From contig CAZPNL010000003.1 of NCBI GenBank assembly GCA_964588145.1, positions 1 through 47,586 on the forward strand: DNA of 47,586 nt. The letters are read 5' to 3'. The position numbers and the translations under genes were made by a program. The stretch comes from an uncultured Gammaproteobacteria bacterium (GTDB lineage Bacteria > Patescibacteriota > Microgenomatia > UBA10105 > UBA927). The notes beneath the pieces are model-generated. The model was not told where the DNA came from. It searched no databases and worked only from the letters and a program-made list of their open reading frames with translations. Of the stretch, positions 1 to 47,586 are shown one piece after another. Positions within the stretch are counted from its first letter, which is position 1; each line of letters starts with the position of its first letter.

Positions 1-674
1 AGTGGCTCTGAAGTATTGTCTATAGCTTCTTGAATACTAGTGGTCTTGACTGATTCATGCACCTTTGTCAGTTCATGTCCTACGCTCATTGTCACTTTCC
101 CCAGTACATCTTTGATGTCATGAAGCGTTGTTTGCAATTTGTGCGGTGCGCAGTAACATATATAGGTTGACTCCAGAGACTTTTGAGAATTTTTGAGTGC
201 CTCAAGAAGTTTTTTCCTAGCACCTTCCTTTTCAGGCAAAAATCCCAAAAAGGTAAAATGATTGACTGGGAGGCCCGAGCTTGCGATAGCAGTGAGGATA
301 GCACTTGGGCCAGGTACGGCGACTGTTGCAATATTGTGCTTGTGTGCGCCGCTTACAAGCAGATACCCTGGATCTGATACAAGTGGAGTTCCCGCATCGC
401 TTATAAGTGCCACTGATACGCCCTCTTTTAATTTACCTATAAGACCTGGTACCTCAGTTTGTTCAGTCTGTTCATCCAGTCGCACAAGTGTACGTTTCAG
501 ATTTGGAATGATAGAAAGTGCCCGAGCGTATTTCTCAAGATGTAAAAGGAGGAGGCCCGTTCTGCGAGTGTCCTCACATGCAATTACAGGAACGGTAAGC
601 AAGACTTTTATCGCACGAAGTGTAATATCTTCCAAATTTCCTATAGGTGTTGACACAAGGTAAAGAGTACCCAT
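1..674 (-). CDS. rsmI: 16S rRNA (cytidine1402-2'-O)-methyltransferase RsmI, 3' end runs off window
   Basis: Hand translation from ATG at 674: MGTLYLVSTPIGNLEDITLRAIKVLLTVPVIACEDTRRTGLL..., with later ICYCAPHKL and VGHELTKVHE. The frame is open to the window edge, which probably explains its absence from the ORF track. Confidence 0.9.
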   Translation of the reverse strand, partial: MGTLYLVSTPIGNLEDITLRAIKVLLTVPVIACEDTRRTGLLLLHLEKYARALSIIPNLKRTLVRLDEQTEQTEVPGLIGKLKEGVSVALISDAGTPLVSDPGYLLVSGAHKHNIATVAVPGPSAILTAIASSGLPVNHFTFLGFLPEKEGARKKLLEALKNSQKSLESTYICYCAPHKLQTTLHDIKDVLGKVTMSVGHELTKVHESVKTTSIQEAIDNTSEP

Positions 675-772
675 ATAGTAAACGATATCATAAATATATA
701 TTGTTTGACAGTGCAATGTATTTATTGCTTTGAACTGTAGCTTATATTTCACATTTTGATAAAGGAGTATAC

Positions 773-1450
773 ATGAAACAATTTGAGCATTTATTAACGA
801 GTTTCGCGAGCATGGTACCTGTTGAATTATTTGTAATCTTAGGATCAATCATAGAGGAAATCGTAGCACCTATACCTTCTCCTCTTGTACCAACTCTTAC
901 TGGAAGCATAGCAAAGCTACAAAATATGCCAATCTGGTATTTATTTATTTTATCTATACTCGGAGCTGTAGGAAAAACTTGTGGTGCAACAATATTTTAT
1001 TTTTTAGCAGATAAACTAGAAGACGTCATTTTAACAAAATTTGGAAAGCTAATAGGTGTTGGACATAAAGAAATTGAAACTATTGGATCTAAATTTGGCA
1101 AAGGTAAAAAAGATTTTTATATTTTATTTCCACTTAGATCAATCCCATTTATGCCAAGTACCCCTATATCCCTTGCTTGTGGATTATTCAAAACTAGCCT
1201 AAAGTCTTTTGTGTTAGCGGCGTTTTTGGGTACAATCATACGAGATTCTATCTTTCTATATTTTGGGTACGCAGGTGCAGAAACATTTAGCAATCTCACA
1301 CATGGTTTTGAAAAAGCAGAATCGATACTTACTATAATTGGATTTGGTTTATTGGGTTTAGGACTTATGTATTTATATTACAAAATCAGAATCAAAAAAA
1401 ATTATTCAAAATCTGATGATGTATCTAAAGACGCATCTGAAGTGAAATAA
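773..1450 (+). CDS. DedA/VTT-domain membrane protein
   Basis: 225 aa, hydrophobic; EEIVAPIPS and LRSIPF motifs typical of the DedA/SNARE-associated family. Confidence 0.75.
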   Translation: MKQFEHLLTSFASMVPVELFVILGSIIEEIVAPIPSPLVPTLTGSIAKLQNMPIWYLFILSILGAVGKTCGATIFYFLADKLEDVILTKFGKLIGVGHKEIETIGSKFGKGKKDFYILFPLRSIPFMPSTPISLACGLFKTSLKSFVLAAFLGTIIRDSIFLYFGYAGAETFSNLTHGFEKAESILTIIGFGLLGLGLMYLYYKIRIKKNYSKSDDVSKDASEVK

Positions 1451-1474
1451 AGCCTTCTTGGCCTGAATGATTGT

Positions 1475-2101
1475 TCAAGCGCTATACTTTCGGATAACAC
1501 CAACAACCTTACCTTGCACTTTGCAATGTGTAGTAATAATTGGGCTCATAGCTGAATTTGCTGGCATGAGTCTGATCCGATCTTTTTCAAAATAAATTCG
1601 CTTGAGTGTTGCCAGTCCGTTGGGCAAAAGTGCCACGACAATGTCCCCATTTTTTGCGTCCTGTTGGTGTTGGACCACCACAAAATCTCCATCCAGGATG
1701 CCGTCCTCTATCATTGACGTCCCCTTTACTTGGAGTACATATCCGGCCTTATCCTTTGATACCATCCCTGGAGGAATCGAGAGATAATAATTTGGATCAG
1801 TGTATGGCTCAAGTGGGGCTCCTGCAGCAATGTATCCAAGTACAGGTAACTCAACTACTGTCTGTTGATTGGCTGCTCGGTTGTAGTCAGCCACTACTTC
1901 AAGTCCTCGAGCTGTACCATCAAGTTTTTTGATATAGCCTTTTTGACGGAGTTTATCGATATGCTCATGAACTGTAGCAGGGGAATTCATACCCATTCCT
2001 GCACCAATTTCCTTAAGTGTTGGTGCATATCCATAGCGCTGGATAAACTGGGTGATAAAGTCTAAAAGTTGTCGTTCGCGCTGGTAGAGTACTGCTGGCA
2101 T
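1475..2101 (-). CDS. lexA: SOS repressor LexA
   Basis: N-terminal wHTH (YAPTLKEIG...SPATVHEHIDKL), IAAG cleavage site, catalytic Ser (GTSMI) and Lys (ATLKR). Confidence 0.95.
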   Translation of the reverse strand: MPAVLYQRERQLLDFITQFIQRYGYAPTLKEIGAGMGMNSPATVHEHIDKLRQKGYIKKLDGTARGLEVVADYNRAANQQTVVELPVLGYIAAGAPLEPYTDPNYYLSIPPGMVSKDKAGYVLQVKGTSMIEDGILDGDFVVVQHQQDAKNGDIVVALLPNGLATLKRIYFEKDRIRLMPANSAMSPIITTHCKVQGKVVGVIRKYSA

Positions 2102-2119
2102 ATGTTTAAAATGAATGTA

Positions 2120-2230
2120 AATCCAAATTTCAAAAATCCAAATGTCAAAACAAGCAAAACAAAAAAGTACAAAATGTCAAAACAAATCGCAATGTAAACT
2201 AATTAAAAATGTCAAAACAAACAAAAAAAT
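2120..2230. repeat. AT-rich direct repeats (AAATGTCAAAACAA x3) in lexA-uvrB intergenic region
   Basis: Three copies at about 2141, 2172 and 2207, plus aaatccaaat repeats. Confidence 0.7.
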
Positions 2231-2250
2231 CACAAACTAATACTATAAAT

Positions 2251-2265
2251 AAGTACTAAGTACTT
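2251..2265. promoter_or_regulatory. Perfect inverted repeat AAGTACT-A-AGTACTT, candidate operator
   Basis: Palindrome in the divergent lexA/uvrB promoter region; operator role is inferred. Confidence 0.35.
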
Positions 2266-2405
2266 TTAACTATTTAAGTATCTGTCTGAAGCGTGGTATG
2301 ATAAAAACCGAAATGTCTTACGCTTCTTGTATACTATGCCAAAAGAAAGCCGAATGGTCAATAGATCATTAGACATCAAAAAGAGTCAATAATTGAATAA
2401 TATTT

Positions 2406-4454
2406 ATGAACCAATTTATCCTCGAGTCAAAATATCAAGCAGCAGGCGATCAGCCTGCAGCTATCGCGGCACTTGTGCGTGGAATTCAGGCTCAGATGAA
2501 AGAGCAGGTGCTGGTTGGGGTTACTGGTAGTGGTAAAACCTACACCATGGCTTCCGTTATTGAGAAACTCAATAGACCCGCGCTCATCATTTCACATAAC
2601 AAAACTCTTGCAGCCCAGCTCTACCAGGAGTTTCGTGATTTTTTTCCGAAAAATGCCGTGTCTTACTTCGTATCTTACTACGACTATTACCAGCCTGAGG
2701 CCTATGTAGCCTCTACAGATACATACATAGAAAAGGAAACGGAGATAAATGAGGAAATAGATAAACTCCGTCTGGCTGCCACAACTAACATTTTGACGCG
2801 CCCCGATGCTATCGTCGTAGCCTCAGTTTCATGTATTTACAATATTGGTTCTCCCAAAGAGTACGGCAACTTTGTCCTCGAGCTTCAGCCTGGTGCCAAA
2901 GTAAGCCGTGAGCAAATTATTCTACGGCTAACTAATCTGCAGTATGAACGGAGTGATTACGGCTTTCATCGCAGTACCTTTAGGGTCAGAGGTGATGCGA
3001 TTGACGTTTTTCCCGCCTATGAGGACCGTGCAATTCGCATCATAGTAGGCGAGCAGTTTATCAATCATTTGAGCTATGTCGATCCCCTCACGGGAGCTCA
3101 AGAGGAAGTGATTAGCGGGACTGTACTCTATCCTGCCAAACATTACATGACTGACCCCAAGACCTATCATGATGTATTTGAAAAAATCCGAGCAGACCTA
3201 GATGAACAAGAAGCGTTTTTTAAATCAAAGGGTAAACTTATTGAGGCCCAGCGCATACGGCAACGAGTTGAATATGATTTGGAAATGCTTGCAGAGATTG
3301 GCTTTGTGAATGGTATCGAAAACTATTCTCGCTATTTTGATGGCAGAGAACCCGGTAGTGCACCATTTTCACTCTTTGAATACTTTCAGGAAGCATATGG
3401 TGACGAATGGTTACTATTTATCGATGAGTCCCACATGACTATTCCCCAGGTACGGGGTATGTACAACGGCGACCGTTCGCGCAAACAAACACTGATCGAC
3501 TTTGGATTTCGTCTTCCTGCAGCACTAGACAATAGACCACTGCGTTTTGATGAATTTTTACGTATCCTTCCGCAAACCATATATGTATCTGCAACGCCAG
3601 ACGAATGGGAAATGGAGCGTGTTTCGAGTGAATCAAAAAGGGTTGATGATCCCGCATTAACGGGTGTAGTTGAACAGTTAGTAAGGCCTACTGGTTTAAT
3701 TGATCCTGTCATCGAAGTGCGCCCTGTCAAAGACCAAATCCCAGATCTCCTCAAAGAAATTCAAATGAGAGTAGAAAAACATGAACGCGTATTAGTGACA
3801 ACCCTTACTAAGCGCATGGCAGAGGATCTCTCAAAATTTCTTGAGGAAAAAGAGATCAAGGTCCATTATTTGCACGCGGATATCCTAACGCTCGAACGAA
3901 GTGATATTCTCGCAGACCTTCGTAAGGGTAAGTACGATGTAATTGTGGGAATTAATCTCTTACGCGAAGGGCTGGATTTACCTGAAGTATCGCTTGTGGC
4001 TATTCTAGATGCTGATAAAGAGGGGTTTCTCCGCAGTCGCACAAGTCTCATCCAAACCATGGGACGTGCGGCACGTAATGTTGGTGGGAAAGCTATCCTA
4101 TATGGTGATGTGATGACCAGATCGATGAAAGCTGCCATGGAGGAAGTCGAACGCAGACGTGAGGTGCAGCTTGCATACAACGCCAAGCACTGTATCACAC
4201 CGGAGTCTATTTCAAAACCTATTCGTGCTGATATGGTTGAGCATGACCCGAATGCCCCAGTGGAGGGTGAACTCCGTGCCAGCGATGTGACGAAAGAATA
4301 TATTCAAACCTTGACTCCCAAGGATGCCAAGGAGTCAGTCAAAAAACTCAGGAAAGCTATGCAGGTAGCCAGCCACGACCTCAACTTCGAACTCGCAGCC
4401 CAGCTGCGAGATACGATTGCCAGGATTGAGAAAGAGGTAGGCGTGGGGAAGTAA
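2406..4454 (+). CDS. uvrB: Excinuclease ABC subunit B
   Basis: GVTGSGKT Walker A, YYDYYQPEAY beta-hairpin, DESH, C-terminal UVR domain. Confidence 0.97.
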   Translation: MNQFILESKYQAAGDQPAAIAALVRGIQAQMKEQVLVGVTGSGKTYTMASVIEKLNRPALIISHNKTLAAQLYQEFRDFFPKNAVSYFVSYYDYYQPEAYVASTDTYIEKETEINEEIDKLRLAATTNILTRPDAIVVASVSCIYNIGSPKEYGNFVLELQPGAKVSREQIILRLTNLQYERSDYGFHRSTFRVRGDAIDVFPAYEDRAIRIIVGEQFINHLSYVDPLTGAQEEVISGTVLYPAKHYMTDPKTYHDVFEKIRADLDEQEAFFKSKGKLIEAQRIRQRVEYDLEMLAEIGFVNGIENYSRYFDGREPGSAPFSLFEYFQEAYGDEWLLFIDESHMTIPQVRGMYNGDRSRKQTLIDFGFRLPAALDNRPLRFDEFLRILPQTIYVSATPDEWEMERVSSESKRVDDPALTGVVEQLVRPTGLIDPVIEVRPVKDQIPDLLKEIQMRVEKHERVLVTTLTKRMAEDLSKFLEEKEIKVHYLHADILTLERSDILADLRKGKYDVIVGINLLREGLDLPEVSLVAILDADKEGFLRSRTSLIQTMGRAARNVGGKAILYGDVMTRSMKAAMEEVERRREVQLAYNAKHCITPESISKPIRADMVEHDPNAPVEGELRASDVTKEYIQTLTPKDAKESVKKLRKAMQVASHDLNFELAAQLRDTIARIEKEVGVGK

Positions 4455-4609
4455 TTTACGTTTAGCTTATAATTGCTCACTTTAAATATTTGTGTCATAA
4501 TCTATTGCCACGGTCATCTCGCGGTTATTTTGCGTATGGCCGATAGGGAGAGCATGGTATGTAGGGCATCTAGCGCTCATCTTGTACTAATCTTGCGCTC
4601 ATCAATATT

Positions 4610-7528
4610 ATGGATACTCTAAAGATACGCGGCGCCCGCCAACACAATCTTAAAAACGTTGATCTGGATGTCCCCAAGTACAAATTGGTGGTATTTACCG
4701 GGCTATCTGGGTCTGGCAAATCCAGCTTGGCGTTTGACACGATTTACGCTGAGGGGCAACGACGGTATGTCGAATCACTCTCTAGCTATGCCCGTCAGTT
4801 TTTGGGCATCATGGACAAGCCAGATGTTGATAGCATCGAAGGCTTGTCACCCGCTATCTCGATAGATCAAAAATCCACCTCACACAATCCCAGATCAACG
4901 GTAGGTACTGTGACAGAAATTTATGACTATCTACGTCTCCTTTTCGCAAGAGTTGGTCACCCACATTGCCCCAACTGTGGCCGCGAAATCAGTCGTCAGA
5001 CGCCCCAACAAATCGTAGACGGTGTCATCCGCTTCGCAACAGAGACTCTCAAGTCTACCGCCAATCGCCAGGTGCGTTTCATGATTCTGGCGCCAGTGGT
5101 GCGTGACCGCAAAGGAGAATTTTCGACGCTTCTGACAAACCTCCGGCAAAAAGGTATCAGGCAGGCCAGAGTTGACGGTCGGTATATGGGAACAGACGAA
5201 GATCTCATACTCATAAAAACCAACAAACATACTATAGAAGCCATTCATGACCGCATTACTATTGCGCCCAAGGATCTCAAAGACGCTGGGCTTCCTCTCT
5301 TGCGAACCAGGCTGAACGATGCAGTCGAGCAGGCGCTGCTCCTCTCTGACGGCATCGTAGTGGTTAGTGAGGTCAAAGACGCCAGCTTTGATTTTCCAGA
5401 AAAGCCAAAAGAAACAGTCGATCATACATACTCTGAAAAATTTAGTTGCCCGGTCTGTAATATCTCTTTTCCCGAGATCGAGCCACGAACGTTTTCCTTT
5501 AACTCTCCTCACGGCGCGTGCTCATCTTGTACGGGGCTTGGCTCAGTACTCACCGTAGACCCAACGCTTGTGTTCAAAGAAAATCTTACGATACTGGAGG
5601 GTGGCATCCTTCCATTTGCCTCAATGTTTATGCACGACACATGGTTTTCTCGCGTGGTAGCAACCGTCTGCGATACGCATGGCATTGATCCGCGAACACC
5701 AATTGCCAAGCTTTCTGATAAACATAAACAAATATTGCTTGAGGGCACAGGGGAGCAAATCTACCGTGTCACGGGTACCAATCGCCAAGGGGAGTCTACC
5801 GCCATTCATGAACCGTACCGTGGGGTCGTGGGGGAACTCAAAATGCGTCATTCTCAAACCGAATCAGAGTTTGTTCGTGCCGAGATTGAAAAATATATGC
5901 GTGATGAACGGTGCACAGCATGTGACGGGAAGCGCCTCAAAAAAGAATCACTCACGGTAACTATTGCAGACAAATCTATTGCAGACGTCACAGACATGTC
6001 CATCACGCGCGGACGGAGTTGGATGGATACGCTCACATCTCCCACGCTTTCACAAACCGAGATGACCATATCCACTCCAATAGTAAAAGAAATCAAATCC
6101 AGACTGCAGTTTTTGGCAAATGTGGGACTTGAGTATTTGACACTTTCACGTAGTGCCACGACTCTATCTGGTGGTGAAGCCCAGCGTATTCGTCTGGCAT
6201 CTCAAATTGGCTCTGGCCTTTCAGGAGTTCTTTATATTTTAGACGAGCCATCCATAGGATTACATCAGCGTGATAATCAGAAACTCATCGATACGCTCGA
6301 ACACCTACGAAACTTGGGAAATACTGTAATCGTTGTTGAACACGATCGTGACATGATGGAGGCCGCAGACTTCCTCGTCGATTTTGGGCCGGGTGCAGGT
6401 GTACACGGTGGCGCAATCGTGGCAGCAGGTCCAAGTGCTGAAGTGAAAAAAGTGAAACACTCTGTTACGGCACAATTTCTCCGTGGTGATAGAACTATCA
6501 GTCGCAATAGACATGCCCACGCAGATAAACCAGAAAGATGGCTCGAGCTTGTGGATGCGCATCAAAACAATCTAAAGCATGTAAATTTATCTATTCCGTT
6601 AGGTCTTCTCACATGTGTAACAGGAGTATCTGGGAGTGGAAAGTCGACGCTTGTCGTAGAAACCCTCTACAAGGCTTTGGAAAAGCAGTACAACCCACTT
6701 TATAAAGATAAACCTGGGGTATTTAAAGAGCTTAAAGGCCTAAAAGAATTAGATAAGGTAGTGCTCGTAGACCAATCACCCATTGGTCGTACACCAAGAT
6801 CAAATCCCGCCACCTACATAGGCATGTTTCAACTCATTCGTGATCTCTATGCCAACATGCCAGATGCCAAAGTGCGCGGATATCAGCCTGGAAGATTTTC
6901 CTTTAATGTCAAAGGTGGCCGCTGTGAAGCATGTGAGGGAGAGGGACAACGCAAAATTGAAATGCAATTTCTCTCAGATGTCTACGTGACCTGTGAGGTT
7001 TGTCACGGCAGACGCTACAATAGCGAGACTCTTGAAGTAGAGTTTCATGGAAAAAATATTGGCCAGGTACTAGAGATGACAGCTGAGGAAGCCAAAGAGT
7101 TTTTTACCCATCAACCACTCATCTGTCGTAAAGCCGAGACGCTTGTCGATGTTGGTTTGGGGTATGTGAAGCTTGGCCAGCCCGCCCCCACGCTCTCTGG
7201 TGGTGAGGCACAACGGATAAAGCTTGCAAGTGAGCTCTCACGGAAAGCCACAGGTAGAACGATCTATATTTTAGATGAACCTACAACGGGACTACATTTT
7301 GCAGATATAGATAAGTTGCTTGCAGTATTACATAAATTAAGCGAGTCTGGAAATACAATTCTGGTAATCGAACACAATCTGGATGTCATCAAAAATGCTG
7401 ATTGGGTAGTGGATCTGGGGCCTGAGGGTGGAGATGGTGGAGGTGAGATACTAGTTGCAGGTCCCCCTGAACTTATCGCCAAAACTACTCGTTCACACAC
7501 TGGATCATTTTTGAAAGAATTGTTTTGA
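4610..7528 (+). CDS. uvrA: Excinuclease ABC subunit A
   Basis: Two ABC domains (GLSGSGKS, GVSGSGKS; LSGGEAQRI x2) and zinc-finger CxxC motifs. Confidence 0.97.
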   Translation: MDTLKIRGARQHNLKNVDLDVPKYKLVVFTGLSGSGKSSLAFDTIYAEGQRRYVESLSSYARQFLGIMDKPDVDSIEGLSPAISIDQKSTSHNPRSTVGTVTEIYDYLRLLFARVGHPHCPNCGREISRQTPQQIVDGVIRFATETLKSTANRQVRFMILAPVVRDRKGEFSTLLTNLRQKGIRQARVDGRYMGTDEDLILIKTNKHTIEAIHDRITIAPKDLKDAGLPLLRTRLNDAVEQALLLSDGIVVVSEVKDASFDFPEKPKETVDHTYSEKFSCPVCNISFPEIEPRTFSFNSPHGACSSCTGLGSVLTVDPTLVFKENLTILEGGILPFASMFMHDTWFSRVVATVCDTHGIDPRTPIAKLSDKHKQILLEGTGEQIYRVTGTNRQGESTAIHEPYRGVVGELKMRHSQTESEFVRAEIEKYMRDERCTACDGKRLKKESLTVTIADKSIADVTDMSITRGRSWMDTLTSPTLSQTEMTISTPIVKEIKSRLQFLANVGLEYLTLSRSATTLSGGEAQRIRLASQIGSGLSGVLYILDEPSIGLHQRDNQKLIDTLEHLRNLGNTVIVVEHDRDMMEAADFLVDFGPGAGVHGGAIVAAGPSAEVKKVKHSVTAQFLRGDRTISRNRHAHADKPERWLELVDAHQNNLKHVNLSIPLGLLTCVTGVSGSGKSTLVVETLYKALEKQYNPLYKDKPGVFKELKGLKELDKVVLVDQSPIGRTPRSNPATYIGMFQLIRDLYANMPDAKVRGYQPGRFSFNVKGGRCEACEGEGQRKIEMQFLSDVYVTCEVCHGRRYNSETLEVEFHGKNIGQVLEMTAEEAKEFFTHQPLICRKAETLVDVGLGYVKLGQPAPTLSGGEAQRIKLASELSRKATGRTIYILDEPTTGLHFADIDKLLAVLHKLSESGNTILVIEHNLDVIKNADWVVDLGPEGGDGGGEILVAGPPELIAKTTRSHTGSFLKELF

Positions 7529-7545
7529 TAGGGCATGGCTTAATC

Positions 7546-7730
7546 CGTCATCCTCGACCTGATCGAGGATCAGTTAGGGTAATATTTGGATTCTCGTTTT
7601 CACGAGAATGACAATTTGTGACAGCTTGAATCATTCGATCTGTCATCCTCGGCCTGCCTCGCCGGCAGGCGGGCCTGACCGAGGATCCAGTGGGATTGCC
7701 TAATTTGATACTCGCTTCCGCGAGAGTGAC
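7546..7730. repeat. Cluster of four (C)GTC-type REP-like palindromes in alternating orientation (REPIN/BIME-like)
   Basis: CGTCATCCTCGACCTGATCGAGGATC 7546-7571 (+); GTCATTCTCGTGAAAACGAGAATC 7589-7612 (-); GTCATCCTCGG...CCGAGGATC 7642-7687 (+); GTCACTCTCGCGGAAGCGAGTATC 7707-7730 (-). Confidence 0.75.
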
Positions 7731-7783
7731 ACGCAAATGAATTGATTAATAATCGTACAAAAAACACGAAGTGCGTATACAGC

Positions 7784-9583
7784 ATGTGGCAAAAAATTCT
7801 TCAATTATTTTGTATAACTGTTTGTGCCCTACCTTTTGCTTCAAAAATATATGCAGTTGATCAATTTCACTCTATTTATGATGTGAGCTATGAAATTGGC
7901 CCAACTGGAACTACAACTGTTACTCAACAAATAAAACTCATCATTTCTGATTCGAGCACATACCCCAAAGGATACACTATCACTATAGACAGTTTGGGTA
8001 TTAGTAATGTCGTGGCGCGGGACACCACTGGACAAATTACCCCTACGCTCACCAAAGACGGACAAAAAACCACAATTTCTCTCCAATTTAATAAACCAGT
8101 TATCGGGTTAGGGTCTGTTCAAGAATTAACGGTTCGGTTTGATGATGCTGATATCGCCAAAAAAGTTGGGGCGGTTTGGGAAGTAAATCTCCCACCTGCA
8201 CCCCAAGATTCGTCTGTTGATGGGTATACCGCTAAAGTTAAAGTACATCCAGATCTAGGGCCATTAGCGTACGTATGGCCTAAGCCAGTCAATGGTGATT
8301 TTTGGACGAAAACCGAACTTGCCCACGGCATCACTGCAGCATATGGGCAACAGCAGGTCTACGAGTTTACTCTGTCATACTTTTTAGCAAATCCCCGGTA
8401 TAACGCGCAAGATCTTTCGATAACACTCCCACCAGATACCAGTTTTCAATCCGTATCAATTCGATCTCTTGAACCCCTTCCAAATAAATTATCTGTGGAC
8501 CCCGATGGCAATTGGATTGCTACATATGCAATGAAGTCACGACAAACGTTAGATATTCTCGCAACTGTTGTAGTGGAAACACGAGTTGTACCTAGGGGAA
8601 ACTCCACCACAGGAGAGATTGTGTTTCCAAAAGATACCCAGTGGGATACCACAAATCCAGCCATAACAGCTCTTGCTACACATATCAAATCACCTCTTGA
8701 TGTATATAAAACTGTTGTAGAACATCTCCAGTACAGCGATTCTGCCCTTACGAGTGGCCCAATACGCAGACACATTGATGACCTTCTTGCTCACGTTGAC
8801 ATAGCGCTTTGTATGCAATATACGGATCTCTTTGTCACACTTGCTCGTGCAAGCGGAATCCCTGCTCGAGCTGTCATTGGTTATGCATATACTACCGATG
8901 ACCGGCAAAGGCCATTATCCTTTATCCGTGATGTGCTCCATGCGTGGCCTGAATATTATGATACTGAGAGTAAATTGTGGATCCCTGTCGATCCCACCTG
9001 GGCAGATACGACTGGCGGCAATGACTACTTTAGTACGCACGATTTTAATCACGTAGCATTTACCATATGGGGTCAGTCGAGTGATAAACCCTATCCACCT
9101 GGGTTTTATAAAAACAATGAAAAGATGCGTCGTGATATTCGTGTTAAATTTCTGACAGAATATCCAGAGCCTGTAGTGACTGATGTTCGTACGGGCACAA
9201 CAGTACCAACTGTTATACTCGCAGGTATTCCAACCATTCTAGAATTAGAACTCGGTAATCCTTCAGGAACAACGGTAGAAATCAAAGACATCCGCACTGG
9301 TGGCGAGCCATTTGAGTACAGTCAAAGGTTTGGGACAGTGACCATCCCACCTTTTTCTCAAAAAAACCTGCAGTCTCCCTTTCACACACCATCCCTGTTT
9401 GATGTTGGAAATGGAAAAATATATTTTCAGGTGGGTGAGCACATGCTTGAGCGACACTTTTTTGTGATCCCAGTATTTATTTTTCTCATCCCACTAGTAA
9501 TGCCATTTTTACTCTATGGTATTATGCGAGTATATCGGTATATCTCTCCACTTTTATGGAAAAAACGCTCAAGGAGACACTAG
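7784..9583 (+). CDS. Exported/membrane-anchored transglutaminase-like domain protein
   Basis: Signal-peptide-like N-terminus (MWQKILQLF...); triad motifs ALCMQYT, LHAWPEYY, WIPVDPTW; C-terminal TM. Start moved to ATG 7784. Confidence 0.85.
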   Translation: MWQKILQLFCITVCALPFASKIYAVDQFHSIYDVSYEIGPTGTTTVTQQIKLIISDSSTYPKGYTITIDSLGISNVVARDTTGQITPTLTKDGQKTTISLQFNKPVIGLGSVQELTVRFDDADIAKKVGAVWEVNLPPAPQDSSVDGYTAKVKVHPDLGPLAYVWPKPVNGDFWTKTELAHGITAAYGQQQVYEFTLSYFLANPRYNAQDLSITLPPDTSFQSVSIRSLEPLPNKLSVDPDGNWIATYAMKSRQTLDILATVVVETRVVPRGNSTTGEIVFPKDTQWDTTNPAITALATHIKSPLDVYKTVVEHLQYSDSALTSGPIRRHIDDLLAHVDIALCMQYTDLFVTLARASGIPARAVIGYAYTTDDRQRPLSFIRDVLHAWPEYYDTESKLWIPVDPTWADTTGGNDYFSTHDFNHVAFTIWGQSSDKPYPPGFYKNNEKMRRDIRVKFLTEYPEPVVTDVRTGTTVPTVILAGIPTILELELGNPSGTTVEIKDIRTGGEPFEYSQRFGTVTIPPFSQKNLQSPFHTPSLFDVGNGKIYFQVGEHMLERHFFVIPVFIFLIPLVMPFLLYGIMRVYRYISPLLWKKRSRRH

Positions 9584-10896
9584 CTGCTCTCCCACATACA
9601 CCTGGTATATATATCTATCACAATCGCGCTGGTAAAGTGATTTATGTTGGTAAAGCAATAGATTTGTTTAAACGCGTCCATCAGTACTTTCAAAATAGCA
9701 GGATAGAAGGCAAAACTGCTCAGCTCGTCAGTCAAATTCATAGCATAGAAACAAAGCTTGTTGAAAGTGAATTTGAAGCTCTTCTTCTGGAAGCAAAAAC
9801 TATCCGAGAGTATTTGCCAAAGTACAACATTATCGCCAAAGACGACAAGTCACCCATTTACGTCAATATCACCATGAGCGATACACTCCCTAGGCTGGAG
9901 ATGGTCAGAAAGCGAAATCTAGATAGACTAAATACGAGTAACAATCCGTGTTTTGGGCCATTTCCCTCTACAACCTTTTTACGAGGTATCCTCAAACATA
10001 TTCGCACGATCGTCCCTTACTGCACCCAAAAAGAACGTACGGGGAGAGCCTGTTTTTATACGCATATTGGTCTGTGTGACCCATGTCCTTCTCTAATTGC
10101 AAAAATGCCTGAAGGTCCAGAAAAAAGGGAATTGACAAAAAATTATAGACAACATATGCGCCTAATCGTACGCATATTGTCTGGAGAATCTCGCCTCATC
10201 ATTGCTGACTTAGAACGACTGATGGAAAAATTTGCAAAAGCAGAGCTTTTTGAGCAAGCAGCCGACGTAAAAAATCAGCGTGATCATCTGATCAGACTCT
10301 TAGGGAGACGTTTTAACCCTATGACGAGCGGAGTGCGCATGGATCCTGTACAGAGCGTAGGGTCAGAAGAACAAATTGAGGCACTGCAAAAAGTGCTCAG
10401 AGATGCTTATCCAAATATTGAACGACTCGGGCGTATTGAGTGCATGGATATCTCAAACTTTGGCAACACACTAGCGGTTGCGTCGCTTGTGGTGCTCACA
10501 GATGGGATGCCAGATAGCATGTGGTACCGGAGATTTCGCATCAAAACAGTACAGGGACAAAACGACTTTGCCATGATGGGAGAAGTTGTCAAACGCCGGT
10601 TTGCGCATCCGGAGTGGCCATTTCCTGACCTATTTATCGTAGATGGTGGCGCAGGACAAGTGGGGGCTGCCAAAAAAGCGCTTTCAGAGTTGGGAGTGTA
10701 TATTCCGCTTATCGGTCTGGCCAAGCGATACGAGTCCATTGTGATTTCCAATGGAGATGGGTTCAAAACTATCACCCTACCGCTCACGCATAAAGCCATT
10801 GCAGTACTCCAACGTGTCCGTGATGAAGCCCACAGATTTGCAAATGCCTACAGGATGACACTGCAAAAAAAGTTGTTGGGTGTGGGAAAAAGATAA
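9556..10896 (+). CDS. uvrC: Excinuclease ABC subunit C, short form (GIY-YIG + UVR + RNase H-like; no HhH tail)
   Basis: PGIYIY...IYVGKA, FEQAADVKNQ, CMDISN, DLFIVDGG, RDEAHRFA. Confidence 0.9.
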   Translation: MEKTLKETLAALPHTPGIYIYHNRAGKVIYVGKAIDLFKRVHQYFQNSRIEGKTAQLVSQIHSIETKLVESEFEALLLEAKTIREYLPKYNIIAKDDKSPIYVNITMSDTLPRLEMVRKRNLDRLNTSNNPCFGPFPSTTFLRGILKHIRTIVPYCTQKERTGRACFYTHIGLCDPCPSLIAKMPEGPEKRELTKNYRQHMRLIVRILSGESRLIIADLERLMEKFAKAELFEQAADVKNQRDHLIRLLGRRFNPMTSGVRMDPVQSVGSEEQIEALQKVLRDAYPNIERLGRIECMDISNFGNTLAVASLVVLTDGMPDSMWYRRFRIKTVQGQNDFAMMGEVVKRRFAHPEWPFPDLFIVDGGAGQVGAAKKALSELGVYIPLIGLAKRYESIVISNGDGFKTITLPLTHKAIAVLQRVRDEAHRFANAYRMTLQKKLLGVGKR

Positions 10897-10948
10897 AGTT
10901 CATAAAACGTATTAATTCTTCATTCTCGATTCTCGATATCTCTATTTA

Positions 10949-10994
10949 GATTGCCACGTCACATATGCGAAGCAAATCAGTTCCTCGCAATGAC
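10949..10994 (-). repeat. GTC-type REP-like palindrome (GTCATTGCGAGG...GTGGCAATC)
   Basis: Reverse complement reads GTCATTGCGAGGAACTGATTTGCTTCGCATATGTGACGTGGCAATC; flanked by TTCTCGA-type heptamer repeats. Confidence 0.55.
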
Positions 10995-11170
10995 AATTTT
11001 TGATTCTCATCTCTTGATTTACTGTTCACTCTGCGTTCTGGTCATTGTGTTCTTTGCTCTGTGTAAGGCGTACTTAGTTCTCGATTCTCAGTTTATAGTT
11101 GCTCTGTTTGAGGCTAACTATTGCGCCAATGATTGCTTCCATCTCGCAGGTTTGATACCATTGGGGGACG

Positions 11171-11575
11171 ATGAAATACCTCATCCGGGTGTTCCTTTTT
11201 AATGTCTTTGCCCTTTGGCTCACGAGCCAGCTTTTGCCTGCGCTCGTCTTTACAGGCGATTGGCGAATGGTACTTTTTGCTGGTTTTGTGCTCTCAATAC
11301 TTATGGTATTTGTGAAGCCACTTCTCAAGATACTGTTTCTCCCTGTCAATATTTTGACACTAGGACTCATGAGTTGGGCTGTAAATGTTGTTGTTATATT
11401 TCTTCTCACCTTTATAGTGCCTGAGGTGCGTATTACGGATTGGAATTTTCCAGGAGTAGTGTGGAACGGATTTGTCGTACCACCCTTTCAGATTTCTTAT
11501 ATATTGTCTCTCGTACTAGTAACATTTCTCATCACCTTTTTTGCAAATTTTCTCCACGACGTGAGCGAGGGCTAA
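11171..11575 (+). CDS. Phage-holin-like membrane protein (YvlD/DUF360 family)
   Basis: 4 TM; VKPLLKILFLPVNILTLGL family motif. Confidence 0.85.
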   Translation: MKYLIRVFLFNVFALWLTSQLLPALVFTGDWRMVLFAGFVLSILMVFVKPLLKILFLPVNILTLGLMSWAVNVVVIFLLTFIVPEVRITDWNFPGVVWNGFVVPPFQISYILSLVLVTFLITFFANFLHDVSEG

Positions 11576-11577
11576 TT

Positions 11578-12627
11578 ATGAATTCAAGATCTATGAGTAG
11601 TTTGTCAAAAACATCCACTCTGCAAAGCGGTGGACCTCACATCGTGTGTATAGGTGGTGGCACAGGGACATTTGTTGCTTTATCCGGCCTCAAGCTTCAC
11701 ACCAAACACCTCTCGGCAATAGTAACAATGAGCGATAGTGGTGGCAGTAACAAGCGTATTCGTGACGAGTTTGGACTACTTCCCACAAGCGACATCAGGC
11801 AATGTCTGGTGGCACTTGCAGATGAAAAACCAGGTCGTATGGGGCTCCTACGACAATTATTTATGTACAGATTTGAACGAGGTCAGGGTATCTCTGGTAT
11901 GACATTTGGAAACCTGTTTATGGCAGCTCTTTCTGATGTGCTAGGTTCACAAAAAGAAGCAATTCGACAAACCGGAAAAGTGTTGCGTATTCATGGAAAT
12001 GTTATTCCAGTATCTTTTACTGATACTAATTTGTTTGCAAAATATGAAAATGGACTTGTTGTATCAGAGGAACACCTTATAGATGAACCAGAGCATGATG
12101 GTACGCTTAAAATTGCAAAAGTCTACCTCCAACCAGAGGCAGAACCAAACATAGATGCGCTGGATGCAATCAAAAATGCAGATATCGTCGTATTAGGGCC
12201 TGGAGATTTGTATACCAGCATATTGCCAAATATAGTGGTCAGTGGGATTCCTGAAGCCCTCCAGGAGACCAAAGCCAAAAAAGTATATGTCATGAATCTT
12301 ATGACCAAATATGGTCAAACATACGGATATACTGCTCAAGATCACCTGGATGCTCTACAAAACTATATAGGAACATCAGTAGATGCTGTCATCGTCAATA
12401 ATGGACCATTATTCCCAGATGCAGTGGACATGTATGCCCAATCGCATGAATTTCCAGTCGTAGATAATCTTAAAAGTAAAAAATTACTTATTATCCGACA
12501 AAATGTTGTCAGTGACTTTCTGGTCGAAAAATCCAAATCAGACACACTTGTCCGCAGTCTGATCCGCCATGATAGTGAAAAGCTTGCACGTGCTATCATG
12601 GAGGTTGCAGAAGCTGGCGTAGTATAA
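11578..12627 (+). CDS. yvcK: YvcK/CofD-like (UDP-GlcNAc-binding, gluconeogenesis factor) protein
   Basis: IGGGTG, DSGGSN, PTSDIRQCL, GPGDLYTSILP motifs; start trimmed to ATG 11578. Confidence 0.9.
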   Translation: MNSRSMSSLSKTSTLQSGGPHIVCIGGGTGTFVALSGLKLHTKHLSAIVTMSDSGGSNKRIRDEFGLLPTSDIRQCLVALADEKPGRMGLLRQLFMYRFERGQGISGMTFGNLFMAALSDVLGSQKEAIRQTGKVLRIHGNVIPVSFTDTNLFAKYENGLVVSEEHLIDEPEHDGTLKIAKVYLQPEAEPNIDALDAIKNADIVVLGPGDLYTSILPNIVVSGIPEALQETKAKKVYVMNLMTKYGQTYGYTAQDHLDALQNYIGTSVDAVIVNNGPLFPDAVDMYAQSHEFPVVDNLKSKKLLIIRQNVVSDFLVEKSKSDTLVRSLIRHDSEKLARAIMEVAEAGVV

Positions 12628-12654
12628 TAAAGATTCAAAGTGAAGGAGAAATGT

Positions 12655-12867
12655 ATGAATACTGTATTACTCGTAATCCATATAATTGTTTCATGTGTCC
12701 TCATTGGTCTAGTGTTGTTGCAAAGTAGTCAGGGTGGACTGCGCAGTGAGTTTGGCGGTGAGATGTACCGCTCCAAACGGGGTGCAGAAAAATTAGTCTT
12801 TGGTGGCACAATTGTCTTTGGTGCACTCTTTCTTATTACTTCTATAGCTAGTTTGCTTGTGCGTTAA
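12655..12867 (+). CDS. secG: Preprotein translocase subunit SecG
   Basis: 70 aa, two TM, LVLLQSSQGGL...RSKRGAEK. Confidence 0.9.
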   Translation: MNTVLLVIHIIVSCVLIGLVLLQSSQGGLRSEFGGEMYRSKRGAEKLVFGGTIVFGALFLITSIASLLVR

Positions 12868-12890
12868 TTTGGGGTGTACGAAACAAAAGT

Positions 12891-14237
12891 ATGACCATAC
12901 TGAAACGAACACGCTTTTTATATTGGCTCATCGCTGAGTTTGGGAAAAAATACGCTAAATCCATAGGTATAGGGGTGCTTGTGGGATTAGTTGTTATGGT
13001 ACTCTTTTGGTATTTTGCACCACAAGTTGCTATTTCACTTTTTTCACCAGTGGAGCGTATAGGCGTCGTAGGACAATTTACTCCAGCTACTGTGCCACTC
13101 TATGTCCAAAAAGATGTGAGTTTTGGACTTACAAAAATTTCTGATGACGGCACCGCCACAAAAGGTTTCGCTGAAAGTTGGGAAGCGACTGATAGTGGTA
13201 AAACGTATATATTTTCACTTCGTAAAGATCTCGCGTGGCATAACGGTGATCCAGTAACGGCTCGAGACATAAATTACAATATCCGCGATGTAACATTTGA
13301 AGTCGTTGATGATCATACAATTATAGCCAAGCTCTTAGATCCTTATAGTCCATTTCCAACGCTTGTCTCAAAGCCTATCTTTCGCAAAGGTTTATTGGGG
13401 TTTGGAGAATATAAAGTGATCAATTTACAGCTCAAAGGCGATACGATTGAGTATCTCAAGCTAGAACCTCTTGATCCCAAAAAGATCATGAGAGAATATA
13501 GATTTTATCGAAATGAATCTGAAGCAGTAGTTGCATTTAAGTTAGGGGATATAGATGTCGTTTCCGACATATCAGATCCGTCACAATTGGCAGGTTGGAA
13601 AGGTGCTATCGTTGAAAAAAGTATACGATTTGACAGAGTAGTTGCGCTTTTTTTCAACACTCTTCAAGGTCGTATGATAGACAAAAGCGTTCGTCAAGCT
13701 CTCGCCTACGCGCTTCCAAAAGAATATCCAGGAGATCAAGCGTTCGGACCTATAGCGTCTAAATCCTGGGCATATACAGATAAAGTTCGTCATTATAGTC
13801 AAAATCTTCAACTTGCTAAAAAAACACTCACTGGTTCACCATTGGCATCTACGAGTGCGACCCTTACATTGTCTACATTTCCATCGTTTGAATCAGTTGC
13901 AAATTCTATAGCAGCATCATGGAATAATATAGGCATAGGGACACAAGTGAAGCTAGAAAATTCCCTTCCCTCAGATTTTGAAGTTTTTCTCTCAGCCCAG
14001 ACAATCCCTCCAGATCCTGATCAGTATCCTTTTTGGCATTCAACTCAGTCTCAAACCAATATCACAGGTTTTACAAATGTCAAAATTGATAAACTGCTTG
14101 AGGATGCCAGACGTGAGACAAATATTGAGAAACGTAAAAAGCTCTATGCAGATTTCCAGAGGTTCCTCGTTGAGGAAGCACCAGCAGTATTTCTCTACTA
14201 TCCACCAAGTTACACAATTCGCAGGGCGAGCAGATAG
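12891..14237 (+). CDS. ABC transporter substrate-binding protein, family 5 (OppA/DppA-like), N-terminal TM
   Basis: AESWE...YIFSLRKDLAWHNGDPVTARD motif; C-terminal DKLLEDARRETNIEKRKKLY. Confidence 0.85.
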   Translation: MTILKRTRFLYWLIAEFGKKYAKSIGIGVLVGLVVMVLFWYFAPQVAISLFSPVERIGVVGQFTPATVPLYVQKDVSFGLTKISDDGTATKGFAESWEATDSGKTYIFSLRKDLAWHNGDPVTARDINYNIRDVTFEVVDDHTIIAKLLDPYSPFPTLVSKPIFRKGLLGFGEYKVINLQLKGDTIEYLKLEPLDPKKIMREYRFYRNESEAVVAFKLGDIDVVSDISDPSQLAGWKGAIVEKSIRFDRVVALFFNTLQGRMIDKSVRQALAYALPKEYPGDQAFGPIASKSWAYTDKVRHYSQNLQLAKKTLTGSPLASTSATLTLSTFPSFESVANSIAASWNNIGIGTQVKLENSLPSDFEVFLSAQTIPPDPDQYPFWHSTQSQTNITGFTNVKIDKLLEDARRETNIEKRKKLYADFQRFLVEEAPAVFLYYPPSYTIRRASR

Positions 14238-14248
14238 TGTATAATTTT

Positions 14249-14310
14249 AGTCTCACTTGCTATTTTGAGACAGGCCAAAGGAAATTGGCAAAATAGCATA
14301 GTGAGACTTA
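14249..14310 (+). ncRNA. Candidate long-hairpin small RNA
   Basis: AGTCTCACT-TGCTATTTTG pairs with CAAAATAGCA-T-AGTGAGACT around a 21-nt apex; TATAAT at 14240-14245 directly upstream. Confidence 0.4.
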
Positions 14311-14483
14311 TCCCGTCCAGTGACGGGGTTAGTAAGTTATGTTATATCAAACCAAAGGAAATTGGCAAAATAGCATAGTGAGACTTATCCCGTCCAGTGA
14401 CGGGGTTAGTAAGTTATGGTATATCTAACCAAAGGAAATTGGCAAAATAGCATAGTGAGACTTATTCCGACTTTAGTCGGGGT
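14275..14483 (+). repeat. 77-bp tandem repeat, about 2.7 copies
   Basis: CCAAAGGAAATTGGCAAAATAGCATAGTGAGACTTAT starts at 14275, 14352 and 14429; each copy is followed by a small hairpin. Confidence 0.95.
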
Positions 14484-14501
14484 GATAAAAAAAGTTAAAA
14501 A

Positions 14502-14587
14502 GCCCAGATGGTGAAATTGGTAGACACGCTAGCTTCAGGAGCTAGTGACCGTAAAAAGTCTTGGGAGTTCGACTCTCCCTCTGGGCA
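14502..14587 (+). tRNA. tRNA-Leu(CAG)
   Basis: GCCCAGA/TCTGGGC acceptor, CTAGC-TTCAGGA-GCTAG anticodon arm, long variable arm. Confidence 0.93.
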
Positions 14588-14600
14588 CATAATTAGCCAA

Positions 14601-14763
14601 TGGGAGGTTCGCCCCGTGCATGTTAGTTACGACTAACGGGGCGCCCCCTACAAAAAAATACAACCAGAAGGGGCGAATCCTCTTCTGGGCACTTATCAAA
14701 ATTGGGAGTAAACCCCGCTTCCTTTGAAATATCTAAAGCGGGGTCGACTCTCCCTCTGGGCAC
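14601..14763 (+). pseudogene. Degenerate 3'-half copies of tRNA-Leu(CAG), two with hairpin inserts in the T-loop
   Basis: 14702-14763 = TTGGGAGT + 34-nt CCCCGC...GCGGGG hairpin + TCGACTCTCCCTCTGGGCAC; further relics at about 14601-14650 and 14664-14692. Confidence 0.8.
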
Positions 14764-14851
14764 AAATAAGACGAAAGACTAAAGACGAAAGACAAAAGTT
14801 AGATGAATTGTTTAATTTTATAGCATAATATTTTGCTCGATACGAAGACAA

Positions 14852-15226
14852 ATGACCTACAAATTTGAAAAACTTGAAGTATGGACAAAGTCGAAGGAAT
14901 CGTTAAAGAATATTTATATTCTTTGCAATAAAATGCCTAAAAGTGAGGAAAGAAATCTAATTGATCAATTGCGTAGATCAGCCACATCAATTCTTTTAAA
15001 TATCGCTGAAGGAAGTGGAGCCGAAAATGATACAGAATTTAAGCGTTATTTACAAATAAGTAGAAAATCACACTTAGAGTGAGTTGCTATTCTTCTACTT
15101 ATACAAGATTTATATGGCTTTGATATAGAAAAAGAACTAGCTCAATTAGAAGAGATTGGCAAAATGCTTCACGGTTTAGTACAATACTTATCATCGGAAG
15201 CAAAAAGTACTAAATTAAGCAAATAG
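14852..15226 (+). pseudogene. Four-helix-bundle (23S rRNA IVP/Avd-like) gene interrupted by in-frame TGA
   Basis: FEKLEVW...DQLRRSATSILLNIAEG; TGA at 15080-15082, then the frame continues VAILLLIQDL...IGKMLHGLVQYL to TAG at 15224-15226. Confidence 0.8.
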
Positions 15227-15346
15227 CTTGTAATATATTTAATTACAAATTGATATATAATTATTTACTTATTGATCTCAAGTTTTCGATATTAAATTTT
15301 GTTTTTTAGTCTTTGGTCATTAGACGTTAGACTTAAGTCTTAAATT

Positions 15347-15428
15347 GCGGACGTGGCGGAATTGGTATACGCGCAGTCTTGAGGAGGCTGTGTCGCAAGG
15401 CATGGAGGTTCAAGTCCTCTCGTCCGCA
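15347..15428 (+). tRNA. tRNA-Leu(GAG)
   Basis: GCGGACG/CGTCCGC acceptor, CAGTC-TTGAGGA-GGCTG anticodon arm. Confidence 0.93.
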
Positions 15429-15471
15429 CAAATGTTTGTGGGTGCGCTAGTTTAAAACTTCATCCCCGAAA

Positions 15472-15531
15472 GAGGTTCACCCCGCTTTATATAATTCAGT
15501 TGAAGCGGGGCAAAAGTCCTCTCGTCCGCAC
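15472..15531 (+). pseudogene. 3'-end copy of tRNA-Leu(GAG) with 35-nt hairpin in T-loop
   Basis: GAGGTTCA + CCCCGCTTTATATAATTCAGTTGAAGCGGGGCAAA + AGTCCTCTCGTCCGCAC. Confidence 0.85.
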
Positions 15532-15718
15532 AAATGGTAGTTTGTGCACTACTATGACGTGTTTGATCTCTGAGGTTTATTTTGTGCATAATTAGAGCTC
15601 AAAGCAAAATACCTCGCACCTTTGATATATACAAACGGGGCACCCCGCTTTATATAATTCAATAGAAGCGGGGCAAATGAGTCGTTTTGTAAACATATAA
15701 AAGTTGAATACATAATTA

Positions 15719-16009
15719 TTGAAATCAATGATATATAATTTAGTATTTCCTATACTGCTATCACTGTTAATGACCTATTTAGGCATCGATTGTATTATCG
15801 AATACTTTCGGGGGAATGGAATTTCAGTTGATTTTAGATGGTATTTATCTCCGTTATGGCTCAGACAGCAATATTATGTTCCAGTTAAATATATAAAAGT
15901 TAAACCAAAAAAGTCTGAAAGAGTTACCTTACTGATTTTGGCAATAGGAAGTTTTTGCATTGCAGCAGTAGGTATATATTCGATTTTCATTCTTATCCAA
16001 AATAAATAA
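15719..16009 (+). CDS. Hypothetical 2-TM membrane protein
   Basis: 96-aa ORF with two hydrophobic segments; no recognised family. Confidence 0.55.
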   Translation: MKSMIYNLVFPILLSLLMTYLGIDCIIEYFRGNGISVDFRWYLSPLWLRQQYYVPVKYIKVKPKKSERVTLLILAIGSFCIAAVGIYSIFILIQNK

Positions 16010-16076
16010 GTAATTCACAAAAGTGTAATTACACACGTTCAACGAGATTTGGTAACTTATTAGAATCACTTTATCT

Positions 16077-16136
16077 GAAGTTCACCCCGCTTTTTATATT
16101 TCAGTTGAAGCGGGGCAAGAGTCCTCTCGTCTGTAC
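16077..16136 (+). pseudogene. Second, more degenerate tRNA-Leu(GAG) 3'-end copy with the same 35-nt hairpin insert
   Basis: GAAGTTCA + CCCCGC...GCGGGGCAAG + AGTCCTCTCGTCTGTAC. Confidence 0.75.
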
Positions 16137-16148
16137 AATTCATTAAAT

Positions 16149-16174
16149 AATCCCGTTAACGACGGGATTTTTTT
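16149..16174 (+). terminator. Candidate intrinsic terminator
   Basis: AATCCCGT-TAACG-ACGGGATT followed by T-run. Confidence 0.5.
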
Positions 16175-16187
16175 GTATAATACCCAT

Positions 16188-16778
16188 ATGGAACTTGCAA
16201 AAACAATCCTAGGATATGTAGCAACGCTCCTTGTATTTATAGGATACATACCATACATCAAGGATGTTGTTGCTGGGAAAACTAAACCCCACATATACAG
16301 CTGGATCCTGTGGGGTCTAGTTACTGCTATCGCTTTCGCACTTCAGTACAGTGCTGGGGCCGGATCTGGTTCATTTGTCACGCTTGCAGCAGCCCTCATG
16401 TGTGGTGTGGTGATTGTGTTATCACTAAAGGCTAAATCCCAAGTCAAAATAGTATTGATAGATACAGTATTTCTCCTGCTGGCCTTTCTCGCAATAGCCC
16501 TATGGCTTGTGGCCAAACAGCCTGTGCTGTCTGCTGTGCTTGTAACAGCCATAGACGTGCTGGGGTTTTTACCTACAGTGCGAAAGTCTTGGCACGAACC
16601 AGAAAGCGAGACTGTATCTTTTTATTTTCTCAATACTGCTCGATTTATGCTCTCAGTGGTCGCACTGCAAAGCTATAGTATCGTCACCACGCTCTATCCA
16701 GTCAGTTGGTTACTCATAAATTTTTGCTTTGGATTTCTGCTTATTGTCAGAAAAAGGATGCTGAGGGAAAAATCGTAG
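16188..16778 (+). CDS. Conserved hypothetical multi-TM membrane protein
   Basis: About 6 TM with internal repeat (YIPYIKD..KTKPH / FLPTVRKSWHEP), PQ-loop-like spacing; start at MELAK. Confidence 0.7.
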   Translation: MELAKTILGYVATLLVFIGYIPYIKDVVAGKTKPHIYSWILWGLVTAIAFALQYSAGAGSGSFVTLAAALMCGVVIVLSLKAKSQVKIVLIDTVFLLLAFLAIALWLVAKQPVLSAVLVTAIDVLGFLPTVRKSWHEPESETVSFYFLNTARFMLSVVALQSYSIVTTLYPVSWLLINFCFGFLLIVRKRMLREKS

Positions 16779-16786
16779 CAAAAAAA

Positions 16787-18118
16787 TTAATTAGTTTCAT
16801 TGCAAGTATACTTATACACATGCCAGGAAAATCTCGTAAAGCAAGCGCCTTCTGGCTTGAATTGTATTTTTCGTTGTCTATCTCCGAGGTATATGTATAA
16901 AGGTGTAGGGAGCTTATCAAGCAATTCTTTTTCAACATCACGATTATTACTGAGCCAAAACTGATTCCACTGATCATAATTCCAATAGACATCGTATTGA
17001 CCAAATCCTGGCGTAATGGATCTTCTTTCAGAATAGCCATACACCCACGGTGTGTATTCGTTGTCCGCCACAAGTATATAGCTATCTGGCTCCGTTGTTT
17101 GCAAAAGTTTAATTTCTTCAAATTCATCTGTCAGTATCAGTGCCTCAGACTGGGTATAGACAAAATATATATTTGAAACAAGTAGTATTGCCAGTACTAT
17201 ATATCTTAAGTGGGTTTTTAATCGCGCGAGTACTGGTGCTGCTAGGAGTATCGCAAAAATATCAATATATGGAATAAATCTTCGTGATAAAAACATGCCT
17301 GACGCCTGTAAGAGGCTGATAAAAAATAATATCCAAATTTCTGGAACTCTTACTATCTTTTTATGAAAATACGAAAACCCTGCAAATACGATATACAAAG
17401 ACATATACACAAGTGACGGTACTATGTCCATAAACGTCCCGCTCTCTGCGGCTGGCATGACTCCACGGATAAAGCTAGGAAGAAATGGCATGATAGTACG
17501 ATCAAAATTTGGCACATAATATAGGAAAAATGCAGAAAGCGCAGATAATGCTGTAACTATATGAAATCTACTCCACATCTTATGATATAAGGGGACAAAG
17601 ATCACTACTACCGCTAGAATCGCTGTCGGCTGATGTAAAAGTATGAGAGCAGGAGTCAGTATCCATGCCCATTTTGACTTTGCCCTGTAGGCTAGTATAA
17701 GCCAAAGGAGGAGCGCTATCGCAAATATATTTTTTAGATAGTAGTACCAATACAGCTTGTATTGAATCACCGATAGACTCAAAAGTGTCACCGCAGAAAT
17801 AGCTGACTTGGCATCATACAGCTTTCGAGCCACAATGTAGACACTAAAAAACAATGAAAGAGATGCGAGTAGAATCAACGGCACCAATATTGATTCTGGA
17901 GTTGCCCAAAATGTCGTGAGTTTGACGACCACTGGTAGAAGTGGGGGATACATGCTGATCACCCAATCTGGAAGGCTTGTATAGCCCAGGAGTGGTACTT
18001 GTGTATAAGACTTAAACAGATATAGATACAGTCCAGGGTCATATCCCAATGGAACTGGTGAGAATAGATAGCTATATATTCTTATAAAAAAGAAATAAAA
18101 GCCTATAAAAAATAACAT
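16787..18118 (-). CDS. Polytopic membrane protein, GT-C-like glycosyltransferase candidate
   Basis: TM1 followed by PLGYDPGLY acidic loop, many TMs, soluble C-terminal domain. Confidence 0.6.
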   Translation of the reverse strand: MLFFIGFYFFFIRIYSYLFSPVPLGYDPGLYLYLFKSYTQVPLLGYTSLPDWVISMYPPLLPVVVKLTTFWATPESILVPLILLASLSLFFSVYIVARKLYDAKSAISAVTLLSLSVIQYKLYWYYYLKNIFAIALLLWLILAYRAKSKWAWILTPALILLHQPTAILAVVVIFVPLYHKMWSRFHIVTALSALSAFFLYYVPNFDRTIMPFLPSFIRGVMPAAESGTFMDIVPSLVYMSLYIVFAGFSYFHKKIVRVPEIWILFFISLLQASGMFLSRRFIPYIDIFAILLAAPVLARLKTHLRYIVLAILLVSNIYFVYTQSEALILTDEFEEIKLLQTTEPDSYILVADNEYTPWVYGYSERRSITPGFGQYDVYWNYDQWNQFWLSNNRDVEKELLDKLPTPLYIYLGDRQRKIQFKPEGACFTRFSWHVYKYTCNETN

Positions 18119-18123
18119 ATTAC

Positions 18124-18918
18124 TTAAAAATCAGGAACGTAAATTACAATACGATTGCTATCAACGTATGAATCAGAAGGAATTGTTTGAACAGGCCCAT
18201 GCTTGTTAATAATAATATCTTGAAGCTCCTCGTAATCAATAAAGTTGGATTCATCTATCGCAATAACCATATGTTCAGAAGCTTTGTATTTTGAAGAAGA
18301 TTGTGACAAATATACATTTTGATAATTATTAGCCCTTAGAAATGTAGCTAGCTCTTGGGCGCTATGAGTATTTTTATTATAAATTATATGAATATATGAT
18401 GCTCTAAGAAAATAATTACTTTGCTTTACATAAATATGTCCGAAATATCCCAACAATACACCTAAAAACAATAAACTTATATACGAAATATATAGCTGAA
18501 ATTTTAAAAGTATTATATGTATCTTTGATATTATAAATAAAATATCATTCAAAATAGAGTCAATAAATATGACCAGTAAAATCATAAAAAATATATCAAA
18601 TCTATGAAAATATACAAAGCCTGCTAATAAAGTAAATATAATTATTCGTATAAAATTATAAGCATATAATATGTATTTGCGATTACTATAAAAATGAGCA
18701 ATCTGTAATTTGTTAATATCAACAGTGGTAACAATAATAGAATATATACATCCAAAAAAAATAACTAAAAATAGGTACATCTCGATACCATTAATGGTGC
18801 CAAGATTGCTCAAGGTTTCTTGTAAAAAAATTCGCAAAAGAAGATATAGCAATATACTATATTGAAATAGTTTAATAAAAAAATAATATAAAACTGATAA
18901 AATATAGGACATAATCAA
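18124..18918 (-). CDS. Hypothetical membrane protein with soluble C-terminal (possibly LytR_C-like) domain
   Basis: 264 aa, very AT-rich coding; domain call is weak. Confidence 0.5.
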   Translation of the reverse strand: MIMSYILSVLYYFFIKLFQYSILLYLLLRIFLQETLSNLGTINGIEMYLFLVIFFGCIYSIIVTTVDINKLQIAHFYSNRKYILYAYNFIRIIIFTLLAGFVYFHRFDIFFMILLVIFIDSILNDILFIISKIHIILLKFQLYISYISLLFLGVLLGYFGHIYVKQSNYFLRASYIHIIYNKNTHSAQELATFLRANNYQNVYLSQSSSKYKASEHMVIAIDESNFIDYEELQDIIINKHGPVQTIPSDSYVDSNRIVIYVPDF

Positions 18919-18931
18919 AATTACCTAATTA

Positions 18932-20833
18932 CTATTTCTTACAATAGCTAGAATGTATATCATCTACTTGAGCACTACTGAGTTTATATATTGCTAAATC
19001 AACTGCCATATTTTGGGACTCACGAGGTACATTATTGCAATAATCCATGGCTGTTTGTGTCAGAACGTGTCCCATTTCAGAAAATCCCTGAGTTTGGGTT
19101 AGCCGAAAAATTTCACATGTTTTAGCTAACCTTGGATAGAGTAAAGCAGTATAATTCACATACTCAGGATTAAATTTTAAAATATTTTTTGAAATCTCAC
19201 TTTTACGATTTGTAATAATATAATAATCTTCGTAATGACAAATATTTGATTTTGGTGTAGATAGGTTTTTACTATTGTACAAACTTCCACCTTGAGATAG
19301 TGATATATTTAACAAATTTTCTAAGGATTTTTGATCTAAGGCTATTGTTTGAAAATTATATAAAAAATACAAAGGCTCACCAATTTTTGCATCACCAATT
19401 GAATTGTAATCGATATAATATACTGATTTGTCATATGATAATTGTTTAGATAATAATTTAGTCTGCTCTATAGACCCAGAATACTCTTTAACTAACAAGG
19501 AAGGGTACGATAATGCAATATTAATGGTAATTATCAACAACAAAATAATATATTTTAAGCTTCCCCTCATATAACCTAAAGCTACTGCTGATAATAAACT
19601 CAACCATGGAAAAATTATATGGTAATACCGACGCAAAAACCAAGGCATATCAAAACTAATTGAAGGATTAAATATATATACAAAATGTGGCAGTATTATA
19701 AAAATAATCATTATAATCAATTTAAACTGATATTTATCACGTTTTATTATTGAAGCCAAACCAATACATGCAAGCAATATATATAGCAGTGCATTATACA
19801 AGTTGAGTATATATAAGCTCATTTGGGGTATATGATACTCAAGCGCATTAGGATCAATTTGTGCGCGACGCAATTGAGAGTAATTAGTAGTACTTAATAC
19901 ACCAGAGTGGACAATATTTGTATAAATGTTGGATATAAATGAACTTAGTTGACTAATCGTAGATGTGTTAAGAATAAATACATAATAATAAAATGGTATA
20001 AATAACACGAATACAATTATAAAGTCATAAATAATTTTGCGGAAATTATTTGATCGTAAAAAAATAAAAATAGTATAAAGCGATGCAAATATAATACCTT
20101 CTATACGAGTCAAAGATAACAAAAGTACAGAAATTACTCCAAACCACTTTATGTGAACTTTATTAGTTTTATAATACTCAACAAGGCATAATAATGAGTA
20201 AAACACTAAACACAATGCTAAATTTTCACTATATGTTTTTCTACTTACCCAGGTAAAGCAATAAGTAGTAGTAAATATAAGAATAGCAATAATGGATGTT
20301 CTTAGCCCAAAAAGTCGAATAGATAATCCATAAAATGAGAATAATCCAAAAATGAGCAATAGTGCTTGTGAAATCGGTACAACATAGTATCCAAATATAG
20401 AGATAAACCATGCTAGCCAAATTGTATAAGCTGGGTAAAAACCTTGCTGTATGCAATCGTTAGAAAGTATGTATCCTGGATACGATAAAATGTTTATATT
20501 AGAAAAACAATATGATCCATGTTTTGAGATTTCTATAGCAGAATTTGCATATACCCCATCATCCCTACCTCCCAAATACACTTCATGAAACTGTACTATT
20601 CCAAAAATTGCAATGGTAATTATATACATAGGCACAAACATATTTATATAATTAATAGATTTAATATTAATTGTAAAAATAACCTTGAATGTGTTTCCTA
20701 TACACATGAAGAATAATAATATCGACAATATACTATTAAATTTTCCCAAAAAGCTTATGACACAAAGAATTAACGCACTAAATAAATATGGAAATACAAT
20801 ATAAAGTAATTTTTGCGTATTTAGATATTGCAT
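18932..20833 (-). CDS. Polytopic membrane protein, GT-C/PMT-like glycosyltransferase candidate
   Basis: GGRDDGVY loop after the N-terminal TMs, TYSENLA and LTRIEG motifs. Confidence 0.65.
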   Translation of the reverse strand: MQYLNTQKLLYIVFPYLFSALILCVISFLGKFNSILSILLFFMCIGNTFKVIFTINIKSINYINMFVPMYIITIAIFGIVQFHEVYLGGRDDGVYANSAIEISKHGSYCFSNINILSYPGYILSNDCIQQGFYPAYTIWLAWFISIFGYYVVPISQALLLIFGLFSFYGLSIRLFGLRTSIIAILIFTTTYCFTWVSRKTYSENLALCLVFYSLLCLVEYYKTNKVHIKWFGVISVLLLSLTRIEGIIFASLYTIFIFLRSNNFRKIIYDFIIVFVLFIPFYYYVFILNTSTISQLSSFISNIYTNIVHSGVLSTTNYSQLRRAQIDPNALEYHIPQMSLYILNLYNALLYILLACIGLASIIKRDKYQFKLIIMIIFIILPHFVYIFNPSISFDMPWFLRRYYHIIFPWLSLLSAVALGYMRGSLKYIILLLIITINIALSYPSLLVKEYSGSIEQTKLLSKQLSYDKSVYYIDYNSIGDAKIGEPLYFLYNFQTIALDQKSLENLLNISLSQGGSLYNSKNLSTPKSNICHYEDYYIITNRKSEISKNILKFNPEYVNYTALLYPRLAKTCEIFRLTQTQGFSEMGHVLTQTAMDYCNNVPRESQNMAVDLAIYKLSSAQVDDIHSSYCKK

Positions 20834-20834
20834 A

Positions 20835-21911
20835 TCAATAAGATTTACTTAAAATCTGAAGATAGCTTTCTATAAATTGATTTTTATCAAATTTTTCAGA
20901 CTGAAAATAATTATCAATAATATTTACTTCTGGTTTACGTAAAATCACAGACTCGATGGCATTATATATATCATTATTATCAAATGGATCTATCATAACT
21001 CCTGCGCTTCCTAAAACCTCAACTATAGAAGAGGTACGAGAAGAAATTACTCTACAGCCATATTGAAGTGCCTCTAAAACGGGAAATCCAAATCCTTCAT
21101 AAATCGAAGGATATATAAAAGCTATTGAATGTAGGTAAAGATTTACTTTAATATGATCTGGAACATAACCTAAATATTCAATATTATTATACAAATTATT
21201 CGCATCAATATAATCAAATATCTCACTATATTTCCAGCCCTTTTTACCCACTAGTACTAGTTTATAGCCAGGATACTTTTGAATTATTTTATGGAAAGCC
21301 TGTAACAATCGAAGAATGTTCTTTCTGGGTTCTATAGTACCGACATATAAAAAATATGGTACTTTTATATATGGAACATCTTGATCATCTATACTTAGCC
21401 TGTCTAAAGAGGGATATATAACACTAATTTTTGAACTAGATATATGAAAATGCTTTATAAGATCATTTTTTGTACTTAAAGATGGAACAACGATTTTAAA
21501 GCAATGATCTAAGCTGAATTTCATGAGAATTTTATAAATTAATACCCGAGTAAAGGGATGAGTATTTGGATAAATAATCCAACTAAGGTCATAAATCACC
21601 ATAATTTCTTTCTGCTTAAAAGGCCAAATATGTGGAGTGCCATCTGTATTTATAATGTAGTCAAAATCCATATGTCGTATACGAAAAGGCAAAGTAAGAC
21701 ACCATGAAATATTTTTAAAAATAGGCATAAAAGATGGCAAAAGCACAAGATTATCCTTATTGAAATCATTTTTAAGATAATCTAAGAATGAAAATTGCCA
21801 ACCCAACTTTGATGACTTATGTAACAAGCCAGAGCATAGCGTTTTCGTATACACGCCTATTCCCGTTAAATTGTCACGAACGCTATCTGTTGTAACAGCA
21901 ATATTTCTCAT
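20835..21911 (-). CDS. Glycosyltransferase family 4
   Basis: YVGTIEPRKN, YPSIYEGFGFPVLEAL. Confidence 0.92.
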   Translation of the reverse strand: MRNIAVTTDSVRDNLTGIGVYTKTLCSGLLHKSSKLGWQFSFLDYLKNDFNKDNLVLLPSFMPIFKNISWCLTLPFRIRHMDFDYIINTDGTPHIWPFKQKEIMVIYDLSWIIYPNTHPFTRVLIYKILMKFSLDHCFKIVVPSLSTKNDLIKHFHISSSKISVIYPSLDRLSIDDQDVPYIKVPYFLYVGTIEPRKNILRLLQAFHKIIQKYPGYKLVLVGKKGWKYSEIFDYIDANNLYNNIEYLGYVPDHIKVNLYLHSIAFIYPSIYEGFGFPVLEALQYGCRVISSRTSSIVEVLGSAGVMIDPFDNNDIYNAIESVILRKPEVNIIDNYFQSEKFDKNQFIESYLQILSKSY

Positions 21912-22858
21912 AAATTTTTGTATAATGATATATAGGGATCTATTGAGGTCTTACTCATTTGAGTGCTTGAAATTTTACGAAAAGAACATTTTCTAATAGA
22001 TTGAATTAATTGCTCAATATTATTATCTTGAGATAAATACGCGTTTTTATAGCCATGCAATGTTTCACCTATAGCACTATTGTTAAAAGTAAATATTGCT
22101 AATCCAAACTTCATTGCATCTCGAAGCTGATAACCATACCCCTCAAACATTGATGGACACAACATACCATCTGACTTCTTATATAATTCTAAAAGTTCAT
22201 CTCGAGTAGATACGACCACTGGGATCATATTTTTAGGAAGCCCATAATATAAATGACGTTTAGCAGTAAAATACAGCACATATCTTTCACCCAGAGATTT
22301 CATTATTGACGAAAGCAAATGAAAACCCTTTCGGTGACTATTTGATCCTACAAACAATAATCTGACACTAGAAGATTTGATACTATTTTCCTTGTATTTA
22401 ATAGGTGAAAGTGGTTCATCTATTGGCTGTATATAAATCGTCTTTTTATTAGGAAAAGAATTTATGAATGACTTTTTTGTGTACTGACTAATTGCAATAA
22501 TTTTCGAAGATATTAGTAGTGATTTTCGAATTTGACTACGTAAAAAATTACTATAGTAAAACTTTTGTAGTACTGTACACCTATGAAAGTAGGTCAGATC
22601 AAATACATTGTGAAATATACTTGAAATAATCTTATTTGTAGTATAAGCAAAAATCCATGCATATTCTATATTTGTATGTACAACATCTGCAGCACGGCCA
22701 TAGCCTGCAATGCGAAGAACATAGGGTACATATTGAAAGACATGATGATGCTTATGAAGCGTTACATTCATGTTTCGATTCTTTAGTGTGTTAAATAAAT
22801 TGATAAAATACACATCGCTACCTGTGCCACAATGAATATAATGTATTTCTATTTTCAT
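21908..22858 (-). CDS. Glycosyltransferase family 4
   Basis: FVGSNSHRKGF, PSMFEGYGYQLRDAM. Confidence 0.85.
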   Translation of the reverse strand: MKIEIHYIHCGTGSDVYFINLFNTLKNRNMNVTLHKHHHVFQYVPYVLRIAGYGRAADVVHTNIEYAWIFAYTTNKIISSIFHNVFDLTYFHRCTVLQKFYYSNFLRSQIRKSLLISSKIIAISQYTKKSFINSFPNKKTIYIQPIDEPLSPIKYKENSIKSSSVRLLFVGSNSHRKGFHLLSSIMKSLGERYVLYFTAKRHLYYGLPKNMIPVVVSTRDELLELYKKSDGMLCPSMFEGYGYQLRDAMKFGLAIFTFNNSAIGETLHGYKNAYLSQDNNIEQLIQSIRKCSFRKISSTQMSKTSIDPYISLYKNL

Positions 22859-24048
22859 ATTTTCTTATAAATCTCTTTATATAATTTTGAGGTTACATTG
22901 AGCGAATATTTTTTGATAAAAACTTTTCTTGTATAGATCTTCTTATGTTGAGGACTTTTTAAGCTTTTGATTATTGCTCTTGCAAGCTGCTGGCTATCTC
23001 CTGGTTTAACAAGCTTTCCAATTCTATTGTTCGAAATTATTGAAGGGATACCACCTGACCGAGACCCTATCAAATTGCAGCCACATAATCCAGCCTCTAT
23101 GAGAGACAAACCGAGTCCTTCACAATCTCCATTTCTCGCAACTATTGAGGGATAGATAAAAAGTTTTGAATTAGAATAATAATTAACCAATTGATTATTA
23201 GGCACACCACCAATAAATGAAATATTCCTCTTTAAATAAAGCTTTGCAATTAATTGTAAAAGATTTTCGTATTCATCTCCCTTACCGATAATGGTAAGCT
23301 TAACCATTGGATAAGTTTTAACAACTTTTGATAATGCCTCTATTAATACAAATAGGCCCTTCTTCTCGACAAGTCTTCCAACATACAGAATATCACTCTT
23401 GTACTTAGTGCAATCTCCAGCATGACATATTTTCTTAAAATGCAGATCGTCTACTCCAATTGGAATAACATCAATTTTTACCTTTGAACCTATGACATTA
23501 AGTACATAATTTTTTAACTGGGGACTAACAGCATTTACTTGACTTGCTTGGTCTAAAATATATTTTTTCAAGTGCATAATTGGAAAATAATTCAAAGTAT
23601 ATACATCAGCACCATGTAAAGTTAAAACATAATGCATGTTGCACATTTTTTTTAACACTAAAGCCACAATCCCTTGTGGTAAAAGCCAGTGGGCGTGTAT
23701 AAACGAAATATTATAAGAACTACAAATATATAAGGCAAAAACTATTTGAGATAATATAAAACCAGGCACCAACAAGGCTCGAAGTACATTATTCTGAATA
23801 GATGAAAGAATTCCGGAAATACCACAGAGAACTTCTAAATTATATGGAATAGCATATATAAATCGAAATATACTCACTTGTTCAGATAATTTTTCATAAA
23901 TACGTGCTTTTTTAAAATGAGGTCCCAAAAGAATAACTTTATAATCATCAGATACTTTGTGTGCTAAATTGACAATAAAATTAGGTAAAGTATCATGTTG
24001 CCATCTTGGCAAAGTCGATGTAAGCATAAGGACAGTAGGTTGCAGCAT
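22855..24048 (-). CDS. Glycosyltransferase family 4
   Basis: HAHWLLPQG, YVGRLVEKKG, EGLGLSLIEA. Confidence 0.92.
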   Translation of the reverse strand: MLQPTVLMLTSTLPRWQHDTLPNFIVNLAHKVSDDYKVILLGPHFKKARIYEKLSEQVSIFRFIYAIPYNLEVLCGISGILSSIQNNVLRALLVPGFILSQIVFALYICSSYNISFIHAHWLLPQGIVALVLKKMCNMHYVLTLHGADVYTLNYFPIMHLKKYILDQASQVNAVSPQLKNYVLNVIGSKVKIDVIPIGVDDLHFKKICHAGDCTKYKSDILYVGRLVEKKGLFVLIEALSKVVKTYPMVKLTIIGKGDEYENLLQLIAKLYLKRNISFIGGVPNNQLVNYYSNSKLFIYPSIVARNGDCEGLGLSLIEAGLCGCNLIGSRSGGIPSIISNNRIGKLVKPGDSQQLARAIIKSLKSPQHKKIYTRKVFIKKYSLNVTSKLYKEIYKKI

Positions 24049-24060
24049 ATGTGTAATAGT

Positions 24061-25095
24061 TTATGTATTAGATATATGAGGTATATAGTGTTTTCTAAGA
24101 AATTGCTGAGAACTTTTTATGTCTGCTTTTTTAAACGATTTACGCAAAATTGGCCTATAAAAAATTTGCTTTTGAAAATACAACACCTGCTCAATAAGCT
24201 TTCGATTTGCAGCTATCAAGTCTGACACAAGACCAAGCACCATAACCTGAAATCCCGCAAGAAAAAGTACAGCCCCTATGACAAGCGATTGTATGTGTCC
24301 TGACCCATCACCAACAGATAGATAGATGAGGAATCTCATAAACAGCAATAAGCCAAATCCTAATAGTATCGAGCCCAGATAAAAAAATGTTTTTAACGGC
24401 TCATACATAGCAAACACACGTACCATAGTAGAGCCACTCATTCGTATATGCTGAAAAATGTTCTTAAAAAGTCGAGATTCGCGAGTCTTGGCATTGGTCG
24501 TTACCGGCACAGAAACTATTTTTAGCCTTTTTTTTCCAGCTTGTATGATGCTTTCAGTACAGTAAGAATATTCGGTAGTTATATTAAGTTGAAGTGCTGC
24601 CTCTCGAGAATATGCACGAAAACCTGAAACTGCATCAGGAAGTTCTATTCCAGATAGTTTAGCAACTGCCGCAGAGCCAACTTTTTGTAATAGCTTTTTT
24701 AATGGAGAAAAATGCGCTATGGTATCAGTTTGTCTATTTGCTACTACTATATCCGCGTGATTGTTTAAGATAGGTTCAATAAGTCTCCCTATGTCAGCTT
24801 GTGGATATTGATTGTCACCGTCAGTATTGACGATAATATCAGCGCCATGCTCTAGTGCTGCCTGGATGCCATCTGAAAAGGATTTTGCAAGTCCACGAGT
24901 TTTAAGATGTTTAATCACTTGTATAGCGCCATATTTGAGAGCGATATCAGCTGTCTGATCACTGGAGCCATCATCAATGATAATCGTTTCAATATTGCTA
25001 ACACCTTTTATAGATCTAGGAATATTACTGAGCACCAAAGGTAGCGTGGCCGACTCATTAAGACATGGGATAATAATTATAAGCTTTCTAGTCAT
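24061..25095 (-). CDS. Glycosyltransferase family 2 (DPM-synthase-like) with C-terminal TMs
   Basis: IPCLNE, IDDGSSD, NTDGDNQY, SGFRAY; start trimmed to MTRKLIII. Confidence 0.92.
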   Translation of the reverse strand: MTRKLIIIIPCLNESATLPLVLSNIPRSIKGVSNIETIIIDDGSSDQTADIALKYGAIQVIKHLKTRGLAKSFSDGIQAALEHGADIIVNTDGDNQYPQADIGRLIEPILNNHADIVVANRQTDTIAHFSPLKKLLQKVGSAAVAKLSGIELPDAVSGFRAYSREAALQLNITTEYSYCTESIIQAGKKRLKIVSVPVTTNAKTRESRLFKNIFQHIRMSGSTMVRVFAMYEPLKTFFYLGSILLGFGLLLFMRFLIYLSVGDGSGHIQSLVIGAVLFLAGFQVMVLGLVSDLIAANRKLIEQVLYFQKQIFYRPILRKSFKKADIKSSQQFLRKHYIPHISNT

Positions 25096-25224
25096 ATGAA
25101 AAAGTATATAGTAGTATACTACTATAAGACATATACAGCAAGTATAGAGCATATGGACTTGCTTTTATACATAAAAGTGCTATCATCTGAGTTGCCCTGT
25201 AGTATATTTAATTAATATAAAATT

Positions 25225-25842
25225 ATGAAAAATTCTCTAAAAGTAGCCCTTGTAAGTACAATCCTTTTATCTTTGCCTTGTTCTTCTGTGTTGGCAGGGT
25301 ATGGATCAGCACCATCTCCCGCACGTGCCCCAGTGTGTGGTCAATCCAAACCAGAAACCCCCGAATTTACATTTGTAAAAAATAGTGGCGCAGATCAGAT
25401 TGAGTTGGGATGGAACCATGTAGACAGAGCCACATCCTGGACCATCGCCTATGGTCGTCAAAAAGGGAAATATGTGTATGGTATGAGTGATTTTGGAGAT
25501 TCCAGTAGCAAATCAGTGACTATCGGTATGCTTCCTGCAGGAAGCTACTACATAGTGCTACGAGCAAATCATGATTGTATGCCAGGTGCATTTTCCACGG
25601 AGAGACAAATAGTAGTTTCAGGTGGAGGTGTCGTCCAAACAGTGTATGCAAATGAAGATAATTATGTGCCTGAAGTAGTTTATGTACCATCAGGCACCCC
25701 TGCGCCTACGCAAAGCATCACCCCTACACCAAAGGTGACTGTATATCCACAACCCTCGCCAACTGTTATGGAAGTGCAGCCTAAAAGATCATGGCTCAGT
25801 AATTTTTTCCATAACCTGGTAGATTTCATCTTTGGTAAATAA
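25225..25842 (+). CDS. Exported protein with fibronectin-III-like domain and Pro/Thr-rich tail
   Basis: Signal peptide; IELGW...WTIAYG...VTIGMLPAGSYYIVLRA; PTP repeats. Confidence 0.65.
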   Translation: MKNSLKVALVSTILLSLPCSSVLAGYGSAPSPARAPVCGQSKPETPEFTFVKNSGADQIELGWNHVDRATSWTIAYGRQKGKYVYGMSDFGDSSSKSVTIGMLPAGSYYIVLRANHDCMPGAFSTERQIVVSGGGVVQTVYANEDNYVPEVVYVPSGTPAPTQSITPTPKVTVYPQPSPTVMEVQPKRSWLSNFFHNLVDFIFGK

Positions 25843-25855
25843 AACCGGGATAAAT

Positions 25856-27397
25856 TTAAGGCTTACAAGAAAAAACTTCCATGCGTGGCTCATCTCTGAG
25901 GAATGCGGATCGCATGCTCTCATCAAATCCTTCATATTTATACGCAGGATAGCGGACCATAGGATGCTTATATGAGTACAAAACATTTTTATTGCACTTC
26001 ATTAATCTTTGTCCGTAGTATGGGTATAGATACTCAATGTTTTGTGCATATACAACGTTTTGCCCAAGTGTAAGCATCATAGATTGATCATCAATAGATT
26101 CTTTTATCGTATGTACATATGTTGGTCGAAGCAGATTGCTTTTTTGTTGCATCGCAGCTACAGATTCTGGATATATTGTATAAAAAAGTTGCATATAACT
26201 TTTGAAAAAAGAAAAACTGGCAACAACGATAAATAATAGGGTCAATATAATATTTTTATGCTTGATTTTTCGCAGTGCTGTTTCAAATCCAATCAGTGAG
26301 AATAGGAAAAGTATAAGAAGCAATGGACGCAGTGTGCGGCCGTAAAGTACAGTTATATGGAGCAAATGACTTACGATCTCCAACACAATAAAACTAATAA
26401 ATAGATAAATAAAAAGAAAGTTGTTTTGTCCTCGCCTCCAGTAACAAAAGTGTAAAATGCACCCAACTAAAAGAAATGCGAGAAATACAACACCATCTGT
26501 ATGCATGACGAAATCAGTTAAAAACTGTCCCAGAAATACAAAATTTCCTTGGGTGACTGTTTCTGAAAGGCGAGACTGTGTAACCAGATATGACTCAGCG
26601 CCAACAAGTCTACTAGTCAGCTCAAAAAATAAGAGAGGCACCAGAAATCCTACTACAAACGTCAATGTGAAGGAAGATATGCTTTTAAGAAATTTTTTGA
26701 AAGGAAATTTATATATATCTACTAACACCACTATAAAAAATGTCAGTCCCAATGCAGCAATATAGTAACTATGTCCTGGGTAGACTGCTTGTGATAAGCC
26801 CGAGTATAAACCAGCAAGCAGGACATTTTTTTTATTGGTTGCTACAATAACTGCAAGCATCAGAAATATCAAGCTACTATCATATGGCAACATGTGTCGG
26901 ACATATGAAAGCGACAATGAACATAAACTTATGACAAATATTGCGCTTAAAGCAAATGCTTGTGATGCTTGGGATCTTAAAAACCTATAGATGACCAATA
27001 GGAGTAATATATTTATGCCGTAATTCCATATATTACCAAAAAATGCTTGCGGTACAAAGTCAGCTTGATAGGGCGGAATCAGTTGAGTAATTTGCCCAGT
27101 ATTATGATCTAAAAAAGCTGGTACTGCGTGGGTTATGCCAAAACCAGGCCGAGCAGCCAGAGTAAAAATTGATTGTAAATAAGGGAGAATGGAATTCTGA
27201 GACAACGATTTTTCGGCGGCAAGCGATAAGTAGTGATATCTGATTTCATCTGGAAAAAAATAGACAGAGTCAGTACGAAAAAGCAAAATTCTACTTAAAA
27301 TAATAAGCAAAAATACTACTATTGTGGGTGTCTGATGTTTAACTATAACTGAGCGTAGAAAATGCAACTTCCACATGCATAAAGTATACCATCTCAA
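25856..27397 (-). CDS. Polytopic membrane protein, GT-C-like candidate
   Basis: FFPDEIRY loop after TM1; multiple TMs; true start may be slightly downstream. Confidence 0.6.
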   Translation of the reverse strand: MRWYTLCMWKLHFLRSVIVKHQTPTIVVFLLIILSRILLFRTDSVYFFPDEIRYHYLSLAAEKSLSQNSILPYLQSIFTLAARPGFGITHAVPAFLDHNTGQITQLIPPYQADFVPQAFFGNIWNYGINILLLLVIYRFLRSQASQAFALSAIFVISLCSLSLSYVRHMLPYDSSLIFLMLAVIVATNKKNVLLAGLYSGLSQAVYPGHSYYIAALGLTFFIVVLVDIYKFPFKKFLKSISSFTLTFVVGFLVPLLFFELTSRLVGAESYLVTQSRLSETVTQGNFVFLGQFLTDFVMHTDGVVFLAFLLVGCILHFCYWRRGQNNFLFIYLFISFIVLEIVSHLLHITVLYGRTLRPLLLILFLFSLIGFETALRKIKHKNIILTLLFIVVASFSFFKSYMQLFYTIYPESVAAMQQKSNLLRPTYVHTIKESIDDQSMMLTLGQNVVYAQNIEYLYPYYGQRLMKCNKNVLYSYKHPMVRYPAYKYEGFDESMRSAFLRDEPRMEVFSCKP

Positions 27398-27411
27398 TCT
27401 CTCATCAAATT

Positions 27412-27420
27412 TGATATAAT
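27412..27420 (+). promoter_or_regulatory. Extended -10 promoter (TGnTATAAT) for tRNA-Val/Phe cluster
   Basis: TGATATAAT upstream of the tRNA-Val relic and gene. Confidence 0.5.
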
Positions 27421-27439
27421 ATCACTCTGTAGGAATAAA

Positions 27440-27492
27440 GACGATTAGCTCAGATGTTTACCCCGAAAGCGTAAGCTTTTTGGGGGTAGAGC
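27440..27492 (+). pseudogene. 5'-half copy of tRNA-Val with 29-nt hairpin in D-loop
   Basis: GACGATTAGCTCAGATG + TTTACCCCGAAAGCGTAAGCTTTTTGGGG + GTAGAGC. Confidence 0.8.
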
Positions 27493-27519
27493 AAAAAAAT
27501 TAACATACAAGCATGATAA

Positions 27520-27592
27520 GGACGATTAGCTCAGCTGGTAGAGCGCTTCATTTACACTGAAGATGTCGGGGGTTCGAGTCCCTCATCGTCCA
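27520..27592 (+). tRNA. tRNA-Val(TAC)
   Basis: GGACGAT/ATCGTCC acceptor, CTTCA-TTTACAC-TGAAG. Confidence 0.93.
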
Positions 27593-27660
27593 CAAAATAA
27601 GCCTAAAGTCTTAAGACGAAAGTCGATAGACCTGTGTTAAAATATAAAGTGTTCTAACTG

Positions 27661-27733
27661 GCCGAGCTGGCCGAGATAGTCAAGGCGCATGTCTGAAAAA
27701 CATGTTATCTGGGTGCAAATCCTAGGCTCGGCA
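27661..27733 (+). tRNA. tRNA-Phe(GAA)
   Basis: GCCGAGC/GCTCGGC acceptor, CATGT-CTGAAAA-ACATG; T-loop variant TGCAAAT. Confidence 0.88.
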
Positions 27734-27825
27734 CTCAAAAATTTCGTTTTATAGAGAAATTTTTAAGTGTAAACACCAAAGTAAAGCTTCTAGTTGTAGC
27801 TGTTTGAAAGATTTATACGCATATA

Positions 27826-27949
27826 TAGACGTTCTGGTGGTACCTTTAGTGGTGCAGGATGATGTTTCGTCATCCCGGTGCAGATGTGTGCCGTTATAGT
27901 CAGAGTAATTGATAAATTTTTACAAAATTCATCAATTGCAGAACGTCTA
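27826..27949 (+). ncRNA. Retron ncRNA (msr-msd) candidate
   Basis: Perfect 11-bp inverted repeats TAGACGTTCTG (27826-36) / CAGAACGTCTA (27939-49); G at 27837 right after the stem; three short stem-loops (27840-55, 27857-75, 27876-93); long AT-rich hairpin 27905-27939. Confidence 0.85.
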
Positions 27950-27952
27950 CAC

Positions 27953-28849
27953 ATGGGTATGAATTTCTTTCAAAAACTATTTGACGGTGGACGTGGTTCG
28001 GACATATTGGCACAAAAATTTGGATTCAATCCAGAAATCCTTTCCACTTGGGAACAGGGAAATCCAAATGGTTGTGATTACACTACCTTTCAAATACCCA
28101 AACGTCGCAAAGGTGCATATCGCACTATCACGGCACCAAATCCACCACTCAAGGCATTACAACGCCAAGTGTATAGAAATGTGCTTAAACGACTCCCGGT
28201 ACACCCAGCGTGCACAGGGTTTTCTCCAAAAAAATCAACAGTAGATGCAGCCATGCCCCATGTAGGCAAAGAAGTGGTTATACATATGGATCTCAAAGAT
28301 TTTTTTGATCACATCACCTATGATCGTATTTATAATTATTTTCGTGCGATAGGGTGGGGGAAATATGTCTCTCATATCCTTACAAATATCCTCACAAAAG
28401 ATGGCAAAGCACCACAAGGTGCGCCTACTAGTCCTATGATCTCTAATCTTATCGCATACAAGCTAGATGCTCGCATAAATAGCCTCATGGAGACATTTGA
28501 AGGCTCTTATACACGCTATGCTGATGACATTACGTTATCATTTAGATCAAGCAATATGCATTTCAAAAGCGCACTCCATATAGTATGTACCATTATTAAC
28601 GAAGAAGGTTTCAAAATCCAAAAAGCCAAAAAAATCAAAATCATGCGGCCACATGACAGGCAGGAAGTGCTATCAATCATCGTCAATAAAAAACTCAATG
28701 CGCCGAGAAAAATGCGTAGACTCATACGTGCCATGGAGCATGCTAATAGAATTGGAAAACTCCCATCACATGAATATGCAAAACTGGATGGCTACAAATC
28801 GTACATAAATATGATAAATATGGGACGAGCCAAACCTTCATTACAATGA
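27953..28849 (+). CDS. Retron-type reverse transcriptase (298 aa)
   Basis: IPK...RTITAP, LKALQR, MDLKDFF, PQGAPTSP, YTRYADD; start trimmed to ATG 27953 (or 27959), directly after the ncRNA repeat. Confidence 0.92.
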   Translation: MGMNFFQKLFDGGRGSDILAQKFGFNPEILSTWEQGNPNGCDYTTFQIPKRRKGAYRTITAPNPPLKALQRQVYRNVLKRLPVHPACTGFSPKKSTVDAAMPHVGKEVVIHMDLKDFFDHITYDRIYNYFRAIGWGKYVSHILTNILTKDGKAPQGAPTSPMISNLIAYKLDARINSLMETFEGSYTRYADDITLSFRSSNMHFKSALHIVCTIINEEGFKIQKAKKIKIMRPHDRQEVLSIIVNKKLNAPRKMRRLIRAMEHANRIGKLPSHEYAKLDGYKSYINMINMGRAKPSLQ

Positions 28850-28852
28850 TAC

Positions 28853-28881
28853 TTGAGCGTGTCTCTAAAAAAATATATAAT
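28853..28881 (+). promoter_or_regulatory. Sigma70-type promoter for tRNA-Gly(GCC)
   Basis: TTGAGC-17 nt-TATAAT. Confidence 0.6.
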
Positions 28882-28890
28882 GAAATAAGT

Positions 28891-28962
<72 letters not shown>

Positions 28963-28980
28963 CAAACAATTGTTAGTAGG

Positions 28981-30954
28981 CTAAAGTTTCTTACCCATTG
29001 GATAAATAATCTCGTAAATACTAACTTCGGAGTTTGAAAAAACTCTACTAGCGATGGTACTATTTTCAATAATCGGATAATTTGAATTTGAATTGAGATA
29101 AATATATTTAATTTTATTTGCCATCGCCAATCGTACATACGTATCTGGTTGAGCAGACTGAAAAAATTGAAAATAGACCCTGCTTCGTTCTGAAGCTTGA
29201 GGATACCCGTGAGCCTCAGTACTAAATCTTTGTGAATAATACATGGGATGTTGAGAAAACAATCCTACGTATGCTTCTACTTCATCGAGCTTATTTATGG
29301 GATCTACAATAGTTAAATAATTGATATTGGCATAATTCTTTAAATAATGTAATGCTTCAAATTCGAGTGAACTTATATGATTTGGCCGTATAAATATATA
29401 CTCATTCCAATTTACTATATGTGAATATATGCGATTGAGAGTAAATAGACCAATAATAATATAAAACCCAAAACGCAATAAAAAAGGCTTTTGTTTCATG
29501 CCGTAACTAAAAGCCGAAGCGCAATACGGCAAAACTGCATACATTGCAATAAGGATGAATACGGAACTATGATCACCTCCGCTATCTTGTAAAAAGGTAG
29601 TGCCAATAAAAATAGAAATAAGTATAGATGGAATCAGAAAAATATGAAATTCAATAGGAAATTTACCCATAGAATACCTCGTTTGAAATATCCAAAAAGA
29701 GCGTAACAAAAAATATGTAACCAAAAAGATACAGTAGAGCAATGGACCAATGACACTCCCAAGCATAAAAAAGCCAAGGTGAAAATCTACTTTTCCAAAA
29801 CGAGTTACATTATGCACTGACTGTTCCAATATTTGACTTATCTGTGGGTTAAGTTGAGACGAAATCTTCTCTAAGAGGGTTTTCCCGTGCCAAAAACCAG
29901 CAAAATGTATACCTCCAGACCCATGATTGGTAGGCAAATAGAGCGCCAAAGATAAGACTATAGTCAAAATCAATGTTGGAATTCTAACAAACTTTTTTTG
30001 CAAGACAAACCAATACCCTATAAATGCCACCCCCATGCAAAGAAATATACCCGTATGCGCTTTTATGCCCACAGAAGTTGCAATAACAATAATAATGAGA
30101 AATGAAACTATACGAGTGGGCGCTCGTAACCAAAGTACAAGTAGAGATAGTGCTGAAAATATCTGAGGAAGAGACAAGGAGGTAGTAAGATTTGCCCCTA
30201 CGCTGGGATAATTTTGACTAAAATATGCAAAAAATAAAATCCATACTTTGTATGAGTTATTTAGTTGTAATATATTAGCCAAAAGTAAAATATGTGCCCC
30301 ATACATAATCGTCATAAATGGGACGAAATAGTGTGTCAAAGTGTATATAAAAGGTAAATCAAATACGCGTACAAGATCTGCAATTACGAGGTGAGAAAAA
30401 TAGTGATAATTTTGTATATATATGCCAGACATACCAGGAGTAAAGGGTGGCATCTGTTTGAGCAATTGATACAAATGACCCAACTCTCCTACCTGGTTAT
30501 ACGTGGCAAAAGACAATGATCCATCGCGTGTTTGTACTCCCACAAACACTATGACAGTCTCTATGAGAGTAGCTAGTAGTATCAATCCCAACATTAGTAA
30601 TGATACTCTCGTAAAGCGAAATGAAAACGTTGGTAATAATGTTTTACAGCGTATTAACCAGAATATGACACATGCCAAAACATATACATAACTCAAATAT
30701 CTCACTTGAAGCATTCCGAATATATACCCTTGGAGAATCCAGAGTGCTAGTCCAGCGCTGGTTGAAAGTGTTATATTTTGCCACCAGCCAAGTTTGAGCT
30801 TGTGGACAAGTATATTACCAGGGATAGTCATCGAAAAGAGAATAGCAAACCAAAACAGTAGAAAACCCCACCAGAATCTAAAGTCAGAATATGTAAGCAG
30901 CTCAATGGGATAGTGCATGAGGATTTTTTTTGAGGCAGTGTATTGTATACCCAA
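28981..30954 (-). CDS. Large polytopic membrane protein (GT-C-like candidate)
   Basis: 657 aa, many TMs, periplasmic loop PPFTPG...NYHYFSH, soluble C-terminal domain. Confidence 0.6.
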   Translation of the reverse strand: MGIQYTASKKILMHYPIELLTYSDFRFWWGFLLFWFAILFSMTIPGNILVHKLKLGWWQNITLSTSAGLALWILQGYIFGMLQVRYLSYVYVLACVIFWLIRCKTLLPTFSFRFTRVSLLMLGLILLATLIETVIVFVGVQTRDGSLSFATYNQVGELGHLYQLLKQMPPFTPGMSGIYIQNYHYFSHLVIADLVRVFDLPFIYTLTHYFVPFMTIMYGAHILLLANILQLNNSYKVWILFFAYFSQNYPSVGANLTTSLSLPQIFSALSLLVLWLRAPTRIVSFLIIIVIATSVGIKAHTGIFLCMGVAFIGYWFVLQKKFVRIPTLILTIVLSLALYLPTNHGSGGIHFAGFWHGKTLLEKISSQLNPQISQILEQSVHNVTRFGKVDFHLGFFMLGSVIGPLLYCIFLVTYFLLRSFWIFQTRYSMGKFPIEFHIFLIPSILISIFIGTTFLQDSGGDHSSVFILIAMYAVLPYCASAFSYGMKQKPFLLRFGFYIIIGLFTLNRIYSHIVNWNEYIFIRPNHISSLEFEALHYLKNYANINYLTIVDPINKLDEVEAYVGLFSQHPMYYSQRFSTEAHGYPQASERSRVYFQFFQSAQPDTYVRLAMANKIKYIYLNSNSNYPIIENSTIASRVFSNSEVSIYEIIYPMGKKL

Positions 30955-31103
30955 AAAATCATAAATATATATGATTTTTTGAGTATAGACCCATCTAATC
31001 AGCTTTGCTACCTCTTAGAGTTGCAAACCTGAGTAAGATGGGTTTACAATAACATATACCTCTTTATGCCCGAGCTCACAAGTAGGCAATTGAGGCTATA
31101 ATT

Positions 31104-31172
31104 TGCGGGGTCGTTCAATGGTAGGTCCCTTATATTCGCATTCGCTCATATAAGGGATTAAAAACACTTGCC
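31104..31172 (+). pseudogene. 5'-half relic of a tRNA-Gln with hairpin insert after the D-loop
   Basis: TGCGGGGTCGTTCAATGGTAGG + TCCCTTATAT...ATATAAGGGA insert + ACACTTGCC. Confidence 0.75.
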
Positions 31173-31193
31173 ATCTTTGGTCATGTGTGGCGC

Positions 31194-31265
31194 TGCGAGG
31201 TCGTTCAATGGTAGGACACTTGCCTTTGGAGCAAGGTATTCTTGGTTCGAATCCAAGCCTCGCAG
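31194..31265 (+). tRNA. tRNA-Gln(TTG)
   Basis: TGCGAGG/CCTCGCA acceptor, CTTGC-CTTTGGA-GCAAG. Confidence 0.93.
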
Positions 31266-31282
31266 CGCTGCACAGGACAAAT

Positions 31283-31349
31283 AAGGTATTCTTGGTAAGC
31301 CCCGCTTCAATATAAATAAATAATGCGGGGACGAATCCAAGCCCCGCAG
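31283..31349 (+). pseudogene. 3'-half relic of a tRNA-Gln with ~35-nt hairpin in T-loop
   Basis: AAGGTATTCTTGGT + AAGCCCCGC...GCGGGGA + CGAATCCAAGCCCCGCAG. Confidence 0.8.
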
Positions 31350-31454
31350 TACTACAAGTGACTAATTTAATAGCATTTGTAATACTTATATAACATCTGA
31401 ATTATAAGCGCTCGTCAAGGTAAGTAAATTCAAAAGATTCAGTCTTTATAATAT

Positions 31455-32345
31455 TTAATTACTAAAAAACTCCCCTGGAAATCCTTTTGAGGCATTGAGC
31501 TCATAATTTTCTCTCACAAGTGCATATTCAAACGAAAAAGTATCCGTAAGTTTTTTGGGTTCCACAAAAAATAATGCTGTTGCTATCGTATCTGCCAAAA
31601 GCGTGGTATCTGCCACCACCCATGTAGCTAAAATATTTTTTGGTGATACCAAAGTATTGGGATTGATAATGTGGTGATATTTATCCCACTTCCTCCTGTT
31701 GCCTGCAGAGCCACAAATACTTTGATTTGAAACAGATGCAACACCCAAGATCTTTTTGGTATCCTGAGGATCCTCAAGGCCAATTCTTAAAGGCTTATCA
31801 GAACCGCTACGACACCGTATATCGCCTCCGGCATCAATGGCATATGTGCTTATATTCAACCCTTCGATGTACTCTGCAACAATATCTATCAGATGCCCTT
31901 TGCCTCCTGCTCCGAAATCAAGAATTGTGGATTTTTTTAAGATTAGATTCGGAAACGAATATTCGAGTGCATCGTCCCACTCTAATGCATTCTGTAGTTT
32001 TTGAGGCTTTAAACAATAGGTAGCATCATACCCAGCAGCGATCAGCACATCACCAATAAGTGGGGTAAATGCACCACCTGTGGCAATATAGAGCTTTCGA
32101 TATACTTCAACTAACACCTTTGCAGAATTCGGCAGCTTGTATAAGCCTGGGGCTCGTGCCATTTCTGAAACCAACGTATCTGGTTGAAATCTGGAGTACA
32201 CAGAATTGTATTCAGATATTATTTGATAGATATTGTGCTTCAAATCTTCTATATTTCTAAAATTTGAAGTTGTTTGAATATCAATCTGCCACCATGTACC
32301 TATGGCTTCAAACGACCAAGAAAGATATTGATGATCCTGGCTCAT
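31455..32345 (-). CDS. apbE: FAD:protein FMN transferase
   Basis: EAIGT, SRFQPDT, DFGAGGKG, DAGGDI, EDP, SGNRR-like GSAGNRR, ADTIATA. Confidence 0.85.
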   Translation of the reverse strand: MSQDHQYLSWSFEAIGTWWQIDIQTTSNFRNIEDLKHNIYQIISEYNSVYSRFQPDTLVSEMARAPGLYKLPNSAKVLVEVYRKLYIATGGAFTPLIGDVLIAAGYDATYCLKPQKLQNALEWDDALEYSFPNLILKKSTILDFGAGGKGHLIDIVAEYIEGLNISTYAIDAGGDIRCRSGSDKPLRIGLEDPQDTKKILGVASVSNQSICGSAGNRRKWDKYHHIINPNTLVSPKNILATWVVADTTLLADTIATALFFVEPKKLTDTFSFEYALVRENYELNASKGFPGEFFSN

Positions 32346-32348
32346 GCC

Positions 32349-32852
32349 TTAGGACTTTGCAGCAGTTGCTATCTTTTGAAGCGCTTCGTTAAATCCAGCA
32401 CTTGTCAGTGATGATCCAGAAACCTTATCTAGTTTTACTTCACTGATAGATTTGCCAGTTATCAAGGGCTTGTAATTTTCGACAAATATTTTTTGAAAAC
32501 CGATCGATTTTTCATCCTCAGCAAGACCTGTGACGGTGGAATCTACAATTTTTCCATCTTTTAACGTTACATCTACTTTAACTTTTTTCATTCCAGCTGG
32601 CGTTTTGTAAGAACCTTCCTCAGAATACATGCCGTCTTTATACCCAGCTGTATCCATAGTTGATATCGTAGCCTCCATCATAGCGGCAGGAGTATTTTGT
32701 GCAGCCGGTTGAGTCTCAACGGCTGGAGCAGATGGTTTGTTCATCATCTGCATGCCAACAACAGCAACGAGGACGACACTCACGAGTACTCCAACCATGA
32801 TCATGGAGGTATTTGATTTTGGGGTTTGGGTTGTTTGGTTTTCTTTATCCAT
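32349..32852 (-). CDS. Membrane-anchored FMN-binding domain protein
   Basis: YKDGMY...VTLKDGKIV...DKVSGSSLTS flavinylation motif; start trimmed to MDKENQ. Confidence 0.85.
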   Translation of the reverse strand: MDKENQTTQTPKSNTSMIMVGVLVSVVLVAVVGMQMMNKPSAPAVETQPAAQNTPAAMMEATISTMDTAGYKDGMYSEEGSYKTPAGMKKVKVDVTLKDGKIVDSTVTGLAEDEKSIGFQKIFVENYKPLITGKSISEVKLDKVSGSSLTSAGFNEALQKIATAAKS

Positions 32853-32970
32853 AATTTTTAAATTATATAGAGTACCTATACATTTGTGCAATACATACCA
32901 ATTGGTTAGTATGATACAAATATTAAATATCGTATATCTAAAAAAAGGTAAACGTGTATATACTAAATAT

Positions 32971-33561
32971 ATGTCTGAATCTGCATATGAAATCAAAGAC
33001 ACTTCGGCTAATCCTGCACCTCTAGGACTCCTCGGATTTGGCATGACAACCGTCCTCCTAAATATTCATAACGCTGGATTTTTCCCACTAAGCGCCATGC
33101 TCGTGGGTATGGGCATGTTTTTTGGAGGTATCGGACAAGTGCTGGCAGGTCTCATGGAATGGAAAAAAGGAAATACCTTTGGCACCACTGCATTTACTTC
33201 TTATGGTTTATTTTGGTTGAGCCTAGTCACGATTTGGATTTTGCCGAAGCTAGAATTGGCAGGTGCTCCTGATCCAGTGTCGATGGGTGTATATTTAGGA
33301 ATCTGGGGACTACTCACCTTTTTTCTGTTTTTAAGCACGCTACGCTTGAACCACGCTTTACAGGTTGTGTTTGCGAGCTTAACACTTCTATTTTTGCTCC
33401 TCTCCTACGGAAATTTAACTGCAAATGCCGACATTCTCAAAGTAGCAGGATTTGTGGGTATATTTTGTGGATTTTCCGCTATCTATGCGGCAGTTGCCCA
33501 AGTTACAAACGAGGTCCATGGATTTGTCGTTCTCCCTCTGGGTGTTGTAAAGAAAAAATAG
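32971..33561 (+). CDS. satP: Acetate uptake transporter, SatP/GPR1/FUN34/YaaH family
   Basis: ANPAPLGLLGFGMTT signature; GNTFGTTAFTSYG. Confidence 0.92.
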   Translation: MSESAYEIKDTSANPAPLGLLGFGMTTVLLNIHNAGFFPLSAMLVGMGMFFGGIGQVLAGLMEWKKGNTFGTTAFTSYGLFWLSLVTIWILPKLELAGAPDPVSMGVYLGIWGLLTFFLFLSTLRLNHALQVVFASLTLLFLLLSYGNLTANADILKVAGFVGIFCGFSAIYAAVAQVTNEVHGFVVLPLGVVKKK

Positions 33562-33642
33562 CTTCTTACCTTCCTCTTAAGCAATTCTTTCTGTTTGAAA
33601 TGATATAATACATCGTTAAATCATAGTGTTCACTCAATTTTC

Positions 33643-34128
33643 ATGCACAAAGTATTTCAACCACAAGCAGTAGCAAGTATCCCTTTTACCAAAGAGGGAT
33701 ATGAAAAGATGCTTGCAGAGCGCGAAGAGCTTCTCAAGAGTCGCCCTGAGGCAGTCGAGCACCTCCGGAAGGCACGCGAAATGGGGGATCTATCTGAAAA
33801 TGGATACTATCATGCATCCCGTGCAAGACTTAGCAGTTTAGATGCAAGACTGAGACAATTAGAGCGACTTCGTAGATATGGTGTCATAGTGGAAACCAGA
33901 CAATCAAATACTGTTGAATTAGGGAGCACTGTTGTACTAAAAAGTGACACAAACGAAATGACACTTACAATTGTTGGCGGATATGAATCAAATCCTCGTG
34001 AAAAAACCATTTCATTTAAGTCACCCATTGGGAGCGCGCTGCTGCACAAAAGAGAAGGGCAAATAATCACAGTGCAAGCACCGGCCGGAGCAAAAGAATA
34101 CGTAATCAAGCGTGTGTATATAACCTAA
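33643..34128 (+). CDS. greA: Transcription elongation factor GreA
   Basis: FTKEGYEK, AREMGDLSEN, ISFKSPIGSALL. Confidence 0.92.
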   Translation: MHKVFQPQAVASIPFTKEGYEKMLAEREELLKSRPEAVEHLRKAREMGDLSENGYYHASRARLSSLDARLRQLERLRRYGVIVETRQSNTVELGSTVVLKSDTNEMTLTIVGGYESNPREKTISFKSPIGSALLHKREGQIITVQAPAGAKEYVIKRVYIT

Positions 34129-34132
34129 AGTA

Positions 34133-34741
34133 TTAGGCCTTCATTTTATAAAATATCGCAGCAGCCACAGATCCAATACATGGACCTACTGTGTATAGCA
34201 ACAGCTTAGAAGCATTTGAAGTGATATTTGCTGGATCCACCAGTACCGGTGCTACTCCCACGGCGGGATTGAAAGCTCCTCCAGAAATACTACCAACAGC
34301 AAATGCTCCCGCAAGCACAGCAAGCCCTATGGCAAGCCCAAAATAACTATTTCCTTTGGCCTTTTCGTCAACTGCCACATGAAACACAACAGATACGAGT
34401 AAGAATGTAAATAATGCCTCTGCAAGATATGGGATAGCCATAAATACGTTTGCATCAGGTGCAACGACAAATGGCTTACCACTTATAATGCTTGCCAAAA
34501 TACACGCCACAAATGCACCAGACATTTGACTTAAAACATATTTGAATAACTCTTCTGATTTCAATTTTCCTATGATAAATAGTCCTAGTGATACAGCAGG
34601 ATTATACTGCGCTCCAGAGACATGTGCACCCATATACACGAGCATAGCTAGCCCCAATCCAATAGCAAGGGGATTACCAGTAAGGGCAATAATCAAAACG
34701 AGAAAAAATGTACCAACTGCTTCCATAAAATATTTTTTCAT
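34133..34741 (-). CDS. MIP family channel (aquaporin)
   Basis: Two NPA motifs (QYNPAVS, AFNPAVG). Confidence 0.92.
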   Translation of the reverse strand: MKKYFMEAVGTFFLVLIIALTGNPLAIGLGLAMLVYMGAHVSGAQYNPAVSLGLFIIGKLKSEELFKYVLSQMSGAFVACILASIISGKPFVVAPDANVFMAIPYLAEALFTFLLVSVVFHVAVDEKAKGNSYFGLAIGLAVLAGAFAVGSISGGAFNPAVGVAPVLVDPANITSNASKLLLYTVGPCIGSVAAAIFYKMKA

Positions 34742-34845
34742 ATAGTATTCCTCCGATGTATATTGTTTATATCACATTTGATAGAGTAAAGACCAGAAAG
34801 GTATGGAGACAGATAAATAGTATTTTGATGTTTGAAAAATATTAC

Positions 34846-37512
34846 CTACAACATTTTCTCAGCATACACTTCTTCACCGTTTCGCGTCATTTTAAATGAC
34901 TGTTCATCCAGAAGCTTGATCATAATAGCGTTATCAGCAAGCACATGTGCAAATATCTTTTTAATACTTCTTTTTTTAGCTATTTCAAGAACATATTCCA
35001 TGAGAATTGTACCCAATCCCTGGCCTTGCCATGGATCACCAACTGCAATTGCAAACTCAGCTGACTCACTAAAGGCATCAGCAATGATACGAGTGACTCC
35101 CAACATTTTTTTCACACCATCTATATGCGAAATAGCGACTATTGCTATCTCTCTGTCATAATCTATTTGCGTATACCGCACGAGCATGTCATGAGATACA
35201 CTCACATACCCAAAAAATCTAAACCGTTGAGTCTCTTTTGAAAATGTATTGATGAGCTCTGCCTCAAGTGGCTCATCTTCAGGCCGAATTGGACGTAAGG
35301 TTAACTCTATACCGTTATCAAGTTTGGCTTGTTTGATATATTCGGCAGGGTAGGGAGAGATACTCATGTGTGCATAGTCTGCGATAGGCTTCTTGATCAC
35401 TTCACGGTCCAGGATGATCTTGGCATCCAGCACTGCTCCTCCATGCTCATCTACTCCAAAAGGGTTAATATCAATTTCAGCAAACTCAGGAAAATCACTC
35501 ACTAGATAAGCAAATTTATACAAAAGATATTGAATAGCCTCTATGTCTACACCAGGCATATTGCGATAACCTTTGAGAAGTCTATATATTTTAGTGTCCT
35601 CTATCAGTCGTAGGGCCAATGCCATATTAAGTGGTGGTAGTCCAACTGTGGTATCCGCAAACACATCTACTGCAATTCCTCCCATACCAAAAACGATGGC
35701 CGGACCAAAAATAGGATCTTTTTTGCAACCAATGAGCAATTCATACTTTTTGGCCATCATTTTTTCGACAAGAATTCCCTCTATTTGCGCATTTGGTATG
35801 GCGGAGGTTACGGATTGAATTATTGATGTATATGCAGTTTTAGCTGCTTCAATTGAGTCAATCCCTACCACTTGGCCATGTACCTCTGTCTTATGTAAAA
35901 TATCGGGTGAGGAAATTTTAAGCACTACAGGAAAACCTATGGTAGATGCGATATTTGCAGCCTCCTCAGGTGAATGGGCAATACTACCATGAGCTGTTGG
36001 AATCTCATATGCCTCTAATACTTGCTTCGCTTCATGTTCTGTCAAATTCTCACGATACTCTCCGGCTTTTTGAATAATCGCTTTCACAGCATCTTTGTTT
36101 GGTCTAAAGGCGTGAGGGATAGTGGCAGGTGTTTCATATAGTAAATTGAGATTTTTCTTATAGCGGGACATGTTCACAAAACTTCTGGTGCCGTGTTCAG
36201 GTGTACGATAGACAGGGATTCTGGCTTGCTCCAGAAGCTGTCTGCCGTCATCCACATCTCCTTCACCCATCCATGAAGCTAATATCGATTTATCATAAAG
36301 CTTGGCCAGAGGCGTGAGAGCTTGAGCTACCGCCACAGGATGCGTCATTTTTTGTGGTGTCAGGATGACCAGGACACCATGCACATTAGGATCATTGAGA
36401 CATAGCTCTACTGCTTGTTTATAGCGCTCCGGAGTAGCATCACCCAATATATCAACAGGGTTTGACACACTGGCTGCAGCAGGAAGAACTTCGCGGAGTT
36501 GAGTTGTGGTGTGTTCTGTAAGCTGTGCCAGTTGTCCGCCTTGCTCTATCAGTGCATCAGTGGCTATTACTCCTGGTCCTCCAGCATTTGTCACTATTGC
36601 AAGACCAGGCCCTGCGGGAAGCCGTTGCATATCCAAAGTCTCCGCACTATCAAAAAGTTCACCTATAGTTTTGACACGGAGCATTCCCGCTCTTTTAAAC
36701 GCCGCATCAAAGATACGATCATTTCCTGCTAGACTTCCCGTATGGGAACGAGCAGCTTGTGTCCCCTCAGAACTCTTTCCTGATTTCAAAACGATGACAG
36801 GTTTTATACGAGATGCTGCCCTGGCTGCTGATAAGAAACTGCGTGCTCTTGTCAAAGACTCCATGTAAAGTACTATTGAACCTGTTTGAGAATCTTTGGC
36901 AAAATAATCTATCATCGTATCAAACCCAATATCAGTCATATCTCCGATAGAAACAAATGCAGAAAACCCTACATAATTTTTGTTCGCCCAATCAAGAATT
37001 GCAGTACAAAGTGCGCCGCTTTGCGAGATGAAGGCAATTTTTCCAGGATGTGCACTCGTACGAGCAAACGTGGCATTTAGCCCTTGATGAGGTCGCATAA
37101 ATCCCAAACAGTTAGGTCCAAGCAGTGGAATTTTTGCAGGTTGTGTGATATCAAGAAGCTCTTTGGCAAGCTTGGTTCCCTCAGAGCCTGTTTCGGAGTA
37201 ACCACTAGTCAATATAGCAATACCACCTACTTCTTTGGTTACTGCATCACGAAGTATTCCTGGCACGGTAGAGACGGGAGTTGCGATCATAACCGCATCT
37301 GGAGACTCAGGTAGGTCTGTAAGTTTTTTGTAAGCCTGCACGCCACCTACTGTCTCGTATGCTGGATTGACAGGGTAAAGGGTGTGTTTGTGCGTCTGCT
37401 GGATGTTTCGAAATACAGCACCAGCCACACTATCTGGTTTATCACTGGCACCTACGACTGCTATTTTTTTAGGTGAAAGAAACCGGTCAAGGTTTTGGAC
37501 AAATGAAGACAT
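34846..37512 (-). CDS. Acetate-CoA ligase (ADP-forming)-family / GNAT acetyltransferase fusion (Pat-like)
   Basis: CoA-binding (VVGAS), GPNCLG, SQSGA, SHTGSLAG, ATP-grasp (HKTEV), C-terminal GNAT (WQGQGLG). Confidence 0.92.
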   Translation of the reverse strand: MSSFVQNLDRFLSPKKIAVVGASDKPDSVAGAVFRNIQQTHKHTLYPVNPAYETVGGVQAYKKLTDLPESPDAVMIATPVSTVPGILRDAVTKEVGGIAILTSGYSETGSEGTKLAKELLDITQPAKIPLLGPNCLGFMRPHQGLNATFARTSAHPGKIAFISQSGALCTAILDWANKNYVGFSAFVSIGDMTDIGFDTMIDYFAKDSQTGSIVLYMESLTRARSFLSAARAASRIKPVIVLKSGKSSEGTQAARSHTGSLAGNDRIFDAAFKRAGMLRVKTIGELFDSAETLDMQRLPAGPGLAIVTNAGGPGVIATDALIEQGGQLAQLTEHTTTQLREVLPAAASVSNPVDILGDATPERYKQAVELCLNDPNVHGVLVILTPQKMTHPVAVAQALTPLAKLYDKSILASWMGEGDVDDGRQLLEQARIPVYRTPEHGTRSFVNMSRYKKNLNLLYETPATIPHAFRPNKDAVKAIIQKAGEYRENLTEHEAKQVLEAYEIPTAHGSIAHSPEEAANIASTIGFPVVLKISSPDILHKTEVHGQVVGIDSIEAAKTAYTSIIQSVTSAIPNAQIEGILVEKMMAKKYELLIGCKKDPIFGPAIVFGMGGIAVDVFADTTVGLPPLNMALALRLIEDTKIYRLLKGYRNMPGVDIEAIQYLLYKFAYLVSDFPEFAEIDINPFGVDEHGGAVLDAKIILDREVIKKPIADYAHMSISPYPAEYIKQAKLDNGIELTLRPIRPEDEPLEAELINTFSKETQRFRFFGYVSVSHDMLVRYTQIDYDREIAIVAISHIDGVKKMLGVTRIIADAFSESAEFAIAVGDPWQGQGLGTILMEYVLEIAKKRSIKKIFAHVLADNAIMIKLLDEQSFKMTRNGEEVYAEKML

Positions 37513-37556
37513 ACAGTCACTATACTATATATTTCGAAACGGAAGAAAGGGGAGGA

Positions 37557-37670
37557 AGGGGGTTAGGGTTAGGGTTTAGAGTTTAGGGTTTAGAGAGAAG
37601 CTTAGAGGATTAGTTATTTAGAAGCTTAGTAAAAAGGGTTTCGAGTTTCGAAAATCGAGTTTCGAATCAT
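37557..37670. repeat. Degenerate 6-7 nt tandem arrays (TTAGGG/TTTAGAG, TTTCGAG)
   Basis: GGTTAGGGTTAGGGTTTAGAGTTTAGGGTTTAGAG... GTTTCGAGTTTCG. Confidence 0.7.
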
Positions 37671-37764
37671 ATTTTTATGCAATACTCGCTTGCACTTCCC
37701 TAATAACTAAACGAGGGAGAGTATCAGCATTAATATGCTTATAAAATTTGCAATAAATAATCAT

Positions 37765-37825
37765 AAAATCGTCATCCTGAACTTGCTTGCCTCGCCAACG
37801 GCGGGATTCAGGATCAGACGATTTT
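37765..37825. repeat. CGTC-type REP with nested 20-nt mini-palindrome
   Basis: AAAATCGTCATCCTGAACTTG[CTTGCCTCGCCAACGGCGGG]ATTCAGGATCAGACGATTTT. Confidence 0.7.
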
Positions 37826-37878
37826 AACTAAATATAATTTTATGTATTATTTATTTGTAACTTTACAAACTTTACAAA

Positions 37879-38835
37879 TCACACCTTCCAATGCTCTTTC
37901 AATTTCTCATTAGATTCGCTGATAGTTGCATCAATTTCTTCAAGGATGGGGATCCTGCTCTCTGACGTACTTTCTGCAAAAGACTTTGGCTGCCCATTGA
38001 ACCCCTCTAGAAAACTTTGCACATTGTGCTGAAGGTCAACTGCTGTATAGCCGCCCTCAAGAGTAGCAAATGTGGGCACCTGAAGCTCTTTTATTTTCTG
38101 TCCAATGGTATAAAACGTATTACTCGTAAGATGCAGCTGCAACAATGGATCTTTGTGATACCCATCAAACCCAGCAGAAAGTGCCAAAACATCAGGCTTA
38201 AATTTTGAGACATAGGAGAGAGCAACAGTGAGGGCATTTGCATACCCATCATCTCCAGTTTCCACAGGGAGCGGCAAATTTACCGTGTATCCTTTTCCAG
38301 AACCACTACCAAAGTTTTCCACATGTCCACCTCCTGGATACCCCTCCTCCTGATGGGTGCTGACATAGAGAACCTTGTCCGTTTCATAAAACACGTCTGC
38401 AGTGCCATTGCCAAAATGCCCATCAAAGTCAAATATCGCTACTCGTTTTCCGAGGTTGACGAGCCTCATAACTGCGATAGAAATATTGTTAAATATGCAG
38501 AAGCCTTTTCCTCGTGTCGGAAACGCATGGTGTCCGGGCGGGCGGACAAGGGCAAAGTCTCCAGATTTGCTTGCTTCTACTGTCAGGCTAACTGCAGCCA
38601 CTGCTGCTTCAAAGGACCGGGCAGAAGTCGTCGTATCTGGGTCTAGCATTTCGCCATTGTTGCAGGCAGTTTTCACCCTTGAGATATATCCCACGTCATG
38701 GACAAGTGTAAGATATGACTGGGCTGGAGGGTAAAGCGTGATTTCAAGATCTTTAAATTCAGATAGCCGTCCACCACATTCTGGATGTTTACCAGTGTCA
38801 TGGTGCAAGACGTCAGGATGATAAAGAAGTTTCAT
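37879..38835 (-). CDS. Histone deacetylase family (AcuC-like) protein
   Basis: HPE..GRL, RPPGHHA, GFCIFNN, DFDGHFGNG, SAGFDG, EGGY; start trimmed to MKLLYH. Confidence 0.92.
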   Translation of the reverse strand: MKLLYHPDVLHHDTGKHPECGGRLSEFKDLEITLYPPAQSYLTLVHDVGYISRVKTACNNGEMLDPDTTTSARSFEAAVAAVSLTVEASKSGDFALVRPPGHHAFPTRGKGFCIFNNISIAVMRLVNLGKRVAIFDFDGHFGNGTADVFYETDKVLYVSTHQEEGYPGGGHVENFGSGSGKGYTVNLPLPVETGDDGYANALTVALSYVSKFKPDVLALSAGFDGYHKDPLLQLHLTSNTFYTIGQKIKELQVPTFATLEGGYTAVDLQHNVQSFLEGFNGQPKSFAESTSESRIPILEEIDATISESNEKLKEHWKV

Positions 38836-38845
38836 ATTTTTAGTT

Positions 38846-39307
38846 TTACGACGTACTTTTTGCTTCATCAAGCACCCGTCTAATAAATACAAGTTGATCC
38901 TTGCGGATGATTGGTAGTGTATCAAAACTAAAAAACTGCGCTTCCTTCACCTCGTTTGAGGGAGTAAACGTGCCGCCTATAAAGTGCCCAACATATGTGA
39001 TATCTAGTCTAGCAGTATCTCGATCTGTCCTCGTCTTAAGCTCACGCTCGATAACAACAGTAAGTCCAGTTTCTTCCTCAATCTCTCGAGCTAAACCTTC
39101 TTTAGGATGCTCTTTAGCATGCAGATACCCACCAGGGAGACTCCAGTCACCCCGATACGTATGTCGAACGAGTAAAATCTCATTTTTATCATTTAGTATG
39201 ATTCCTGTTGTTCCCACAAGAAACTCATCTTGGACAACACGCATCACCCGCAGTTGTAGATCTTTTGGGAGCCCTAATTGTTTCCAGATTTTACCAAGTA
39301 TGCCCAT
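38846..39307 (-). CDS. NUDIX hydrolase
   Basis: LPGG...KEGLAREIEEETGL Nudix box. Confidence 0.92.
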   Translation of the reverse strand: MGILGKIWKQLGLPKDLQLRVMRVVQDEFLVGTTGIILNDKNEILLVRHTYRGDWSLPGGYLHAKEHPKEGLAREIEEETGLTVVIERELKTRTDRDTARLDITYVGHFIGGTFTPSNEVKEAQFFSFDTLPIIRKDQLVFIRRVLDEAKSTS

Positions 39308-39319
39308 GGTGCTTTAGGG

Positions 39320-39664
39320 TTAAAGAGAATCATCATCGACATTTTCTTCACCAAGCCGCGTTTTTAGACGTGTGTTTTCAAGTTCTAATATGTGAATTCT
39401 TTTGGTAAGTTCAACATTTTCTTTTTGTGCCTCTTTGAGCCCTTTGTCGCGTCCCTTGAGGGAAAACATAGTCGAGATAGCTTTAACCATATACAAAAGT
39501 GAACCAATAATCAGGCCTAGGGTAAGACTTGCTAAAATTGCCATATAAGTAGGTATACCTGAGTAATTTGCACCTAGCAAACGAATATCGATGGGAGTTG
39601 TATTTTGCGTAGCAAAATAGGCAAAAGCCACACCAAAAATAACAAAAAGTATGAGCGCAATCAT
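39320..39664 (-). CDS. LapA/DUF1049-family membrane protein with coiled-coil tail
   Basis: FAYFATQNTTPIDI pattern; start trimmed to MIALIL. Confidence 0.75.
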   Translation of the reverse strand: MIALILFVIFGVAFAYFATQNTTPIDIRLLGANYSGIPTYMAILASLTLGLIIGSLLYMVKAISTMFSLKGRDKGLKEAQKENVELTKRIHILELENTRLKTRLGEENVDDDSL

Positions 39665-39966
39665 CGTAGGGACACTATATCGATTTAGGCAGTGAAGGTC
39701 AAGAAAGGAAGAATAAATGGGCTGCGTCAAGCTTCAGGCATCATGCGTCAGGTGTCCCGACTTCGTCATGGCTACGGCGGGCAGACAGGTGTCAATAGCT
39801 GCATATCACGCGTCATGTATCAAGCGTCTGTTGTCGAGCATTGGTATCACCTATCAAATATCAAGTATCAAGTTGAACAGCAGTAAACTTTTTTGAAAAT
39901 TGTAATTTGTAATTTGTATTGAATTTGTCCTCCGGCTGGCGGATTTGATGCTTGTAACCTACTGCT

Positions 39967-41001
39967 TTACTGAATCGAATTTTTCACTATCTGCATCACA
40001 AAATCATCAAGCGTCATCCCATGTGCCTTGATAGACACTGTCATCGCATCACGAGGATTTGGATCAAAGCCAGCATTGGCATTAGCCTCCAGGAAATACC
40101 AATGCTCCTTTTCGGGATTGTACCTCAAGTCAAATCTAGCATAGTCACGGAGGCCTAGAGCATAAAACGCCCGAACAGCGTCCTTTTTAATTTGTTGATC
40201 TACGCTCACTCCAAGCTTCTTAGGAGGAGCTACAAAGTGACAACTTTTATATGCAGGCAAGTGTTTGCTCCATTTTTCATCAAATCCATAGATATTCCAT
40301 TTGTTTTTGCCTTTATCTTCCCTAAACGCAATCTCAGCTATAGGAAGTGCAAATGTCTTGTCAGGTGTTTCAAGTACCGTCACCTGCAGTTCTTTGCCGG
40401 GTATAAATTCTTCAGCAAGCAATGCCTGCTTATGTTCCTTGCGCAGCCTACGAACAATTGTTTTAAACTGCTCATATGTGCGCGCTATAGAGTTGTTCGT
40501 AATACCGATACTACAGTGTTCAAACGCCGGCTTAACGATGACTGGATACTTGGAGGGTACGAGACTTTTGCTCAATTTATCTTTTAGTTTAATAATTGTG
40601 TATTGAGGAGTAGGGAGACTATTTTTGTCAAACATGTGCTTGGTACGCACTTTGTTATTTGAGGTTTTGATAGCTTCAAAAGACGAACCAGAATAGGGAA
40701 TCTCCAGACGCTTGAGAATCTTGGCAATCTGTACTTCCATAGCCTTACTGTCTACGAGATTAAAGACAAAGTCTGCCTTTAACTTTTTTAGGTCCGACAA
40801 ATCATCTGGCTGTACCTGTATGATCTGTACCTTGAATCCCTTTTTCTTGAAAAGTCGCTCCATGTACTGCACAATCTCATCTGTTTGATTGTCTACAAGT
40901 GCATGCTCCTTGCTAAAGTACTCCTCCGTAATCTCCTTGGGTACATAGTGATAGAGAAGTGCAATGGTTTTTTTAGTTTTTTTACGCTCAACGGATTTCA
41001 T
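39967..41001 (-). CDS. D-Ala-D-Ala ligase-like ATP-grasp protein
   Basis: FVFNL, PYSGS, NKVRTK, YPVIVKP..EHCSIGI, EEFIPGKE, DYARFDLR, FLEANAN. Confidence 0.8.
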   Translation of the reverse strand: MKSVERKKTKKTIALLYHYVPKEITEEYFSKEHALVDNQTDEIVQYMERLFKKKGFKVQIIQVQPDDLSDLKKLKADFVFNLVDSKAMEVQIAKILKRLEIPYSGSSFEAIKTSNNKVRTKHMFDKNSLPTPQYTIIKLKDKLSKSLVPSKYPVIVKPAFEHCSIGITNNSIARTYEQFKTIVRRLRKEHKQALLAEEFIPGKELQVTVLETPDKTFALPIAEIAFREDKGKNKWNIYGFDEKWSKHLPAYKSCHFVAPPKKLGVSVDQQIKKDAVRAFYALGLRDYARFDLRYNPEKEHWYFLEANANAGFDPNPRDAMTVSIKAHGMTLDDFVMQIVKNSIQ

Positions 41002-41061
41002 AGAATTTTAATATTTATAATGAACACAGTTGAGGTAAATATCAACGGTAAATGATATAAT

Positions 41062-41571
41062 GTGCTTATGCCTGTACCATATTATCGTAAACGAAAATGG
41101 ACTAAAACTCAGCTCAAAATAGCTATATCAGAATCCATAAGTATTCGTCAGATATTAAAAAAGCTAAACTTAAAGGCAGCAGGCGGAAATTACACCCAAA
41201 TACAAAAATATATCAAGCAGTATAAGTTTGATATATCGCATATAAAGGGGAAAGGTTGGAGTAAAAATAAAACAGGTATTGGTATAAATAGATTGTCACT
41301 CAACAAAATATTAGTAGAAAACAGTGATTTTCAAAGTTTTAAATTGAAAAAAAGACTTTTTCAAGCGAAAATAAAAATGCCAATCTGCGAAATATGTGGT
41401 TGGTCAGAAAGAACAATTGATGGTAGAATTCCAGTAGAACTTGATCATATCAACGGCAATAAATTTGATAATCGACTTATTAATTTAAGAATTCTATGTC
41501 CGAACTGTCACAGCCTACAGTCCACACATAGAGGAAAAAATAAAAGATATAAAGGTTCGATGGCGGAATAG
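41062..41571 (+). CDS. HNH endonuclease
   Basis: CEICG...ELDHINGNKFDNRLINLRILCPNCH; stop codon lies inside the downstream tRNA. Confidence 0.9.
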   Translation: MLMPVPYYRKRKWTKTQLKIAISESISIRQILKKLNLKAAGGNYTQIQKYIKQYKFDISHIKGKGWSKNKTGIGINRLSLNKILVENSDFQSFKLKKRLFQAKIKMPICEICGWSERTIDGRIPVELDHINGNKFDNRLINLRILCPNCHSLQSTHRGKNKRYKGSMAE

Positions 41572-41637
41572 GTATACGCGCAGCACTTAAAATGCTGTGG
41601 TGGCAACACCATGTGGGTTCGATTCCCACTCGGACCA
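41554..41637 (+). tRNA. tRNA-Leu(TAA)
   Basis: GGTTCGA/TCGGACC acceptor, CAGCA-CTTAAAA-TGCTG, long variable arm; no intron. Confidence 0.92.
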
Positions 41638-41655
41638 CTAAGATTAAATAAAATT

Positions 41656-41994
41656 ATGATATTTGATTATTTTAAAAAATATCGATCCCTCATATTAACC
41701 ACTCGTGATGGAGCTATGATTCGCAGCCCATCTAAAACACAGGTCTCACAAGCTCTTTCAAGTCTTAAAAAAATCGACACTGAACATCCTGATATTGCGC
41801 TCCATAACAATGAATTTGGAATAAGCATTTTCACTAATAACAAAATTATATTTAGCAATATTGAATCTAAAGATTCTAAGGATTATGAAATGAATTTCCA
41901 AAATGAAAATGACCTTTGGGAAATTATAGAACTGCTTAACCAATATAAGATTCAAGAAATTCAATCAAACTATAGTTGGAAAGTTAGAAAATAA
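41656..41994 (+). CDS. Hypothetical protein
   Basis: AT-rich 112-aa ORF starting MIFDYF; no family recognised. Confidence 0.55.
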   Translation: MIFDYFKKYRSLILTTRDGAMIRSPSKTQVSQALSSLKKIDTEHPDIALHNNEFGISIFTNNKIIFSNIESKDSKDYEMNFQNENDLWEIIELLNQYKIQEIQSNYSWKVRK

Positions 41995-42066
41995 AACAAA
42001 AATACTGTACAATATAAATCTATCTAATTTTACTTTTTGCAATTTAAATTTTAAATTTGTGCTTTA

Positions 42067-42149
42067 CGGGATGTAGTTCATCGCAAGCTGGCGGAGGCTA
42101 GAATGGGACGTCAAACGTCCCTATCGCGTTAGACGCGATGCACACTTTG
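42067..42149 (+). pseudogene. 5'-half relic of tRNA-Pro with two hairpin inserts
   Basis: CGGGATGTAGTTCA[15 nt]GGCTAGAATG[35 nt double hairpin]CACACTTTG. Confidence 0.8.
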
Positions 42150-42193
42150 TTCCGTAATTTTTACGAAATTATAATGCTATTGAAAGATTTAGT

Positions 42194-42270
42194 CGGGATG
42201 TAGTTCAGTTGGCTAGAATGCACGCTTTGGGAGCGTGAGGTCGCCAGTTCGAATCTGGCCATCCCGACCA
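42194..42270 (+). tRNA. tRNA-Pro(TGG)
   Basis: CGGGATG/CATCCCG acceptor, CACGC-TTTGGGA-GCGTG, encoded CCA. Confidence 0.95.
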
Positions 42271-42287
42271 TATTTTACAATACACAC

Positions 42288-43340
42288 TTAAGAAGATCTC
42301 TGGCTAATCAGAGTTAAAAATGAGTGAAGCAAAGCTTTATAATCCGCTGTAACCTTCATTTGCTCAATAACATTATTTGCCGTAGTTACATAGTCGGCAA
42401 TTAGCTTCTTTGTTTGAGTCAAAGCTCCAGACCTCACAAATATATCCTTTACTTCCTCAACATGTTGCTTGTCTATTTGTTTTTGGGAATATAATGTTTT
42501 AAGTCGTTTTGTATCATTATCAGCACCAAGCATTAAAGCATTACATACTAAAAACGTCTGTTTGGCATCGACAATATCTGAACTCGCGGATTTCCCCATT
42601 ATTTGTTCGTCACCAAATGATCCCAATGTATCATCTTGCAACTGAAATGCCCAACCAAAAGCCATACCATACTCTGTAAGTAATTGTTCCAAAGCAGGCG
42701 TAAGATTACCTGAAAGTGTAGCACCCATCAAAAGCGGCATTACCCCTGTATATTCTGCGGTTTTGTATTTCATGACATTTAAAATTCGCTCTTGGGAGAT
42801 TTCCAGAGCACGTGCTGTATCAAGCATTTGTCCAAGTACGACTCGTCGTATGTATTGTGAAAACAGATTAGTTGCATCAAATAGTTGTTTAGCAGGTAAC
42901 GACAAACCACTCAGTGCTTCATACGCATAAAAGTATCCCAAATCACCCGCAAGTATTGCCTGCGATACACCAAAATGTTTATCTCTATGATTAGCCTTTG
43001 CCGCCCACACATGAAAACTCTCTATACCTCTTCGGAGTGGACTCTGATCCATGATGTCATCATGGATCAGTGCGCCAGCATGAAAAAGTTCCGGAGCAAA
43101 GCTTGCTTGATACATATCATTGGTAATTTCCCCACCACAAAGCTCATATCCCAAACAAAAAAGTGCGCCACGAATTTTTTTCCCAAGCCTTGAAATTGTA
43201 AAAAAATACTCAACATAAGGCAAAAGATATGGATCAATCTCTTCCGCTGCATGTATTTGACTATTTGCAAAGCTCTCAAATAGAGGATTACTTACCTCAA
43301 TATACTTTTTTATATATTCTGTCGCCAATGAAGTATTCAT
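42288..43340 (-). CDS. Polyprenyl diphosphate synthase (IdsA/GGPPS type)
   Basis: GKKIRG, LIHDDIMD..RRG (FARM), KTAEY, FQLQDD (SARM). Confidence 0.92.
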   Translation of the reverse strand: MNTSLATEYIKKYIEVSNPLFESFANSQIHAAEEIDPYLLPYVEYFFTISRLGKKIRGALFCLGYELCGGEITNDMYQASFAPELFHAGALIHDDIMDQSPLRRGIESFHVWAAKANHRDKHFGVSQAILAGDLGYFYAYEALSGLSLPAKQLFDATNLFSQYIRRVVLGQMLDTARALEISQERILNVMKYKTAEYTGVMPLLMGATLSGNLTPALEQLLTEYGMAFGWAFQLQDDTLGSFGDEQIMGKSASSDIVDAKQTFLVCNALMLGADNDTKRLKTLYSQKQIDKQHVEEVKDIFVRSGALTQTKKLIADYVTTANNVIEQMKVTADYKALLHSFLTLISQRSS

Positions 43341-43395
43341 ATGTAGTATTATACATGGAGAAAGTTAAATATATTATAAAAAGCAACTTTAAGTT

Positions 43396-43911
43396 ATGAA
43401 AACTGAAGAAGATAAAATAACAACAGTTTCCCAAGACTTACGCTCTCTCTGGAATTTCATCCCAAAATGGGCAAAGTATGGAGCAGCTATAATGCTATTC
43501 ATATACATTGTTATTGCAGCCTTCTACTACAAATCAAATCCTTTAGGACCAGAGCTTTTGGTGAATGGAAAAACCATTAAGCTTCTTGTTGCAGTCACCC
43601 CTGATCAAAAGCAAAAAGGACTAGGATATCGATCGAGTATGCCTGAGGATACAGGAATGGTATTTCCATTCGATACCAAAGAAAAACATGGATTTTGGAT
43701 GAAGGGGATGCAATTTCCCTTAGACTTTGTCTGGATAGATGGAAATACCATTGCAGATATCACAGAAAATGTCCTGCCTCCTGCAAGTGATGGTCCCCTA
43801 CAAACCGTTTCACCAAAAGTACCAGTAGATAAAGTGCTCGAGCTCAACGCCGGGCAGGTGGCAAAACTCGGCCTTAAGGTAGGGGATACGGTCAAATTTC
43901 GCACAAATTAA
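43396..43911 (+). CDS. DUF192 domain protein with N-terminal TM
   Basis: KGLGYR..MPEDTGMVF..FWMKGMQFPLD..VLELNAG. Confidence 0.9.
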   Translation: MKTEEDKITTVSQDLRSLWNFIPKWAKYGAAIMLFIYIVIAAFYYKSNPLGPELLVNGKTIKLLVAVTPDQKQKGLGYRSSMPEDTGMVFPFDTKEKHGFWMKGMQFPLDFVWIDGNTIADITENVLPPASDGPLQTVSPKVPVDKVLELNAGQVAKLGLKVGDTVKFRTN

Positions 43912-44070
43912 ATCCTCAAGTGAGTGAGTATATCTTGCATTCAACCCAAAATCAGGTAAAATTAGAAAGTAACGTTTGTAGTTTGAAGCTGGTCGTTTGA
44001 GGTAAATAAACGAATCTAATAACTTCAATACTATGCTAGGGAAACTGTTCTGAGCAAAAGCGGAATAATA

Positions 44071-44180
44071 GCGGGCTTGCCCGCCGTAGTCCCGCCTTAG
44101 CGAGGTGAATTTGAAGTAGCTAGGGTGTCACAAAAGCGGGCTTGCCCGCCGTAGTCCCGCCTTAGCGGGACGTAGGCGGG
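44071..44180 (+). repeat. Two copies of CTTG-headed palindromic mini-element upstream of tRNA-Gly
   Basis: Identical 32 nt GCGGGCTTGCCCGCCGTAGTCCCGCCTTAGCG at 44071 and 44136. Confidence 0.85.
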
Positions 44181-44246
44181 TGTAGCTCAATGGTAGAGTA
44201 CCAGTTTTCCAAACTGGCTACAGGGGTCCGATTCCCCTCATCCGCT
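44176..44246 (+). tRNA. tRNA-Gly(TCC)
   Basis: GCGGGTG/CATCCGC acceptor, CCAGT-TTTCCAA-ACTGG; T-loop variant TCCGATT. Confidence 0.88.
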
Positions 44247-44425
44247 CAAAAAAAAATTAGGAATCGGACAGTTTGGGGGGGTCCGACTATAGTCCCTTGA
44301 ACGGTAGTGAAAGGGGTTCCCCTCATCCGCTCAAAAAAAAATTAGGAATCGGACAGTTTGGGGGGGTCCGACTATAGTCCCTTGAACGGTAGTGAAAGGG
44401 GTTCCCCTCATCCGCTCAAAAAAAT
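44232..44425 (+). repeat. 85-bp tandem repeat carrying tRNA-Gly 3' end with 30-nt T-loop insert
   Basis: TTCCCCTCATCCGCTC starts at 44232, 44317 and 44402. Confidence 0.92.
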
Positions 44426-44513
44426 AGAGAATCGGGCAATGGGGAGGCAGACTATATTCCCTAAACGATAGCAAAAAAAGAATTTCAATCGTCTGCCTCA
44501 TAAAAAAATTGGT

Positions 44514-44861
44514 ATGTCAAATTCATCAAAAATACTTTCCTTAGCCTCAATAGGAATTGGTGGTATCTGTACGATTACAAGTTTACTTTTTTACTTCATT
44601 GTTTCATCTAAGATTCAAAGTATGTATGCGGACTTTGGAATCGCTTCAAAATCTCAAGCAGTATCTAGCACTTTGCACGGAATATTATTTTTGCTTGGTA
44701 TAACTGATATAGGAGTTGGAATAGTATCTATGAGGTGGAGAAATCAGCCTAAACAATTTATCTATTTACCACTTGTATGTACGGCTGCATCAATCTTGCT
44801 TTTTGGATATATTTTATCTGGACTGATGTTATCAGCCATATCTCCACTTAATTCTTTATAA
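44514..44861 (+). CDS. Hypothetical 3-TM membrane protein
   Basis: 115 aa hydrophobic ORF. Confidence 0.6.
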   Translation: MSNSSKILSLASIGIGGICTITSLLFYFIVSSKIQSMYADFGIASKSQAVSSTLHGILFLLGITDIGVGIVSMRWRNQPKQFIYLPLVCTAASILLFGYILSGLMLSAISPLNSL

Positions 44862-45232
44862 GTTCAAATATACCATTAATTTTCTCTTAAGTTTGACCTG
44901 TTATAATTATACAGTGTTATCTGAGTTAAAATGAGGTTGCTATTGGATACATAATAATTAATTTCAAGGCACAATACGTTATCGGAATATTCAGGGGAGC
45001 ATAGCATTTTTATCTCGCTAAAACGAGATTTATAACCAAAAAGCAGTATAATGTTAATAGATTCACATAGCATGCCCCGTCTCTGACGGGATTAACAAGT
45101 CTGCCTCGCTTTGACGAGAATGAGGGTCAAGGCGGGTAGAGCACCCCGTAAATTCGGGTATAAAAATGAATACTAAGTTCTCGCCCCGTTGAAACGGGAT
45201 GTCGAGCCGGTAGATTATATAATTATTAGGAA

Positions 45233-45293
45233 GCTCTCATAGCATGCCCCGTATGTGACGGGGTCAACGGATAGAGCAACCCGTAAATACGGG
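45233..45293 (+). pseudogene. 5'-half of a split tRNA-Arg-like gene with hairpin insert
   Basis: GCTCTCATAGC[ATGCCCCGTATGTGACGGGG]TCAACGGATAGAGCA; D-loop GGA (A20) is typical of Arg. Confidence 0.75.
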
Positions 45294-45308
45294 ATTAAAT
45301 ATAAAATT

Positions 45309-45380
45309 GTTCTCGTAGCTCAATGGATAGAGCAAGCCCCTTCTAAGGGTTAGATGAGAGTTCGATTCTCTCCGAGAACG
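45309..45380 (+). tRNA. tRNA-Arg(TCT)
   Basis: GTTCTCG/CGAGAAC acceptor, AGCCC-CTTCTAA-GGGTT. Confidence 0.92.
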
Positions 45381-45391
45381 CATATTGAGGA

Positions 45392-45433
45392 ATTTACGGG
45401 GAGGTTGCAGGTTCGATTCCTGCTGGGAGCGCA
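45392..45433 (+). pseudogene. 3'-half of the split tRNA-Arg-like gene
   Basis: AGGTT-GCAGG-TTCGATT-CCTGC-TGGGAGC-G; TGGGAGC pairs with GCTCTCA at 45233. Confidence 0.8.
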
Positions 45434-45435
45434 TG

Positions 45436-45589
45436 AGAAGAGTTTAGTGATTAGAGTTTAGAAAGAAGCTTAGAAGCTTAGTTCTGCCGTTTGTCGTTTG
45501 AAGTTTGAGGTTTGAAGAATGATGAATTTCGAGTTTCGCCTGCCGGCCGTAGCCCTGCCTGACGGCAGGCAGGCCTGGCGAAGGCTGGG
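45436..45589. repeat. Heptamer arrays followed by nested CCTG-headed palindromes
   Basis: TTAGAAG/TTTGAAG/TTTCGAG arrays; CCTGCCGGCCGTAGC[CCTGCCTGACGGCAGGCAGG]CCTGGCGAAGGCTGGG. Confidence 0.7.
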
Positions 45590-45699
45590 GCTTCGATTGT
45601 CGGTAGGAAAATTTTCATTTACGAAAATCCGATTGTTAATATTGTTTAAAAGATTTCACTAATTATGATCAAACTTCGTCTATTAATAAAAAGTCTTTC

Positions 45700-47415
45700 A
45701 TGAAAAAATGCATCCTGCTTATCTTATGCATATTGTTTATTTTTCCCACTAATTGCATTGCCCTCTACGACCCACTTTCACGAGAGAACAATAAATACGG
45801 CATACATCTGGCTGACCCAAACGATATTGACGACGCTGCTGATCTCGTAAATAGTAGTGGTGGTAGCTGGGGATATGTAACAATCGTCATCCCCGAAACA
45901 GATCGTAATACAGAAAAATGGCAAGAACGATTTAATCTCCTCAGAAGAAAAAAATTGATTCCTCTTGTACGATTAGCAGGTGAAGCCAGAGGACCGCTGT
46001 GGATGCCTCCTTCTGATACGAGCATCAGAGACTGGGTAACTTTTCTAGATAGTCTCAACTGGCCAACAGAAAATAGATACGTCATACTTTTCAACGAGCC
46101 TAATCATGCGAAAGAATGGGGAGGGATACTTGATCCCGAAGGATATGCAAATATCTTTGTGCAACTGGCAACAAAGTTAAAAGAACGTAGTGAGGATTTT
46201 TACATACTTCCCGCAGGGTTAGATATGTCTGCCATATCAGATGGCGCGAGCCTGGAGGGTTCAGAATATCTGCGTAGGATGATTAGATACAAACCTGAAA
46301 TAGTAAAACTCATGGATGGTTGGAATTCGCATAGCTATCCAAACCCAGCCTTTTCTGGCTCTCCCATAGCCCGAGGGAAGGGTACAATTGCAAGTTTTCA
46401 GTGGGAATTAGATTACCTGAGACAATTAGGTCTTCAAAAAAATCCATTTCCAGTTTTCATCACAGAAACTGGATGGGTCACGACGGGAGGGAAAAACTTT
46501 ATCCCTGGCTACTATACGAGCGATATGGTAGGCACGTTTCTCACACAGTTATCAAATGGACTCTGGCAAGATAATCGGATCGTAGCTATTACTCCCTTTG
46601 TCTATTCCTACCAAGATGTACCATTTGATCACTTTTCATGGATCAAATTTGGCTCACGGGAGCTATATCCACACGCACTTATATATCAAAGCCTGCCTAA
46701 AGTAAACGCAAAACCAAAGATACGACATTCATATCAACTTTTAGATACACTAATACCTGACAAACTTGTAGTTGATTCAACCTATACTCTGTCAGGACGA
46801 GTAAAAAATACAGGTCAAGCCATCTTATCGAGTAGATCAGGCTATCAACTCGCACTTTCGAGTCAAAATGGTGAAATAAGCTATATCGCAGAGTCTGTAC
46901 CTGATATGGAGCCAGGGTCAGAAGGCGTATTTGTATATCACATCAAAACTCCGCAAAAAGTAGGTCAACAGGAAATCATTGCTTCTCTCGTCGGTGGAGG
47001 AGAAGAACTTGTGTTAACCAAAAAAACAGTATCTGTGGTGCCCCCACCATCACTGACAATTAAAGTTCAATTGGGATTTCGTGCCACTTCAAAGGCATCA
47101 GATGTGAGTGTCATCGTCTATGATGGGGATGCAATCGTACATAAATTCGAAGGCCTAGAGGTCAATTCTGGAATGCTTTACGTCACTGGTCTGACAAACG
47201 TCGTACCTGGGAAAATATACAGAGTCGTAGCTCTTGTACCATACTACCTCCCAAGACAAGAATTTGTCACTATAGCCCCTGAAAATACCCAGATCACGCT
47301 TAAAAGGTTCTGGCCATTTGACTACAATCGCAATGGCAAAGCTGAAATTGGAGATTTTGTGAGCGCTATGCAGCTTCCACCACGCAATGTCGTTGGTCTT
47401 TTTACCAGTAAATAA
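45700..47415 (+). CDS. Exported glycoside-hydrolase-like (clan GH-A) protein with C-terminal Ig-like and dockerin/EF-hand-like motif
   Basis: Signal peptide; LFNEPNH and FITETGW spaced like GH-A catalytic glutamates; DYNRNGKAEIGDF near the C-terminus. Confidence 0.7.
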   Translation: MKKCILLILCILFIFPTNCIALYDPLSRENNKYGIHLADPNDIDDAADLVNSSGGSWGYVTIVIPETDRNTEKWQERFNLLRRKKLIPLVRLAGEARGPLWMPPSDTSIRDWVTFLDSLNWPTENRYVILFNEPNHAKEWGGILDPEGYANIFVQLATKLKERSEDFYILPAGLDMSAISDGASLEGSEYLRRMIRYKPEIVKLMDGWNSHSYPNPAFSGSPIARGKGTIASFQWELDYLRQLGLQKNPFPVFITETGWVTTGGKNFIPGYYTSDMVGTFLTQLSNGLWQDNRIVAITPFVYSYQDVPFDHFSWIKFGSRELYPHALIYQSLPKVNAKPKIRHSYQLLDTLIPDKLVVDSTYTLSGRVKNTGQAILSSRSGYQLALSSQNGEISYIAESVPDMEPGSEGVFVYHIKTPQKVGQQEIIASLVGGGEELVLTKKTVSVVPPPSLTIKVQLGFRATSKASDVSVIVYDGDAIVHKFEGLEVNSGMLYVTGLTNVVPGKIYRVVALVPYYLPRQEFVTIAPENTQITLKRFWPFDYNRNGKAEIGDFVSAMQLPPRNVVGLFTSK

Positions 47416-47474
47416 GTCTTTTTAGCCTCACGCCCTGGGAAAGAAGCCCTAAATACGCTATAATAAATACTCAT

Positions 47475-47550
47475 GGTGGCTGTAGTTCAGCGGTAGAGCG
47501 CCTGTTTGTGGAGCAGGATGTCGCGGGTTCGAATCCCGTCAGCCACCCCA
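47475..47550 (+). tRNA. tRNA-His(GTG)
   Basis: Encoded G-1, GTGGCTG/CAGCCAC, C73, CCTGT-TTGTGGA-GCAGG, encoded CCA. Confidence 0.95.
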
Positions 47551-47552
47551 AG

Positions 47553-47586
47553 AGAAAATCACAAATTCCAAATAACAAATCCCAAA
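47553..47586. repeat. Heptamer-type tandem array (AAATYMC) at window edge
   Basis: AAATCAC AAATTCC AAATAAC AAATCCC AAA. Confidence 0.7.

Follow-up and report, generated by a model that had tools for sequence, protein, structure and literature searches.

Hairpin-split partial copies of tRNA genes in an uncultured bacterium and their probable origin in repeated cassette invasion

The 47,586-nucleotide stretch of DNA analysed here (the window), from an ultra-small uncultured bacterium of the CPR, raises the question of whether the partial tRNA copies beside its intact tRNA genes, interrupted by self-complementary inserts, are genuine structures, and of the order of events that would have produced them. 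The window contains 11 tRNA genes, all on the + strand, for which ARAGORN and Rfam agree. A first-pass annotation had described such copies at seven of the 11 loci, with 5' halves upstream and 3' halves downstream, and had suggested that every tRNA gene of the genome be aligned with its own flanks. Each tRNA was compared with its ±350-nt flanks using a gapped aligner, with a threshold set at the 99th percentile among 3,280 mismatched tRNA/flank pairs. Above this threshold lie 21 of 84 same-strand flanks compared to 2 of 84 opposite-strand flanks and an expectation of 0.84 (P = 2e-23). Same-strand partial copies (relics) within 350 nt are found at 19 of the 42 tRNA genes in the genome and at 7 of the 11 in the window, the latter being the same seven loci that had been named from the letters. 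The reported polarity holds across the genome without exception: 5' pieces lie upstream and start at tRNA position 1-5 in all cases, and 3' pieces lie downstream and end at the tRNA 3' end in all cases. The relics lie 13-180 nt from the gene, their arms match the live genes at about 96% identity, and each anticodon is present in a single copy in the genome. The hairpin-split half-copies are thus a real and genome-wide feature.

In the window, downstream relics accompany Leu-CAG, Leu-GAG and Gly-TCC (twice), upstream relics accompany Val-TAC, Pro-TGG and Arg-TCT, and Gln-TTG has relics on both sides. Gapped alignment yields inserts of 34, 35, 34, 30, 29, 38, 12+35 and 20 nt, matching the sizes first reported. 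The two leucine loci at the left have the following features.

14275..14469, + strand: 77-nt tandem repeat, 2.5 copies, upstream of tRNA-Leu(CAG) (TRF, sequence)
14502..14588, + strand: intact tRNA-Leu(CAG) (ARAGORN, Rfam)
14602..14692, + strand: pseudo 3' end of a tRNA (sequence)
14701..14763, + strand: 3' relic of tRNA-Leu(CAG) (gapped alignment, fold)
14852..15226, + strand: 23S_rRNA_IVP-type four-helix-bundle gene (PF05635, E = 1.5e-22)
15347..15429, + strand: intact tRNA-Leu(GAG) (ARAGORN, Rfam)
15472..15531, + strand: 3' relic of tRNA-Leu(GAG) (gapped alignment)
15643..15673, unstranded: solo CCCCGC-N19-GCGGGG hairpin (sequence)
16077..16136, + strand: second, slightly decayed 3' relic of tRNA-Leu(GAG) (sequence)

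Each 77-nt unit carries one CCCGTC..GACGGG hairpin. The pseudo 3' end consists of GGGAGGTTCG, a double hairpin placed after the TTCG of the T-loop (CCCCGT..ACGGGG at 14612-14641 and CGCCCC..GGGGCG at 14642-14675), and AATCCTCTTCTGGGCAC; this arrangement occurs three times in the genome, each time 22-154 nt downstream of a tRNA, and was not found in 86 other genomes of the order. The Leu(CAG) relic comprises positions 59-67, a 34-nt T-loop insert (14710-14743) whose CCCCGC-N19-GCGGGG hairpin occupies 14713-14743, and positions 68-87 (20/20 identical), while the first Leu(GAG) relic comprises GAGGTTC, a 35-nt T-loop insert (hairpin 15480-15510) and positions 66-83 (18/18 identical). The IVP gene, which has an in-frame TGA after codon 76, is situated with the Leu(CAG) relics on one side and tRNA-Leu(GAG) on the other. 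The solo hairpin adjoins a degenerate second hairpin on the opposite strand, and the second Leu(GAG) relic, which also contains a CCCCGC-N19-GCGGGG hairpin (16085-16115), brackets a 96-aa membrane ORF (15719-16009).

The loci that come next have the following features.

27440..27492, + strand: 5' relic of tRNA-Val(TAC) (gapped alignment, fold)
27520..27593, + strand: intact tRNA-Val(TAC) (ARAGORN, Rfam)
31104..31180, + strand: 5' relic of an older tRNA-Gln allele (gapped alignment)
31194..31266, + strand: intact tRNA-Gln(TTG), acceptor TGCGAGG/CCTCGCA (tRNA search, fold)
31283..31349, + strand: 3' relic of the same older tRNA-Gln allele (gapped alignment)
41062..41571, + strand: 169-aa ORF with an HNH-nuclease-like C-terminus (Pfam HNH E = 1e-3, below the curated cut-off)
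41554-41638: tRNA-Leu(TAA)
42067..42149, + strand: 5' relic of tRNA-Pro(TGG) (gapped alignment, fold)
42194..42270, + strand: intact tRNA-Pro(TGG) (ARAGORN, Rfam)

In the Val relic a D-loop hairpin insert of 29 nt (27456-27484) separates positions 2-17 from positions 18-25, and the extended -10-like sequence TGATATAAT immediately precedes the relic. The 5' Gln relic (positions 1-22 with acceptor TGCGGGG, a 38-nt hairpin insert at 31126-31163, positions 23-36) likewise follows a promoter-like site, ending at 31102. The 3' Gln relic (positions 40-53, a 34-nt T-loop insert with its hairpin at 31300-31330, positions 54-72) has the acceptor strand CCCCGCA, which pairs with the 5' relic, and the live gene is nested on an extended stem with one relic half on each side; the entire 246-nt unit folds with z = -7.7. 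The 3' end of the HNH-like ORF overlaps the first bases of tRNA-Leu(TAA). The Pro relic is interrupted twice: positions 1-14 are separated from positions 15-24 by a 12-nt D-loop insert, and these from positions 25-36 by a 35-nt double-hairpin insert (42103-42137) at the junction of the D and anticodon stems.

The loci on the right have the following features.

44071..44175, + strand: repeated GC hairpins GCGGGCTTGCCCGC and TCCCGCCTTAGCGGGA, abutting tRNA-Gly(TCC) upstream (sequence)
44176..44247, + strand: intact tRNA-Gly(TCC) (ARAGORN, Rfam)
44232..44424, + strand: 85-nt tandem unit, 2.3 copies, 100% identical (TRF, gapped alignment)
45062..45294, + strand: two to three stacked 5' leaders of tRNA-Arg type (sequence, gapped alignment)
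45309..45381, + strand: intact tRNA-Arg(TCT) (tRNA search, sequence, fold)
45398..45433, + strand: 3' half of an outer, different tRNA-Arg-like gene (sequence, fold)

The 85-nt units are in register with the T-loop. Each supplies a new 3' end, a spacer and GGGGTCCGA, as well as a hairpin insert of 30 nt (44287-44316; 44372-44401); beyond them a third unit, now decayed, extends to about 44500. The last Arg leader (45233-45294) reads GCTCTCA-TAGC-[CCCCGTATGTGACGGGG]-TCAACGGATAGAGCAA-[CCCGTAAATACGGG], an architecture that is followed by a GIY-YIG ORF in the relatives L029, L058 and L042. tRNA-Arg(TCT) is enclosed by the inverted repeat CCCGTAAAT / ATTTACGGG, and the outer half beyond it has the T-arm GCAGG/CCTGC and the acceptor strand TGGGAGC, which pairs with the GCTCTCA of the 5' leader; the nested unit folds with z = -2.95.

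The inserts themselves are true hairpins, with the CCCCGC..GCGGGG and CCCCGT..ACGGGG stems already described: 12 of 13 in the window fold better than their own shuffles (mean z = -3.8). GC hairpins reach 3.4 per kb in non-coding tRNA flanks, compared to 0.63 in other non-coding DNA (a 5.4-fold difference) and 0.15 in coding DNA (P = 7e-22), and 10 of 24 scored inserts fall inside the 7-nt T-loop (P = 3e-5); the hairpins are thus not randomly distributed. Both filled and empty sites exist for the CCCCGC-N19-GCGGGG family, in two unrelated settings with GT^TCGA in common: the T-loops of tRNAs and the repeat CCTGAGCTTG^TCGAAGG. In the same bacterial class, 4-bp duplications resembling target-site duplications flank a related hairpin of 17 nt, but the GC hairpins of this genome gave no such signal. 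Because a related hairpin family lies mostly away from tRNAs and GIY-YIG genes, hairpins may move by a mechanism separate from the cassettes considered below. Terminator-like sites number 12, with 13.3 expected, and relic inserts account for none of those on the tRNA strand. The hairpin families act as dispersed insertion modules, which upholds one part of the earlier proposal of a non-autonomous family at tRNA loops; no link to HUH transposases was found, the hairpins beside the five Y1/HUH transposase genes being different ones, and the proposed rescue by later duplication is less likely.

A nuclease does travel with the relics, as had been anticipated, in the form of a tiny GIY-YIG (UPF0213) protein. 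Ten such small genes are present in this genome, of which four adjoin a tRNA (P = 6e-5). On C73 the order is Tyr positions 1-28, hairpin, positions 36-53, GIY-YIG ORF and intact tRNA-Tyr, and at 54.3-54.9 kb of C3 it is Arg-TCG, two hairpin-split 3' ends, GIY-YIG gene and Lys-CTT. In relatives (occupied cassettes in L033, L029, L035, L042, L058, L063 and L070) and in other phyla, the gene lies exactly between a hairpin-bearing relic and the intact tRNA. Among the relatives' small GIY-YIG ORFs, 22 of 35 lie within 400 nt of a tRNA, 21 of the 22 on its strand (P = 2e-23); 34 of 48 cross-phylum homologs adjoin a tRNA. The ORF is preceded by a strong 5' tRNA copy in 12 cases, including one in the complete genome NZ_CP019384. 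The genes encode free-standing, domain-only nucleases of 80-100 codons, are almost all intact, and number about seven per roughly 1-Mb genome (median). In one subtype a 5' relic precedes the gene and the tRNA follows it, the stop codon of the gene falling at or within the 5' end of the tRNA; in another, the gene has the tRNA on one side and a 3' relic on the other. Clades are specific to tRNA context, and hairpin type tracks nuclease clade: the leader TAGC-TCAA-[CCCCGATTAAATCGGGG]-TCAGCGGTAGA-[hairpin]-TAGAGCA-ATG recurs, nearly unchanged, ahead of sister genes (support 0.996) in three genomes, at Lys-TTT, His and Arg-TCG, and Tyr and Glu cassettes from other phyla have (C/T)CCCGCC..GGCGGG hairpins in place of the anticodon arm.

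The observed anatomy, polarity and enrichment, and the demonstrated cross-genome association of nuclease, relic and hairpin, are probably best explained by small cassettes that have repeatedly invaded tRNA genes, each bringing a fresh copy of the part it interrupts. In each event, foreign DNA would enter the tRNA gene together with this copy, because of which the gene would stay intact while the displaced old part would be left as a relic, upstream if it is a 5' piece and downstream if it is a 3' piece. The usual passenger, here and in several other phyla, would be the UPF0213-type gene, and the GC-stem hairpins would be a second component, REP-, MITE- or IVS-like palindromic modules sited in the D-loop or T-loop of the displaced copy or replacing its anticodon arm. 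The nuclease may cut naive tRNA genes, with recombinational repair copying the cassette in; a precedent for such homing or segmental amplification is the phage GIY-YIG enzyme SegB, which cleaves inside a phage tRNA cluster and causes tRNA-plus-nuclease segments to be amplified in tandem by a process that depends on recombination (PMC2330249, PMC13096335). The hairpin might split a site for the nuclease or for recombination within the relic, stabilize or terminate the cassette transcript, or serve as a structured DNA substrate of the nuclease.

Several findings count against cassette invasion. No small GIY-YIG gene lies in the window, and only 3 of the 19 relic-bearing tRNAs (Tyr, Arg-TCG, Lys-CTT) adjoin one; the window would hold only nuclease-less versions, either decayed cassettes or non-autonomous mini-cassettes that the ten genes elsewhere could amplify in trans. 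Given the similarity of the relic arms to the live genes and the identity of the Gly-TCC units, decay of old cassettes alone is insufficient, and the ORF-less units must be forming or being homogenized at present. The main hairpin families of the window (CCCCGC-N19 and the double hairpin) are confined to this genome, and neither is seen beside an ORF in any relative. An intact copy also retains any target lying wholly inside the tRNA, leaving immunity to self-cleavage without an explanation, and UPF0213 proteins, represented structurally only by the structural-genomics entries 1zg2 and 1ywl, are not known as site-specific nucleases.

The order favoured by the first-pass annotation, in which a hairpin inactivates a live tRNA and a partial duplication then restores the gene and leaves the relic, would account for the filled and empty sites with a GT^TCGA-like target common to T-loops and an unrelated repeat, the 4-bp duplications of the 17-nt hairpin, the T-loop clustering, the flank enrichment, and the lack of a nuclease gene beside most relics of this genome. 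We nevertheless consider it unlikely: with single-copy anticodons a hit on a live gene would be lethal before rescue, no intact insert-bearing tRNA is observed, restoration requires a precise duplication of exactly the missing part, and the GC hairpins here lack a target-site signal. Because ORF-bearing cassettes already hold split relics and hairpin type follows nuclease clade, duplication and hairpin most likely arrived together, with the cassette, and hairpin first with duplication later is the less likely order. Slightly less probable still is that the modules are working RNA parts (transcribed leaders and trailers forming tRNA-within-tRNA precursors or protective ends) that direct processing by RNase III, RNase P or RNase Z, or that stabilize or limit the transcript. 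The 5' relics of Gln and Val are probably transcribed, because promoter-like sites lie upstream of them and none lies between relic and gene; the nested Gln and Arg units fold as composite cloverleaves, and the relic arms are almost identical to the live tRNA. However, leader-trailer complementarity is not general (mean -7.8 vs -7.5 kcal/mol in controls, with 3 of 41 pairs under the 5th percentile), the hairpins are lineage-specific and without terminator character, and the relatives' compact clusters manage without relic modules.

There is a small chance that no nuclease was involved, and that GC palindromes stall replication by highly transcribed tRNAs, with template switching or unequal crossing-over generating partial tandem duplications and GIY-YIG genes merely gathering in the same permissive spacers. 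The in-register, 100% identical units at Gly-TCC and at Glu-CTC (C23) and the many selfish or odd genes in the cluster fit such a process, but the strict relic-ORF-tRNA order in many phyla with the ORF stop at the tRNA 5' end, the context-specific clades, and outer relics derived from a different allele than the inner gene (Arg-TCT, Gln) would be unaccounted for. Classical attL/attR duplication by integrase-borne islands or prophages, whose hallmark is a same-orientation 3' copy downstream and which the large gene blocks now separating the tRNAs would also fit, has only a slim chance of being correct: the genome has just two tyrosine recombinases, none in the window, upstream 5' copies are as common as 3' copies, the relics lie close to the gene and not at the far end of inserted blocks, and loop-centred hairpins are no att feature. 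Although the genome is a fragmented MAG of 139 contigs, an assembly or binning artefact is very unlikely, more so than any of these, because dozens of independent assemblies show this anatomy too, the single-contig G018 and G032 and the complete NZ_CP019384 among them; moreover, the relics are interior to long contigs and not at contig ends.

No earlier description of hairpin-split tRNA copies with nuclease cassettes was found in the literature. In the relatives L014, L032 and L038 the genes for Leu-CAG, Leu-GAG, Val-TAC, Phe, Gly-GCC and Gln-TTG (and His) fit into about 1 kb and are separated by only 0-75 nt. The matching cluster in this genome keeps the order and strand but is spread over 33 kb, with large gene blocks between the tRNAs and with other selfish or odd genes (an RT, the HNH-like ORF and the IVP gene) in its midst. 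The window probably represents an ancestral compact tRNA operon that has been inflated by repeated insertions at its tRNA genes.

The anatomy of the displaced tRNA copies and the features with which they are associated are matters of direct observation. The window contains 11 tRNA genes, all on the + strand, and the genome as a whole (1.55 Mb in 139 contigs) contains 42. Displaced partial copies, or “relics”, were detected by aligning each tRNA with its own 350-nt flanks under a scheme in which long gaps are cheap, and a flank was counted as positive if its score exceeded the 99th percentile of the scores of 3,280 mismatched tRNA/flank pairs. Across the whole genome, the cut-off is exceeded by 21 of 84 same-strand flanks compared with 2 of 84 opposite-strand flanks (P = 2e-23), and 19 of the 42 tRNAs are relic-positive. 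Within the window the relic-positive loci are exactly the seven that the first-pass annotation had named. The polarity of the copies is strict: those upstream start at tRNA position 1-5 in every case, and those downstream end at the tRNA 3' end in every case. They lie 13-180 nt from the gene, half of them are 5' copies, and the window copies are approximately 96% identical to the live gene when inserts are excluded (224 of 234 aligned bases).

The inserts that split these copies had been described as self-complementary, and 12 of the 13 in the window are significantly so. They had also been proposed to target tRNA loops. Among the 24 inserts from the studied genome and its relatives which were scored automatically for position, 10 lie in the 7-nt T-loop (P = 3e-5), 8 in the D-loop, the D-stem or their boundary, and 3 in the variable region; the concentration in the T-loop is significant, but a general rule that inserts avoid stems is not, loops or junctions accounting for 16 of the 24 where the background is 59% (P = 0.3). 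Random placement genome-wide, the case that would argue against targeting, is not what is found, because GC-rich hairpins are concentrated in tRNA flanks, with 3.4 per kb of non-coding sequence there, compared with 0.63 per kb in the remaining non-coding DNA and 0.15 per kb in coding sequence (P = 7e-22). The 85-nt units at tRNA-Gly(TCC) are in register with the T-loop and 100% identical to one another, an identity which points to recent events.

The state that preceded these events can be approached through relatives. At three of their loci (L014, L032 and L038) the genes for Leu-CAG, Leu-GAG, Val-TAC, Phe, Gly-GCC and Gln-TTG (and His) form a compact array of about 1 kb with spacers of 0-75 nt, and at a further locus (L019) Leu-TAA adjoins Pro-TGG. 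The window keeps the order and strand of this array but spreads it across 33 kb, which indicates that the relics, hairpins and intervening genes are insertions into an old tRNA operon. The same tRNA types are “occupied” by an ORF and a relic at L018, L025, L029, L033 and L035 and are compact without them at L014, L032 and L038; this is a comparison between species, and the studied genus is a singleton among the compared genomes, all relatives being more distant.

The stretched array holds genes of other kinds. The spacer between tRNA-Phe and tRNA-Gly(GCC), which in relatives is either very short or consists of about 300-850 nt of other DNA, is occupied by a reverse transcriptase of 323 aa (27878-28849; PF00078, E = 6e-26). 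An ORF of 169 aa at 41062-41571, which carries an HNH-like CxxC...H motif (the Pfam match is under the cut-off), ends within the first bases of tRNA-Leu(TAA) and so has the layout of GIY-YIG genes that abut a tRNA 5' end; no 5' relic was seen upstream of it. A 23S_rRNA_IVP-type gene at 14852-15226, located in the tRNA cluster and not in an rRNA gene, has an in-frame TGA after codon 76 and inverted AAGAC-rich repeats on its flanks. Within the 12-kb insertion between tRNA-Leu(GAG) and tRNA-Val(TAC), a minus-strand gene block at 18000-24000 has a GC content of 27-31% against a genome mean of 41% and may have been horizontally acquired.

If the relics are products of a mobile element, as was first suggested, a nuclease with a matching distribution should be looked for, and tiny GIY-YIG ORFs were indeed found to adjoin tRNAs. 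Ten of the 12 GIY-YIG matches in the genome are small free-standing ORFs of 80-115 codons, which match PF01541 with 42-61 bits over positions 1-78; their nearest solved structures are the UPF0213 proteins 1zg2 and 1ywl, and their typical length of 80-100 aa covers the catalytic domain alone, a separate DNA-binding domain being absent. None of the ten lies inside the window, and four are tRNA-adjacent (P = 6e-5). In relatives, 22 of 35 small GIY-YIG ORFs lie no more than 400 nt from a tRNA, 21 of these 22 on the same strand (P = 2e-23; sample from 30 loci). Such genes are present in 40 of 41 relatives, with a median of about 7 per genome, and almost all are free of stop codons.

The adjacency takes the form of ordered units. 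On contig C73, tRNA-Tyr positions 1-28, the hairpin TCCCGCCGTGGCGGGA, positions 36-53, a GIY-YIG ORF and the intact tRNA-Tyr follow one another, with the ORF running on into the tRNA. A second unit, at 54.3-54.9 kb of the contig that includes the window, has the order Arg-TCG, two hairpin-split pseudo 3' ends, a GIY-YIG ORF, Lys-CTT and more relics. In relatives, the layout 5' relic-ORF-tRNA occurs at Gln-CTG (L033), Lys-TTT (L029 and L063), Arg-TCG (L042) and Asn (L070), and the layout tRNA-ORF-3' relic at Lys-CTT (L035) and His (L058). Homologs of the Tyr-linked protein with 35-56% identity are found in other CPR groups, Omnitrophota (including the complete genome NZ_CP019384), Planctomycetales, Ignavibacteria and Zixibacteria; of 48 such cross-phylum homologs, 34 abut a same-strand tRNA, and in 12 the ORF is preceded by a strong 5' tRNA copy.

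A tree of the GIY-YIG proteins contains one clade whose members abut tRNA 5' ends, another located downstream of tRNAs, an Arg-TCG/Lys-CTT clade common to five genomes including the studied one, and a tRNA-free clade, whose members in the studied genome are flanked by arrays of GTCAT..ATGAC palindromes, a layout that recalls a RAYT gene with REPs on its flanks.

tRNA-independent GIY-YIG genes of the studied genome with GTCAT..ATGAC-type arrays on both sides
Contig C15, 1450-2250
Contig C8, 11650-12250
Contig C74, 2990-3560
Contig C75, 700-1350

Hairpins form part of the tRNA-linked units themselves. Sister GIY-YIG genes at Lys-TTT (genome G031), His (G020) and Arg-TCG (G012) are preceded by a near-identical leader with the order acceptor, TAGC, TCAA, (CCCCGATTAAATCGGGG), TCAGCGGTAGA, (second hairpin), TAGAGCA, ATG; the acceptor strand of the leader in the His case differs from that of tRNA-His, from which it follows that the pseudo-tRNA leader has moved together with the ORF. 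The leader at 45233-45294, upstream of the window's tRNA-Arg(TCT), has the same architecture, with a 14-nt linker in the place of the ORF. In other phyla, (C/T)CCCGCC..GGCGGG hairpins are found in the upstream copy of Tyr, Glu, Ser, Leu and Asp cassettes, either in the D-loop or replacing the anticodon arm.

The hairpins also behave as independent modules. One family of the studied genome, CCCCGC-N19-GCGGGG, is found in the T-loops of the Leu-CAG, Leu-GAG, Gln and Leu-CAA relics and also inside an unrelated repeat, CCTGAGCTTG^TCGAAGG, which is known both empty and filled; the sequence GT^TCGA is common to the two contexts. A repeat family of the form CCTGAGC-X-TCGAAGG is present in 38 copies genome-wide (for example at C11 9356-10248 and C8 33316-33367), its centre X being 3-5 nt or one of several nested GC hairpins, and these REP-like copies have no general link to GIY-YIG genes or tRNAs. 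The double hairpin in the pseudo 3' end downstream of tRNA-Leu(CAG), CCCCGT..ACGGGG followed by CGCCCC..GGGGCG, is confined to the studied genome: it was found in none of 86 other genomes of the order, its 12 matches in JGI metagenomes are all chance matches on contigs of 56-78% GC, and no strain variants of the tRNA-Leu(CAG) locus were found in the metagenomes searched.

Within the class, 54 of 301 genomes contain CCCCGATTNAATCGGGG, the 17-nt hairpin of the Lys/His/Arg leaders; a single genome can have up to 19 copies, and the copies sampled lie mostly away from tRNAs. Target-site duplications, which a mobile hairpin might be expected to leave, were detected for this element in relatives, where exact 4-5-nt direct repeats of varying sequence flank 11 of 28 copies against 1 of 28 in a shifted control, but the GC hairpins of the studied genome itself give no such signal overall. 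With 17 nt of hairpin and a 4-bp duplication resembling a target-site duplication, each insertion adds 21 bp, and CCCCGATTNAATCGGGG may be one of the smallest mobile units. Among its loci in class-level relatives (L074-L103), one copy takes the place of the tip of a 23S rRNA helix (L086) and another is located in a group I intron; a further copy, at about 1470-1540 of L102 (G040), lies in a candidate 5' part of RNase P RNA (GAGGAAAGTCCAGACCGCAGGAAGCAGGGTG), for which Rfam gives no match at the gathering threshold.

At two loci the relics enclose an intact gene. The tRNA-Gln relic halves carry a matched G-C pair at the site of an A-T pair in the inner gene, and the halves around tRNA-Arg(TCT) come from a clearly different tRNA-Arg-like gene; both inner genes sit on a stem inside the anticodon region of the old gene, and the whole units fold as a composite cloverleaf. 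Nested arrangements are also found at L026 (Val) and in genome G018 (Gln). These units fit a history in which an incoming gene took the place of the resident one. They can also be read as a design at the RNA level, but leader-trailer pairing around intact tRNAs is not general, and for this reason that reading is kept as a rival to gene replacement. A role for the hairpins as intrinsic terminators is not supported by the counts, with 12 terminator-like sites against 13.3 expected and no relic insert among those on the tRNA strand.

Known elements share parts of this pattern. Duplications left at integrase att sites resemble it in that a partial tRNA copy lies close to an intact tRNA gene on the same strand, but differ in that here there is no integrase, 5' copies are also present, the distances are tiny and hairpins lie in the loops; the genome has two tyrosine recombinases (PF00589), neither of them in the window, and the 13-180 nt spacing and the 5' half of the relics support the earlier judgement that ordinary integrase duplications do not explain them. 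A tRNA intron, whether group I or protein-spliced, would also interrupt a tRNA sequence, but the hairpin-bearing copies are half genes, Rfam detects no intron in the window, and the intact genes are recognised as uninterrupted tRNAs with scores of 53-72 bits. REP/REPIN-RAYT systems, MITEs and Rickettsia palindromic elements are likewise short, palindromic, lineage-specific dispersed repeats whose non-autonomous copies outnumber the genes, and the RAYT arrangement of a small nuclease gene flanked by its own hairpins is matched by the tRNA-free GIY-YIG clade; here, however, the enzyme is GIY-YIG and not Y1, and the units are as small as 15-35 nt and lie in loops of tRNA copies. The earlier suggestion that an HUH nuclease might move the hairpins is not supported: the genome has five Y1 genes (PF01797, IS200/RAYT-like; contigs C49, C37, C25, C4 and C58), four of them complete at about 225-310 aa and the C4 copy a 153-aa C-terminal part only, and those on C49, C37 and C58 have hairpins of their own (GCCCACCTCCGAGGTGGGC, CAAGGTTCGACCTTG and AGGTCGGACCT) which are unlike those of the tRNA relics.

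The nearest published reports are those on SegB and a survey of insertions in CPR rRNA genes; searches of the full-text literature returned no account of hairpin-split tRNA half-copies or tRNA-nested UPF0213 cassettes. SegB of phages T4 and T6 is a free-standing GIY-YIG homing endonuclease in a tRNA gene cluster. It cuts inside DNA that contains tRNA genes, the neighbouring tRNA DNA undergoes co-conversion, and tandem amplification, which depends on recombination, gives rise to units of tRNA plus nuclease, truncated copies included (PMC2330249; PMC13096335). A GIY-YIG gene among tRNA genes and the amplification of tRNA-plus-nuclease segments thus have a published precedent, but the present case involves bare UPF0213 domains of 80-100 aa in cellular genomes, and partial tRNA copies of strict polarity with GC hairpins, which have not been reported for SegB. 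SegB is about twice as long as the UPF0213 proteins found here and has a DNA-binding part. Mobile endonuclease ORFs can also bring with them a replacement for the end of the host gene, as does a GIY-YIG-type ORF of Allomyces mitochondria that is accompanied by a duplicated 3' end of atp6, and there too the insert consists of a nuclease ORF and a new copy of the interrupted part, the old part being left as a pseudogene fragment beside the intact gene. The known targets of such units are organelle protein genes, and the units are not known to contain hairpin modules, whereas here many different tRNA genes are targeted by units of both 5' and 3' type. The CPR rRNA survey describes short inserts without an ORF in the stem-loops of stable-RNA genes, where they occupy tips or bases, together with some non-intron inserts which encode GIY-YIG or 23S_rRNA_IVP proteins, and it mentions tRNA 0 times (PMC11270868). 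The two cases share the same bacterial radiation, and an IVP gene lies in the present tRNA cluster; the inserts in T- and D-loops of tRNA copies and the related hairpin at the L086 23S helix tip may be of a similar kind, but here the inserts were observed in displaced tRNA copies alone. In rRNA such inserts are tolerated, since they are removed by processing.

A mechanism for the tRNA-linked units can be outlined in which the UPF0213 nuclease would cut tRNA genes that lack a unit, recombinational repair would bring in the ORF and a replacement tRNA part, and ORF-less units would result from ORF loss or from amplification in trans. The hairpins may serve to divide a site for the nuclease or for recombination within the displaced copy, to protect or terminate the cassette transcript, or to provide the structured DNA that the nuclease recognises. 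We regard as tentative, and on balance rather improbable, the fuller proposal that domain-only UPF0213 proteins and GC hairpins make up a single undescribed mobile system of stable-RNA genes, a functional analogue of RAYT/REP that uses another nuclease. Under it, the nuclease would recognise DNA at tRNA genes that is folded as a hairpin or cloverleaf, and the breaks would be mended from units carrying either an entire foreign tRNA or a substitute for part of one. A hairpin in the T-loop or D-loop, or in the position of the anticodon arm, would disarm the displaced copy, and ORF-less mini-units would spread in trans. If this were true, tRNA genes in CPR, Omnitrophota, Planctomycetota and Ignavibacteriota would be subject to constant turnover and xenologous replacement, and a widespread protein family of unknown role would gain a function.

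The usual view is that tRNA genes serve integrases as passive landing sites, but in this one genome about half of them show signs of repeated replacement of a part or the whole of the gene. Across phyla, the tiny and functionally uncharacterised UPF0213 nucleases recur together with a GC hairpin and a partial tRNA copy whose polarity is fixed, and the observations connect with the short inserts, so far unexplained, that have been described in rRNA genes of CPR bacteria. If the link between them is causal, it would define a new homing-type or REP-like element, carry a warning for annotation, since the flanks of CPR tRNA genes would be full of pseudo-tRNA modules, provide a route for horizontal replacement of tRNA genes, and explain the break-up of the compact tRNA operons of ultra-small bacteria.

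Follow-up and report, generated by a model that had tools for sequence, protein, structure and literature searches.

A retron-type reverse transcriptase (RT) encoded with its non-coding RNA (ncRNA) in the interval between two tRNA genes, and with no toxin beside it, raises the question of what such a reduced unit is and what it could do. The role of toxin-less orphan retrons has been an open question since the survey of Mestre et al. (2020; PMC7736814). The locus is contained in the window, by which the whole analysed stretch of 47,586 nucleotides of a Patescibacteria contig is meant. The first-pass annotation of this DNA had described a retron lacking an effector gene and the canonical NAxxH and VTG motifs, and had offered two explanations, a divergent stand-alone lineage or a decaying retron. 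The analysis presented here favours a functional or recently functional stand-alone retron that belongs to an effector-less clade and was horizontally acquired into a Patescibacteria tRNA-Phe/tRNA-Gly spacer. A probability of about 0.62 is assigned to this reading.

The boundaries of the unit were determined with ARAGORN, Rfam and a consensus promoter scan, which agree with one another and with the earlier statement that the retron is bounded directly by two tRNA genes, the second with its own promoter. All features of the unit are located on the forward strand. On the left stands tRNA-Phe(GAA) (27661-27733/4; Rfam 58.2 bits), a member of an ancestral tRNA array, and on the right tRNA-Gly(GCC) (28891-28962/3; ARAGORN and Rfam), preceded by the promoter-like site TTGAGC-17-TATAAT (28853-28881), which has 10 of 12 consensus matches and is a pattern match only. 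In the Rfam scan of the whole window, tRNA alone reached the gathering score. Between the two tRNA genes (27735-28890) the RT is the sole substantial open reading frame (ORF), the others being short overlapping alternative frames, and there is, as had been claimed, no space for an effector ORF. The interval begins with the left part of the ancestral Phe-Gly spacer, which has been kept (27735-27786) and is characterised by an AT-rich hairpin (27732-27769, inverted repeat I3) and the motif GTGTAAACACCAA. The cassette that follows has a size of ~1.07-1.1 kb and comprises a short leader, a 124-nt ncRNA and the gene of a 298-aa RT. The position of the 5' leader (27787-27825) was taken from the spacer alignment. 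The promoter scan upstream of the ncRNA found no consensus promoter; in homologs, TATAAT is located 8-14 nt upstream of a1, the first arm of the terminal inverted repeat.

The ncRNA (27826-27949) folds like an msr-msd transcript, with a minimum free energy of -55.8 kcal/mol and z = -7.0. Its two ends, a1 (TAGACGTTCTG, 27826-27836) and a2 (CAGAACGTCTA, 27939-27949, separated by 3 nt from the RT start codon), form a perfect inverted repeat of 11 nt, extendable to 26 nt at 85%. The repeat encloses three msr hairpins (27840-27855, 27857-27875 and 27876-27893) and a 34-nt msd hairpin (27905-27938), the latter detected as inverted repeat I5 (14 nt, 93%) and in the fold. The first unpaired G after a1, at position 27837, is the predicted priming (branching) guanosine, by analogy with its position in characterised retrons (PMC7736814, Fig. 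1 legend), and the msd hairpin would, by the same analogy, be the template for an msDNA of ~35-45 nt. All the parts by which a retron ncRNA is recognised are thus present, namely a location adjacent to the RT, terminal repeats, msr and msd hairpins and an unpaired G after a1.

The same arrangement of a1, three hairpins, msd hairpin and a2 was found upstream of all six nearest homologs, with different stem sequences. In the alignment of the seven ncRNAs, U10-G11-G12 and G14 are invariant and the second msr hairpin, which holds the conserved stem-loop GAUGUUUCGUC, is nearly invariant; the third msr hairpin was recognised by eye in the homologs, and the hairpin in the msd position is variable in sequence. 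A covariance model built from these seven sequences, the window and its six nearest homologs, and designated R1, recovered 13 additional loci in GTDB genomes (E < 0.01), in each of which the RNA directly precedes the RT gene in the same orientation. In an alignment of 26 sequences, which was fitted to R1 and exceeds its controls by a large margin, 94% of cells are paired, compared with 72.6% in shuffles, and double changes occupy 122 cells, compared with 35.8 in shuffles and at most 26 in slid controls. Helix 1 (a1/a2) covaries in 8 of its 9 pairs. In helices 2 and 3, pairing reaches 93.8% and 99.5%, and compensatory changes occur. Two further likenesses of the ncRNA were rejected. The resemblance of a2 to the D-arm region of tRNA-Gly (14/17) contains an exact 9-mer match of the kind expected by chance in 1.4 kb, and a2 also fits the family consensus CAGrrC. 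An antisense match of the msd to a 731-aa membrane ORF of the host (22/23 at C19:1165-1187) was equalled or surpassed by 2 of 300 shuffles and is probably a matter of chance.

Both profile and fold assign the protein to the retron RT lineage. According to the homolog alignment, translation starts at the ATG at 27953 and yields 298 aa (27953-28849); the longer GTG start (323 aa) and the database start (321 aa) would cross the ncRNA. Pfam RVT_1 spans residues 48-241 (5.1e-26). Dozens of PADLOC retron RT models match the protein, with E-values down to 3.8e-82, the best being RT_XIII (274.8 bits). On the St85 retron RT model of NCBIfam it reaches 220.5 bits, slightly under the cut-off of 235. The best solved relative is the Ec86 RT (1.3e-38). 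In Foldseek, the AlphaFold2 model (pLDDT 91.4) can be superposed over its full length on the RTs of Ec86, Eco7 and Ec83 (TM 0.78-0.80 over ~290 columns). The catalytic YADD (residues 189-192) is intact and is present in 195 of 199 relatives. Neither Pfam nor the structural comparison shows a fused domain, which bears out the earlier description of the protein. With an effector neither linked nor fused, the unit falls outside the tripartite defence retrons (types I-XIII). The RT gene might also conceal an effector in an alternative or antisense reading frame, but this idea was rejected. The antisense and +1-frame ORF clusters of GC-rich homologs all lie inside the RT coordinates, the corresponding ORFs of the AT-rich window reach at most 72 aa, and these 'conserved' overlapping frames are by-products of RT conservation.

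Whether the effector was lost here or is missing more widely can be read from the relatives. A FastTree phylogeny of 198 RTs, the root of which is arbitrary, places the window RT within a clade of 136 sequences (support 99, stem length 0.45). This clade takes in all loci with an R1 ncRNA and none of the SWIM-linked RTs, and its median RT length is ~318 aa versus 505 aa in the SWIM-linked RTs. Its hosts, as judged from record or protein names, include Planctomycetota, Verrucomicrobiota, Armatimonadota and Chloroflexi, together with at least one other Patescibacteria contig. The nearest subclade (P0002, P0003, P0007 and P0015; support 96) includes the contig L001, assigned to Patescibacteria by the names of its SHMT relatives, in which the RT has neither a partner gene nor a tRNA neighbour. 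The six nearest homologs, 43-49% identical to the window RT, are flanked by unrelated housekeeping genes, such as those for sortase, shikimate dehydrogenase, methyltransferases, radical SAM enzymes, PIG-L, a GT1 glycosyltransferase and others. For a broader survey, the ORFs within 6 kb on either side of the RT were clustered in 86 loci. In the 20 loci with an R1 ncRNA, some of them on short contigs, nothing was recurrent within this distance besides the RT and RT-overlapping frames, and SWIM_XIII or WGR_XIII was present in 0/20. The gene-neighbourhood check proposed for close RT homologs thus found the effector absent in all 20 loci, and a consistent effector that was simply deleted in the window, the finding that would have spoken against the earlier claim, was seen in none of them. 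The pattern points to the missing effector being a trait of the clade and not a local deletion. At more distant loci, a ~550-aa protein is located upstream of the RT in 32 cases and a 1,100-aa protein in 14, and PADLOC identifies these partners as SWIM_XIII (804 bits in the example of L027) and WGR_XIII/HEAT-ARM (1,159 bits).

A linked partner is not the only kind conceivable, and the unit might be a canonical three-part retron whose effector gene lies at an unlinked position or on a contig that was not assembled. Mestre et al. raised this possibility for orphan retrons (PMC7736814), and in an assembly of 1.55 Mb in 139 contigs and 88.8% completeness an unlinked partner could be missed. However, SWIM_XIII and WGR_XIII gave zero hits in the host genome even at E <= 1, and the cassette entered the tRNA spacer on its own. 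Moreover, all 20 related loci, from various phyla, are devoid of a linked partner, so that a separate transfer of the partner would be required each time. An effector acting from a distance is therefore improbable. The candidates named by the first-pass annotation for such a role, a distant HNH gene and the neighbouring membrane genes, found no support; no neighbour recurs with the RT elsewhere. In particular, the neighbouring membrane proteins of 513 aa and 657 aa were rejected as partners, being encoded on the opposite strand, devoid of any Pfam domain and absent beside related RTs. Other genes in the window around the cassette code for glycosyltransferases, for ApbE, GreA and an aquaporin, and for large membrane proteins in which Pfam recognises no domain; UvrA, UvrB, UvrC and LexA were also identified by Pfam. 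Among the PADLOC hits are mad3 and mad8, which are matches of UvrA and UvrB size, as well as ATPase-Toprim_I-B, AriA and HNH-type hits. UvrABC and LexA most likely account for mad3, mad8 and the ATPase-type hits (ATPase-Toprim_I-B, AriA). A defence-island context was rejected, as the mad3/mad8-type hits are consistent with UvrA and UvrB and the nearer neighbours are glycosyltransferase, ApbE, GreA, aquaporin and similar genes.

Among the known retron types, the clade stands closest to type XIII (Mx162, Mx65, Sa163 and Ne144; RT clade 10), which provides the best PADLOC model for the window RT and, with the SWIM-linked RTs, its nearest typed relatives in the tree. The differences are nevertheless considerable. 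A true type XIII RT (L027) scores 636.4 bits on RT_XIII (model positions 12-434) versus 330 for the next model, whereas the window RT reaches 275 bits against the 636 of the bona fide sequence and does not belong to the type by profile. It matches positions 141-415 of the 469 in RT_XIII, and the N-terminal extension of ~140 aa is missing. The SWIM_XIII (cluster 114) and WGR/HEAT-ARM partners, by which type XIII is also recognised, are lacking, and the ncRNA, at 124 nt, is much shorter. The low scores are shared by the clade. In eight members tested, the best model gives just 251-308 bits, and the runner-up models (XI, XII, X and 'other') follow 1-29 bits behind in six of the eight, and 44 (P0053) and 39 bits (P0026) behind in the others; a true III-A RT, used for calibration, scores 469 bits versus 359 for the next model. 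Such low and nearly tied scores indicate that no retron RT model in PADLOC represents the clade. It is either sister to the type XIII (Mx162-like) lineage or falls within it.

The first-pass annotation had taken it as established that characterised defence retrons are tripartite. For retrons at large this is not universal, and Mestre et al. (2020) had already reported (msr-msd)-RT cassettes that stand alone, in RT clades 2 and 11 (PMC7736814). The stand-alone retrons of the Retron-Eco5/Ec107 branch of RT clade 2 and of RT clade 11 ('outgroup') likewise consist of (msr-msd)-RT without a conserved associated protein, and their hosts also lack homologs of known retron partners (PMC7736814). The window clade has no specifically associated protein and in this sense consists of orphan retrons. 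It differs from those of clades 2 and 11 in its own ncRNA family and in its host phyla, and the window copy in addition lacks the N of NAxxH and the TG of VTG. For the window RT, RT_XIII (274.8 bits) outscores both RT_outgroup (224.5 bits) and RT_Ec107-like (194.5 bits), in a comparison calibrated with true type XIII and III-A RTs. Across the clade members, RT_outgroup gives 205-272 bits. This model probably corresponds to orphan clade 11 of Mestre et al., since the SPIRE paper lists a covariance model 'OutgroupA' for clade11-A. The SPIRE survey also reports low-confidence 'clade11-B' RTs concentrated in Planctomycetota, and these might overlap the present RT clade. The structurally characterised Retron-Eco1 (Ec86, type II-A3) has the same RT fold (TM 0.79, 30% identity) and the same organisation of a1/a2, msr hairpins and msd hairpin as the window; Ec86 guards an NDT-like toxin (PDB 7v9x, Ec86 complexed with the effector), whereas the window is without a cis effector. 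The locus is a new lineage of known orphan retrons and not a new principle.

The history of the cassette can be followed in the tRNA array. In relatives the array reads Leu(CAG)-Leu(GAG)-Val-Phe-Gly(GCC)-Gln, and in several of them the Phe-Gly spacer measures 20-83 nt. Alignment to the spacers of L098 and L107 shows that the left half of the spacer is retained at 27749-27786 (0/300 shuffles as good). A counterpart of the right half was sought at the a2/RT-start region and rejected, the alignment being at chance level (20-83 of 300 shuffles). The insertion spans roughly 27787 to at most 28890. The empty spacer in relatives and the retained left half therefore indicate that the cassette was inserted, and that only leader, ncRNA and RT came with it. 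The host is a Patescibacteria genome, the name also borne by the closest named relatives of its UvrC. The RT was found in 0/36 genomes of the same family and 0/6 of the same order. Among 401 evenly sampled genomes of the phylum, the window RT is the sole member of its clade, and three other genomes have RT hits at no more than 32% identity. The conservation of tRNA adjacency, on which the earlier note had asked for a check, was not borne out in the homologs, as the distance to a tRNA gene is within ~60-110 nt in only three of the 20 loci, namely in the window, in L003 (next to tRNA-Met) and in L086 (next to tRNA-Lys). A rough chance estimate predicts fewer than three.

A transfer unit of ncRNA and RT only, the different genomic context at every locus and the three loci close to tRNA genes are also what might be expected of a selfish, self-mobilising mini-retroelement that targets tRNA-proximal sites. 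Against this, the host genome contains one RT and one R1 RNA, and the R1 RNA is single-copy as well in all 10 other genomes in which it scores (E <= 0.001; 6 further genomes gave no hit), which argues against a proliferating element. In addition, neither a target-site duplication nor terminal repeats were found at the insertion, and autonomous mobility has been shown for no retron (PMC7736814). A selfish element is accordingly very unlikely. A bolder proposal goes further: the whole clade could be a self-sufficient two-component system, with the RT-msDNA particle as its functional output and no protein effector, and the bare cassette could relocate itself, preferentially near tRNA genes, perhaps via its own reverse-transcribed DNA. 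This is a long shot, although, if true, it would make the clade the first lineage of retrons to function without an effector, to move autonomously, or both.

The motifs of the window RT bear on whether the stand-alone retron is still active. Aligned with Ec86, region X reads STVDAAMPHVG in place of SILNNATPHIG, and region Y reads QEVLSIIVN in place of RKVTGLVIS. The earlier note was right that region X departs from NAxxH, but its register (DAAMPH) needs correction: the counterpart is AAMPH (residues 99-103), in which A stands in the place of N and H is unchanged. It was also right that VTG is absent from region Y of this copy, where VLS (residues 239-241) takes its place. Neither motif is present in its canonical form in the window RT. 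The extension of this to the RT lineage proved incorrect, since other members have DNARPH and (A/V)TG. N99 is found in 181 of 199 related RTs and A in 7, the window included, while H103, the most conserved residue of NAxxH, occurs in 198 of the 199, the window among them. In VTG, T240 is present in 187/199 and G241 in 197/199. Serine at position 241 occurs in the window RT alone among the 199, and T240L is very rare. As far as the aligned sequences allow, the lineage is canonical in both motifs and the loss is private to this copy. Several nucleotide substitutions were needed (codons CTA TCA), and the motif changes are therefore not a sequencing slip. The idea of a divergent stand-alone lineage can accordingly be kept for the two-part unit and the clade-wide absence of an effector, but not for the motif deviation.

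VTG has been proposed to contact the nucleic-acid backbone and to position the priming G near YADD (PMC12475279), and G is the most conserved residue of region Y according to Mestre et al. (PMC7736814). The replacement G241S raises a real doubt about priming, which may be impaired. An inactive or decaying copy has to be considered, in which retron-specific priming was lost through VTG to VLS and N to A too recently for deletion to have followed. The uniqueness of G241S and the rarity of T240L fit such a copy, as do the lack of a detected promoter upstream of the ncRNA and the terminal branch of the window RT, which measures 0.85 substitutions per site versus a median of 0.22. The length of this branch may, however, reflect only the sampling of the host lineage, since the host UvrC, at 51-53% identity to its best relatives, is equally divergent. 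As the RT shares 48-49% identity with its nearest relatives, synonymous sites are saturated, and the retention of conserved sites was used in place of dN/dS. In the columns with at least 93% conservation, the window RT retains 44 of 47 residues, YADD included, and departs in L153A, T240L and G241S. Apart from the TG dipeptide, the important sites appear to have been held despite the long terminal branch. In this small genome (1.55 Mb assembly) the RT still has an intact ORF, and every ncRNA helix is preserved together with the perfect 11-bp a1/a2. With 44 of 47 conserved residues kept and both ORF and ncRNA intact, general decay of the cassette is unlikely. The decaying retron suggested earlier is thus a weak option, yet VLS leaves the doubt about priming, and an inactive copy, though improbable, is the most serious competitor of a stand-alone retron that works or worked until recently.

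If the stand-alone retron is functional, its action may be pictured by analogy with characterised systems. The RT would bind the conserved msr hairpins, and priming would start from the 2'-OH of the unpaired G after a1 (~27837). The msd hairpin would then be copied from ~27938 leftwards, giving a short branched msDNA. The resulting RT-msDNA particle would be the sole product encoded by the cassette and might act alone or via an unlinked host factor. The patchy, single-copy distribution suggests an accessory module, probably related to defence, and not a housekeeping function.

Summing up what the locus means for this family, the window retron represents a sizeable cross-phylum lineage near type XIII, which is compact and effector-less, has its own ncRNA family and is not captured by the PADLOC retron RT models. 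It also offers an unusually clean natural experiment, since a bare ncRNA-RT unit is what moved and relatives still show the unoccupied site; transfer and retention therefore appear to act on the two-part unit. The natural VTG to VLS variant could, by comparison with VTG-bearing orthologs, test the role of this motif. The cassette of ~1.1 kb and its very short predicted msDNA make practical material for expression tests and possibly for editing tools derived from retrons.

In related genomes the tRNA genes form a compact ancestral array, Leu(CAG)-Leu(GAG)-Val-Phe-Gly(GCC)-Gln. Compared with these genomes, the array in the window (14502-31266) has been broken up by three separate insertions. The first, of about 12 kb, lies between tRNA-Leu(GAG) and tRNA-Val and carries a glycosyltransferase cluster along with a gene for a 513-aa membrane protein; the second, between tRNA-Phe and tRNA-Gly, is the retron itself (ncRNA 27826-27949, RT 27953-28849), and the third, between tRNA-Gly and tRNA-Gln, is a gene for a 657-aa membrane protein. 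The array looks like an insertion hot spot. In four loci from other members of the host's family (L101, L103, L106 and L109), fillers of 300-720 nt and unrelated sequence occupy the position of the retron at the Phe-Gly site.

A tRNA gene is also found beside the retron in two other loci of the RT clade, namely tRNA-Met in L003 (7650-7722) and tRNA-Lys in L086 (5741-5814). Both genes lie on the opposite strand upstream of the retron ncRNA, at a distance of 63-109 nt. Placement close to a tRNA gene thus recurs, in 3 of the 20 loci examined when the window is counted.

The public gene call for the window RT (27884-28849, 321 aa, P0001) starts within the ncRNA, in its msr region. The alignment of homologs supports a start at 27953 instead of 27884.

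Strong matches to the PADLOC defence-system profiles mad3 (1.9e-96) and mad8 (5.2e-38) were obtained at 2406-10896, and the weaker ones there include retron ATPase-Toprim_I-B and AriA. Pfam identifies ordinary UvrB, UvrA and UvrC in the same region. The PADLOC matches probably stem from these repair genes; the scan gives no assignment of ORFs to families.

One arm of the msd hairpin, the predicted msDNA template (window 27905-27927), is matched at 22 of 23 nt by positions 1165-1187 of contig C19 of the host genome. The match sits within a 731-aa ABC-2/GldG-like membrane ORF and is oriented so that the msDNA would be antisense to the mRNA of this ORF; it is probably due to chance, because 2 of 300 shuffles match equally well.

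Another patescibacterial genome of the host's class (G047) encodes, at L089 (402-1997), an RT of 531 aa that is extended at its C terminus. It reaches its highest scores on the models for fused RT-TIR (XII, 381 bits) and RT-protease (XI, 366 bits), so effector-fused retrons are also present in this class.

Follow-up and report, generated by a model that had tools for sequence, protein, structure and literature searches.

Retrons are understood as three-part defence systems of a toxin-antitoxin-like kind. Retron-Eco1 (Ec86, type II-A) has an NDT-like effector and an msDNA of 86 nt, which includes a long stem. Type XIII retrons, whose reverse transcriptases (RTs) form RT clade 10, are Mx162-like. 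Type XIII has been linked to WH-SWIM and ARM/HEAT-repeat genes (PMC7736814). Retrons that have no effector are already recognised as a kind, the orphan retrons (Mestre et al. 2020, PMC7736814); these stand-alone (msr-msd)-RT cassettes are found in a branch of RT clade 2 (Retron-Eco5/Ec107-like) and in clade 11 (PMC7736814; PMC13712802).

Here, we describe a locus of this two-part kind in a 47,586-nt stretch of DNA, which we refer to as “the window”. We consider that positions ~27823-28860 are probably a self-contained stand-alone retron, i.e., an ncRNA gene (27826-27949) and an RT gene (27953-28849) with no effector, which belongs to a compact, untyped family and arrived horizontally. Like orphan retrons, the locus has two parts, with the ncRNA immediately 5′ of the RT and no recurrent accessory gene, and like them it is found in an ordinary chromosomal context. 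Because orphan retrons are already recognised, the locus is not categorically new. The features of the locus and its surroundings are listed in Table 1.

Table 1. Features of the retron cassette and the surrounding tRNA cluster, with positions in the window.
Feature	Position	Strand	Details
tRNA-Val	27520-27593	+	upstream of cassette
tRNA-Phe(GAA), left neighbour	27661-27734	+	ARAGORN; Rfam tRNA, 58 bits
Ancestral Phe-Gly spacer, left part	27735-27822	+	conserved motifs GTGTAAACAC and TTTA(T)ACGCA
Weak −10-like TTTATA	27812-27817	+	within left spacer
a2, 5′ arm of terminal inverted repeat	27826-27836	+	11-bp core; weaker pairing back to 27820 or 27811
Predicted branching (priming) guanosine	27837	+	column invariant in 25/25 aligned ncRNAs; motif YTG-G-YGG
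msr stem-loop 1, GTACC / GGTGC	27840-27855	+	fold; compensatory changes in 5/5 pairs
msr stem-loop 2, GGAUGAUGUUUCGUCAUCC	27857-27875	+	99.5% of cells paired; 3 covarying and 4 invariant pairs
Stem-loop 3, CGGTGCA / TGTGCCG	27876-27893	+	fold; msr or msd assignment both possible
Linker, semi-conserved [AG]A[UG]AGU	27894-27904	+	alignments A5 and A6
msd hairpin	27905-27938	+	14-15-bp stem; apex UUACA (family consensus YUGCR); ends in G27938
a1, 3′ arm of terminal inverted repeat	27939-27949	+	extended pairing to 27955 covers RT start codon
Retron-type RT	27953-28849	+	298 aa; YADD intact; region X = AAMPH; region Y = VLS
Right junction and spacer before tRNA-Gly	28850-28890	+	promoter-like TTGAGC-17-TATAAT at 28853-28881
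tRNA-Gly(GCC), right neighbour	28891-28963	+	ARAGORN; Rfam

The cassette lies within a cluster of tRNA genes, as an earlier note on this DNA had described: tRNA-Val and tRNA-Phe are upstream and tRNA-Gly is downstream, all on the + strand. The spacer between tRNA-Phe and tRNA-Gly is 1156 nt, as compared to 20-83 nt in four genomes of the same family. The inserted segment accounts for ~1.04 kb and consists of the ncRNA and RT only, which, in a genome of ~1.5 Mb whose relatives have no retrons, makes the locus a very clean case of its kind. When the spacer was compared by eye with the 83-nt spacers of three relatives (L184, L186, and L174), the spacer motifs were found to be conserved up to ~27822; on the other side, the AT-rich end of the right spacer is similar to the end of the ancestral spacer. 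The insert is not flanked by direct repeats or by att-like duplications, and no integrase is present. The only sequence found close to both junctions is an ATATATA heptamer, within AT-rich DNA. Two other features of the insertion site were considered and set aside. First, a1 resembles the D-arm of tRNA-Gly (27932-48 vs. 28902-18; 14/17 positions), but this is at chance level for a region of 1.7 kb. Second, adjacency to tRNA genes is not a trait of the family, since a tRNA is nearby in only 3 of 46 other loci.

The distribution of the cassette among related genomes points to acquisition from elsewhere. A match was found in none of 42 genomes of the same family or order, and matches of any kind, at 29-32% identity, occur in only 3 of 400 genomes in the phylum. 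Within the lineage, the only high-scoring match to the covariance model of the ncRNA (R1, see below) is the window's own copy, and the cassette is the sole copy in its genome. Horizontal acquisition in this tiny-genome lineage is the best explanation. The GC content of the cassette (0.40) is equal to that of the genome (0.39), suggesting long residence with the reading frame maintained. Genome sizes are 0.6-1.8 Mb for all those sampled in the family, class, and phylum, and the “CPR-like” host proposed in the earlier note is consistent with these data.

The RT is a member of the retron branch of prokaryotic RTs. The ORF contains YADD and matches Pfam RVT_1 (E 5e-26) and 74 PADLOC retron RT models (RT_XIII with 275 bits, RT_II-A with 247 bits, and 72 more), and its best sequence match in the PDB is the Ec86 RT (E 1e-38). 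The NCBIfam model for retron St85 (NF038233) gives 220.5 bits, below its curated cut-off of 235. The start codon at 27953 is backed by an N-terminus (MGxF...) that is common to the RT family; both the database gene call (321 aa) and a 323-aa ORF starting from a GTG at 27878 reach back into the ncRNA. An AF2 model of the RT is confident over its entire length (pLDDT 86.7), and in a Foldseek search with this model the top 18 PDB matches are all retron RTs (TM 0.64-0.78), with the RTs of Ec86, Eco2, Eco7, and Ec83 at TM 0.75-0.78. The model comprises a complete retron RT fold and nothing further, with no fused effector domain. It is exceedingly improbable that the ORF encodes an RT of another class (group II intron, DGR, or Abi/UG/DRT) that happens to be preceded by a fortuitous repeat. 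Weak secondary matches to a group II maturase (58.9 bits), Drt2, and Drt3a exist, all of them far below the cut-offs, whereas the retron models score 4-5 times higher and Foldseek places 18 retron RTs before any group II RT. Moreover, searches for intron domains, DGR template/variable repeats, and Rfam matches found none, and the arrangement of a1/a2 and branching G upstream of the RT is retron-specific and covaries (see below).

The ncRNA is ~125 nt long and ends just 5′ of the RT. At its termini, TAGACGTTCTG (27826-36) and CAGAACGTCTA (27939-49) form a perfect 11-bp inverted repeat, which extends to 17 bp with two mismatches (27820-36 / 27939-55), over the ATG at 27953, and reaches 26 nt at 85% complementarity; G27837 adjoins the stem directly. 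Folding of 27815-27960 recovered three stem-loops (27840-55, 27857-75, and 27876-93) and a 35-nt hairpin (27905-39). All of these elements except the longest extension of the repeat had been picked out in the earlier note, and all were confirmed. The fold has a value of −55.8 kcal/mol, as compared to −32.2 ± 3.4 kcal/mol for shuffled sequences (z = −7.0), and none of 200 shuffles equalled it. The reverse complement of the msd also folds as DNA (z = −4.6). A search of the ncRNA against Rfam, at the gathering score and also at E values up to 10, returned no retron or other family, with tRNAs as the only matches.

Individual elements of the ncRNA can be assigned putative roles. From retron biochemistry (PMC7736814), we infer that G27837 is the branching guanosine. 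Stem-loop 2 is likely the RT-binding element, and the linker at 27894-27904 is a candidate termination or hybrid region. A counterpart of stem-loop 3 is present in relatives as a hairpin of variable register, with 72% pairing in the majority register. G27938, the G that lies opposite the branching G, is nearly invariant; G112, C113, and A114 of alignment A6 are nearly invariant. The inner three pairs of the msd stem covary, and the stem is only 5-7 bp long in most family members. Since the msd stem of retrons has been described as 10-50 bp (PMC7736814), most family members fall below the described range.

The same ncRNA architecture is found upstream of homologous RTs. The ncRNA was sought with a regular expression (GGTGG...ATAGT), which found it only in loci L004 and L006, then with a regular expression for stem-loop 2, and then with R1, a covariance model of the family's msr. 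In 47 loci from many phyla, R1 finds an msr on the + strand that immediately precedes the RT (E 1e-5 to 1e-19), and ~42 of the 47 have a complementary a1 that starts with CA(A/G) at a fixed distance. In the shared layout, a2 ends in YUG and is followed by the invariant branching G, the three hairpins of the msr, a short hairpin in the msd, an opposing G, and finally a1. In an alignment of 25 sequences, 90.9% of cells are paired (34-45% in slid controls), both sides have changed in 23 of 31 pairs, and the covariation score is 0.565 (0.09-0.12 in slid controls). For the a1/a2 helix, 8 of 10 pairs have changed on both sides in the 25 sequences, although the a1/a2 counts are somewhat circular, the a1 positions having been partly picked by complementarity. 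Three features speak for real a1 sites: their constant spacing, the G that precedes them, and the way MAFFT aligns them on GCAAG. Both a1/a2 and the stems are thus kept upstream of RT homologues and covary, as the retron reading in the earlier note entailed, and the recurrence of the architecture with compensatory changes in 46 other loci rules out a chance repeat.

All 47 R1-positive loci fall inside a single 53-row RT clade (FastTree support 99), and the family forms one side of a branch with an SH-aLRT of 96 (LG+C20). The clade is apart from type XIII, from type III-A, and from a stand-alone RT of Dietzia. The family is large, coherent, compact, and untyped, with RTs of ~275-320 aa and ncRNAs of ~105-135 nt, and it ranges over Planctomycetota, Chloroflexota, Acidobacteriota, Verrucomicrobiota, Armatimonadota, and other phyla. 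The family scored at member level on no PADLOC or NCBIfam retron model; some relatives (P0003 and P0015) score best on the RT-Protease_XI models, with 257-259 bits. The retron reading of the earlier note held on RT sequence, RT structure, ncRNA covariation, and insertion synteny. It is refined in that the locus is not a canonical tripartite defence retron, having no effector and belonging to an untyped family, in that its RT departs from the VTG and NAxxH signatures (see below), and in that the msDNA and its size are predicted.

The RT in the window departs from the retron signatures at two sites. In region Y, the VTG triplet is absent: the window has VLS (RQEVLSIIVN) and Ec86 has VTG. The family overall has (V/A)TG, and the TG (in VTG or ATG) is present in 24 of 25 other aligned relatives. 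In region X, NAxxH is absent: the window has AAMPH, with an N-to-A change, the family consensus is NARPH, and Ec86 has NATPH. Variants of VTG on record are ITG and VHG (PMC6868368), and we found no validated precedent in the literature for a G-to-S change in the triplet. Of the 102 family columns that are strongly conserved, the RT is off-consensus at 14, which ranks it second among 26 sequences in number of deviations, and its terminal branch is long (0.64-0.82 in the trees). These features, together with the presence of a single copy in the genome and of none in its relatives, are those expected of a decaying or inactive relic, i.e., a horizontally acquired retron that lost its effector or never had one, whose RT has drifted (VTG to VLS, NAxxH to AAxxH), and which no longer makes msDNA. 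We regard such decay as distinctly unlikely. The ORF is uninterrupted by frameshifts or stops over its full length and keeps all 57 invariant columns of the family, including the catalytic motifs DL..FF, QGAP.SP, and YTRYADD (residues 186-192, invariant across the family alignment); the AF2 model is confident along the whole RT, and the GC content points to long residence with the frame maintained. The N of NAxxH is also substituted in Ec48 and Mx65, both of which produce msDNA (PMC6868368). Lastly, the ncRNA keeps a perfect 11-bp a1/a2, the invariant G, a fully paired and consensus-fitting stem-loop 2, and the opposing G.

No conserved neighbouring gene was found. All-against-all BLASTP of the ORFs within ±5 kb in 22 loci, a comparison that took in long contigs of 65-170 kb, found no shared gene family; the closest homologues have unrelated housekeeping genes as neighbours. 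PADLOC returned no match for the flanking ORFs in the window. A 657-aa membrane protein adjoining tRNA-Gly was considered as an effector and rejected: its gene lies on the other strand, neither PADLOC nor Pfam gave a match for it, and homologues exist in 11 relatives that have no retron. The locus has neither an accessory or effector gene nor a fused effector domain of types I-XIII; its architecture is two-part, with no recurrent accessory gene. Because no neighbouring gene is conserved, we conclude that the cassette stands alone. For orphan retrons, Mestre et al. 2020 raised the possibility of an effector in trans (PMC7736814), and the locus could likewise be part of an ordinary tripartite defence retron, with the effector gene elsewhere in the genome or on a contig missing from the assembly, which consists of 139 contigs and has a completeness of 88.8%. 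Extra domains fused to the RT in a few family members (a C-terminal 2-TM tail in L014; an N-terminal TM segment and a C-terminal domain in L118 and L139) could be effectors. On balance, we consider a distant effector very improbable: in 22 loci drawn from many phyla, the RT has no recurrent gene family nearby, the inserted segment holds the ncRNA and RT alone, and most genomes with orphan retrons have no homologues of known retron partners (PMC7736814).

For a stand-alone retron of this kind, we propose the following mechanism. The ncRNA and RT would share one transcript of the + strand, driven by a weak promoter belonging to the cassette or produced when transcription of tRNA-Val/Phe reads through. 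A consensus promoter scan upstream of a2 found no convincing sigma-70 promoter; homologues have TATAAT boxes ~8-20 nt upstream of a2. In the transcript, a2 would pair with a1, a structure shown by covariation, placing G27837 opposite G27938. To judge from its Ec86-like hairpin, stem-loop 2 would be bound by the RT, which would then prime on the 2′-OH of G27837, copy the msd hairpin leftwards from ~27937, and stop in or before the AUAGU linker or after stem-loop 3. The predicted product is a branched msDNA of ~35-45 nt (at most ~60 nt) with a 14-bp hairpin. As a working guess, the RT-msDNA particle may need no partner, serving as a sensor or decoy in its own right, or may work with a partner whose gene is not adjacent. 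A bolder extension, which we offer tentatively and think unlikely as it stands, is that there is an effector-independent class of retrons in which the ~1-kb ncRNA and RT cassette is the whole functional and transferable unit. In this class, the RT and a mini-msDNA, a hairpin with the conserved YUGCR apex, would be the output. This particle could sense phage proteins that target nucleic acids, act as a decoy for them, or have a non-defence role, and the cassette could insert alone into intergenic spacers such as those of tRNA clusters.

The family has an unusually short template, of ~30-45 nt, and is missed by current type-specific retron models. It provides a defined, minimal, and testable model for the biology of effector-less retrons. 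In addition, the scaffold is very small (RT of ~290 aa, ncRNA of 105-135 nt) and could be of interest for retron-based genome editing.

The family can be placed relative to several described groups. Clade 11 was compared by means of PADLOC scores and the Dietzia RT, with the RT_other and RT_outgroup models taken, by inference, to correspond to this clade. The RT in the window scores 231, 225, and 195 bits on the RT_other, RT_outgroup, and RT_Ec107-like models, respectively. By contrast, the plasmid-borne stand-alone RT of Dietzia (Mycobacteriales) scores 494 and 472 bits on RT_other and RT_outgroup; in the tree, this RT branches outside the window's family, and the family msr model finds no match in the region upstream of it. 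Toro 2026 puts divergent RTs of Planctomycetota in a low-confidence clade11-B (PMC13712802), a bin that might overlap the sister subclade of the window's family. Recently recognised metagenomic retron RTs of Bacteroidota and Bacillota are likewise compact and have no fused effector; however, those lineages have recurrent WYL or DnaB_C genes within ±2 genes, whereas the window's family has none and differs in taxonomic range.

The closest solved structure is that of Ec86, whose RT is 37% identical to that in the window over 230 aa (TM 0.77). The Ec86 msr hairpin, GGAUGUUGUUUCGGCAUCC, is nearly identical to stem-loop 2, and in both systems the ncRNA has the a1/a2 and branching-G layout and immediately precedes the RT. 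Nonetheless, the family msr model matches Ec86 only at stem-loop 2 (14 bits), Ec86 has both VTG and NAxxH, and Ec86 lies in a prophage with an adjacent effector gene (recorded as a retron St85 family effector protein), whereas the window has none. Functional retrons have a UUA consensus before the priming G (PMC10849725), where the window's family has YUG. Of the two marks of type II-A, a score above the NF038233 cut-off and an adjacent NDT-like effector, the locus has neither.

RT_XIII is the best PADLOC model for the RT in the window, but the 275-bit match covers profile positions 141-415 only. Genuine type XIII RTs are 470-520 aa long, have an N-terminal extension of ~140 aa, and score 527-636 bits on RT_XIII; the RT in the window has no such extension, reaches half the score of true members, and has no WH-SWIM or ARM partner genes nearby, and so the locus is not of type XIII. 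In some loci (L030, L036, and similar loci), an ncRNA lies 600-900 nt upstream of the RT match, as in the gene order of type II-A. We rejected this order because the RTs concerned are of type XIII, whose long N-terminal extension accounts for the gap. As in stem-loop 2, the GAUGUUUCGUC hairpin is present in the ncRNAs that precede genuine type XIII RTs.

The earlier note read positions 27826–28849, from sequence alone, as a compact retron, a noncoding RNA (ncRNA) followed by a reverse transcriptase (RT). The analysis bears this reading out: it shows how the RNA is structured, which class the RT belongs to, and that the cassette stands alone as an insert. The locus is a genuine retron, probably active, of an effector-less compact family untyped by PADLOC and NCBIfam models. 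Effector-less retrons are a recognised kind, and the window's retron is a variant within it.

The ncRNA is bounded by a terminal inverted repeat with a 5′ arm (a2) and a 3′ arm (a1). As the earlier note claimed, TAGACGTTCTG (27826-36) pairs perfectly with CAGAACGTCTA (27939-49) over 11 bp, a G (G27837) directly follows the 5′ arm, and the pairing extends to ~17 bp (27820-36/27939-55) with two mismatches, covering the ATG at 27953. The repeat reaches 26 nt at 85% complementarity. With the RT start codon inside the a1 pairing, translation of the RT may also be limited by the terminal stem. Folding 27815–27960 as RNA yields the proposed terminal stem, three hairpins and 35-nt hairpin (see table), with an energy of −55.8 kcal/mol versus −32.2 ± 3.4 for dinucleotide shuffles (z = −7.0). 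An Rfam search of the ncRNA returned no matching family. The reverse complement of 27895–27938, folded as DNA, forms a 14-bp hairpin (z = −4.6), and the predicted msDNA is therefore ~35–45 nt, at most about 60 nt. Separately, the a1 arm region TCAATTGCAGAACGTCT (27932–27948) agrees with the tRNA-Gly D-arm region TCAGTGGTAGAACGTCT (28902–28918) at 14 of 17 positions, a likeness that we judged to be at chance level for a 1.7-kb region and rejected as meaningful.

Features of the window's ncRNA and of comparison loci (L-numbers; genome and metagenome collections)
Feature	Location	Strand	Basis or description
msr hairpin 1	27840-55	+	RNA fold
msr hairpin 2 (stem-loop 2)	27857-75	+	RNA fold
Hairpin 3 (stem-loop 3)	27876-93	+	RNA fold
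11-nt linker	between hairpin 3 and 35-nt hairpin	+	RNA fold
35-nt hairpin	27905-39	+	RNA fold
Extra GC hairpin	L006:5958-5990; L008:2350-2395; L009:1013-1045; L010:5812-5842		
Type XIII ncRNAs with GAUGUUUCGUC	L030, L036, L039, L053, L063: about 5120-5460		
RT with fused tail	L014:5908-7110		C-terminal tail of ~100 aa, two predicted TM helices
RTs with extra domains	L118:114-1871; L139:83-1822		~580 aa, N-terminal TM segment and conserved ~90-aa C-terminal domain
Spacer inverted repeat	window 27768-27822; L184:1576-1658		
Spacer inverted repeat	L186:1417-1499; L174:704-786	-	

The RT ORF (27953–28849, 298 aa) matches Pfam RVT_1 and 74 PADLOC retron RT models, the best being RT_XIII (275 bits) and RT_II-A (247 bits); its score against the NCBIfam retron St85 model, 220.5 bits, lies under the 235-bit cut-off. 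By sequence, the closest solved structure is the Ec86 RT (E 1e-38; 230 aa aligned at 37% identity). With 26 relatives as input, AlphaFold2 gave a model of mean pLDDT 86.7, and its top 18 Foldseek matches in the PDB are all retron RTs (TM 0.64–0.78), ranking above group II intron RTs. By its profile, structure and Foldseek matches, the protein is therefore a complete retron RT fold without an extra domain. Its start at 27953 is supported because the N-terminus, MGxF..., is conserved in the family alignment; longer gene models (a 323-aa ORF from GTG 27878 and the 321-aa database call P0001) overlap the ncRNA. The YADD motif is intact, as is every one of the 57 invariant family columns. Two motifs deviate: AAMPH replaces the NAxxH of the family and Ec86, and VLS replaces the (V/A)TG found in 24 of 25 other relatives and Ec86. 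The N of NAxxH is substituted in the validated retrons Ec48 and Mx65, and the VTG variants ITG and VHG are known, with no change of the G among validated cases (Simon et al. 2019, PMC6868368). At strongly conserved family columns, the window's RT deviates in 14 of 102, and only one other member has more deviations. Among 5.8 billion proteins, the nearest are merely 48% identical.

Regions upstream of the relatives' RTs carry the same RNA: an a2 arm ending in YTG, G-YGG, a variable hairpin, the conserved hairpin GGNYGRUGUUUCGYCRNCC, a third hairpin, a short msd hairpin, G, and an a1 arm starting CA(A/G). A covariance model of the msr part only (R1), run against 170 loci from genome and metagenome collections, gave 47 strong matches (E 1e-5 to 1e-19), all on the + strand just upstream of an RT. 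About 42 of the 47 have a complementary a1 at near-constant spacing, the gap from the msr model being 26–31 nt in most loci and 43–51 nt in the window's subgroup. The earlier note had looked to covariation among homologues, and this proved strong: in a 25-sequence alignment, 90.9% of cells are paired, compared with 34–45% for slid partners, and both partners vary in 23 of 31 pairs. Covariation scores 0.565, versus 0.09–0.12 for slid controls and 0.235 for shuffles (observed value reached in 0 of 500). Covarying pairs number 8/10 in the a1/a2 helix, where the pairing numbers lean towards pairing because a1 was located partly by complementarity, 5/5 in stem-loop 1, 3/8 in stem-loop 2 (a further 4 never vary), and 3/3 in the inner msd stem. 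No aligned sequence differs at G27837, and G27938 is close to invariant; the two are counterparts of the "two opposing G residues" of retron ncRNAs (PMC7736814). The msd hairpin has a conserved apex, YUGCR, and in most members a stem of 5–7 bp, shorter than the 10–50 bp given for retrons (PMC7736814). In GC-rich members an extra strong GC hairpin follows a1 and precedes the RT start codon; it may be an attenuator, a terminator or a means of RBS sequestration; the window's AT-rich subgroup is without it.

Based on retron biochemistry (PMC7736814, PMC12475279), transcription would run through the ncRNA and RT, and the RT would dock on stem-loop 2. It would then be expected to prime on the 2′-OH of G27837 and to copy from about 27937 through the msd hairpin, ending either close to the AUAGU linker or past stem-loop 3. 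Just ahead of a2, homologues carry TATAAT boxes. In the window this place is taken only by a weak TTTATA (27812-17), so transcription may read through from the tRNAs.

In FastTree phylogenies, all 47 R1-positive loci fall within one 53-row RT clade (support 99), the six R1-negative rows being cut off by contig ends or divergent. IQ-TREE (LG+C20, 54 rows) puts the family on one side of a branch with SH-aLRT 96, separate from type XIII RTs (470–520 aa), type III-A RTs and a stand-alone RT of a Dietzia plasmid. Best PADLOC scores are 527–636 bits for type XIII members L049 and L030 (RT_XIII), 469 bits for type III-A member L024 (RT_III-A) and 494/472 bits for the Dietzia RT (RT_other/RT_outgroup). 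The window's family reaches at most 305 bits with any model, the XIII, XI, XII, II-A, X and "other" models coming out almost level, and is therefore not caught at member level by current type-specific models. Stand-alone (msr-msd)-RT cassettes have been described in clades 2 and 11, and "orphan retrons" discussed (Mestre et al. 2020); Toro 2026 reports clade11-A and clade11-B and assigns divergent Planctomycetota candidates to clade11-B with low confidence. Our family, untyped by PADLOC and NCBIfam models, may equal part of Mestre's clade 11. A few members (L014, L118, L139) have extra domains that may be fused effectors; the C-terminal domain of L118 and L139 carries ..YKRTFSFKLP..GRTV.G..SDGTA...

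The Ec86 msr, which was recovered from E. coli genomes with 100% identity and lies there next to an annotated retron effector and RT, has a hairpin almost identical to the window's stem-loop 2, and the R1 match to Ec86 is confined to this hairpin. The GAUGUUUCGUC hairpin is common to the window's family, Ec86 and ncRNAs upstream of genuine type XIII RTs; it looks like an ancient RT-recognition element across several retron clades.

On the contigs of the closest relatives, the RT stands alone amid unrelated housekeeping genes. All-against-all BLASTP of ORFs within ±5 kb at 22 family loci found no shared protein family near the RT, the sole clusters being antisense ORFs over the conserved ncRNA. 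The window's flanking ORFs encode a glycosyltransferase and polytopic membrane proteins, and none matches PADLOC. A partner may act in trans. Homologues of the 657-aa neighbour are present in 11 of 40 relatives, and those relatives are without the retron.

Within its genome, the window's RT is the sole one of its kind, and none of 42 genomes from the same family and order has the retron; in a phylum sample, 3 of 400 genomes had any match (29–32% identity), and R1 scored high only at the window's own copy. The GC content of the cassette (0.40) matches that of the genome (0.39), and its nearest relatives lie on similarly AT-rich contigs. Together, lineage rarity, matching GC and AT-rich relatives indicate horizontal acquisition that was not recent.

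The retron is flanked by tRNA-Val, tRNA-Phe and tRNA-Gly, which ARAGORN and Rfam assign to its own strand, agreeing with the tRNA cluster setting proposed earlier. In same-family genomes the tRNA genes Leu(CAG)-Leu(GAG)-Val-Phe-Gly(GCC)-Gln are tightly packed, fitting into about 1 kb in L180 and L184. Insertion, also proposed, is evident from the Phe-Gly spacer, which is 1156 nt here versus 20–83 nt in four same-family genomes; it is 300–720 nt in three others. The spacer motifs GTGTAAACAC and TTTACGCA can be traced as far as about 27822, and an AT-rich end can be made out just before tRNA-Gly; the inserted segment (about 27823–28860) is therefore limited to the ncRNA and RT. The insert has neither an integrase nor a clear target duplication. 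The Phe-Gly spacer looks like a recurrent insertion hot spot, because it has unrelated inserts of 300–720 nt in three other genera of the family (L180:1202-1504, L182:1193-1501 and L181:1578-2297, the last holding an ORF).

Several insertions split the ancestral tight cluster across window positions 14502–31266: ~12 kb separates Leu(GAG) from Val, Phe and Gly are parted by the retron, and a 657-aa membrane-protein gene (28981–30954, − strand) lies between tRNA-Gly and tRNA-Gln. The Phe-Gly spacer also contains an inverted repeat conserved across genera, GTGTAAACAC ... GCGTTTACGC, with an AAAATTT hairpin ahead of it; the repeat may be a tRNA-operon processing or terminator element. Between the RT stop codon and tRNA-Gly is a good sigma-70-like promoter, TTGAGC-17-TATAAT (28853–28881), which could have given tRNA-Gly its own transcription once the insertion severed the upstream cluster. 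Lastly, the stretch 27435–27490 contains a relic of the 5′ part of tRNA-Val, 81 nt ahead of the intact gene. In it, ATAAAGACGATTAGCTCAGATG is 91% identical to the start of the tRNA together with 4 nt of leader, and a CCCC..GGGG hairpin follows.

Follow-up and report, generated by a model that had tools for sequence, protein, structure and literature searches.

A tRNA-Gln gene nested within the split halves of an older tRNA-Gln gene, a scar of in-place tRNA gene replacement in a CPR bacterium

Intron-containing, split, and permuted tRNA genes of archaea are matured by a protein endonuclease that acts in bulge-helix-bulge splicing, and one functional tRNA results. In CPR bacteria, insertions in rRNA genes are mostly group-I-like introns with LAGLIDADG enzymes, and the host gene is rescued by splicing (PMC11270868). 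Two GIY-YIG systems are relevant to tRNA genes or to enzyme size: T4 SegB, a free-standing homing endonuclease encoded in a tRNA gene cluster, recognises a T-psi-C stem-loop motif and promotes inheritance of itself and the neighbouring tRNA genes (PMC2330249), and the Ssn enzymes are 94-aa single-domain site-specific ssDNA nucleases with cognate hairpin repeats (NTS/SRM) (PMC11893778). Mobile elements also disrupt tRNA genes. In tRNA-dependent lysogeny of actinobacteriophages, a whole prophage is integrated by a tyrosine integrase at a common core of ~10 bp (PMC10865867), and att-site duplications of integrative elements leave tRNA gene fragments as one-sided direct repeats, usually of the 3′ end, that bound a large element (PMC9897764). 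A full-text search of the literature found no description of tRNA-in-tRNA nests or of tRNA-nested GIY-YIG genes.

The window analysed here is a stretch of 47,586 nt in which an intact tRNA-Gln(UUG) gene (31194-31265) sits in the anticodon loop of a second, split tRNA-Gln(UUG) gene. The mutually pairing halves of the outer gene occupy 31104-31180 and 31283-31349, and each contains a palindromic insert, in the D-arm of the 5′ half and the T-loop of the 3′ half. The features of the locus (31021-31349) are as follows.

31021..31050, + strand: promoter-like motif TTGCAA-N18-TACAAT with the conserved spacer ACCTGAGTAAGATGGGTT; many copies in the genome and family-wide
31075..31102, + strand: promoter-like site CTCACA-N16-TATAAT, ending 1 nt before the outer gene
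31104..31125, + strand: outer (old) tRNA-Gln nt 1-22, TGCGGGGTCGTTCAATGGTAGG, comprising acceptor 5′ strand TGCGGGG, D-stem, and D-loop; 22 nt with 1 mismatch to the inner gene
31126..31163, + strand: insert 1 in the relic D-arm, a 32-nt perfect palindrome TCCCTTATAT..ATATAAGGGA (31126-31157) followed by TTAAAA
31164..31180, + strand: outer tRNA-Gln nt 24-37, ACACTTGCC, an extra ATC (31173-31175), and TTTGG, with anticodon UUG, by alignment to the inner gene
31181..31193, + strand: cassette leader, 13 nt, of which TGTGTGGCGC (31184-31193) pairs with 31265-31274
31194..31265, + strand: inner intact tRNA-Gln(UUG), acceptor TGCGAGG/CCTCGCA, discriminator G, no encoded CCA, by ARAGORN and Rfam
31266..31282, + strand: cassette trailer CGCTGCACAGGACAAAT, 17 nt, its 5′ part in a helix with the leader
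31283..31296, + strand: outer tRNA-Gln nt 41-54, AAGGTATTCTTGGT, comprising the end of the anticodon stem, variable loop, 5′ T-stem, and T54; 14/14 identical to the inner gene
31297..31331, + strand: insert 2 in the relic T-loop, a hairpin AAGCCCCGC-N19-GCGGGGA (CCCCGC..GCGGGG), member of a dispersed hairpin family
31332..31349, + strand: outer tRNA-Gln nt 56-73, the 3′ end CGAATCCAAGCCCCGCAG, comprising CGAATCCAAG, acceptor 3′ strand CCCCGCA, and G; 18 nt with 1 mismatch to the inner gene, pairing with 31104-31110

ARAGORN identified the inner gene as tRNA-Gln(ttg), Rfam model RF00005 scored it at 62.6 bits against a threshold of 29, and it is the sole tRNA-Gln(UUG) of the assembly. A preliminary description had read the flanking pieces as the halves of one older tRNA-Gln, each with a hairpin insert, whose acceptor strands (TGCGGGG and its 3′ partner) differ from the TGCGAGG/CCTCGCA of the intact gene. 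Those acceptor sequences proved exact to the base, both hairpin inserts were found (31126-31163 and 31297-31331), and the pieces are indeed complementary halves of a single older tRNA-Gln(UUG): the anticodon loop is where they meet (nt 37 on one side, nt 38-41 on the other), their acceptor strands pair perfectly, and they carry G5:C68, a state known from working genes of relatives. The 5′ half extends to anticodon-loop nt 37, and the final 3 nt of the trailer (AAT) may be decayed outer-gene nt 38-40. The insert 1 palindrome has a folding energy of −13.5 kcal/mol (z −4.9) and no second copy in the genome; the insert 2 hairpin folds at −11.9 kcal/mol. In relatives, a TATAAT lies 7-12 nt ahead of tRNA-Gln, and the site at 31075..31102 is probably the native promoter of the old tRNA-Gln and now the sole candidate to drive the nest.

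The inner gene is ~97% identical to the outer one, and the alignable positions show four differences: a matched pair (G5/C68 in the outer gene, A5/T68 in the inner), two substitutions in the 3′ strand of the anticodon stem, and one missing T-loop base. Comparison with relatives settled which acceptor allele is the older. The outer state, G5:C68, occurs in 8 of 28 distinct working tRNA-Gln genes of relatives, from two families, and the outer piece at 31104..31125 has the same sequence as working genes among them, whereas the inner A5:U68 pair is peculiar to this genome among the relatives' genes compared. Judged from these sequences, the outer allele is the ancestral one. Metagenome scans for close relatives, an empty site, or a donor found nothing; in a scan of genome collections, only two unrelated proteobacterial-type MAGs shared a 24-mer, by convergence, and no other CPR genome among those scanned had the A5:U68 allele. 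With no donor found, an origin of this allele within the lineage is possible.

Leader and trailer lengthen the inner acceptor stem by 10-12 bp. Such a helix surrounds 11 of 54 distinct tRNA-Gln loci of relatives versus 0 of 121 other tRNAs, shows compensatory changes, and in this genome occurs at only one of 42 tRNAs, the nested tRNA-Gln. The flanks of the inner gene are unrelated to those of the outer gene, and their layout is homologous to the helices around relatives' tRNA-Gln. Because its flanks are foreign, of a leader-trailer type that recurs at other tRNA-Gln genes in the family, we infer that the inner gene is an inserted cassette and not a local copy with its own flanks. Un-nested tRNA-Gln genes in two relatives (G077 and G090) are also flanked by the helix, so it may be an ordinary tRNA-Gln feature rather than a mark of mobility. 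The preliminary description had further proposed that an intact allele was inserted into, or duplicated inside, its own damaged predecessor; insertion with foreign flanks is supported, but nothing shows that the predecessor was already damaged, and the hairpin inserts more likely entered the outer halves after these had become dispensable. A reverse transcriptase gene lies nearby, at 27878-28849. It was considered as an agent of retro-insertion and set aside, as the inner gene has neither a CCA end nor another mark of a cDNA and nest-bearing relatives have no reverse transcriptase there.

To place the nest in its genomic context, own-half matches scoring ≥24 were sought around all 42 tRNAs, together with six control orientations. 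For 21 of the 42, a 5′ piece of the same tRNA precedes the gene or a 3′ piece of it follows, against 0-1 in the controls. Own 5′ halves lie upstream of 10/42 tRNAs and own 3′ halves downstream of 13/42; in the reverse polarity, 3′ halves were found upstream at 0/42 and 5′ halves downstream at 1/42, a tandem pseudo-copy. The three co-linear matches of the present locus (22, 14, and 18 nt) are the only such matches in the genome, and this uniqueness together with the relic test against controls indicates that the nest is not a product of chance. Further nests were found here at tRNA-Arg, tRNA-Gly, and tRNA-Tyr, and at tRNA-Trp, where a perfect outer cloverleaf is split at nt 34/35 by a 166-nt insert and a third layer lies outside.

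Could the nest have arisen by purely local duplication, without a mobile element? Tandem triplication, replication slippage, or template switching would then have been followed by deletions in the outermost copies, the first losing its 3′ part and the last its 5′ part, so that the array looks nested. The near identity of inner and outer genes here and the lack of a donor for the inner allele are compatible with this, and tandem tRNA copies and partial units do occur in the clade: tRNA-Gln(CUG) with a pseudo-copy on C28, two tRNA-Gln(CUG) genes in G021, 85-nt units after tRNA-Gly(UCC), and a 101-nt unit after tRNA-Glu(CUC). However, random tandem decay predicts 3′ pieces upstream as often as 5′ pieces upstream, and the counts were 0/42 versus 10/42; since relic polarity is one-sided (10/42 and 13/42 consistent with nests versus 0/42 and 1/42), the expectation for a decayed tandem array is not met. 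The halves moreover abut at a single position, the inner flanks were not copied from the outer flanks, and divergent inner and outer alleles with compensated stems are present in the tRNA-Trp nest of this genome and in the nests of G018, G012, G016, and G023. We therefore consider local duplication unlikely.

Nested tRNA-Gln loci were found in at least six other genera (genomes G018, G054, G012, G016, G023, and G021). Homologous cassettes lie in two types of resident allele, TGCGGGG/GTTC in G018 and G054 and TGCCGGG/GTGT in G012 and G016, and at least six different tRNA-Gln(UUG) acceptor types exist among the relatives. The presence of the nest is patchy, the tRNA-Gln locus being plain in G027, G028, G023:C80, and G015 and nested in G018, G054, G012, and G016. 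Independent tandem duplicates in relatives, which would have refuted the reading of the flanking pieces as one split gene, were not seen; the relatives instead have nests, and in G018, G012, G023:C84, and G021, as in the tRNA-Trp nest here, the two outer halves match each other and are distinct from the inner gene. These loci also bear on whether strain variants were stitched together during assembly. This genome is a 139-contig MAG, judged here from its assembly, but the repeats are only 14-22 nt, below the k-mer lengths common in assembly; the leader, trailer, and hairpins, all unique, agree with one another; and the architecture recurs in the closed, single-contig 1.02-Mb genome of G018 and in more than six independent assemblies. 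Given the short repeats and the closed relative, an artefact is hardly credible.

The nest might alternatively be a functional RNA, with the hairpins and the inner tRNA excised as a new kind of bacterial intervening sequence so that the outer tRNA matures too, or with the two outer pieces remaining paired as a two-piece tRNA-like molecule. The 246-nt transcript is predicted to adopt a nested fold in which the outer acceptor stem is closed (−106.6 kcal/mol, z −7.7), the inserts lie in loops as in archaeal multi-intron tRNAs, and G018 has outer pieces with exactly the ancestral sequence; excised insertions are also abundant in CPR rRNA genes (PMC11270868). Even with the inserts removed, however, the outer gene is defective: the 3′ strand of its anticodon stem is ATAAG and not GCAAG (two mismatches), its anticodon loop has an extra ATC, its T-loop has 6 nt and is one base short, and its D-stem is interrupted. 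At E≤0.01, Rfam detected only the inner tRNA and no second tRNA at the locus, and no intron model that would reveal a self-splicing (group I) core in the inserts, whereas it did find RF00028 (85 bits) in the tRNA-fMet gene of this genome. Nor are the outer halves conserved among nest-bearing relatives, in which they decay in different ways: in G054 the D-loop is gone and the T-loop reads CTCGAAT, in G016 the acceptor 3′ strand is gone, and in G022 both halves have disappeared entirely. Because they are decaying, we regard the outer halves as relics. The archaeal splicing endonuclease is, to our knowledge, absent from bacteria. Breaks at anticodon-loop, D-arm, and T-loop positions are shared with archaeal interrupted tRNA genes, but here the interrupted gene decays and the insert is itself the functional tRNA. 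A functional nest is thus very improbable.

Anticodon loops and T-loops are classical integrase crossover sites, which favours a different possibility, that the nest is the remnant of a prophage or integrative element that carried its own tRNA-Gln and later lost all but this essential gene. The logic would be that of tRNA-dependent lysogeny (PMC10865867), where an element that disrupts the resident tRNA brings one of the same isotype, and partial tRNA copies adjoin an intact gene as in att-site duplications. Unlike the described lysogens, this locus has a 103-nt insert without integrase or core repeat: no short common-core repeat was found at the junctions TTTGG/TCATG and CAAAT/AAGG, and a tyrosine-integrase crossover in the anticodon loop was rejected, as the full stem-loop that it predicts at both junctions was not seen. 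Only 30 nt of non-tRNA DNA remain, with the outer halves still almost intact, and the tRNA-Trp nest has its perfect outer cloverleaf around the 166-nt insert. The complementary 5′ and 3′ halves enclose only a tRNA, unlike att-site fragments. Roughly one in two tRNA genes of a 1.5-Mb genome would furthermore need such a history, and where genes do separate a relic from its working copy, they are ~85-aa GIY-YIG ORFs rather than integrases. We judge this origin to be quite improbable.

At sister loci, an ~85-aa single-domain GIY-YIG gene fills the space between relic and working copy. GIY-YIG matches occur in 80/81 family genomes, often in multiple copies, and of the 25 small GIY-YIG genes in six relatives, 18 have a same-strand tRNA within ~125 nt, five of the 18 having the tRNA's own 5′ piece immediately upstream of the ORF. 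In this genome, the order 5′ relic, GIY-YIG, tRNA is found at Tyr and Ser(GGA), and GIY-YIG genes adjoin Lys and Glu. The nested tRNA-Gln(CUG) of G021 retains a GIY-YIG ORF inside and has a hairpin after nt 22 and another in the T-loop, the same sites as in the present nest. GIY-YIG genes are also located directly upstream of tRNA-Gln(UUG) in G004 and G042, at the tRNA-Gln sister locus of G020, and between tRNA-Phe and tRNA-Gly in G079, G067, G063, and G011, a position from which they are absent in others. PF01541 spans residues 1-76 of the 78-100-aa tRNA-linked ORFs of this genome and relatives (the nest locus excluded), and the only other match of these ORFs is a weak NCBIfam one to the N-terminus of a group-I-intron endonuclease. 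Examples of tRNA-linked ORFs are those at C73:4643-4878 and C3:54399-54617. The small proteins have no DNA-binding domain, and their cleavage activity and site are not known. The present nest contains no nuclease ORF or recognisable remnant of one; its 13-nt and 17-nt flanks are too short, within an insert of ~103 nt.

Hairpins accompany these genes. The family of insert 2 has three 89%-identical copies at C11:9414-9754, beside a GIY-YIG gene, inserted at GAGCTTGT^CGAAGG; of 30 hairpins of the form CCCCG..CGGGG, 17 have a tRNA within 500 nt; and the T-loop (GGT^TCGA) is the most frequent breakpoint for relics and hairpin inserts. GC-clamped hairpins other than the SRM type flank the small GIY-YIG genes. 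The published Ssn SRM consensus, searched as a regular expression, gave 11 matches in the genome, none within 500 nt of a small GIY-YIG gene and none within 400 nt of a tRNA. Equating the tRNA-linked hairpins with the published Ssn hairpins was accordingly rejected, the consensus finding instead a separate small hairpin family, TGTCATTCCCGTGAAAACGGGAATC. Two other identities were excluded: the inserts are not CRISPR repeats, the three C11 copies being ~150 nt apart within REP-like units without a repeat-spacer array, and the REP-like CCTGAGC..GTCGAAGG units are not a hammerhead or other ribozyme, the core misfitting by eye and Rfam finding nothing in C11:9100-10400 at E≤0.01.

These genes resemble Ssn in their size (~80-100 aa, GIY-YIG domain only), in being multi-copy, and in surroundings rich in 20-50-nt GC-clamped hairpin repeats, for example at C11:9832-10050; they differ in that the Ssn paper makes no mention of tRNA genes and its SRM consensus does not match the tRNA-linked hairpins (PMC11893778). 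With SegB they share a position among tRNA genes, and the SegB site is centred on T-psi-C stem-loop DNA, as the T-loop is the commonest breakpoint here. SegB, however, is larger, acts between co-infecting phages, and sits between intact tRNA genes, whereas ~85-aa single-domain ORFs lie here in a CPR chromosome, inside a tRNA gene beside a spare copy, and no cleavage has been shown; the nest described here, unlike SegB, has no ORF at all.

The evidence demonstrates that this region is the scar of an in-place tRNA gene replacement and that the outer halves are dead. A resident tRNA-Gln(UUG) with acceptor TGCGGGG/CCCCGCA and a probable promoter directly upstream was split in the anticodon loop by a foreign insert of ~103 nt, made up of an entire tRNA-Gln(UUG) without promoter and its leader and trailer. 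This inner gene now supplies the only tRNA-Gln(UUG), and the dead halves have gained the D-arm palindrome, the dispersed T-loop hairpin element, the 3-nt insertion, and point changes. We further propose, with a probability of about 0.6, that the scar was left by a promoterless tRNA cassette of a nuclease- and hairpin-linked mobile system whose nuclease has been lost here; that the cassette belongs to such a system is inferred from the sister loci, and the mechanism is likewise an inference. The putative nuclease would be Ssn-like in size and SegB-like in targeting tRNA genes, its cleavage being inferred, and would break tRNA-gene DNA where it encodes loops: the D-arm at nt ~15-23, the anticodon loop at nt ~31-37, and the T-loop at nt ~53-56. 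The cassette would then be copied in by repair, and the survivors would be insertions that bring a same-acceptor tRNA or its missing part. We propose that nests are always cognate because each tRNA gene is single-copy and essential, so that only same-acceptor rescue survives. The nuclease gene would later decay and be deleted, as presumed for this locus. Transcription of the whole nest may start at the old promoter, with the inner tRNA then excised from the transcript; the leader-trailer helix probably aids this release in the manner of rRNA processing stems.

More tentatively, and at slightly less than even odds, the scar may represent an undescribed class of minimal promoterless mobile cassettes in CPR, each consisting of a tRNA enclosed by a leader-trailer hairpin, some with an ~85-aa Ssn-like GIY-YIG gene and its GC-clamped palindromes and some without. 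Such cassettes would home to loop-coding sites of the cognate single-copy tRNA gene, persist by the spare copy and not by splicing, drive rapid allele turnover of tRNA genes, and leave Russian-doll scars at about half of tRNA loci. They would resemble CPR rRNA gene insertions in belonging to the same bacterial radiation and in being selfish insertions in an essential, highly conserved RNA gene, but rescue would come from the spare gene that they carry.

Annotation must not count relic halves or hairpin-split copies as genes, and the system is a possible source of compact nucleases with structure or site specificity. Should the nuclease-cassette reading be true, it would account for odd fragments reported by tRNA scanners in CPR genomes and give the very abundant stand-alone GIY-YIG mini-nucleases, with their hairpins, a role in nature. 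Usually held to be among the most stable genes, tRNA genes have here been repeatedly overwritten in place, and in one reduced genome roughly every second tRNA locus carries the debris. On the same proviso, this would be a third lifestyle for a selfish element in an essential RNA gene, that of carrying a spare, as against splicing out or rebuilding the gene at an att site.

The genome under study (1.55 Mb in 139 contigs, 41% G+C; relatives range from 0.6 to 1.9 Mb) has the window as the first 47.6 kb of its contig C3. ARAGORN and Rfam identified a single tRNA-Gln(UUG) in the window, at 31194–31265, and no second one was found in the assembly. This intact inner gene lies within the pieces of a split outer tRNA-Gln:

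31104–31125: outer nucleotides 1–22, TGCGGGGTCGTTCAATGGTAGG, with one difference from the inner tRNA (G5 for A5)
31126–31163: 5′ insert of 38 nt, interrupting the outer copy between 31125 and ACACTTGCC
ending at 31180: second piece of the outer 5′ half, ACACTTGCC plus an extra ATC plus TTTGG, reaching anticodon-loop position 37
31283–31296: outer nucleotides 41–54, AAGGTATTCTTGGT
35 nt between AAGGTATTCTTGGT and CGAATCCAAGCCCCGCAG: 3′ insert
31332–31349: outer nucleotides 56–73, CGAATCCAAGCCCCGCAG

The two 3′ pieces together differ from inner nucleotides 41–54 and 56–73 only by C68 for T68. In the acceptor stem G5 lies opposite C68, so the outer pieces pair with each other as TGCGGGG/CCCCGCA, as the inner strands do as TGCGAGG/CCTCGCA. 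Each insert forms a hairpin (5′ insert, −13.5 kcal/mol, z −4.9; 3′ insert, −11.9 kcal/mol, z −2.3), and the predicted fold of the 246-nt stretch takes the nested shape with the outer acceptor stem closed (−106.6 kcal/mol, z −7.7), enclosing an 18-bp helix in which the inner acceptor stem is lengthened by its leader (31181–31193) and trailer (31266–31282). The relics, paired acceptor differences and hairpin inserts reported in a preliminary description match the sequence base for base. A TATAAT upstream of the nest ends at 31102, an arrangement common to relatives. The motif GTTGCAAACCTGAGTAAGATGGGTTTACAAT (TTGCAA-N18-TACAAT, with conserved spacer) occurs several times per genome family-wide at 90% identity or more, here at window 31017–31050, C75:3442–3488, C33:6413–6466, C11:19873–19897 and C1:76966–76995; it possibly serves RNA genes as a strong promoter or a regulator site.

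Alleles were compared among 28 distinct tRNA-Gln(UUG) sequences from the family and its sister family. The outer acceptor TGCGGGG/CCCCGCA is present in eight, both sister-family genomes among them, and TGCGAGG/CCTCGCA is confined to the window's inner gene. A 24-mer from the inner gene had no match in the metagenome collection and, among species-representative genomes, matched only two unrelated MAGs. The allele distribution indicates that the outer halves hold the ancestral state and that the inner A5:U68 is derived, which settles the question, raised in the preliminary description, of which acceptor allele relatives would show to be ancestral. Judged from its sequence, the outer gene is a relic: with its three inserts removed, it has an anticodon stem of ATAAG instead of GCAAG, three additional bases in the anticodon loop, and a T-loop of six bases. 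With permissive filters, Rfam scored the inner tRNA at the nest and no other match; since it found a group I intron (RF00028, 85 bits) in the tRNA-fMet gene on contig C39, a self-splicing insert in the nest would have been detected. That initiator-like tRNA-Met(CAU) (C39:8024–8345, minus strand) has its anticodon loop split by the 251-nt intron, and its last 17 nt are duplicated ~110 nt downstream, with a CCTGAGC..GTCGAAGG unit before the duplicate. Among relatives, G018 has both outer halves almost intact around a quite different inner acceptor (TTCGGGA/TCCCGAA); G054 has the same cassette (inner tRNA with leader and trailer), but its outer 5′ half lacks the D-loop and its T-loop is CTCGAAT. 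The outer 3′ acceptor strand is gone in G016, and G022 keeps the cassette flanks with no outer halves remaining. Differences between the inner genes of G018 and G054 are all structure-preserving and those between their outer pieces stem-breaking, a contrast that marks the inner gene as live and the outer gene as dead.

Chance resemblance and assembly artefact were considered as sources of such a nest. A short-word BLAST search of the complete genome with the nest region recovered three co-linear matches to the inner tRNA and nothing comparable elsewhere. When 42 tRNAs were searched for their own fragments within 300 nt on each side (score at least 24, neighboring tRNAs masked), the 5′ half was matched upstream at 10 and the 3′ half downstream at 13, 21 of the 42 having one or the other, vs counts of 1, 0, 1, 0, 0, and 0 in the controls (5′ half downstream, 3′ half upstream, and all four opposite-strand combinations). 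The window nest is thus one observed case of a genome-wide, strictly polar pattern. G018, a closed genome (1.02 Mb) from a different genus, shares its architecture, as do several further assemblies; given this recurrence and repeats of only 14–22 nt, mis-assembly can be discounted.

The flanks of the inner gene, TCATGTGTGGCGC and CGCTGCACAGGACAAAT, bear no likeness to those of the outer gene. Leader and trailer pair mutually, extending the acceptor stem by 10–12 bp; a helix of this kind is absent at every other tRNA of the genome, and across all fetched loci it was found at 11 of 54 distinct tRNA-Gln loci vs 0 of 121 other tRNAs. The tRNA-Gln-specific helices are 10–14 bp long with variable stem sequences (loci L001, which is the window locus, L017, L025, L037, L041, L083–L087, L092 and L100). 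The G018-type helix shows compensatory changes in two relatives (A:U to C:G in G012, C:G to U:A in G016), and 92% of its alignment cells pair, vs 28–60% with the partner strand slid; resting on five sequences only, this compensation is modest evidence for a helix. The helix has G:U pairs on the sense strand, which means that it acts in RNA or in single-stranded DNA of that strand. It also flanks the un-nested tRNA-Gln genes of G077 and G090 and is therefore characteristic of one class of tRNA-Gln units, not of nesting as such. The inner gene is best interpreted as a cassette that was inserted rather than copied from the local gene; the near-identity of the inner and outer genes leaves room for its origin within the lineage. 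Around homologous helix-flanked units, the residents are of two types: TGCGGGG with D-stem GTTC/GGAC (G018, G054), and TGCCGGG with D-stem GTGT/ACAC and T-loop TCCGAAT (G012, G016), the latter allele being a still-working gene in G041. Dead halves cannot keep two alternative compensated stems, so each resident type must have been a distinct working allele at the time of invasion; this favors repeated insertion. Overall, the initial reading of an older tRNA-Gln split around an intact gene is supported.

A three-layer tRNA-Trp(CCA) nest with an intact inner gene (C21:14650–15100, minus strand) makes the same point as the two resident tRNA-Gln types, that the invaded gene was a different working allele. 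Its outer cloverleaf is flawless (acceptor AGGCTCG/CGAGCCT) and is split between nucleotides 34 and 35 by a 166-nt insert with inverted-repeat ends (TCCCAG..CTGGGA) that holds a divergent tRNA-Trp (AGGTCCG/CGGACCT); a decayed third layer, 5′ only, lies farther upstream. Tandem copies were observed as well. Two exact 85-nt units follow tRNA-Gly(UCC) at window 44248–44417, starting inside the tRNA 3′ end, each consisting of a T-arm with a 30-nt T-loop insert and the acceptor 3′ strand. At C23:2360–2560 a 101-nt unit, also starting inside the tRNA 3′ end, is duplicated after tRNA-Glu(CUC), with a GIY-YIG gene just downstream. At C28:4009–4215 a tRNA-Gln(CUG) is followed, after 21 nt, by a pseudo-copy in tandem rather than nested layout, with a 40-nt nested hairpin in its D-loop and the T-loop TTTAGAAT.

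Small GIY-YIG genes are tightly linked to tRNA genes and their relics. Of 81 family genomes, 80 have GIY-YIG matches, with as many as 15 in a single genome. Of 25 small GIY-YIG matches in six relatives, 18 have a tRNA no more than ~125 nt away, without exception on the same strand; tRNA neighborhoods account for ~3% of such genomes. In five of the 18 the tRNA's own first 15–34 nt stand just upstream of the ORF. The genome under study encodes ten small GIY-YIG ORFs, four adjoining tRNAs: Tyr, Lys(CUU), Glu(CUC), and a probable Ser(GGA), the last being our reading of a partly masked stretch that has a hairpin-split pseudo-copy upstream of the ORF. At tRNA-Tyr (C73), nucleotides 1–28 and 36–53, with a GC-clamped hairpin between them, precede a 78-aa GIY-YIG ORF and then the complete tRNA. 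A GIY-YIG ORF lies directly upstream of tRNA-Gln(UUG) in G004 and G042, and in G020 it stands between nucleotides 1–31 of tRNA-Gln(CUG) (hairpin after nucleotide 18) and the complete tRNA. G021 has a full nest. Outer nucleotides 1–22 with hairpins come first, followed by a GIY-YIG ORF and a working tRNA-Gln(CUG) whose leader and trailer form an 11-bp helix; then come a middle relic and the outer 3′ piece, which has a T-loop hairpin between GGT and GAATCC. The G021 breakpoints, after nucleotide 22 and in the T-loop, are the sites of both window hairpin inserts. Nesting recurs across tRNAs and genera.

Other features accompany these tRNAs. The Val-Phe-Gly-Gln cluster of the window is interrupted between tRNA-Phe and tRNA-Gly by a 323-aa reverse transcriptase ORF (27878–28849; Pfam RVT_1, 1e-26), at a position held by a GIY-YIG gene in four relatives (G079, G067, G063 and G011). 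A 657-aa ORF without a Pfam domain (28981–30954, minus strand) separates tRNA-Gly(GCC) from tRNA-Gln, a distance of 10–100 nt in most relatives. Unusual anticodons occur in tRNA-Ile(UAU) and tRNA-Ser(ACU) (C24:3739–3812, C7:24644–24731), and in G018 a tRNA with the amber-reading anticodon CUA (locus L074, 1293–1366) adjoins a GIY-YIG/tRNA-Gly(UCC) unit.

The window T-loop hairpin is one member of a dispersed family. Next to a GIY-YIG gene on C11 there are three copies, 89% identical, inserted at the T-loop look-alike GAGCTTGT^CGAAGG, and a tRNA-Leu relic has a further copy in its T-loop. Of the genome's 30 CCCCG..CGGGG hairpins, 17 are within 500 nt of a tRNA. At C11:9300–10290 the GIY-YIG gene (9832–10050) has composite REP-like units on both sides, of the form TTGCCTGAGCTTGTCGAAGGCC .. 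CCCTTCGAC-variable hairpin-GCTCAGGGAA, some with more hairpins inserted at GT^CGAA; Rfam assigned these units to no known RNA family. The published Ssn hairpin consensus finds a separate small family, not the tRNA-linked hairpins. The hairpin of this separate family, TGTCATTCCCGTGAAAACGGGAATC, has seven copies (C10:22434–22553, C15:13889, C53:4484, C65:5496, C93:984, C94:2050), none near a tRNA or small GIY-YIG gene.

The closest case in function is phage T4 SegB, a GIY-YIG homing endonuclease inside a tRNA cluster that has a 27-bp site centered on the T-psi-C stem-loop motif and spreads itself plus the surrounding tRNA genes (PMC2330249). Closest in protein type is the Ssn family, 94-aa single-domain GIY-YIG enzymes that cut single-stranded DNA beside cognate hairpin repeats, in a report that never mentions tRNA (PMC11893778). 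Closest in logic is tRNA-dependent lysogeny, in which an essential tRNA is disrupted and a same-isotype tRNA brought (PMC10865867), there by means of whole prophages and integrases. The rRNA genes of CPR bacteria are riddled with endonuclease-bearing insertions, the host gene being rescued by splicing (PMC11270868). In full-text literature searches neither tRNA-in-tRNA nests nor GIY-YIG genes nested in tRNA genes were described. We place the locus among known kinds, as a variant form of free-standing homing-endonuclease/Ssn-hairpin systems and of the "bring your own tRNA" logic.

In the mechanism that we infer, a nuclease would nick or break tRNA-gene DNA at loop-coding positions, and a cassette would be copied in by repair from a carrier allele. 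Because each isoacceptor gene is single-copy, only cassettes bringing the same tRNA, or its missing part, would survive. The nuclease gene would decay afterwards, the course that homing endonuclease genes usually take. The dead halves would be free landing sites for hairpin elements, the old promoter would transcribe the nest, and the leader-trailer helix may help to release the inner tRNA. At the window locus the nuclease step is an extrapolation, since no ORF remnant is present there. We put the probability that the locus is a replacement scar at roughly 0.9; the full mechanism as stated (nuclease, repair, cassette, decay) is considered more likely than not. We regard the window locus as a partly decayed example, lacking a nuclease, of a widespread, seemingly unpublished way in which tRNA genes are overwritten.

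Follow-up and report, generated by a model that had tools for sequence, protein, structure and literature searches.

How does a complete tRNA gene come to lie between the two halves of another tRNA gene? The question is raised by a tRNA-Arg locus in the window analysed here (the whole stretch of 47,586 nucleotides), which belongs to a fragmented metagenome-assembled genome of 139 contigs, 89% complete, from a member of the Patescibacteria with a tiny genome. A first-pass annotation, made from the letters alone, had described an intact tRNA-Arg(TCT) nested within the split halves of "a different tRNA-Arg-like gene", flanked by inverted repeats and preceded by more degenerate 5' relics, and had read the whole as the product of repeated hits on one tRNA-Arg locus, possibly with replacement of one isoacceptor by another. 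Analysis of the sequence, ARAGORN and Rfam results and predicted fold finds the nested structure and all of its described elements in place (Table 1); what they are and how they arose is the subject of what follows.

Table 1. Features of the tRNA-Arg(TCT) locus, in window coordinates
Feature	Position	Strand	Basis
TATAAT, -10-like box, 8-9 nt upstream of unit A; duplicated counterpart of the 45218-45223 box	45047-45052	+	
Unit A, degenerate tandem duplicate	45061-45183	+	Pairwise alignment, sequence reading
Hairpin CCCCGTTGAAACGGG, exactly at the unit A/unit B junction; absent from unit B	45184-45198	+	
TATAAT, 9 nt upstream of shell base 1	45218-45223	+	Sequence reading
Shell 5' half, resident tRNA-Arg(TCT) positions 1-26 (acceptor 5' strand and D arm)	45233-45278	+	G011 identity, fold
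Left inverted repeat CCCGTAAAT	45280-45288	+	Sequence, fold, repeat statistics
AT-rich insert spacer, 15 nt	45294-45308	+	Sequence reading
Inner intact tRNA-Arg(TCT)	45309-45381	+	ARAGORN; 68 bits against Rfam tRNA (gathering score 29)
Right inverted repeat ATTTACGGG	45392-45400	+	Sequence, fold, repeat statistics
Shell 3' half, positions 44-73 (variable loop AGGTT, T arm, acceptor 3' strand, discriminator G)	45402-45431	+	30/30 against G011

The inner gene has a canonical cloverleaf with a 7-nt anticodon loop and exceeds the Rfam threshold, as a functional tRNA should. The interrupted gene around it, which we call the shell, reads GCTCTCA-TA-GC[ATGCCCCGTATGTGACGGGG]TC-AACGGATA-GAGC-A in its 5' half and AGGTT-GCAGG-TTCGATT-CCTGC-TGGGAGC-G in its 3' half. 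Its acceptor strands still pair at 7/7 positions and its T stem at 5/5. Bases 11 and 12 of its D stem are separated by the clean insertion of a 20-nt hairpin (45244-45263), and in place of its anticodon loop there is an insert bounded by 9-bp inverted repeats. When the outer halves are joined, a check that the first-pass annotation had proposed, ARAGORN does return a cloverleaf, though without a valid anticodon (it reports tRNA-???, with (atat) or (aa)). With a discontinuous D stem and no anticodon-bearing loop the shell is dead and cannot decode. The inverted repeats at the ends of the insert are perfect over 9 bp, whereas the 95th percentile for randomly paired flanks from 19 comparable loci is 7 bp. 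The CCCG of CCCGTAAAT and the CGGG(G) of ATTTACGGG may be the 5' and 3' strands of the shell anticodon stem; CCCGTAAAT also makes a mini hairpin (45280-45293) with the adjacent ACGGG (45289-45293), and a direct repeat, TACGGG, which lies within the right inverted repeat and at 45288-45293, flanks the insert. The shell anticodon loop cannot be cleanly recovered, unlike that of the metagenome locus L048 described below, so the exact break point is uncertain. Within the insert the inner tRNA is flanked by 15 nt on one side and 10-14 nt on the other, and no ORF lies there.

The identity of the shell is where the earlier reading must be revised. The 56 retained shell bases match the intact tRNA-Arg(TCT) of G011, a relative from a related genus, at 55/56 positions (25/26 in the 5' half with the hairpin removed, and 30/30 in the 3' half), and the seven best shell matches are all TCT tRNAs. 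This same tRNA is the best match of both halves, which bears on the possibility that they derive from two different genes: judged from these alignments they are two pieces of one gene, the resident tRNA-Arg(TCT), and not of another isoacceptor, and with a 55/56 match to G011 the resemblance of the outer halves to a tRNA gene is not due to chance. The same assignment follows from position, since the gene order Leu(TAA)-Pro(TGG)-Gly(TCC)-Arg(TCT)-~570-aa protein-His(GTG) is kept in relatives, whose tRNA-Arg(TCT) in this slot is uninterrupted; a clean gene at the syntenic position in turn means that one allele has been replaced by another with the same anticodon. These relatives, as classified in GTDB, are all of other genera, none of them a sister genome that could show an empty or intermediate site, and the closest homologue of the neighbouring ~570-aa protein is only 52% identical. 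Weaker matches of the outer 3' half in other relatives proved to be the 3' ends of tmRNA and not tRNA-Arg. The inner gene agrees with the shell at 46/56 positions, with the differences paired in the acceptor and T stems, and its own best relative is the TCT gene of another genome, G014 (63/72). The suggested isoacceptor replacement is not supported, as the two alleles share an anticodon. The other Arg genes of the assembly have the anticodons CCT, TCG and CCG, and neither an ACG nor a GCG gene was found in it. The inner gene is the sole TCT gene that ARAGORN finds in the assembly, and AGA makes up 22% of the Arg codons in long ORFs, so it is predicted to be essential.

The degenerate relics upstream are real as well. 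Positions 45036-45200 align with 45208-45320, an alignment that runs across the shell 5' half as far as the GTTCTCG that begins the inner gene, and unit A accordingly holds a shell 5' half with its D-stem hairpin (45072-45091), the arm hairpin (45144-45158) and, after the spacer, inner-gene bases 1-7 (45177-45183); because it includes these 7 nt, the duplication must be later than the insertion. Aligned with unit B, the upstream unit has two private insertions. Unit A carries a 37-nt one (45097-45133) of the GCCTCGC..AGGCGG hairpin family, members of which are also found in tRNA relics elsewhere in the genome (C8:7216 and C31:12972) and in two of the nested loci considered below (L035 and L089). 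The local hairpins include CCCCGT..ACGGGG and GTCCCGCC..GGCGGGAC, and the motif CCCGT..ACGGG occurs 7 times in the window against 0.05 expected. The resident gene has thus been split by one insertion, ~172 bp of the locus were later duplicated in tandem, and small hairpins have gone in at least four times, a history that bears out the earlier notion of repeated hits on one tRNA-Arg locus. The TATAAT box upstream of the shell is likely the resident tRNA promoter and, on its position, probably now drives the inner tRNA; a promoter scan gives overlapping weak promoter-like sites at 45189-45218. Its counterpart upstream of unit A aligns with unit B and is weak evidence of a promoter, being absent from the list of the consensus promoter scan, and a TATAAA 3 nt before the start of the inner tRNA appears too close to serve as a promoter of its own.

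Could duplication of this sort have made the whole locus? Copies of the gene might have arisen by slippage or unequal crossing-over, the flanking ones then being truncated and acquiring REP-like hairpins and the middle one diverging. Tandem duplication certainly operates here (units A and B) and at other tRNAs of the genome, and at one metagenome locus (L103) the inner and shell alleles are identical. We nevertheless think a purely local rearrangement improbable. To arrive at the nested geometry, three copies and a matched pair of deletions would be required, and the shell halves pair with each other and not with the inner gene. Moreover, it is the dead shell that is nearly identical to an orthologue from another genus, while the functional inner gene differs from it at 10/56 positions and has compensating stem changes; a conserved dead shell around a diverged functional gene is the opposite of what decay predicts.

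The reading that we favour, and believe to be probably correct, is that the locus is the fossil of a small whole-tRNA replacement cassette that lacked a nuclease gene. The anticodon arm of the tRNA-Arg(UCU) gene that the cell had inherited vertically would have been opened, and a segment of ~108-121 bp bounded by inverted repeats would have entered there in a single step, bringing another allele of tRNA-Arg(UCU), complete and oriented like the resident gene. A single step is suggested by the lack of an ORF in the insert and by the behaviour of the possible chimeras, since joining the inner 5' part to the shell 3' part breaks the anticodon stem and the reverse chimera has two acceptor mismatches. 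The insert has no convincing promoter of its own, and the inner gene would most likely be transcribed from the resident promoter and its tRNA freed by the usual 5' and 3' tRNA processing enzymes. From then on loss of the insert would be lethal, and it would therefore be locked in. After the insertion (the order is that given by the alignment) ~172 bp, from the promoter to inner base 7, were tandemly duplicated, and further small GC-rich hairpins subsequently landed in the dead copies.

The minimum-free-energy fold of 45233-45432 contains the outer acceptor stem, the D-region hairpin, a 9-bp helix around the inner cloverleaf and the outer T arm, with a z-score of -3.16 (0/200 shuffles fold as well). 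The shell helices thus close around the inner cloverleaf, and the shell is almost unmutated outside the insertions, so one might suppose that the composite functions as RNA, its 7-bp acceptor and 9-bp helices forming a scaffold for processing or stabilisation, or that it makes a two-piece tRNA-like RNA such as a decoy or primer. Several results make this highly doubtful: pairing between leader and trailer is no general feature of the tRNAs of this genome (mean -9.7 kcal/mol, against -9.1 for mismatched pairs, among 41 tRNAs), the differences between units A and B break hairpin pairs without compensation, and an Rfam scan of the locus finds no family that matches the composite. Nor is there a tRNA splicing endonuclease (PF01974) among the genes of this 89% complete genome, a family that the same search detects in four archaeal control genomes. 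The last point matters also for a comparison with the intron-containing, split and permuted tRNA genes of archaea (reviewed in PMC4390854). As in those genes, the interruption falls in the anticodon loop or beside it, and the segment between the halves has complementary sequences at its two sides; unlike them, the locus belongs to a bacterium that lacks the endonuclease, its junction is a continuous 9-bp helix with no 3-nt bulges and no bulge-helix-bulge, its D stem is broken too, and its joined halves have no anticodon. A relaxed ARAGORN search of the genome with introns allowed gave only implausible calls with very long introns and no missing tRNA that is present only in interrupted form. 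A group I intron was also considered and rejected, since no Rfam Intron_gpI match was found in 44900-45650 at E values up to 10 and the insert is ~120 nt, most of it tRNA, where such introns have ~200 nt or more.

Arg(TCT) is not the only tRNA affected in this genome, which has at least three nested loci, the others being at Gln(TTG) and Leu(CAA). Same-strand fragments of themselves (at least 10 nt) lie within 350 bp of 21/42 tRNAs, compared with ~10% for random segments, and inverted fragments near 3/42. The 2.4% of the genome that adjoins tRNAs contains 39/126 of its CCCG..CGGG hairpins, and tandem arrays of 85, 77 and ~150 bp are found at other tRNAs. The hairpin family CCCCGCTT..GCGGGG is found at ~11 sites in this genome, and a survey of 200 genomes from its class gives 0-2 sites per genome. 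In the explanation that we favour, small palindrome-associated cassettes probably bring about a turnover of tRNA genes across the whole genome, of which the Arg(TCT) locus is one example, and at some other places in the genome such cassettes carry a mini GIY-YIG nuclease gene. In an assembly as fragmented as this one it might be asked whether the assembler simply concatenated tRNA-Arg(TCT) alleles of two strains. This is very improbable, because hairpin insertions, inverted repeats and a diverged 172-bp duplicate are not products of an assembler, and because the same architecture is seen at other tRNAs of the genome and in independent assemblies.

In species genomes a strict two-D-arm pattern is matched by only 4 loci, one of which (L035, on a Patescibacteria contig) is a clearly nested Arg-TCG, and there are 8 nested loci among the metagenome matches, all of them cargo-free with inserts of ~100-150 nt. 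At three nested loci (L048, L057 and L076) joining the shell halves restores the cognate tRNA; for L048, an Arg-TCT, the sole join that works is between anticodon bases 35 and 36, and L057 and L076 hold two Thr(GGT) alleles nested reciprocally, each within the other. Not every nested locus has strong inverted repeats at its flanks. At L089 a whole tRNA-Val is enclosed by CCCCGTTAGAT and ATCTAACGGGG, repeats in the style of those at the Arg(TCT) locus.

Anticodon loops of tRNAs are reportedly classic integrase targets (Williams 2002), and a further possibility is that a large integrative element or prophage with its own tRNA-Arg(TCT) integrated in the anticodon loop and then suffered deletions that spared only the essential tRNA; the 6-nt TACGGG repeats on either side of the insert could be its common core. 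Integrative elements that target tRNA genes regenerate the 3' end of the gene, and anticodon-loop and T-loop sublocations of their integration sites are known. Our locus resembles theirs in its tRNA gene target, its breaks in loop-coding parts and the partial tRNA copies left behind. It differs in that a complete tRNA lies between a 5' and a 3' relic, whereas such elements exchange only the 3' part, a lone 3' relic being left on the far side of a large island, and in having neither a recombinase nor a cargo ORF within the insert. The underlying logic is documented for mycobacteriophages: in the tRNA-dependent lysogeny of actinobacteriophages the prophage disrupts an essential host tRNA gene without rebuilding it (Guerrero-Bustamante & Hatfull 2024, PMC10865867). 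Here too the shell is dead and its anticodon is now provided by the inner gene alone, but those cases involve a whole prophage, a tyrosine integrase and a common core of ~10 bp, and the present one ~108-121 bp with only a tRNA and no integrase nearby. We regard descent from a large element as unlikely. Beside the inner tRNA there remain only the short, ORF-free flanks given above, and the assembly's only two tyrosine recombinase genes (PF00589 matches) are on other contigs, C8 and C24. Since all 8 nested metagenome loci are cargo-free, near-perfect trimming would have had to happen repeatedly, and reciprocal nesting of two alleles is a better fit to small cassettes.

If the replacement cassette has no nuclease gene, what might move it? 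The genome has ten mini GIY-YIG genes, encoding single-domain proteins of 80-99 aa that match UPF0213-type structures. Copies lie inside the relic structures of tRNA-Tyr (C73) and tRNA-Ser(GGA) (C7), and others adjoin tRNA-Lys(CTT) and tRNA-Glu(CTC). A tblastn search of 44800-45750 with these ten proteins gave only noise, so that no GIY-YIG gene or remnant is present at the Arg(TCT) locus, and none was found in 81 metagenome loci (462 kb in total). In fungal mitochondria, mobile endonuclease ORFs of the Allomyces atp6 type carry a replacement for the gene segment that they displace. The GIY-YIG ORFs at tRNA-Tyr and tRNA-Ser(GGA) are in just this arrangement, and the Arg(TCT) locus likewise has a foreign copy of the broken gene beside the resident relic; it differs in having a tRNA gene as its target, in the replacement of that gene as a whole and in the lack of an endonuclease ORF. 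The Ssn family of single-domain GIY-YIG ssDNA nucleases is associated with NTS/SRM hairpin repeats (Chenal et al. 2025, PMC11893778, where tRNA is nowhere mentioned), and the present genome similarly combines many short GC-rich hairpin repeats with its ten or so single-domain GIY-YIG proteins. Unlike the Ssn systems, however, it has UPF0213-type structural matches, and the published SRM consensus, with 11 genomic matches where shuffled sequence gives 4-6, shows no enrichment and has no match in 45001-45650. The hairpins beside the GIY-YIG genes are of other sequence families than those of the locus.

As for the spread of the cassette, we propose that a nuclease acting in trans, or taken-up DNA, would break the loop-coding part of a resident tRNA gene, and that repair would copy in the cassette-bearing allele, for which the shell halves would give homology. 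More broadly, and as a tentative proposal that we put at rather below even chances, Patescibacteria may harbour a class of very small mobile cassettes, as yet undescribed, in which short inverted repeats enclose one whole tRNA gene. These would home into a loop-coding site of the cognate resident tRNA gene (in many cases between bases 35 and 36 of the anticodon), kill it, borrow its promoter and become indispensable. The small GC-rich hairpins of the dead shells would be empty versions of the same element, the spread would be driven by nucleases specific for hairpins or other structures, for example the mini GIY-YIG proteins, and the outcome would be a continual horizontal turnover of tRNA alleles. 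No account of a tRNA gene lying within the relics of a gene for that tRNA turned up in a full-text literature search, whose coverage leaves out most subscription journals. Usually tRNA genes are regarded as passive sites at which large mobile elements land. Here the site itself was destroyed, and a complete tRNA gene took over from it on an insert little larger than the gene that it carries; such nesting occurs at several tRNAs of one genome and on unrelated metagenome contigs, including two mutually invading alleles. The unit, if mobile, would be among the smallest gene-carrying selfish elements known. The proposal, if true, would account for discordant tRNA alleles in ultra-small bacteria and for the "pseudo-tRNAs" that tRNA finders report around real genes in such genomes, and it would suggest what a portion of the mini GIY-YIG proteins and hairpin repeats, both abundant, may be doing. 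For annotation, shell halves and hairpin-bearing fragments should not be called genes or introns.

The hairpins themselves recall REP/REPIN sequences with their RAYT transposases, MITEs and the Rickettsia palindromic elements, which are also short hairpin repeats that multiply within one lineage. The genome has five Y1-transposase genes (PF01797); unlike those of the REP/RAYT systems, they are flanked by palindromes unrelated to the locus hairpins, for example AAGGTCGGACCTT. Unlike other small palindromic repeats, the hairpins of this locus have tRNA-derived sequence around them, and within one of them there is a whole tRNA gene.

In the window, part of a 1.55 Mb, 139-contig assembly of a Patescibacteria bacterium, ARAGORN finds 11 tRNA genes, among them a tRNA-Arg(TCT) at 45309-45381 that scores 68 bits with the Rfam tRNA model (gathering score 29). 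The first-pass annotation saw this gene as lying between the split halves of another tRNA gene, and sequence, ARAGORN, Rfam and folding confirm that arrangement at exactly the positions in the table; we call the outer halves the shell and the enclosed gene the inner gene. When the 200-nt locus is folded, an outer acceptor helix encloses the whole, a 9-bp helix surrounds the inner cloverleaf, and the outer T arm is present (z-score -3.16 against shuffled sequences).

Nested tRNA loci and GIY-YIG reading frames (bare coordinates are window positions; C-numbers are contigs of this genome)
Feature	Position	Remarks
Shell 5' half	45233-45278	GCTCTCA-TA-GC[20-nt hairpin]TC-AACGGATA-GAGC-A
Left inverted repeat	45280-45288	CCCGTAAAT; between shell 5' half and inner gene; perfect match to right repeat
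Right inverted repeat	45392-45400	ATTTACGGG; between inner gene and shell 3' half; perfect match to left repeat
Shell 3' half	45402-45431	AGGTT-GCAGG-TTCGATT-CCTGC-TGGGAGC-G
tRNA-Gln(TTG) nested shell	31104-31349	Complementary acceptor halves
tRNA-Leu(CAA) nested shell	C8	Complementary acceptor halves
GIY-YIG ORF	C73:4580-4965	Between hairpin-bearing tRNA-Tyr(GTA) 5' relic and intact gene; ORF runs into tRNA 5' end
GIY-YIG ORF	C7:24040-24500	Between two copies of tRNA-Ser(GGA) 5' part
GIY-YIG ORF		Directly upstream of tRNA-Lys(CTT)
GIY-YIG ORF		After tRNA-Glu 3'-relic array

The shell is a dead gene: ATGCCCCGTATGTGACGGGG interrupts its D stem between bases 11 and 12, the insert stands in place of its 7-nt anticodon loop, and ARAGORN recognises a cloverleaf with no valid anticodon in the joined halves. 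The outer four pairs of the 9-bp helix, (A)CCCG/CGGG(G), may be the surviving shell anticodon stem with its loop replaced, and the insert is flanked by a direct repeat, TACGGG (45288-45293 and 45395-45400).

With its hairpin removed, the shell matches the intact tRNA-Arg(TCT) of the relative G011 at 55 of 56 retained bases; both halves match this single gene, so they come from one ancestral gene, and TCT tRNAs account for all seven of the shell's best matches among relatives. In four other relatives the 3' half has weaker matches, and these proved to be the 3' ends of tmRNAs. Gene order agrees: contigs with the closest homologues (52% identity) of the 571-aa protein encoded downstream have Leu(TAA)-Pro(TGG)-Gly(TCC)-Arg(TCT)-protein-His(GTG) in the same order as the window, with the tRNA-Arg(TCT) uninterrupted, and Gly(TCC) adjoins Arg(TCT) in G011 as well. 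The inner gene is identical to the shell at 46 of 56 positions over their common parts; in the acceptor and T stems the differences are paired, and the closest match of the inner gene is the TCT gene of another relative, G014 (63/72). By these comparisons we take the shell to be the resident tRNA-Arg(TCT) and not another isoacceptor, so the suggestion that a "different" tRNA-Arg-like gene had undergone isoacceptor replacement does not hold; since the inner gene is a diverged TCT allele, one allele has apparently been replaced by another with the same anticodon. The other Arg genes in the assembly are CCT, TCG and CCG, so the inner gene is the sole TCT gene and, as AGA makes up 22% of Arg codons in long ORFs, should be essential. 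In this 89%-complete, partly masked assembly no tRNA-Arg(ACG or GCG) gene was found, yet 42% of the Arg codons in long ORFs are CGT or CGC; nor were tRNA genes for Met, Cys, Ile(GAT) and Thr(TGT) found in it.

Further changes followed the nesting. The stretch 45036-45200 aligns with 45208-45320. What the two share is a TATAAT box, the 5' half of the shell together with the hairpin in its D stem, the arm hairpin, a spacer and GTTCTCG; these last 7 nt are the first of the inner gene, so the 172-bp tandem duplication is later than the nesting. Afterwards the upstream copy acquired two more insertions: in its D loop, 37 nt belonging to the GCCTCGC..AGGCGG hairpin family, and, at the junction of the duplication, a CCCCGTTGAAACGGG hairpin. 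The splitting insert, the duplication and the hairpin insertions thus bear out the earlier idea of repeated hits on one tRNA-Arg locus. A two-step origin, with separate replacement of the 5' half and of the 3' half, is unlikely when reasoned from the sequences, because in either chimera the anticodon stem would be broken or the acceptor would contain two mismatches; the insert would instead have arrived in one step. The TATAAT at 45218-45223 lies 9 nt before shell base 1 and the insert's own TATAAA just 3 nt before the tRNA; the inner gene is probably transcribed from the resident promoter. Holding the sole tRNA for AGA, the insert would be locked in.

Nesting recurs in this genome at tRNA-Gln(TTG) and tRNA-Leu(CAA) (table). 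At the Gln locus the inner acceptor is TGCGAGG/CCTCGCA and the shell halves are TGCGGGG.../...CCCCGCA, with the break near positions 37/38 and hairpins in the D region and T loop. A same-strand fragment of itself (at least 10 nt) lies within 350 bp of 21 of the 42 tRNAs, and an inverted one near 3 of 42, where about 10% of random 75-nt segments score. GC-rich hairpins occupy D-loop, anticodon-arm and T-loop positions in the tRNA fragments, and the 2.4% of the genome that is no more than 400 bp from a tRNA contains 39 of the 126 CCCG..CGGG hairpins. The CCCCGCTT..GCGGGG hairpin family has about 11 sites here compared with 0-2 per genome in 200 genomes of the same class, so it has multiplied in this lineage.

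Beyond this genome, the Patescibacteria contig L035 carries a tRNA-Arg(TCG) shell that has hairpins in its D loop and, in its anticodon loop, an entire tRNA-Arg(TCG) bounded by inverted repeats. Metagenomes were scanned for T loops that have another variable loop and T arm within the next 20-50 nt. Of the 81 matches, 19 consist of an intact tRNA with a 3' relic after it and 8 are nested; the inserts of the nested loci are about 100-150 nt long and carry a tRNA and no other cargo. When the shell halves are joined, the cognate tRNA is recovered in locus L048 (Arg-TCT), where the sole working join is between anticodon bases 35 and 36, and in L076 and L057 (both Thr-GGT). The latter two, on unrelated contigs (Ga0172380_10148631 and Ga0066639_10007678, respectively), hold the same two Thr(GGT) alleles in opposite nesting order, with the insert within the anticodon in each: identity is 63/72 between the L076 shell and the L057 inner gene and 66/72 between the L057 shell and the L076 inner gene, whereas within L076 it is just 53/72 between shell and inner gene. 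In L089 a whole tRNA-Val lies between CCCCGTTAGAT and ATCTAACGGGG, repeats in the same style as those of the Arg locus and its small shell hairpins. The relative G027, of another family, has a tRNA-Arg(TCT), a GC-rich hairpin and a 3' relic (variable loop to 3' end) with a 19-nt T-loop insertion (L012, 1498-1705), so the habit reaches another family of the same order.

Thus, a resident tRNA gene has been split by an insert bearing a working copy of the same isoacceptor, duplication and hairpin insertions came later, and the pattern recurs. An archaeal-type intron is ruled out or made improbable by the joined halves having no anticodon, by the lack of a bulge-helix-bulge and by the absence of a splicing endonuclease from the genome; a group I intron, by the shortness of the insert and the lack of an Rfam match; and an integrase island, by an insert with no ORF in a genome whose two recombinase genes lie elsewhere. 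We somewhat favor the view that the locus is a clear, if partly decayed, example of a whole-tRNA replacement cassette. Spread could begin with a break in a loop-coding part of a resident gene, after which an allele bearing the cassette would serve as the repair template and its shell halves would provide the homology; this is the most economical proposal, although our confidence in any particular mobilisation mechanism is low. Mitochondrial endonuclease ORFs come with a substitute for the gene end that they displace, and are close to the nested Arg locus in logic. Closest among documented systems is tRNA-dependent lysogeny: the prophage disrupts a tRNA gene of the host and provides a tRNA gene of its own (PMC10865867). 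In full-text literature searches no account was found of a tRNA gene lying inside a relic of its own kind, and the cassette appears to be an undescribed variant of the known "break it and replace it" elements.

The genome has ten single-domain GIY-YIG ORFs of 80-99 aa (UPF0213 type), four of them beside tRNA genes or relics (table); at tRNA-Ser(GGA) the T loop of the upstream copy is filled by a hairpin and the downstream copy enters sequence masked with N. No nuclease remnant is present at the nested Arg locus, and none of the 81 metagenome loci has a GIY-YIG gene. The pairing of hairpins with mini GIY-YIG genes recalls Ssn nucleases and their NTS repeats (PMC11893778), but membership failed a motif test, the published Ssn-related motif not being enriched in the genome. 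Five Y1-transposase (PF01797) genes (on C49, C37, C25, C4 and C58) are each flanked by long GGTCGGACC / CAAGGTTCGACCTTG-type palindromes, a REP/RAYT-like system separate from the tRNA-associated hairpins; the hairpins beside the GIY-YIG and Y1-transposase genes belong to families other than those of the locus.

About 100 nt downstream of the shell is a GC-rich palindrome (45535-45585; CCTGCCTGACGGCAGGCAGG within TTCGCC..GGCGAA). The CCTGCCTGCC/GGCAGGCAGG motif has 34 matches genome-wide, most of them distant from tRNAs, and related CCTGCCCGCC/GGCAGGCGGG ends bound the nested cassettes of L035, L048 and L076. At 14230-14765, a tandem array of three 77-bp units, all with a CCCGTC..GACGGG-type hairpin at the end, precedes tRNA-Leu(CAG), and two tRNA-Leu 3' relics with interrupted T loops follow it, one holding a double hairpin (CCCCG..CGGGGCG and CCCCCT..AGGGGCG) that also interrupts the T loop in relics following tRNA-Arg(TCG) (C3:54690-54860, on the window's contig) and the other a 34-nt CCCCGC..GCGGGG hairpin. 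Between this array and tRNA-Leu(GAG) is a small ORF (14860-15230), which by eye we presume to be a candidate relative of the four-helix-bundle protein of 23S rRNA intervening sequences. The 3' end of tRNA-Leu(GAG) is repeated at 15472 and 16077 (within 15472-16136), and the T loop of both repeats contains a hairpin of about 35 nt; this hairpin also stands alone at 15643-15673, and a small ORF lies in between. Directly upstream of their intact genes are 5' relics of tRNA-Pro(TGG) (42067-42150, ending in the anticodon loop) and tRNA-Val(TAC) (27440-27495, ending at position 26), both with hairpins inserted in or after the D loop.
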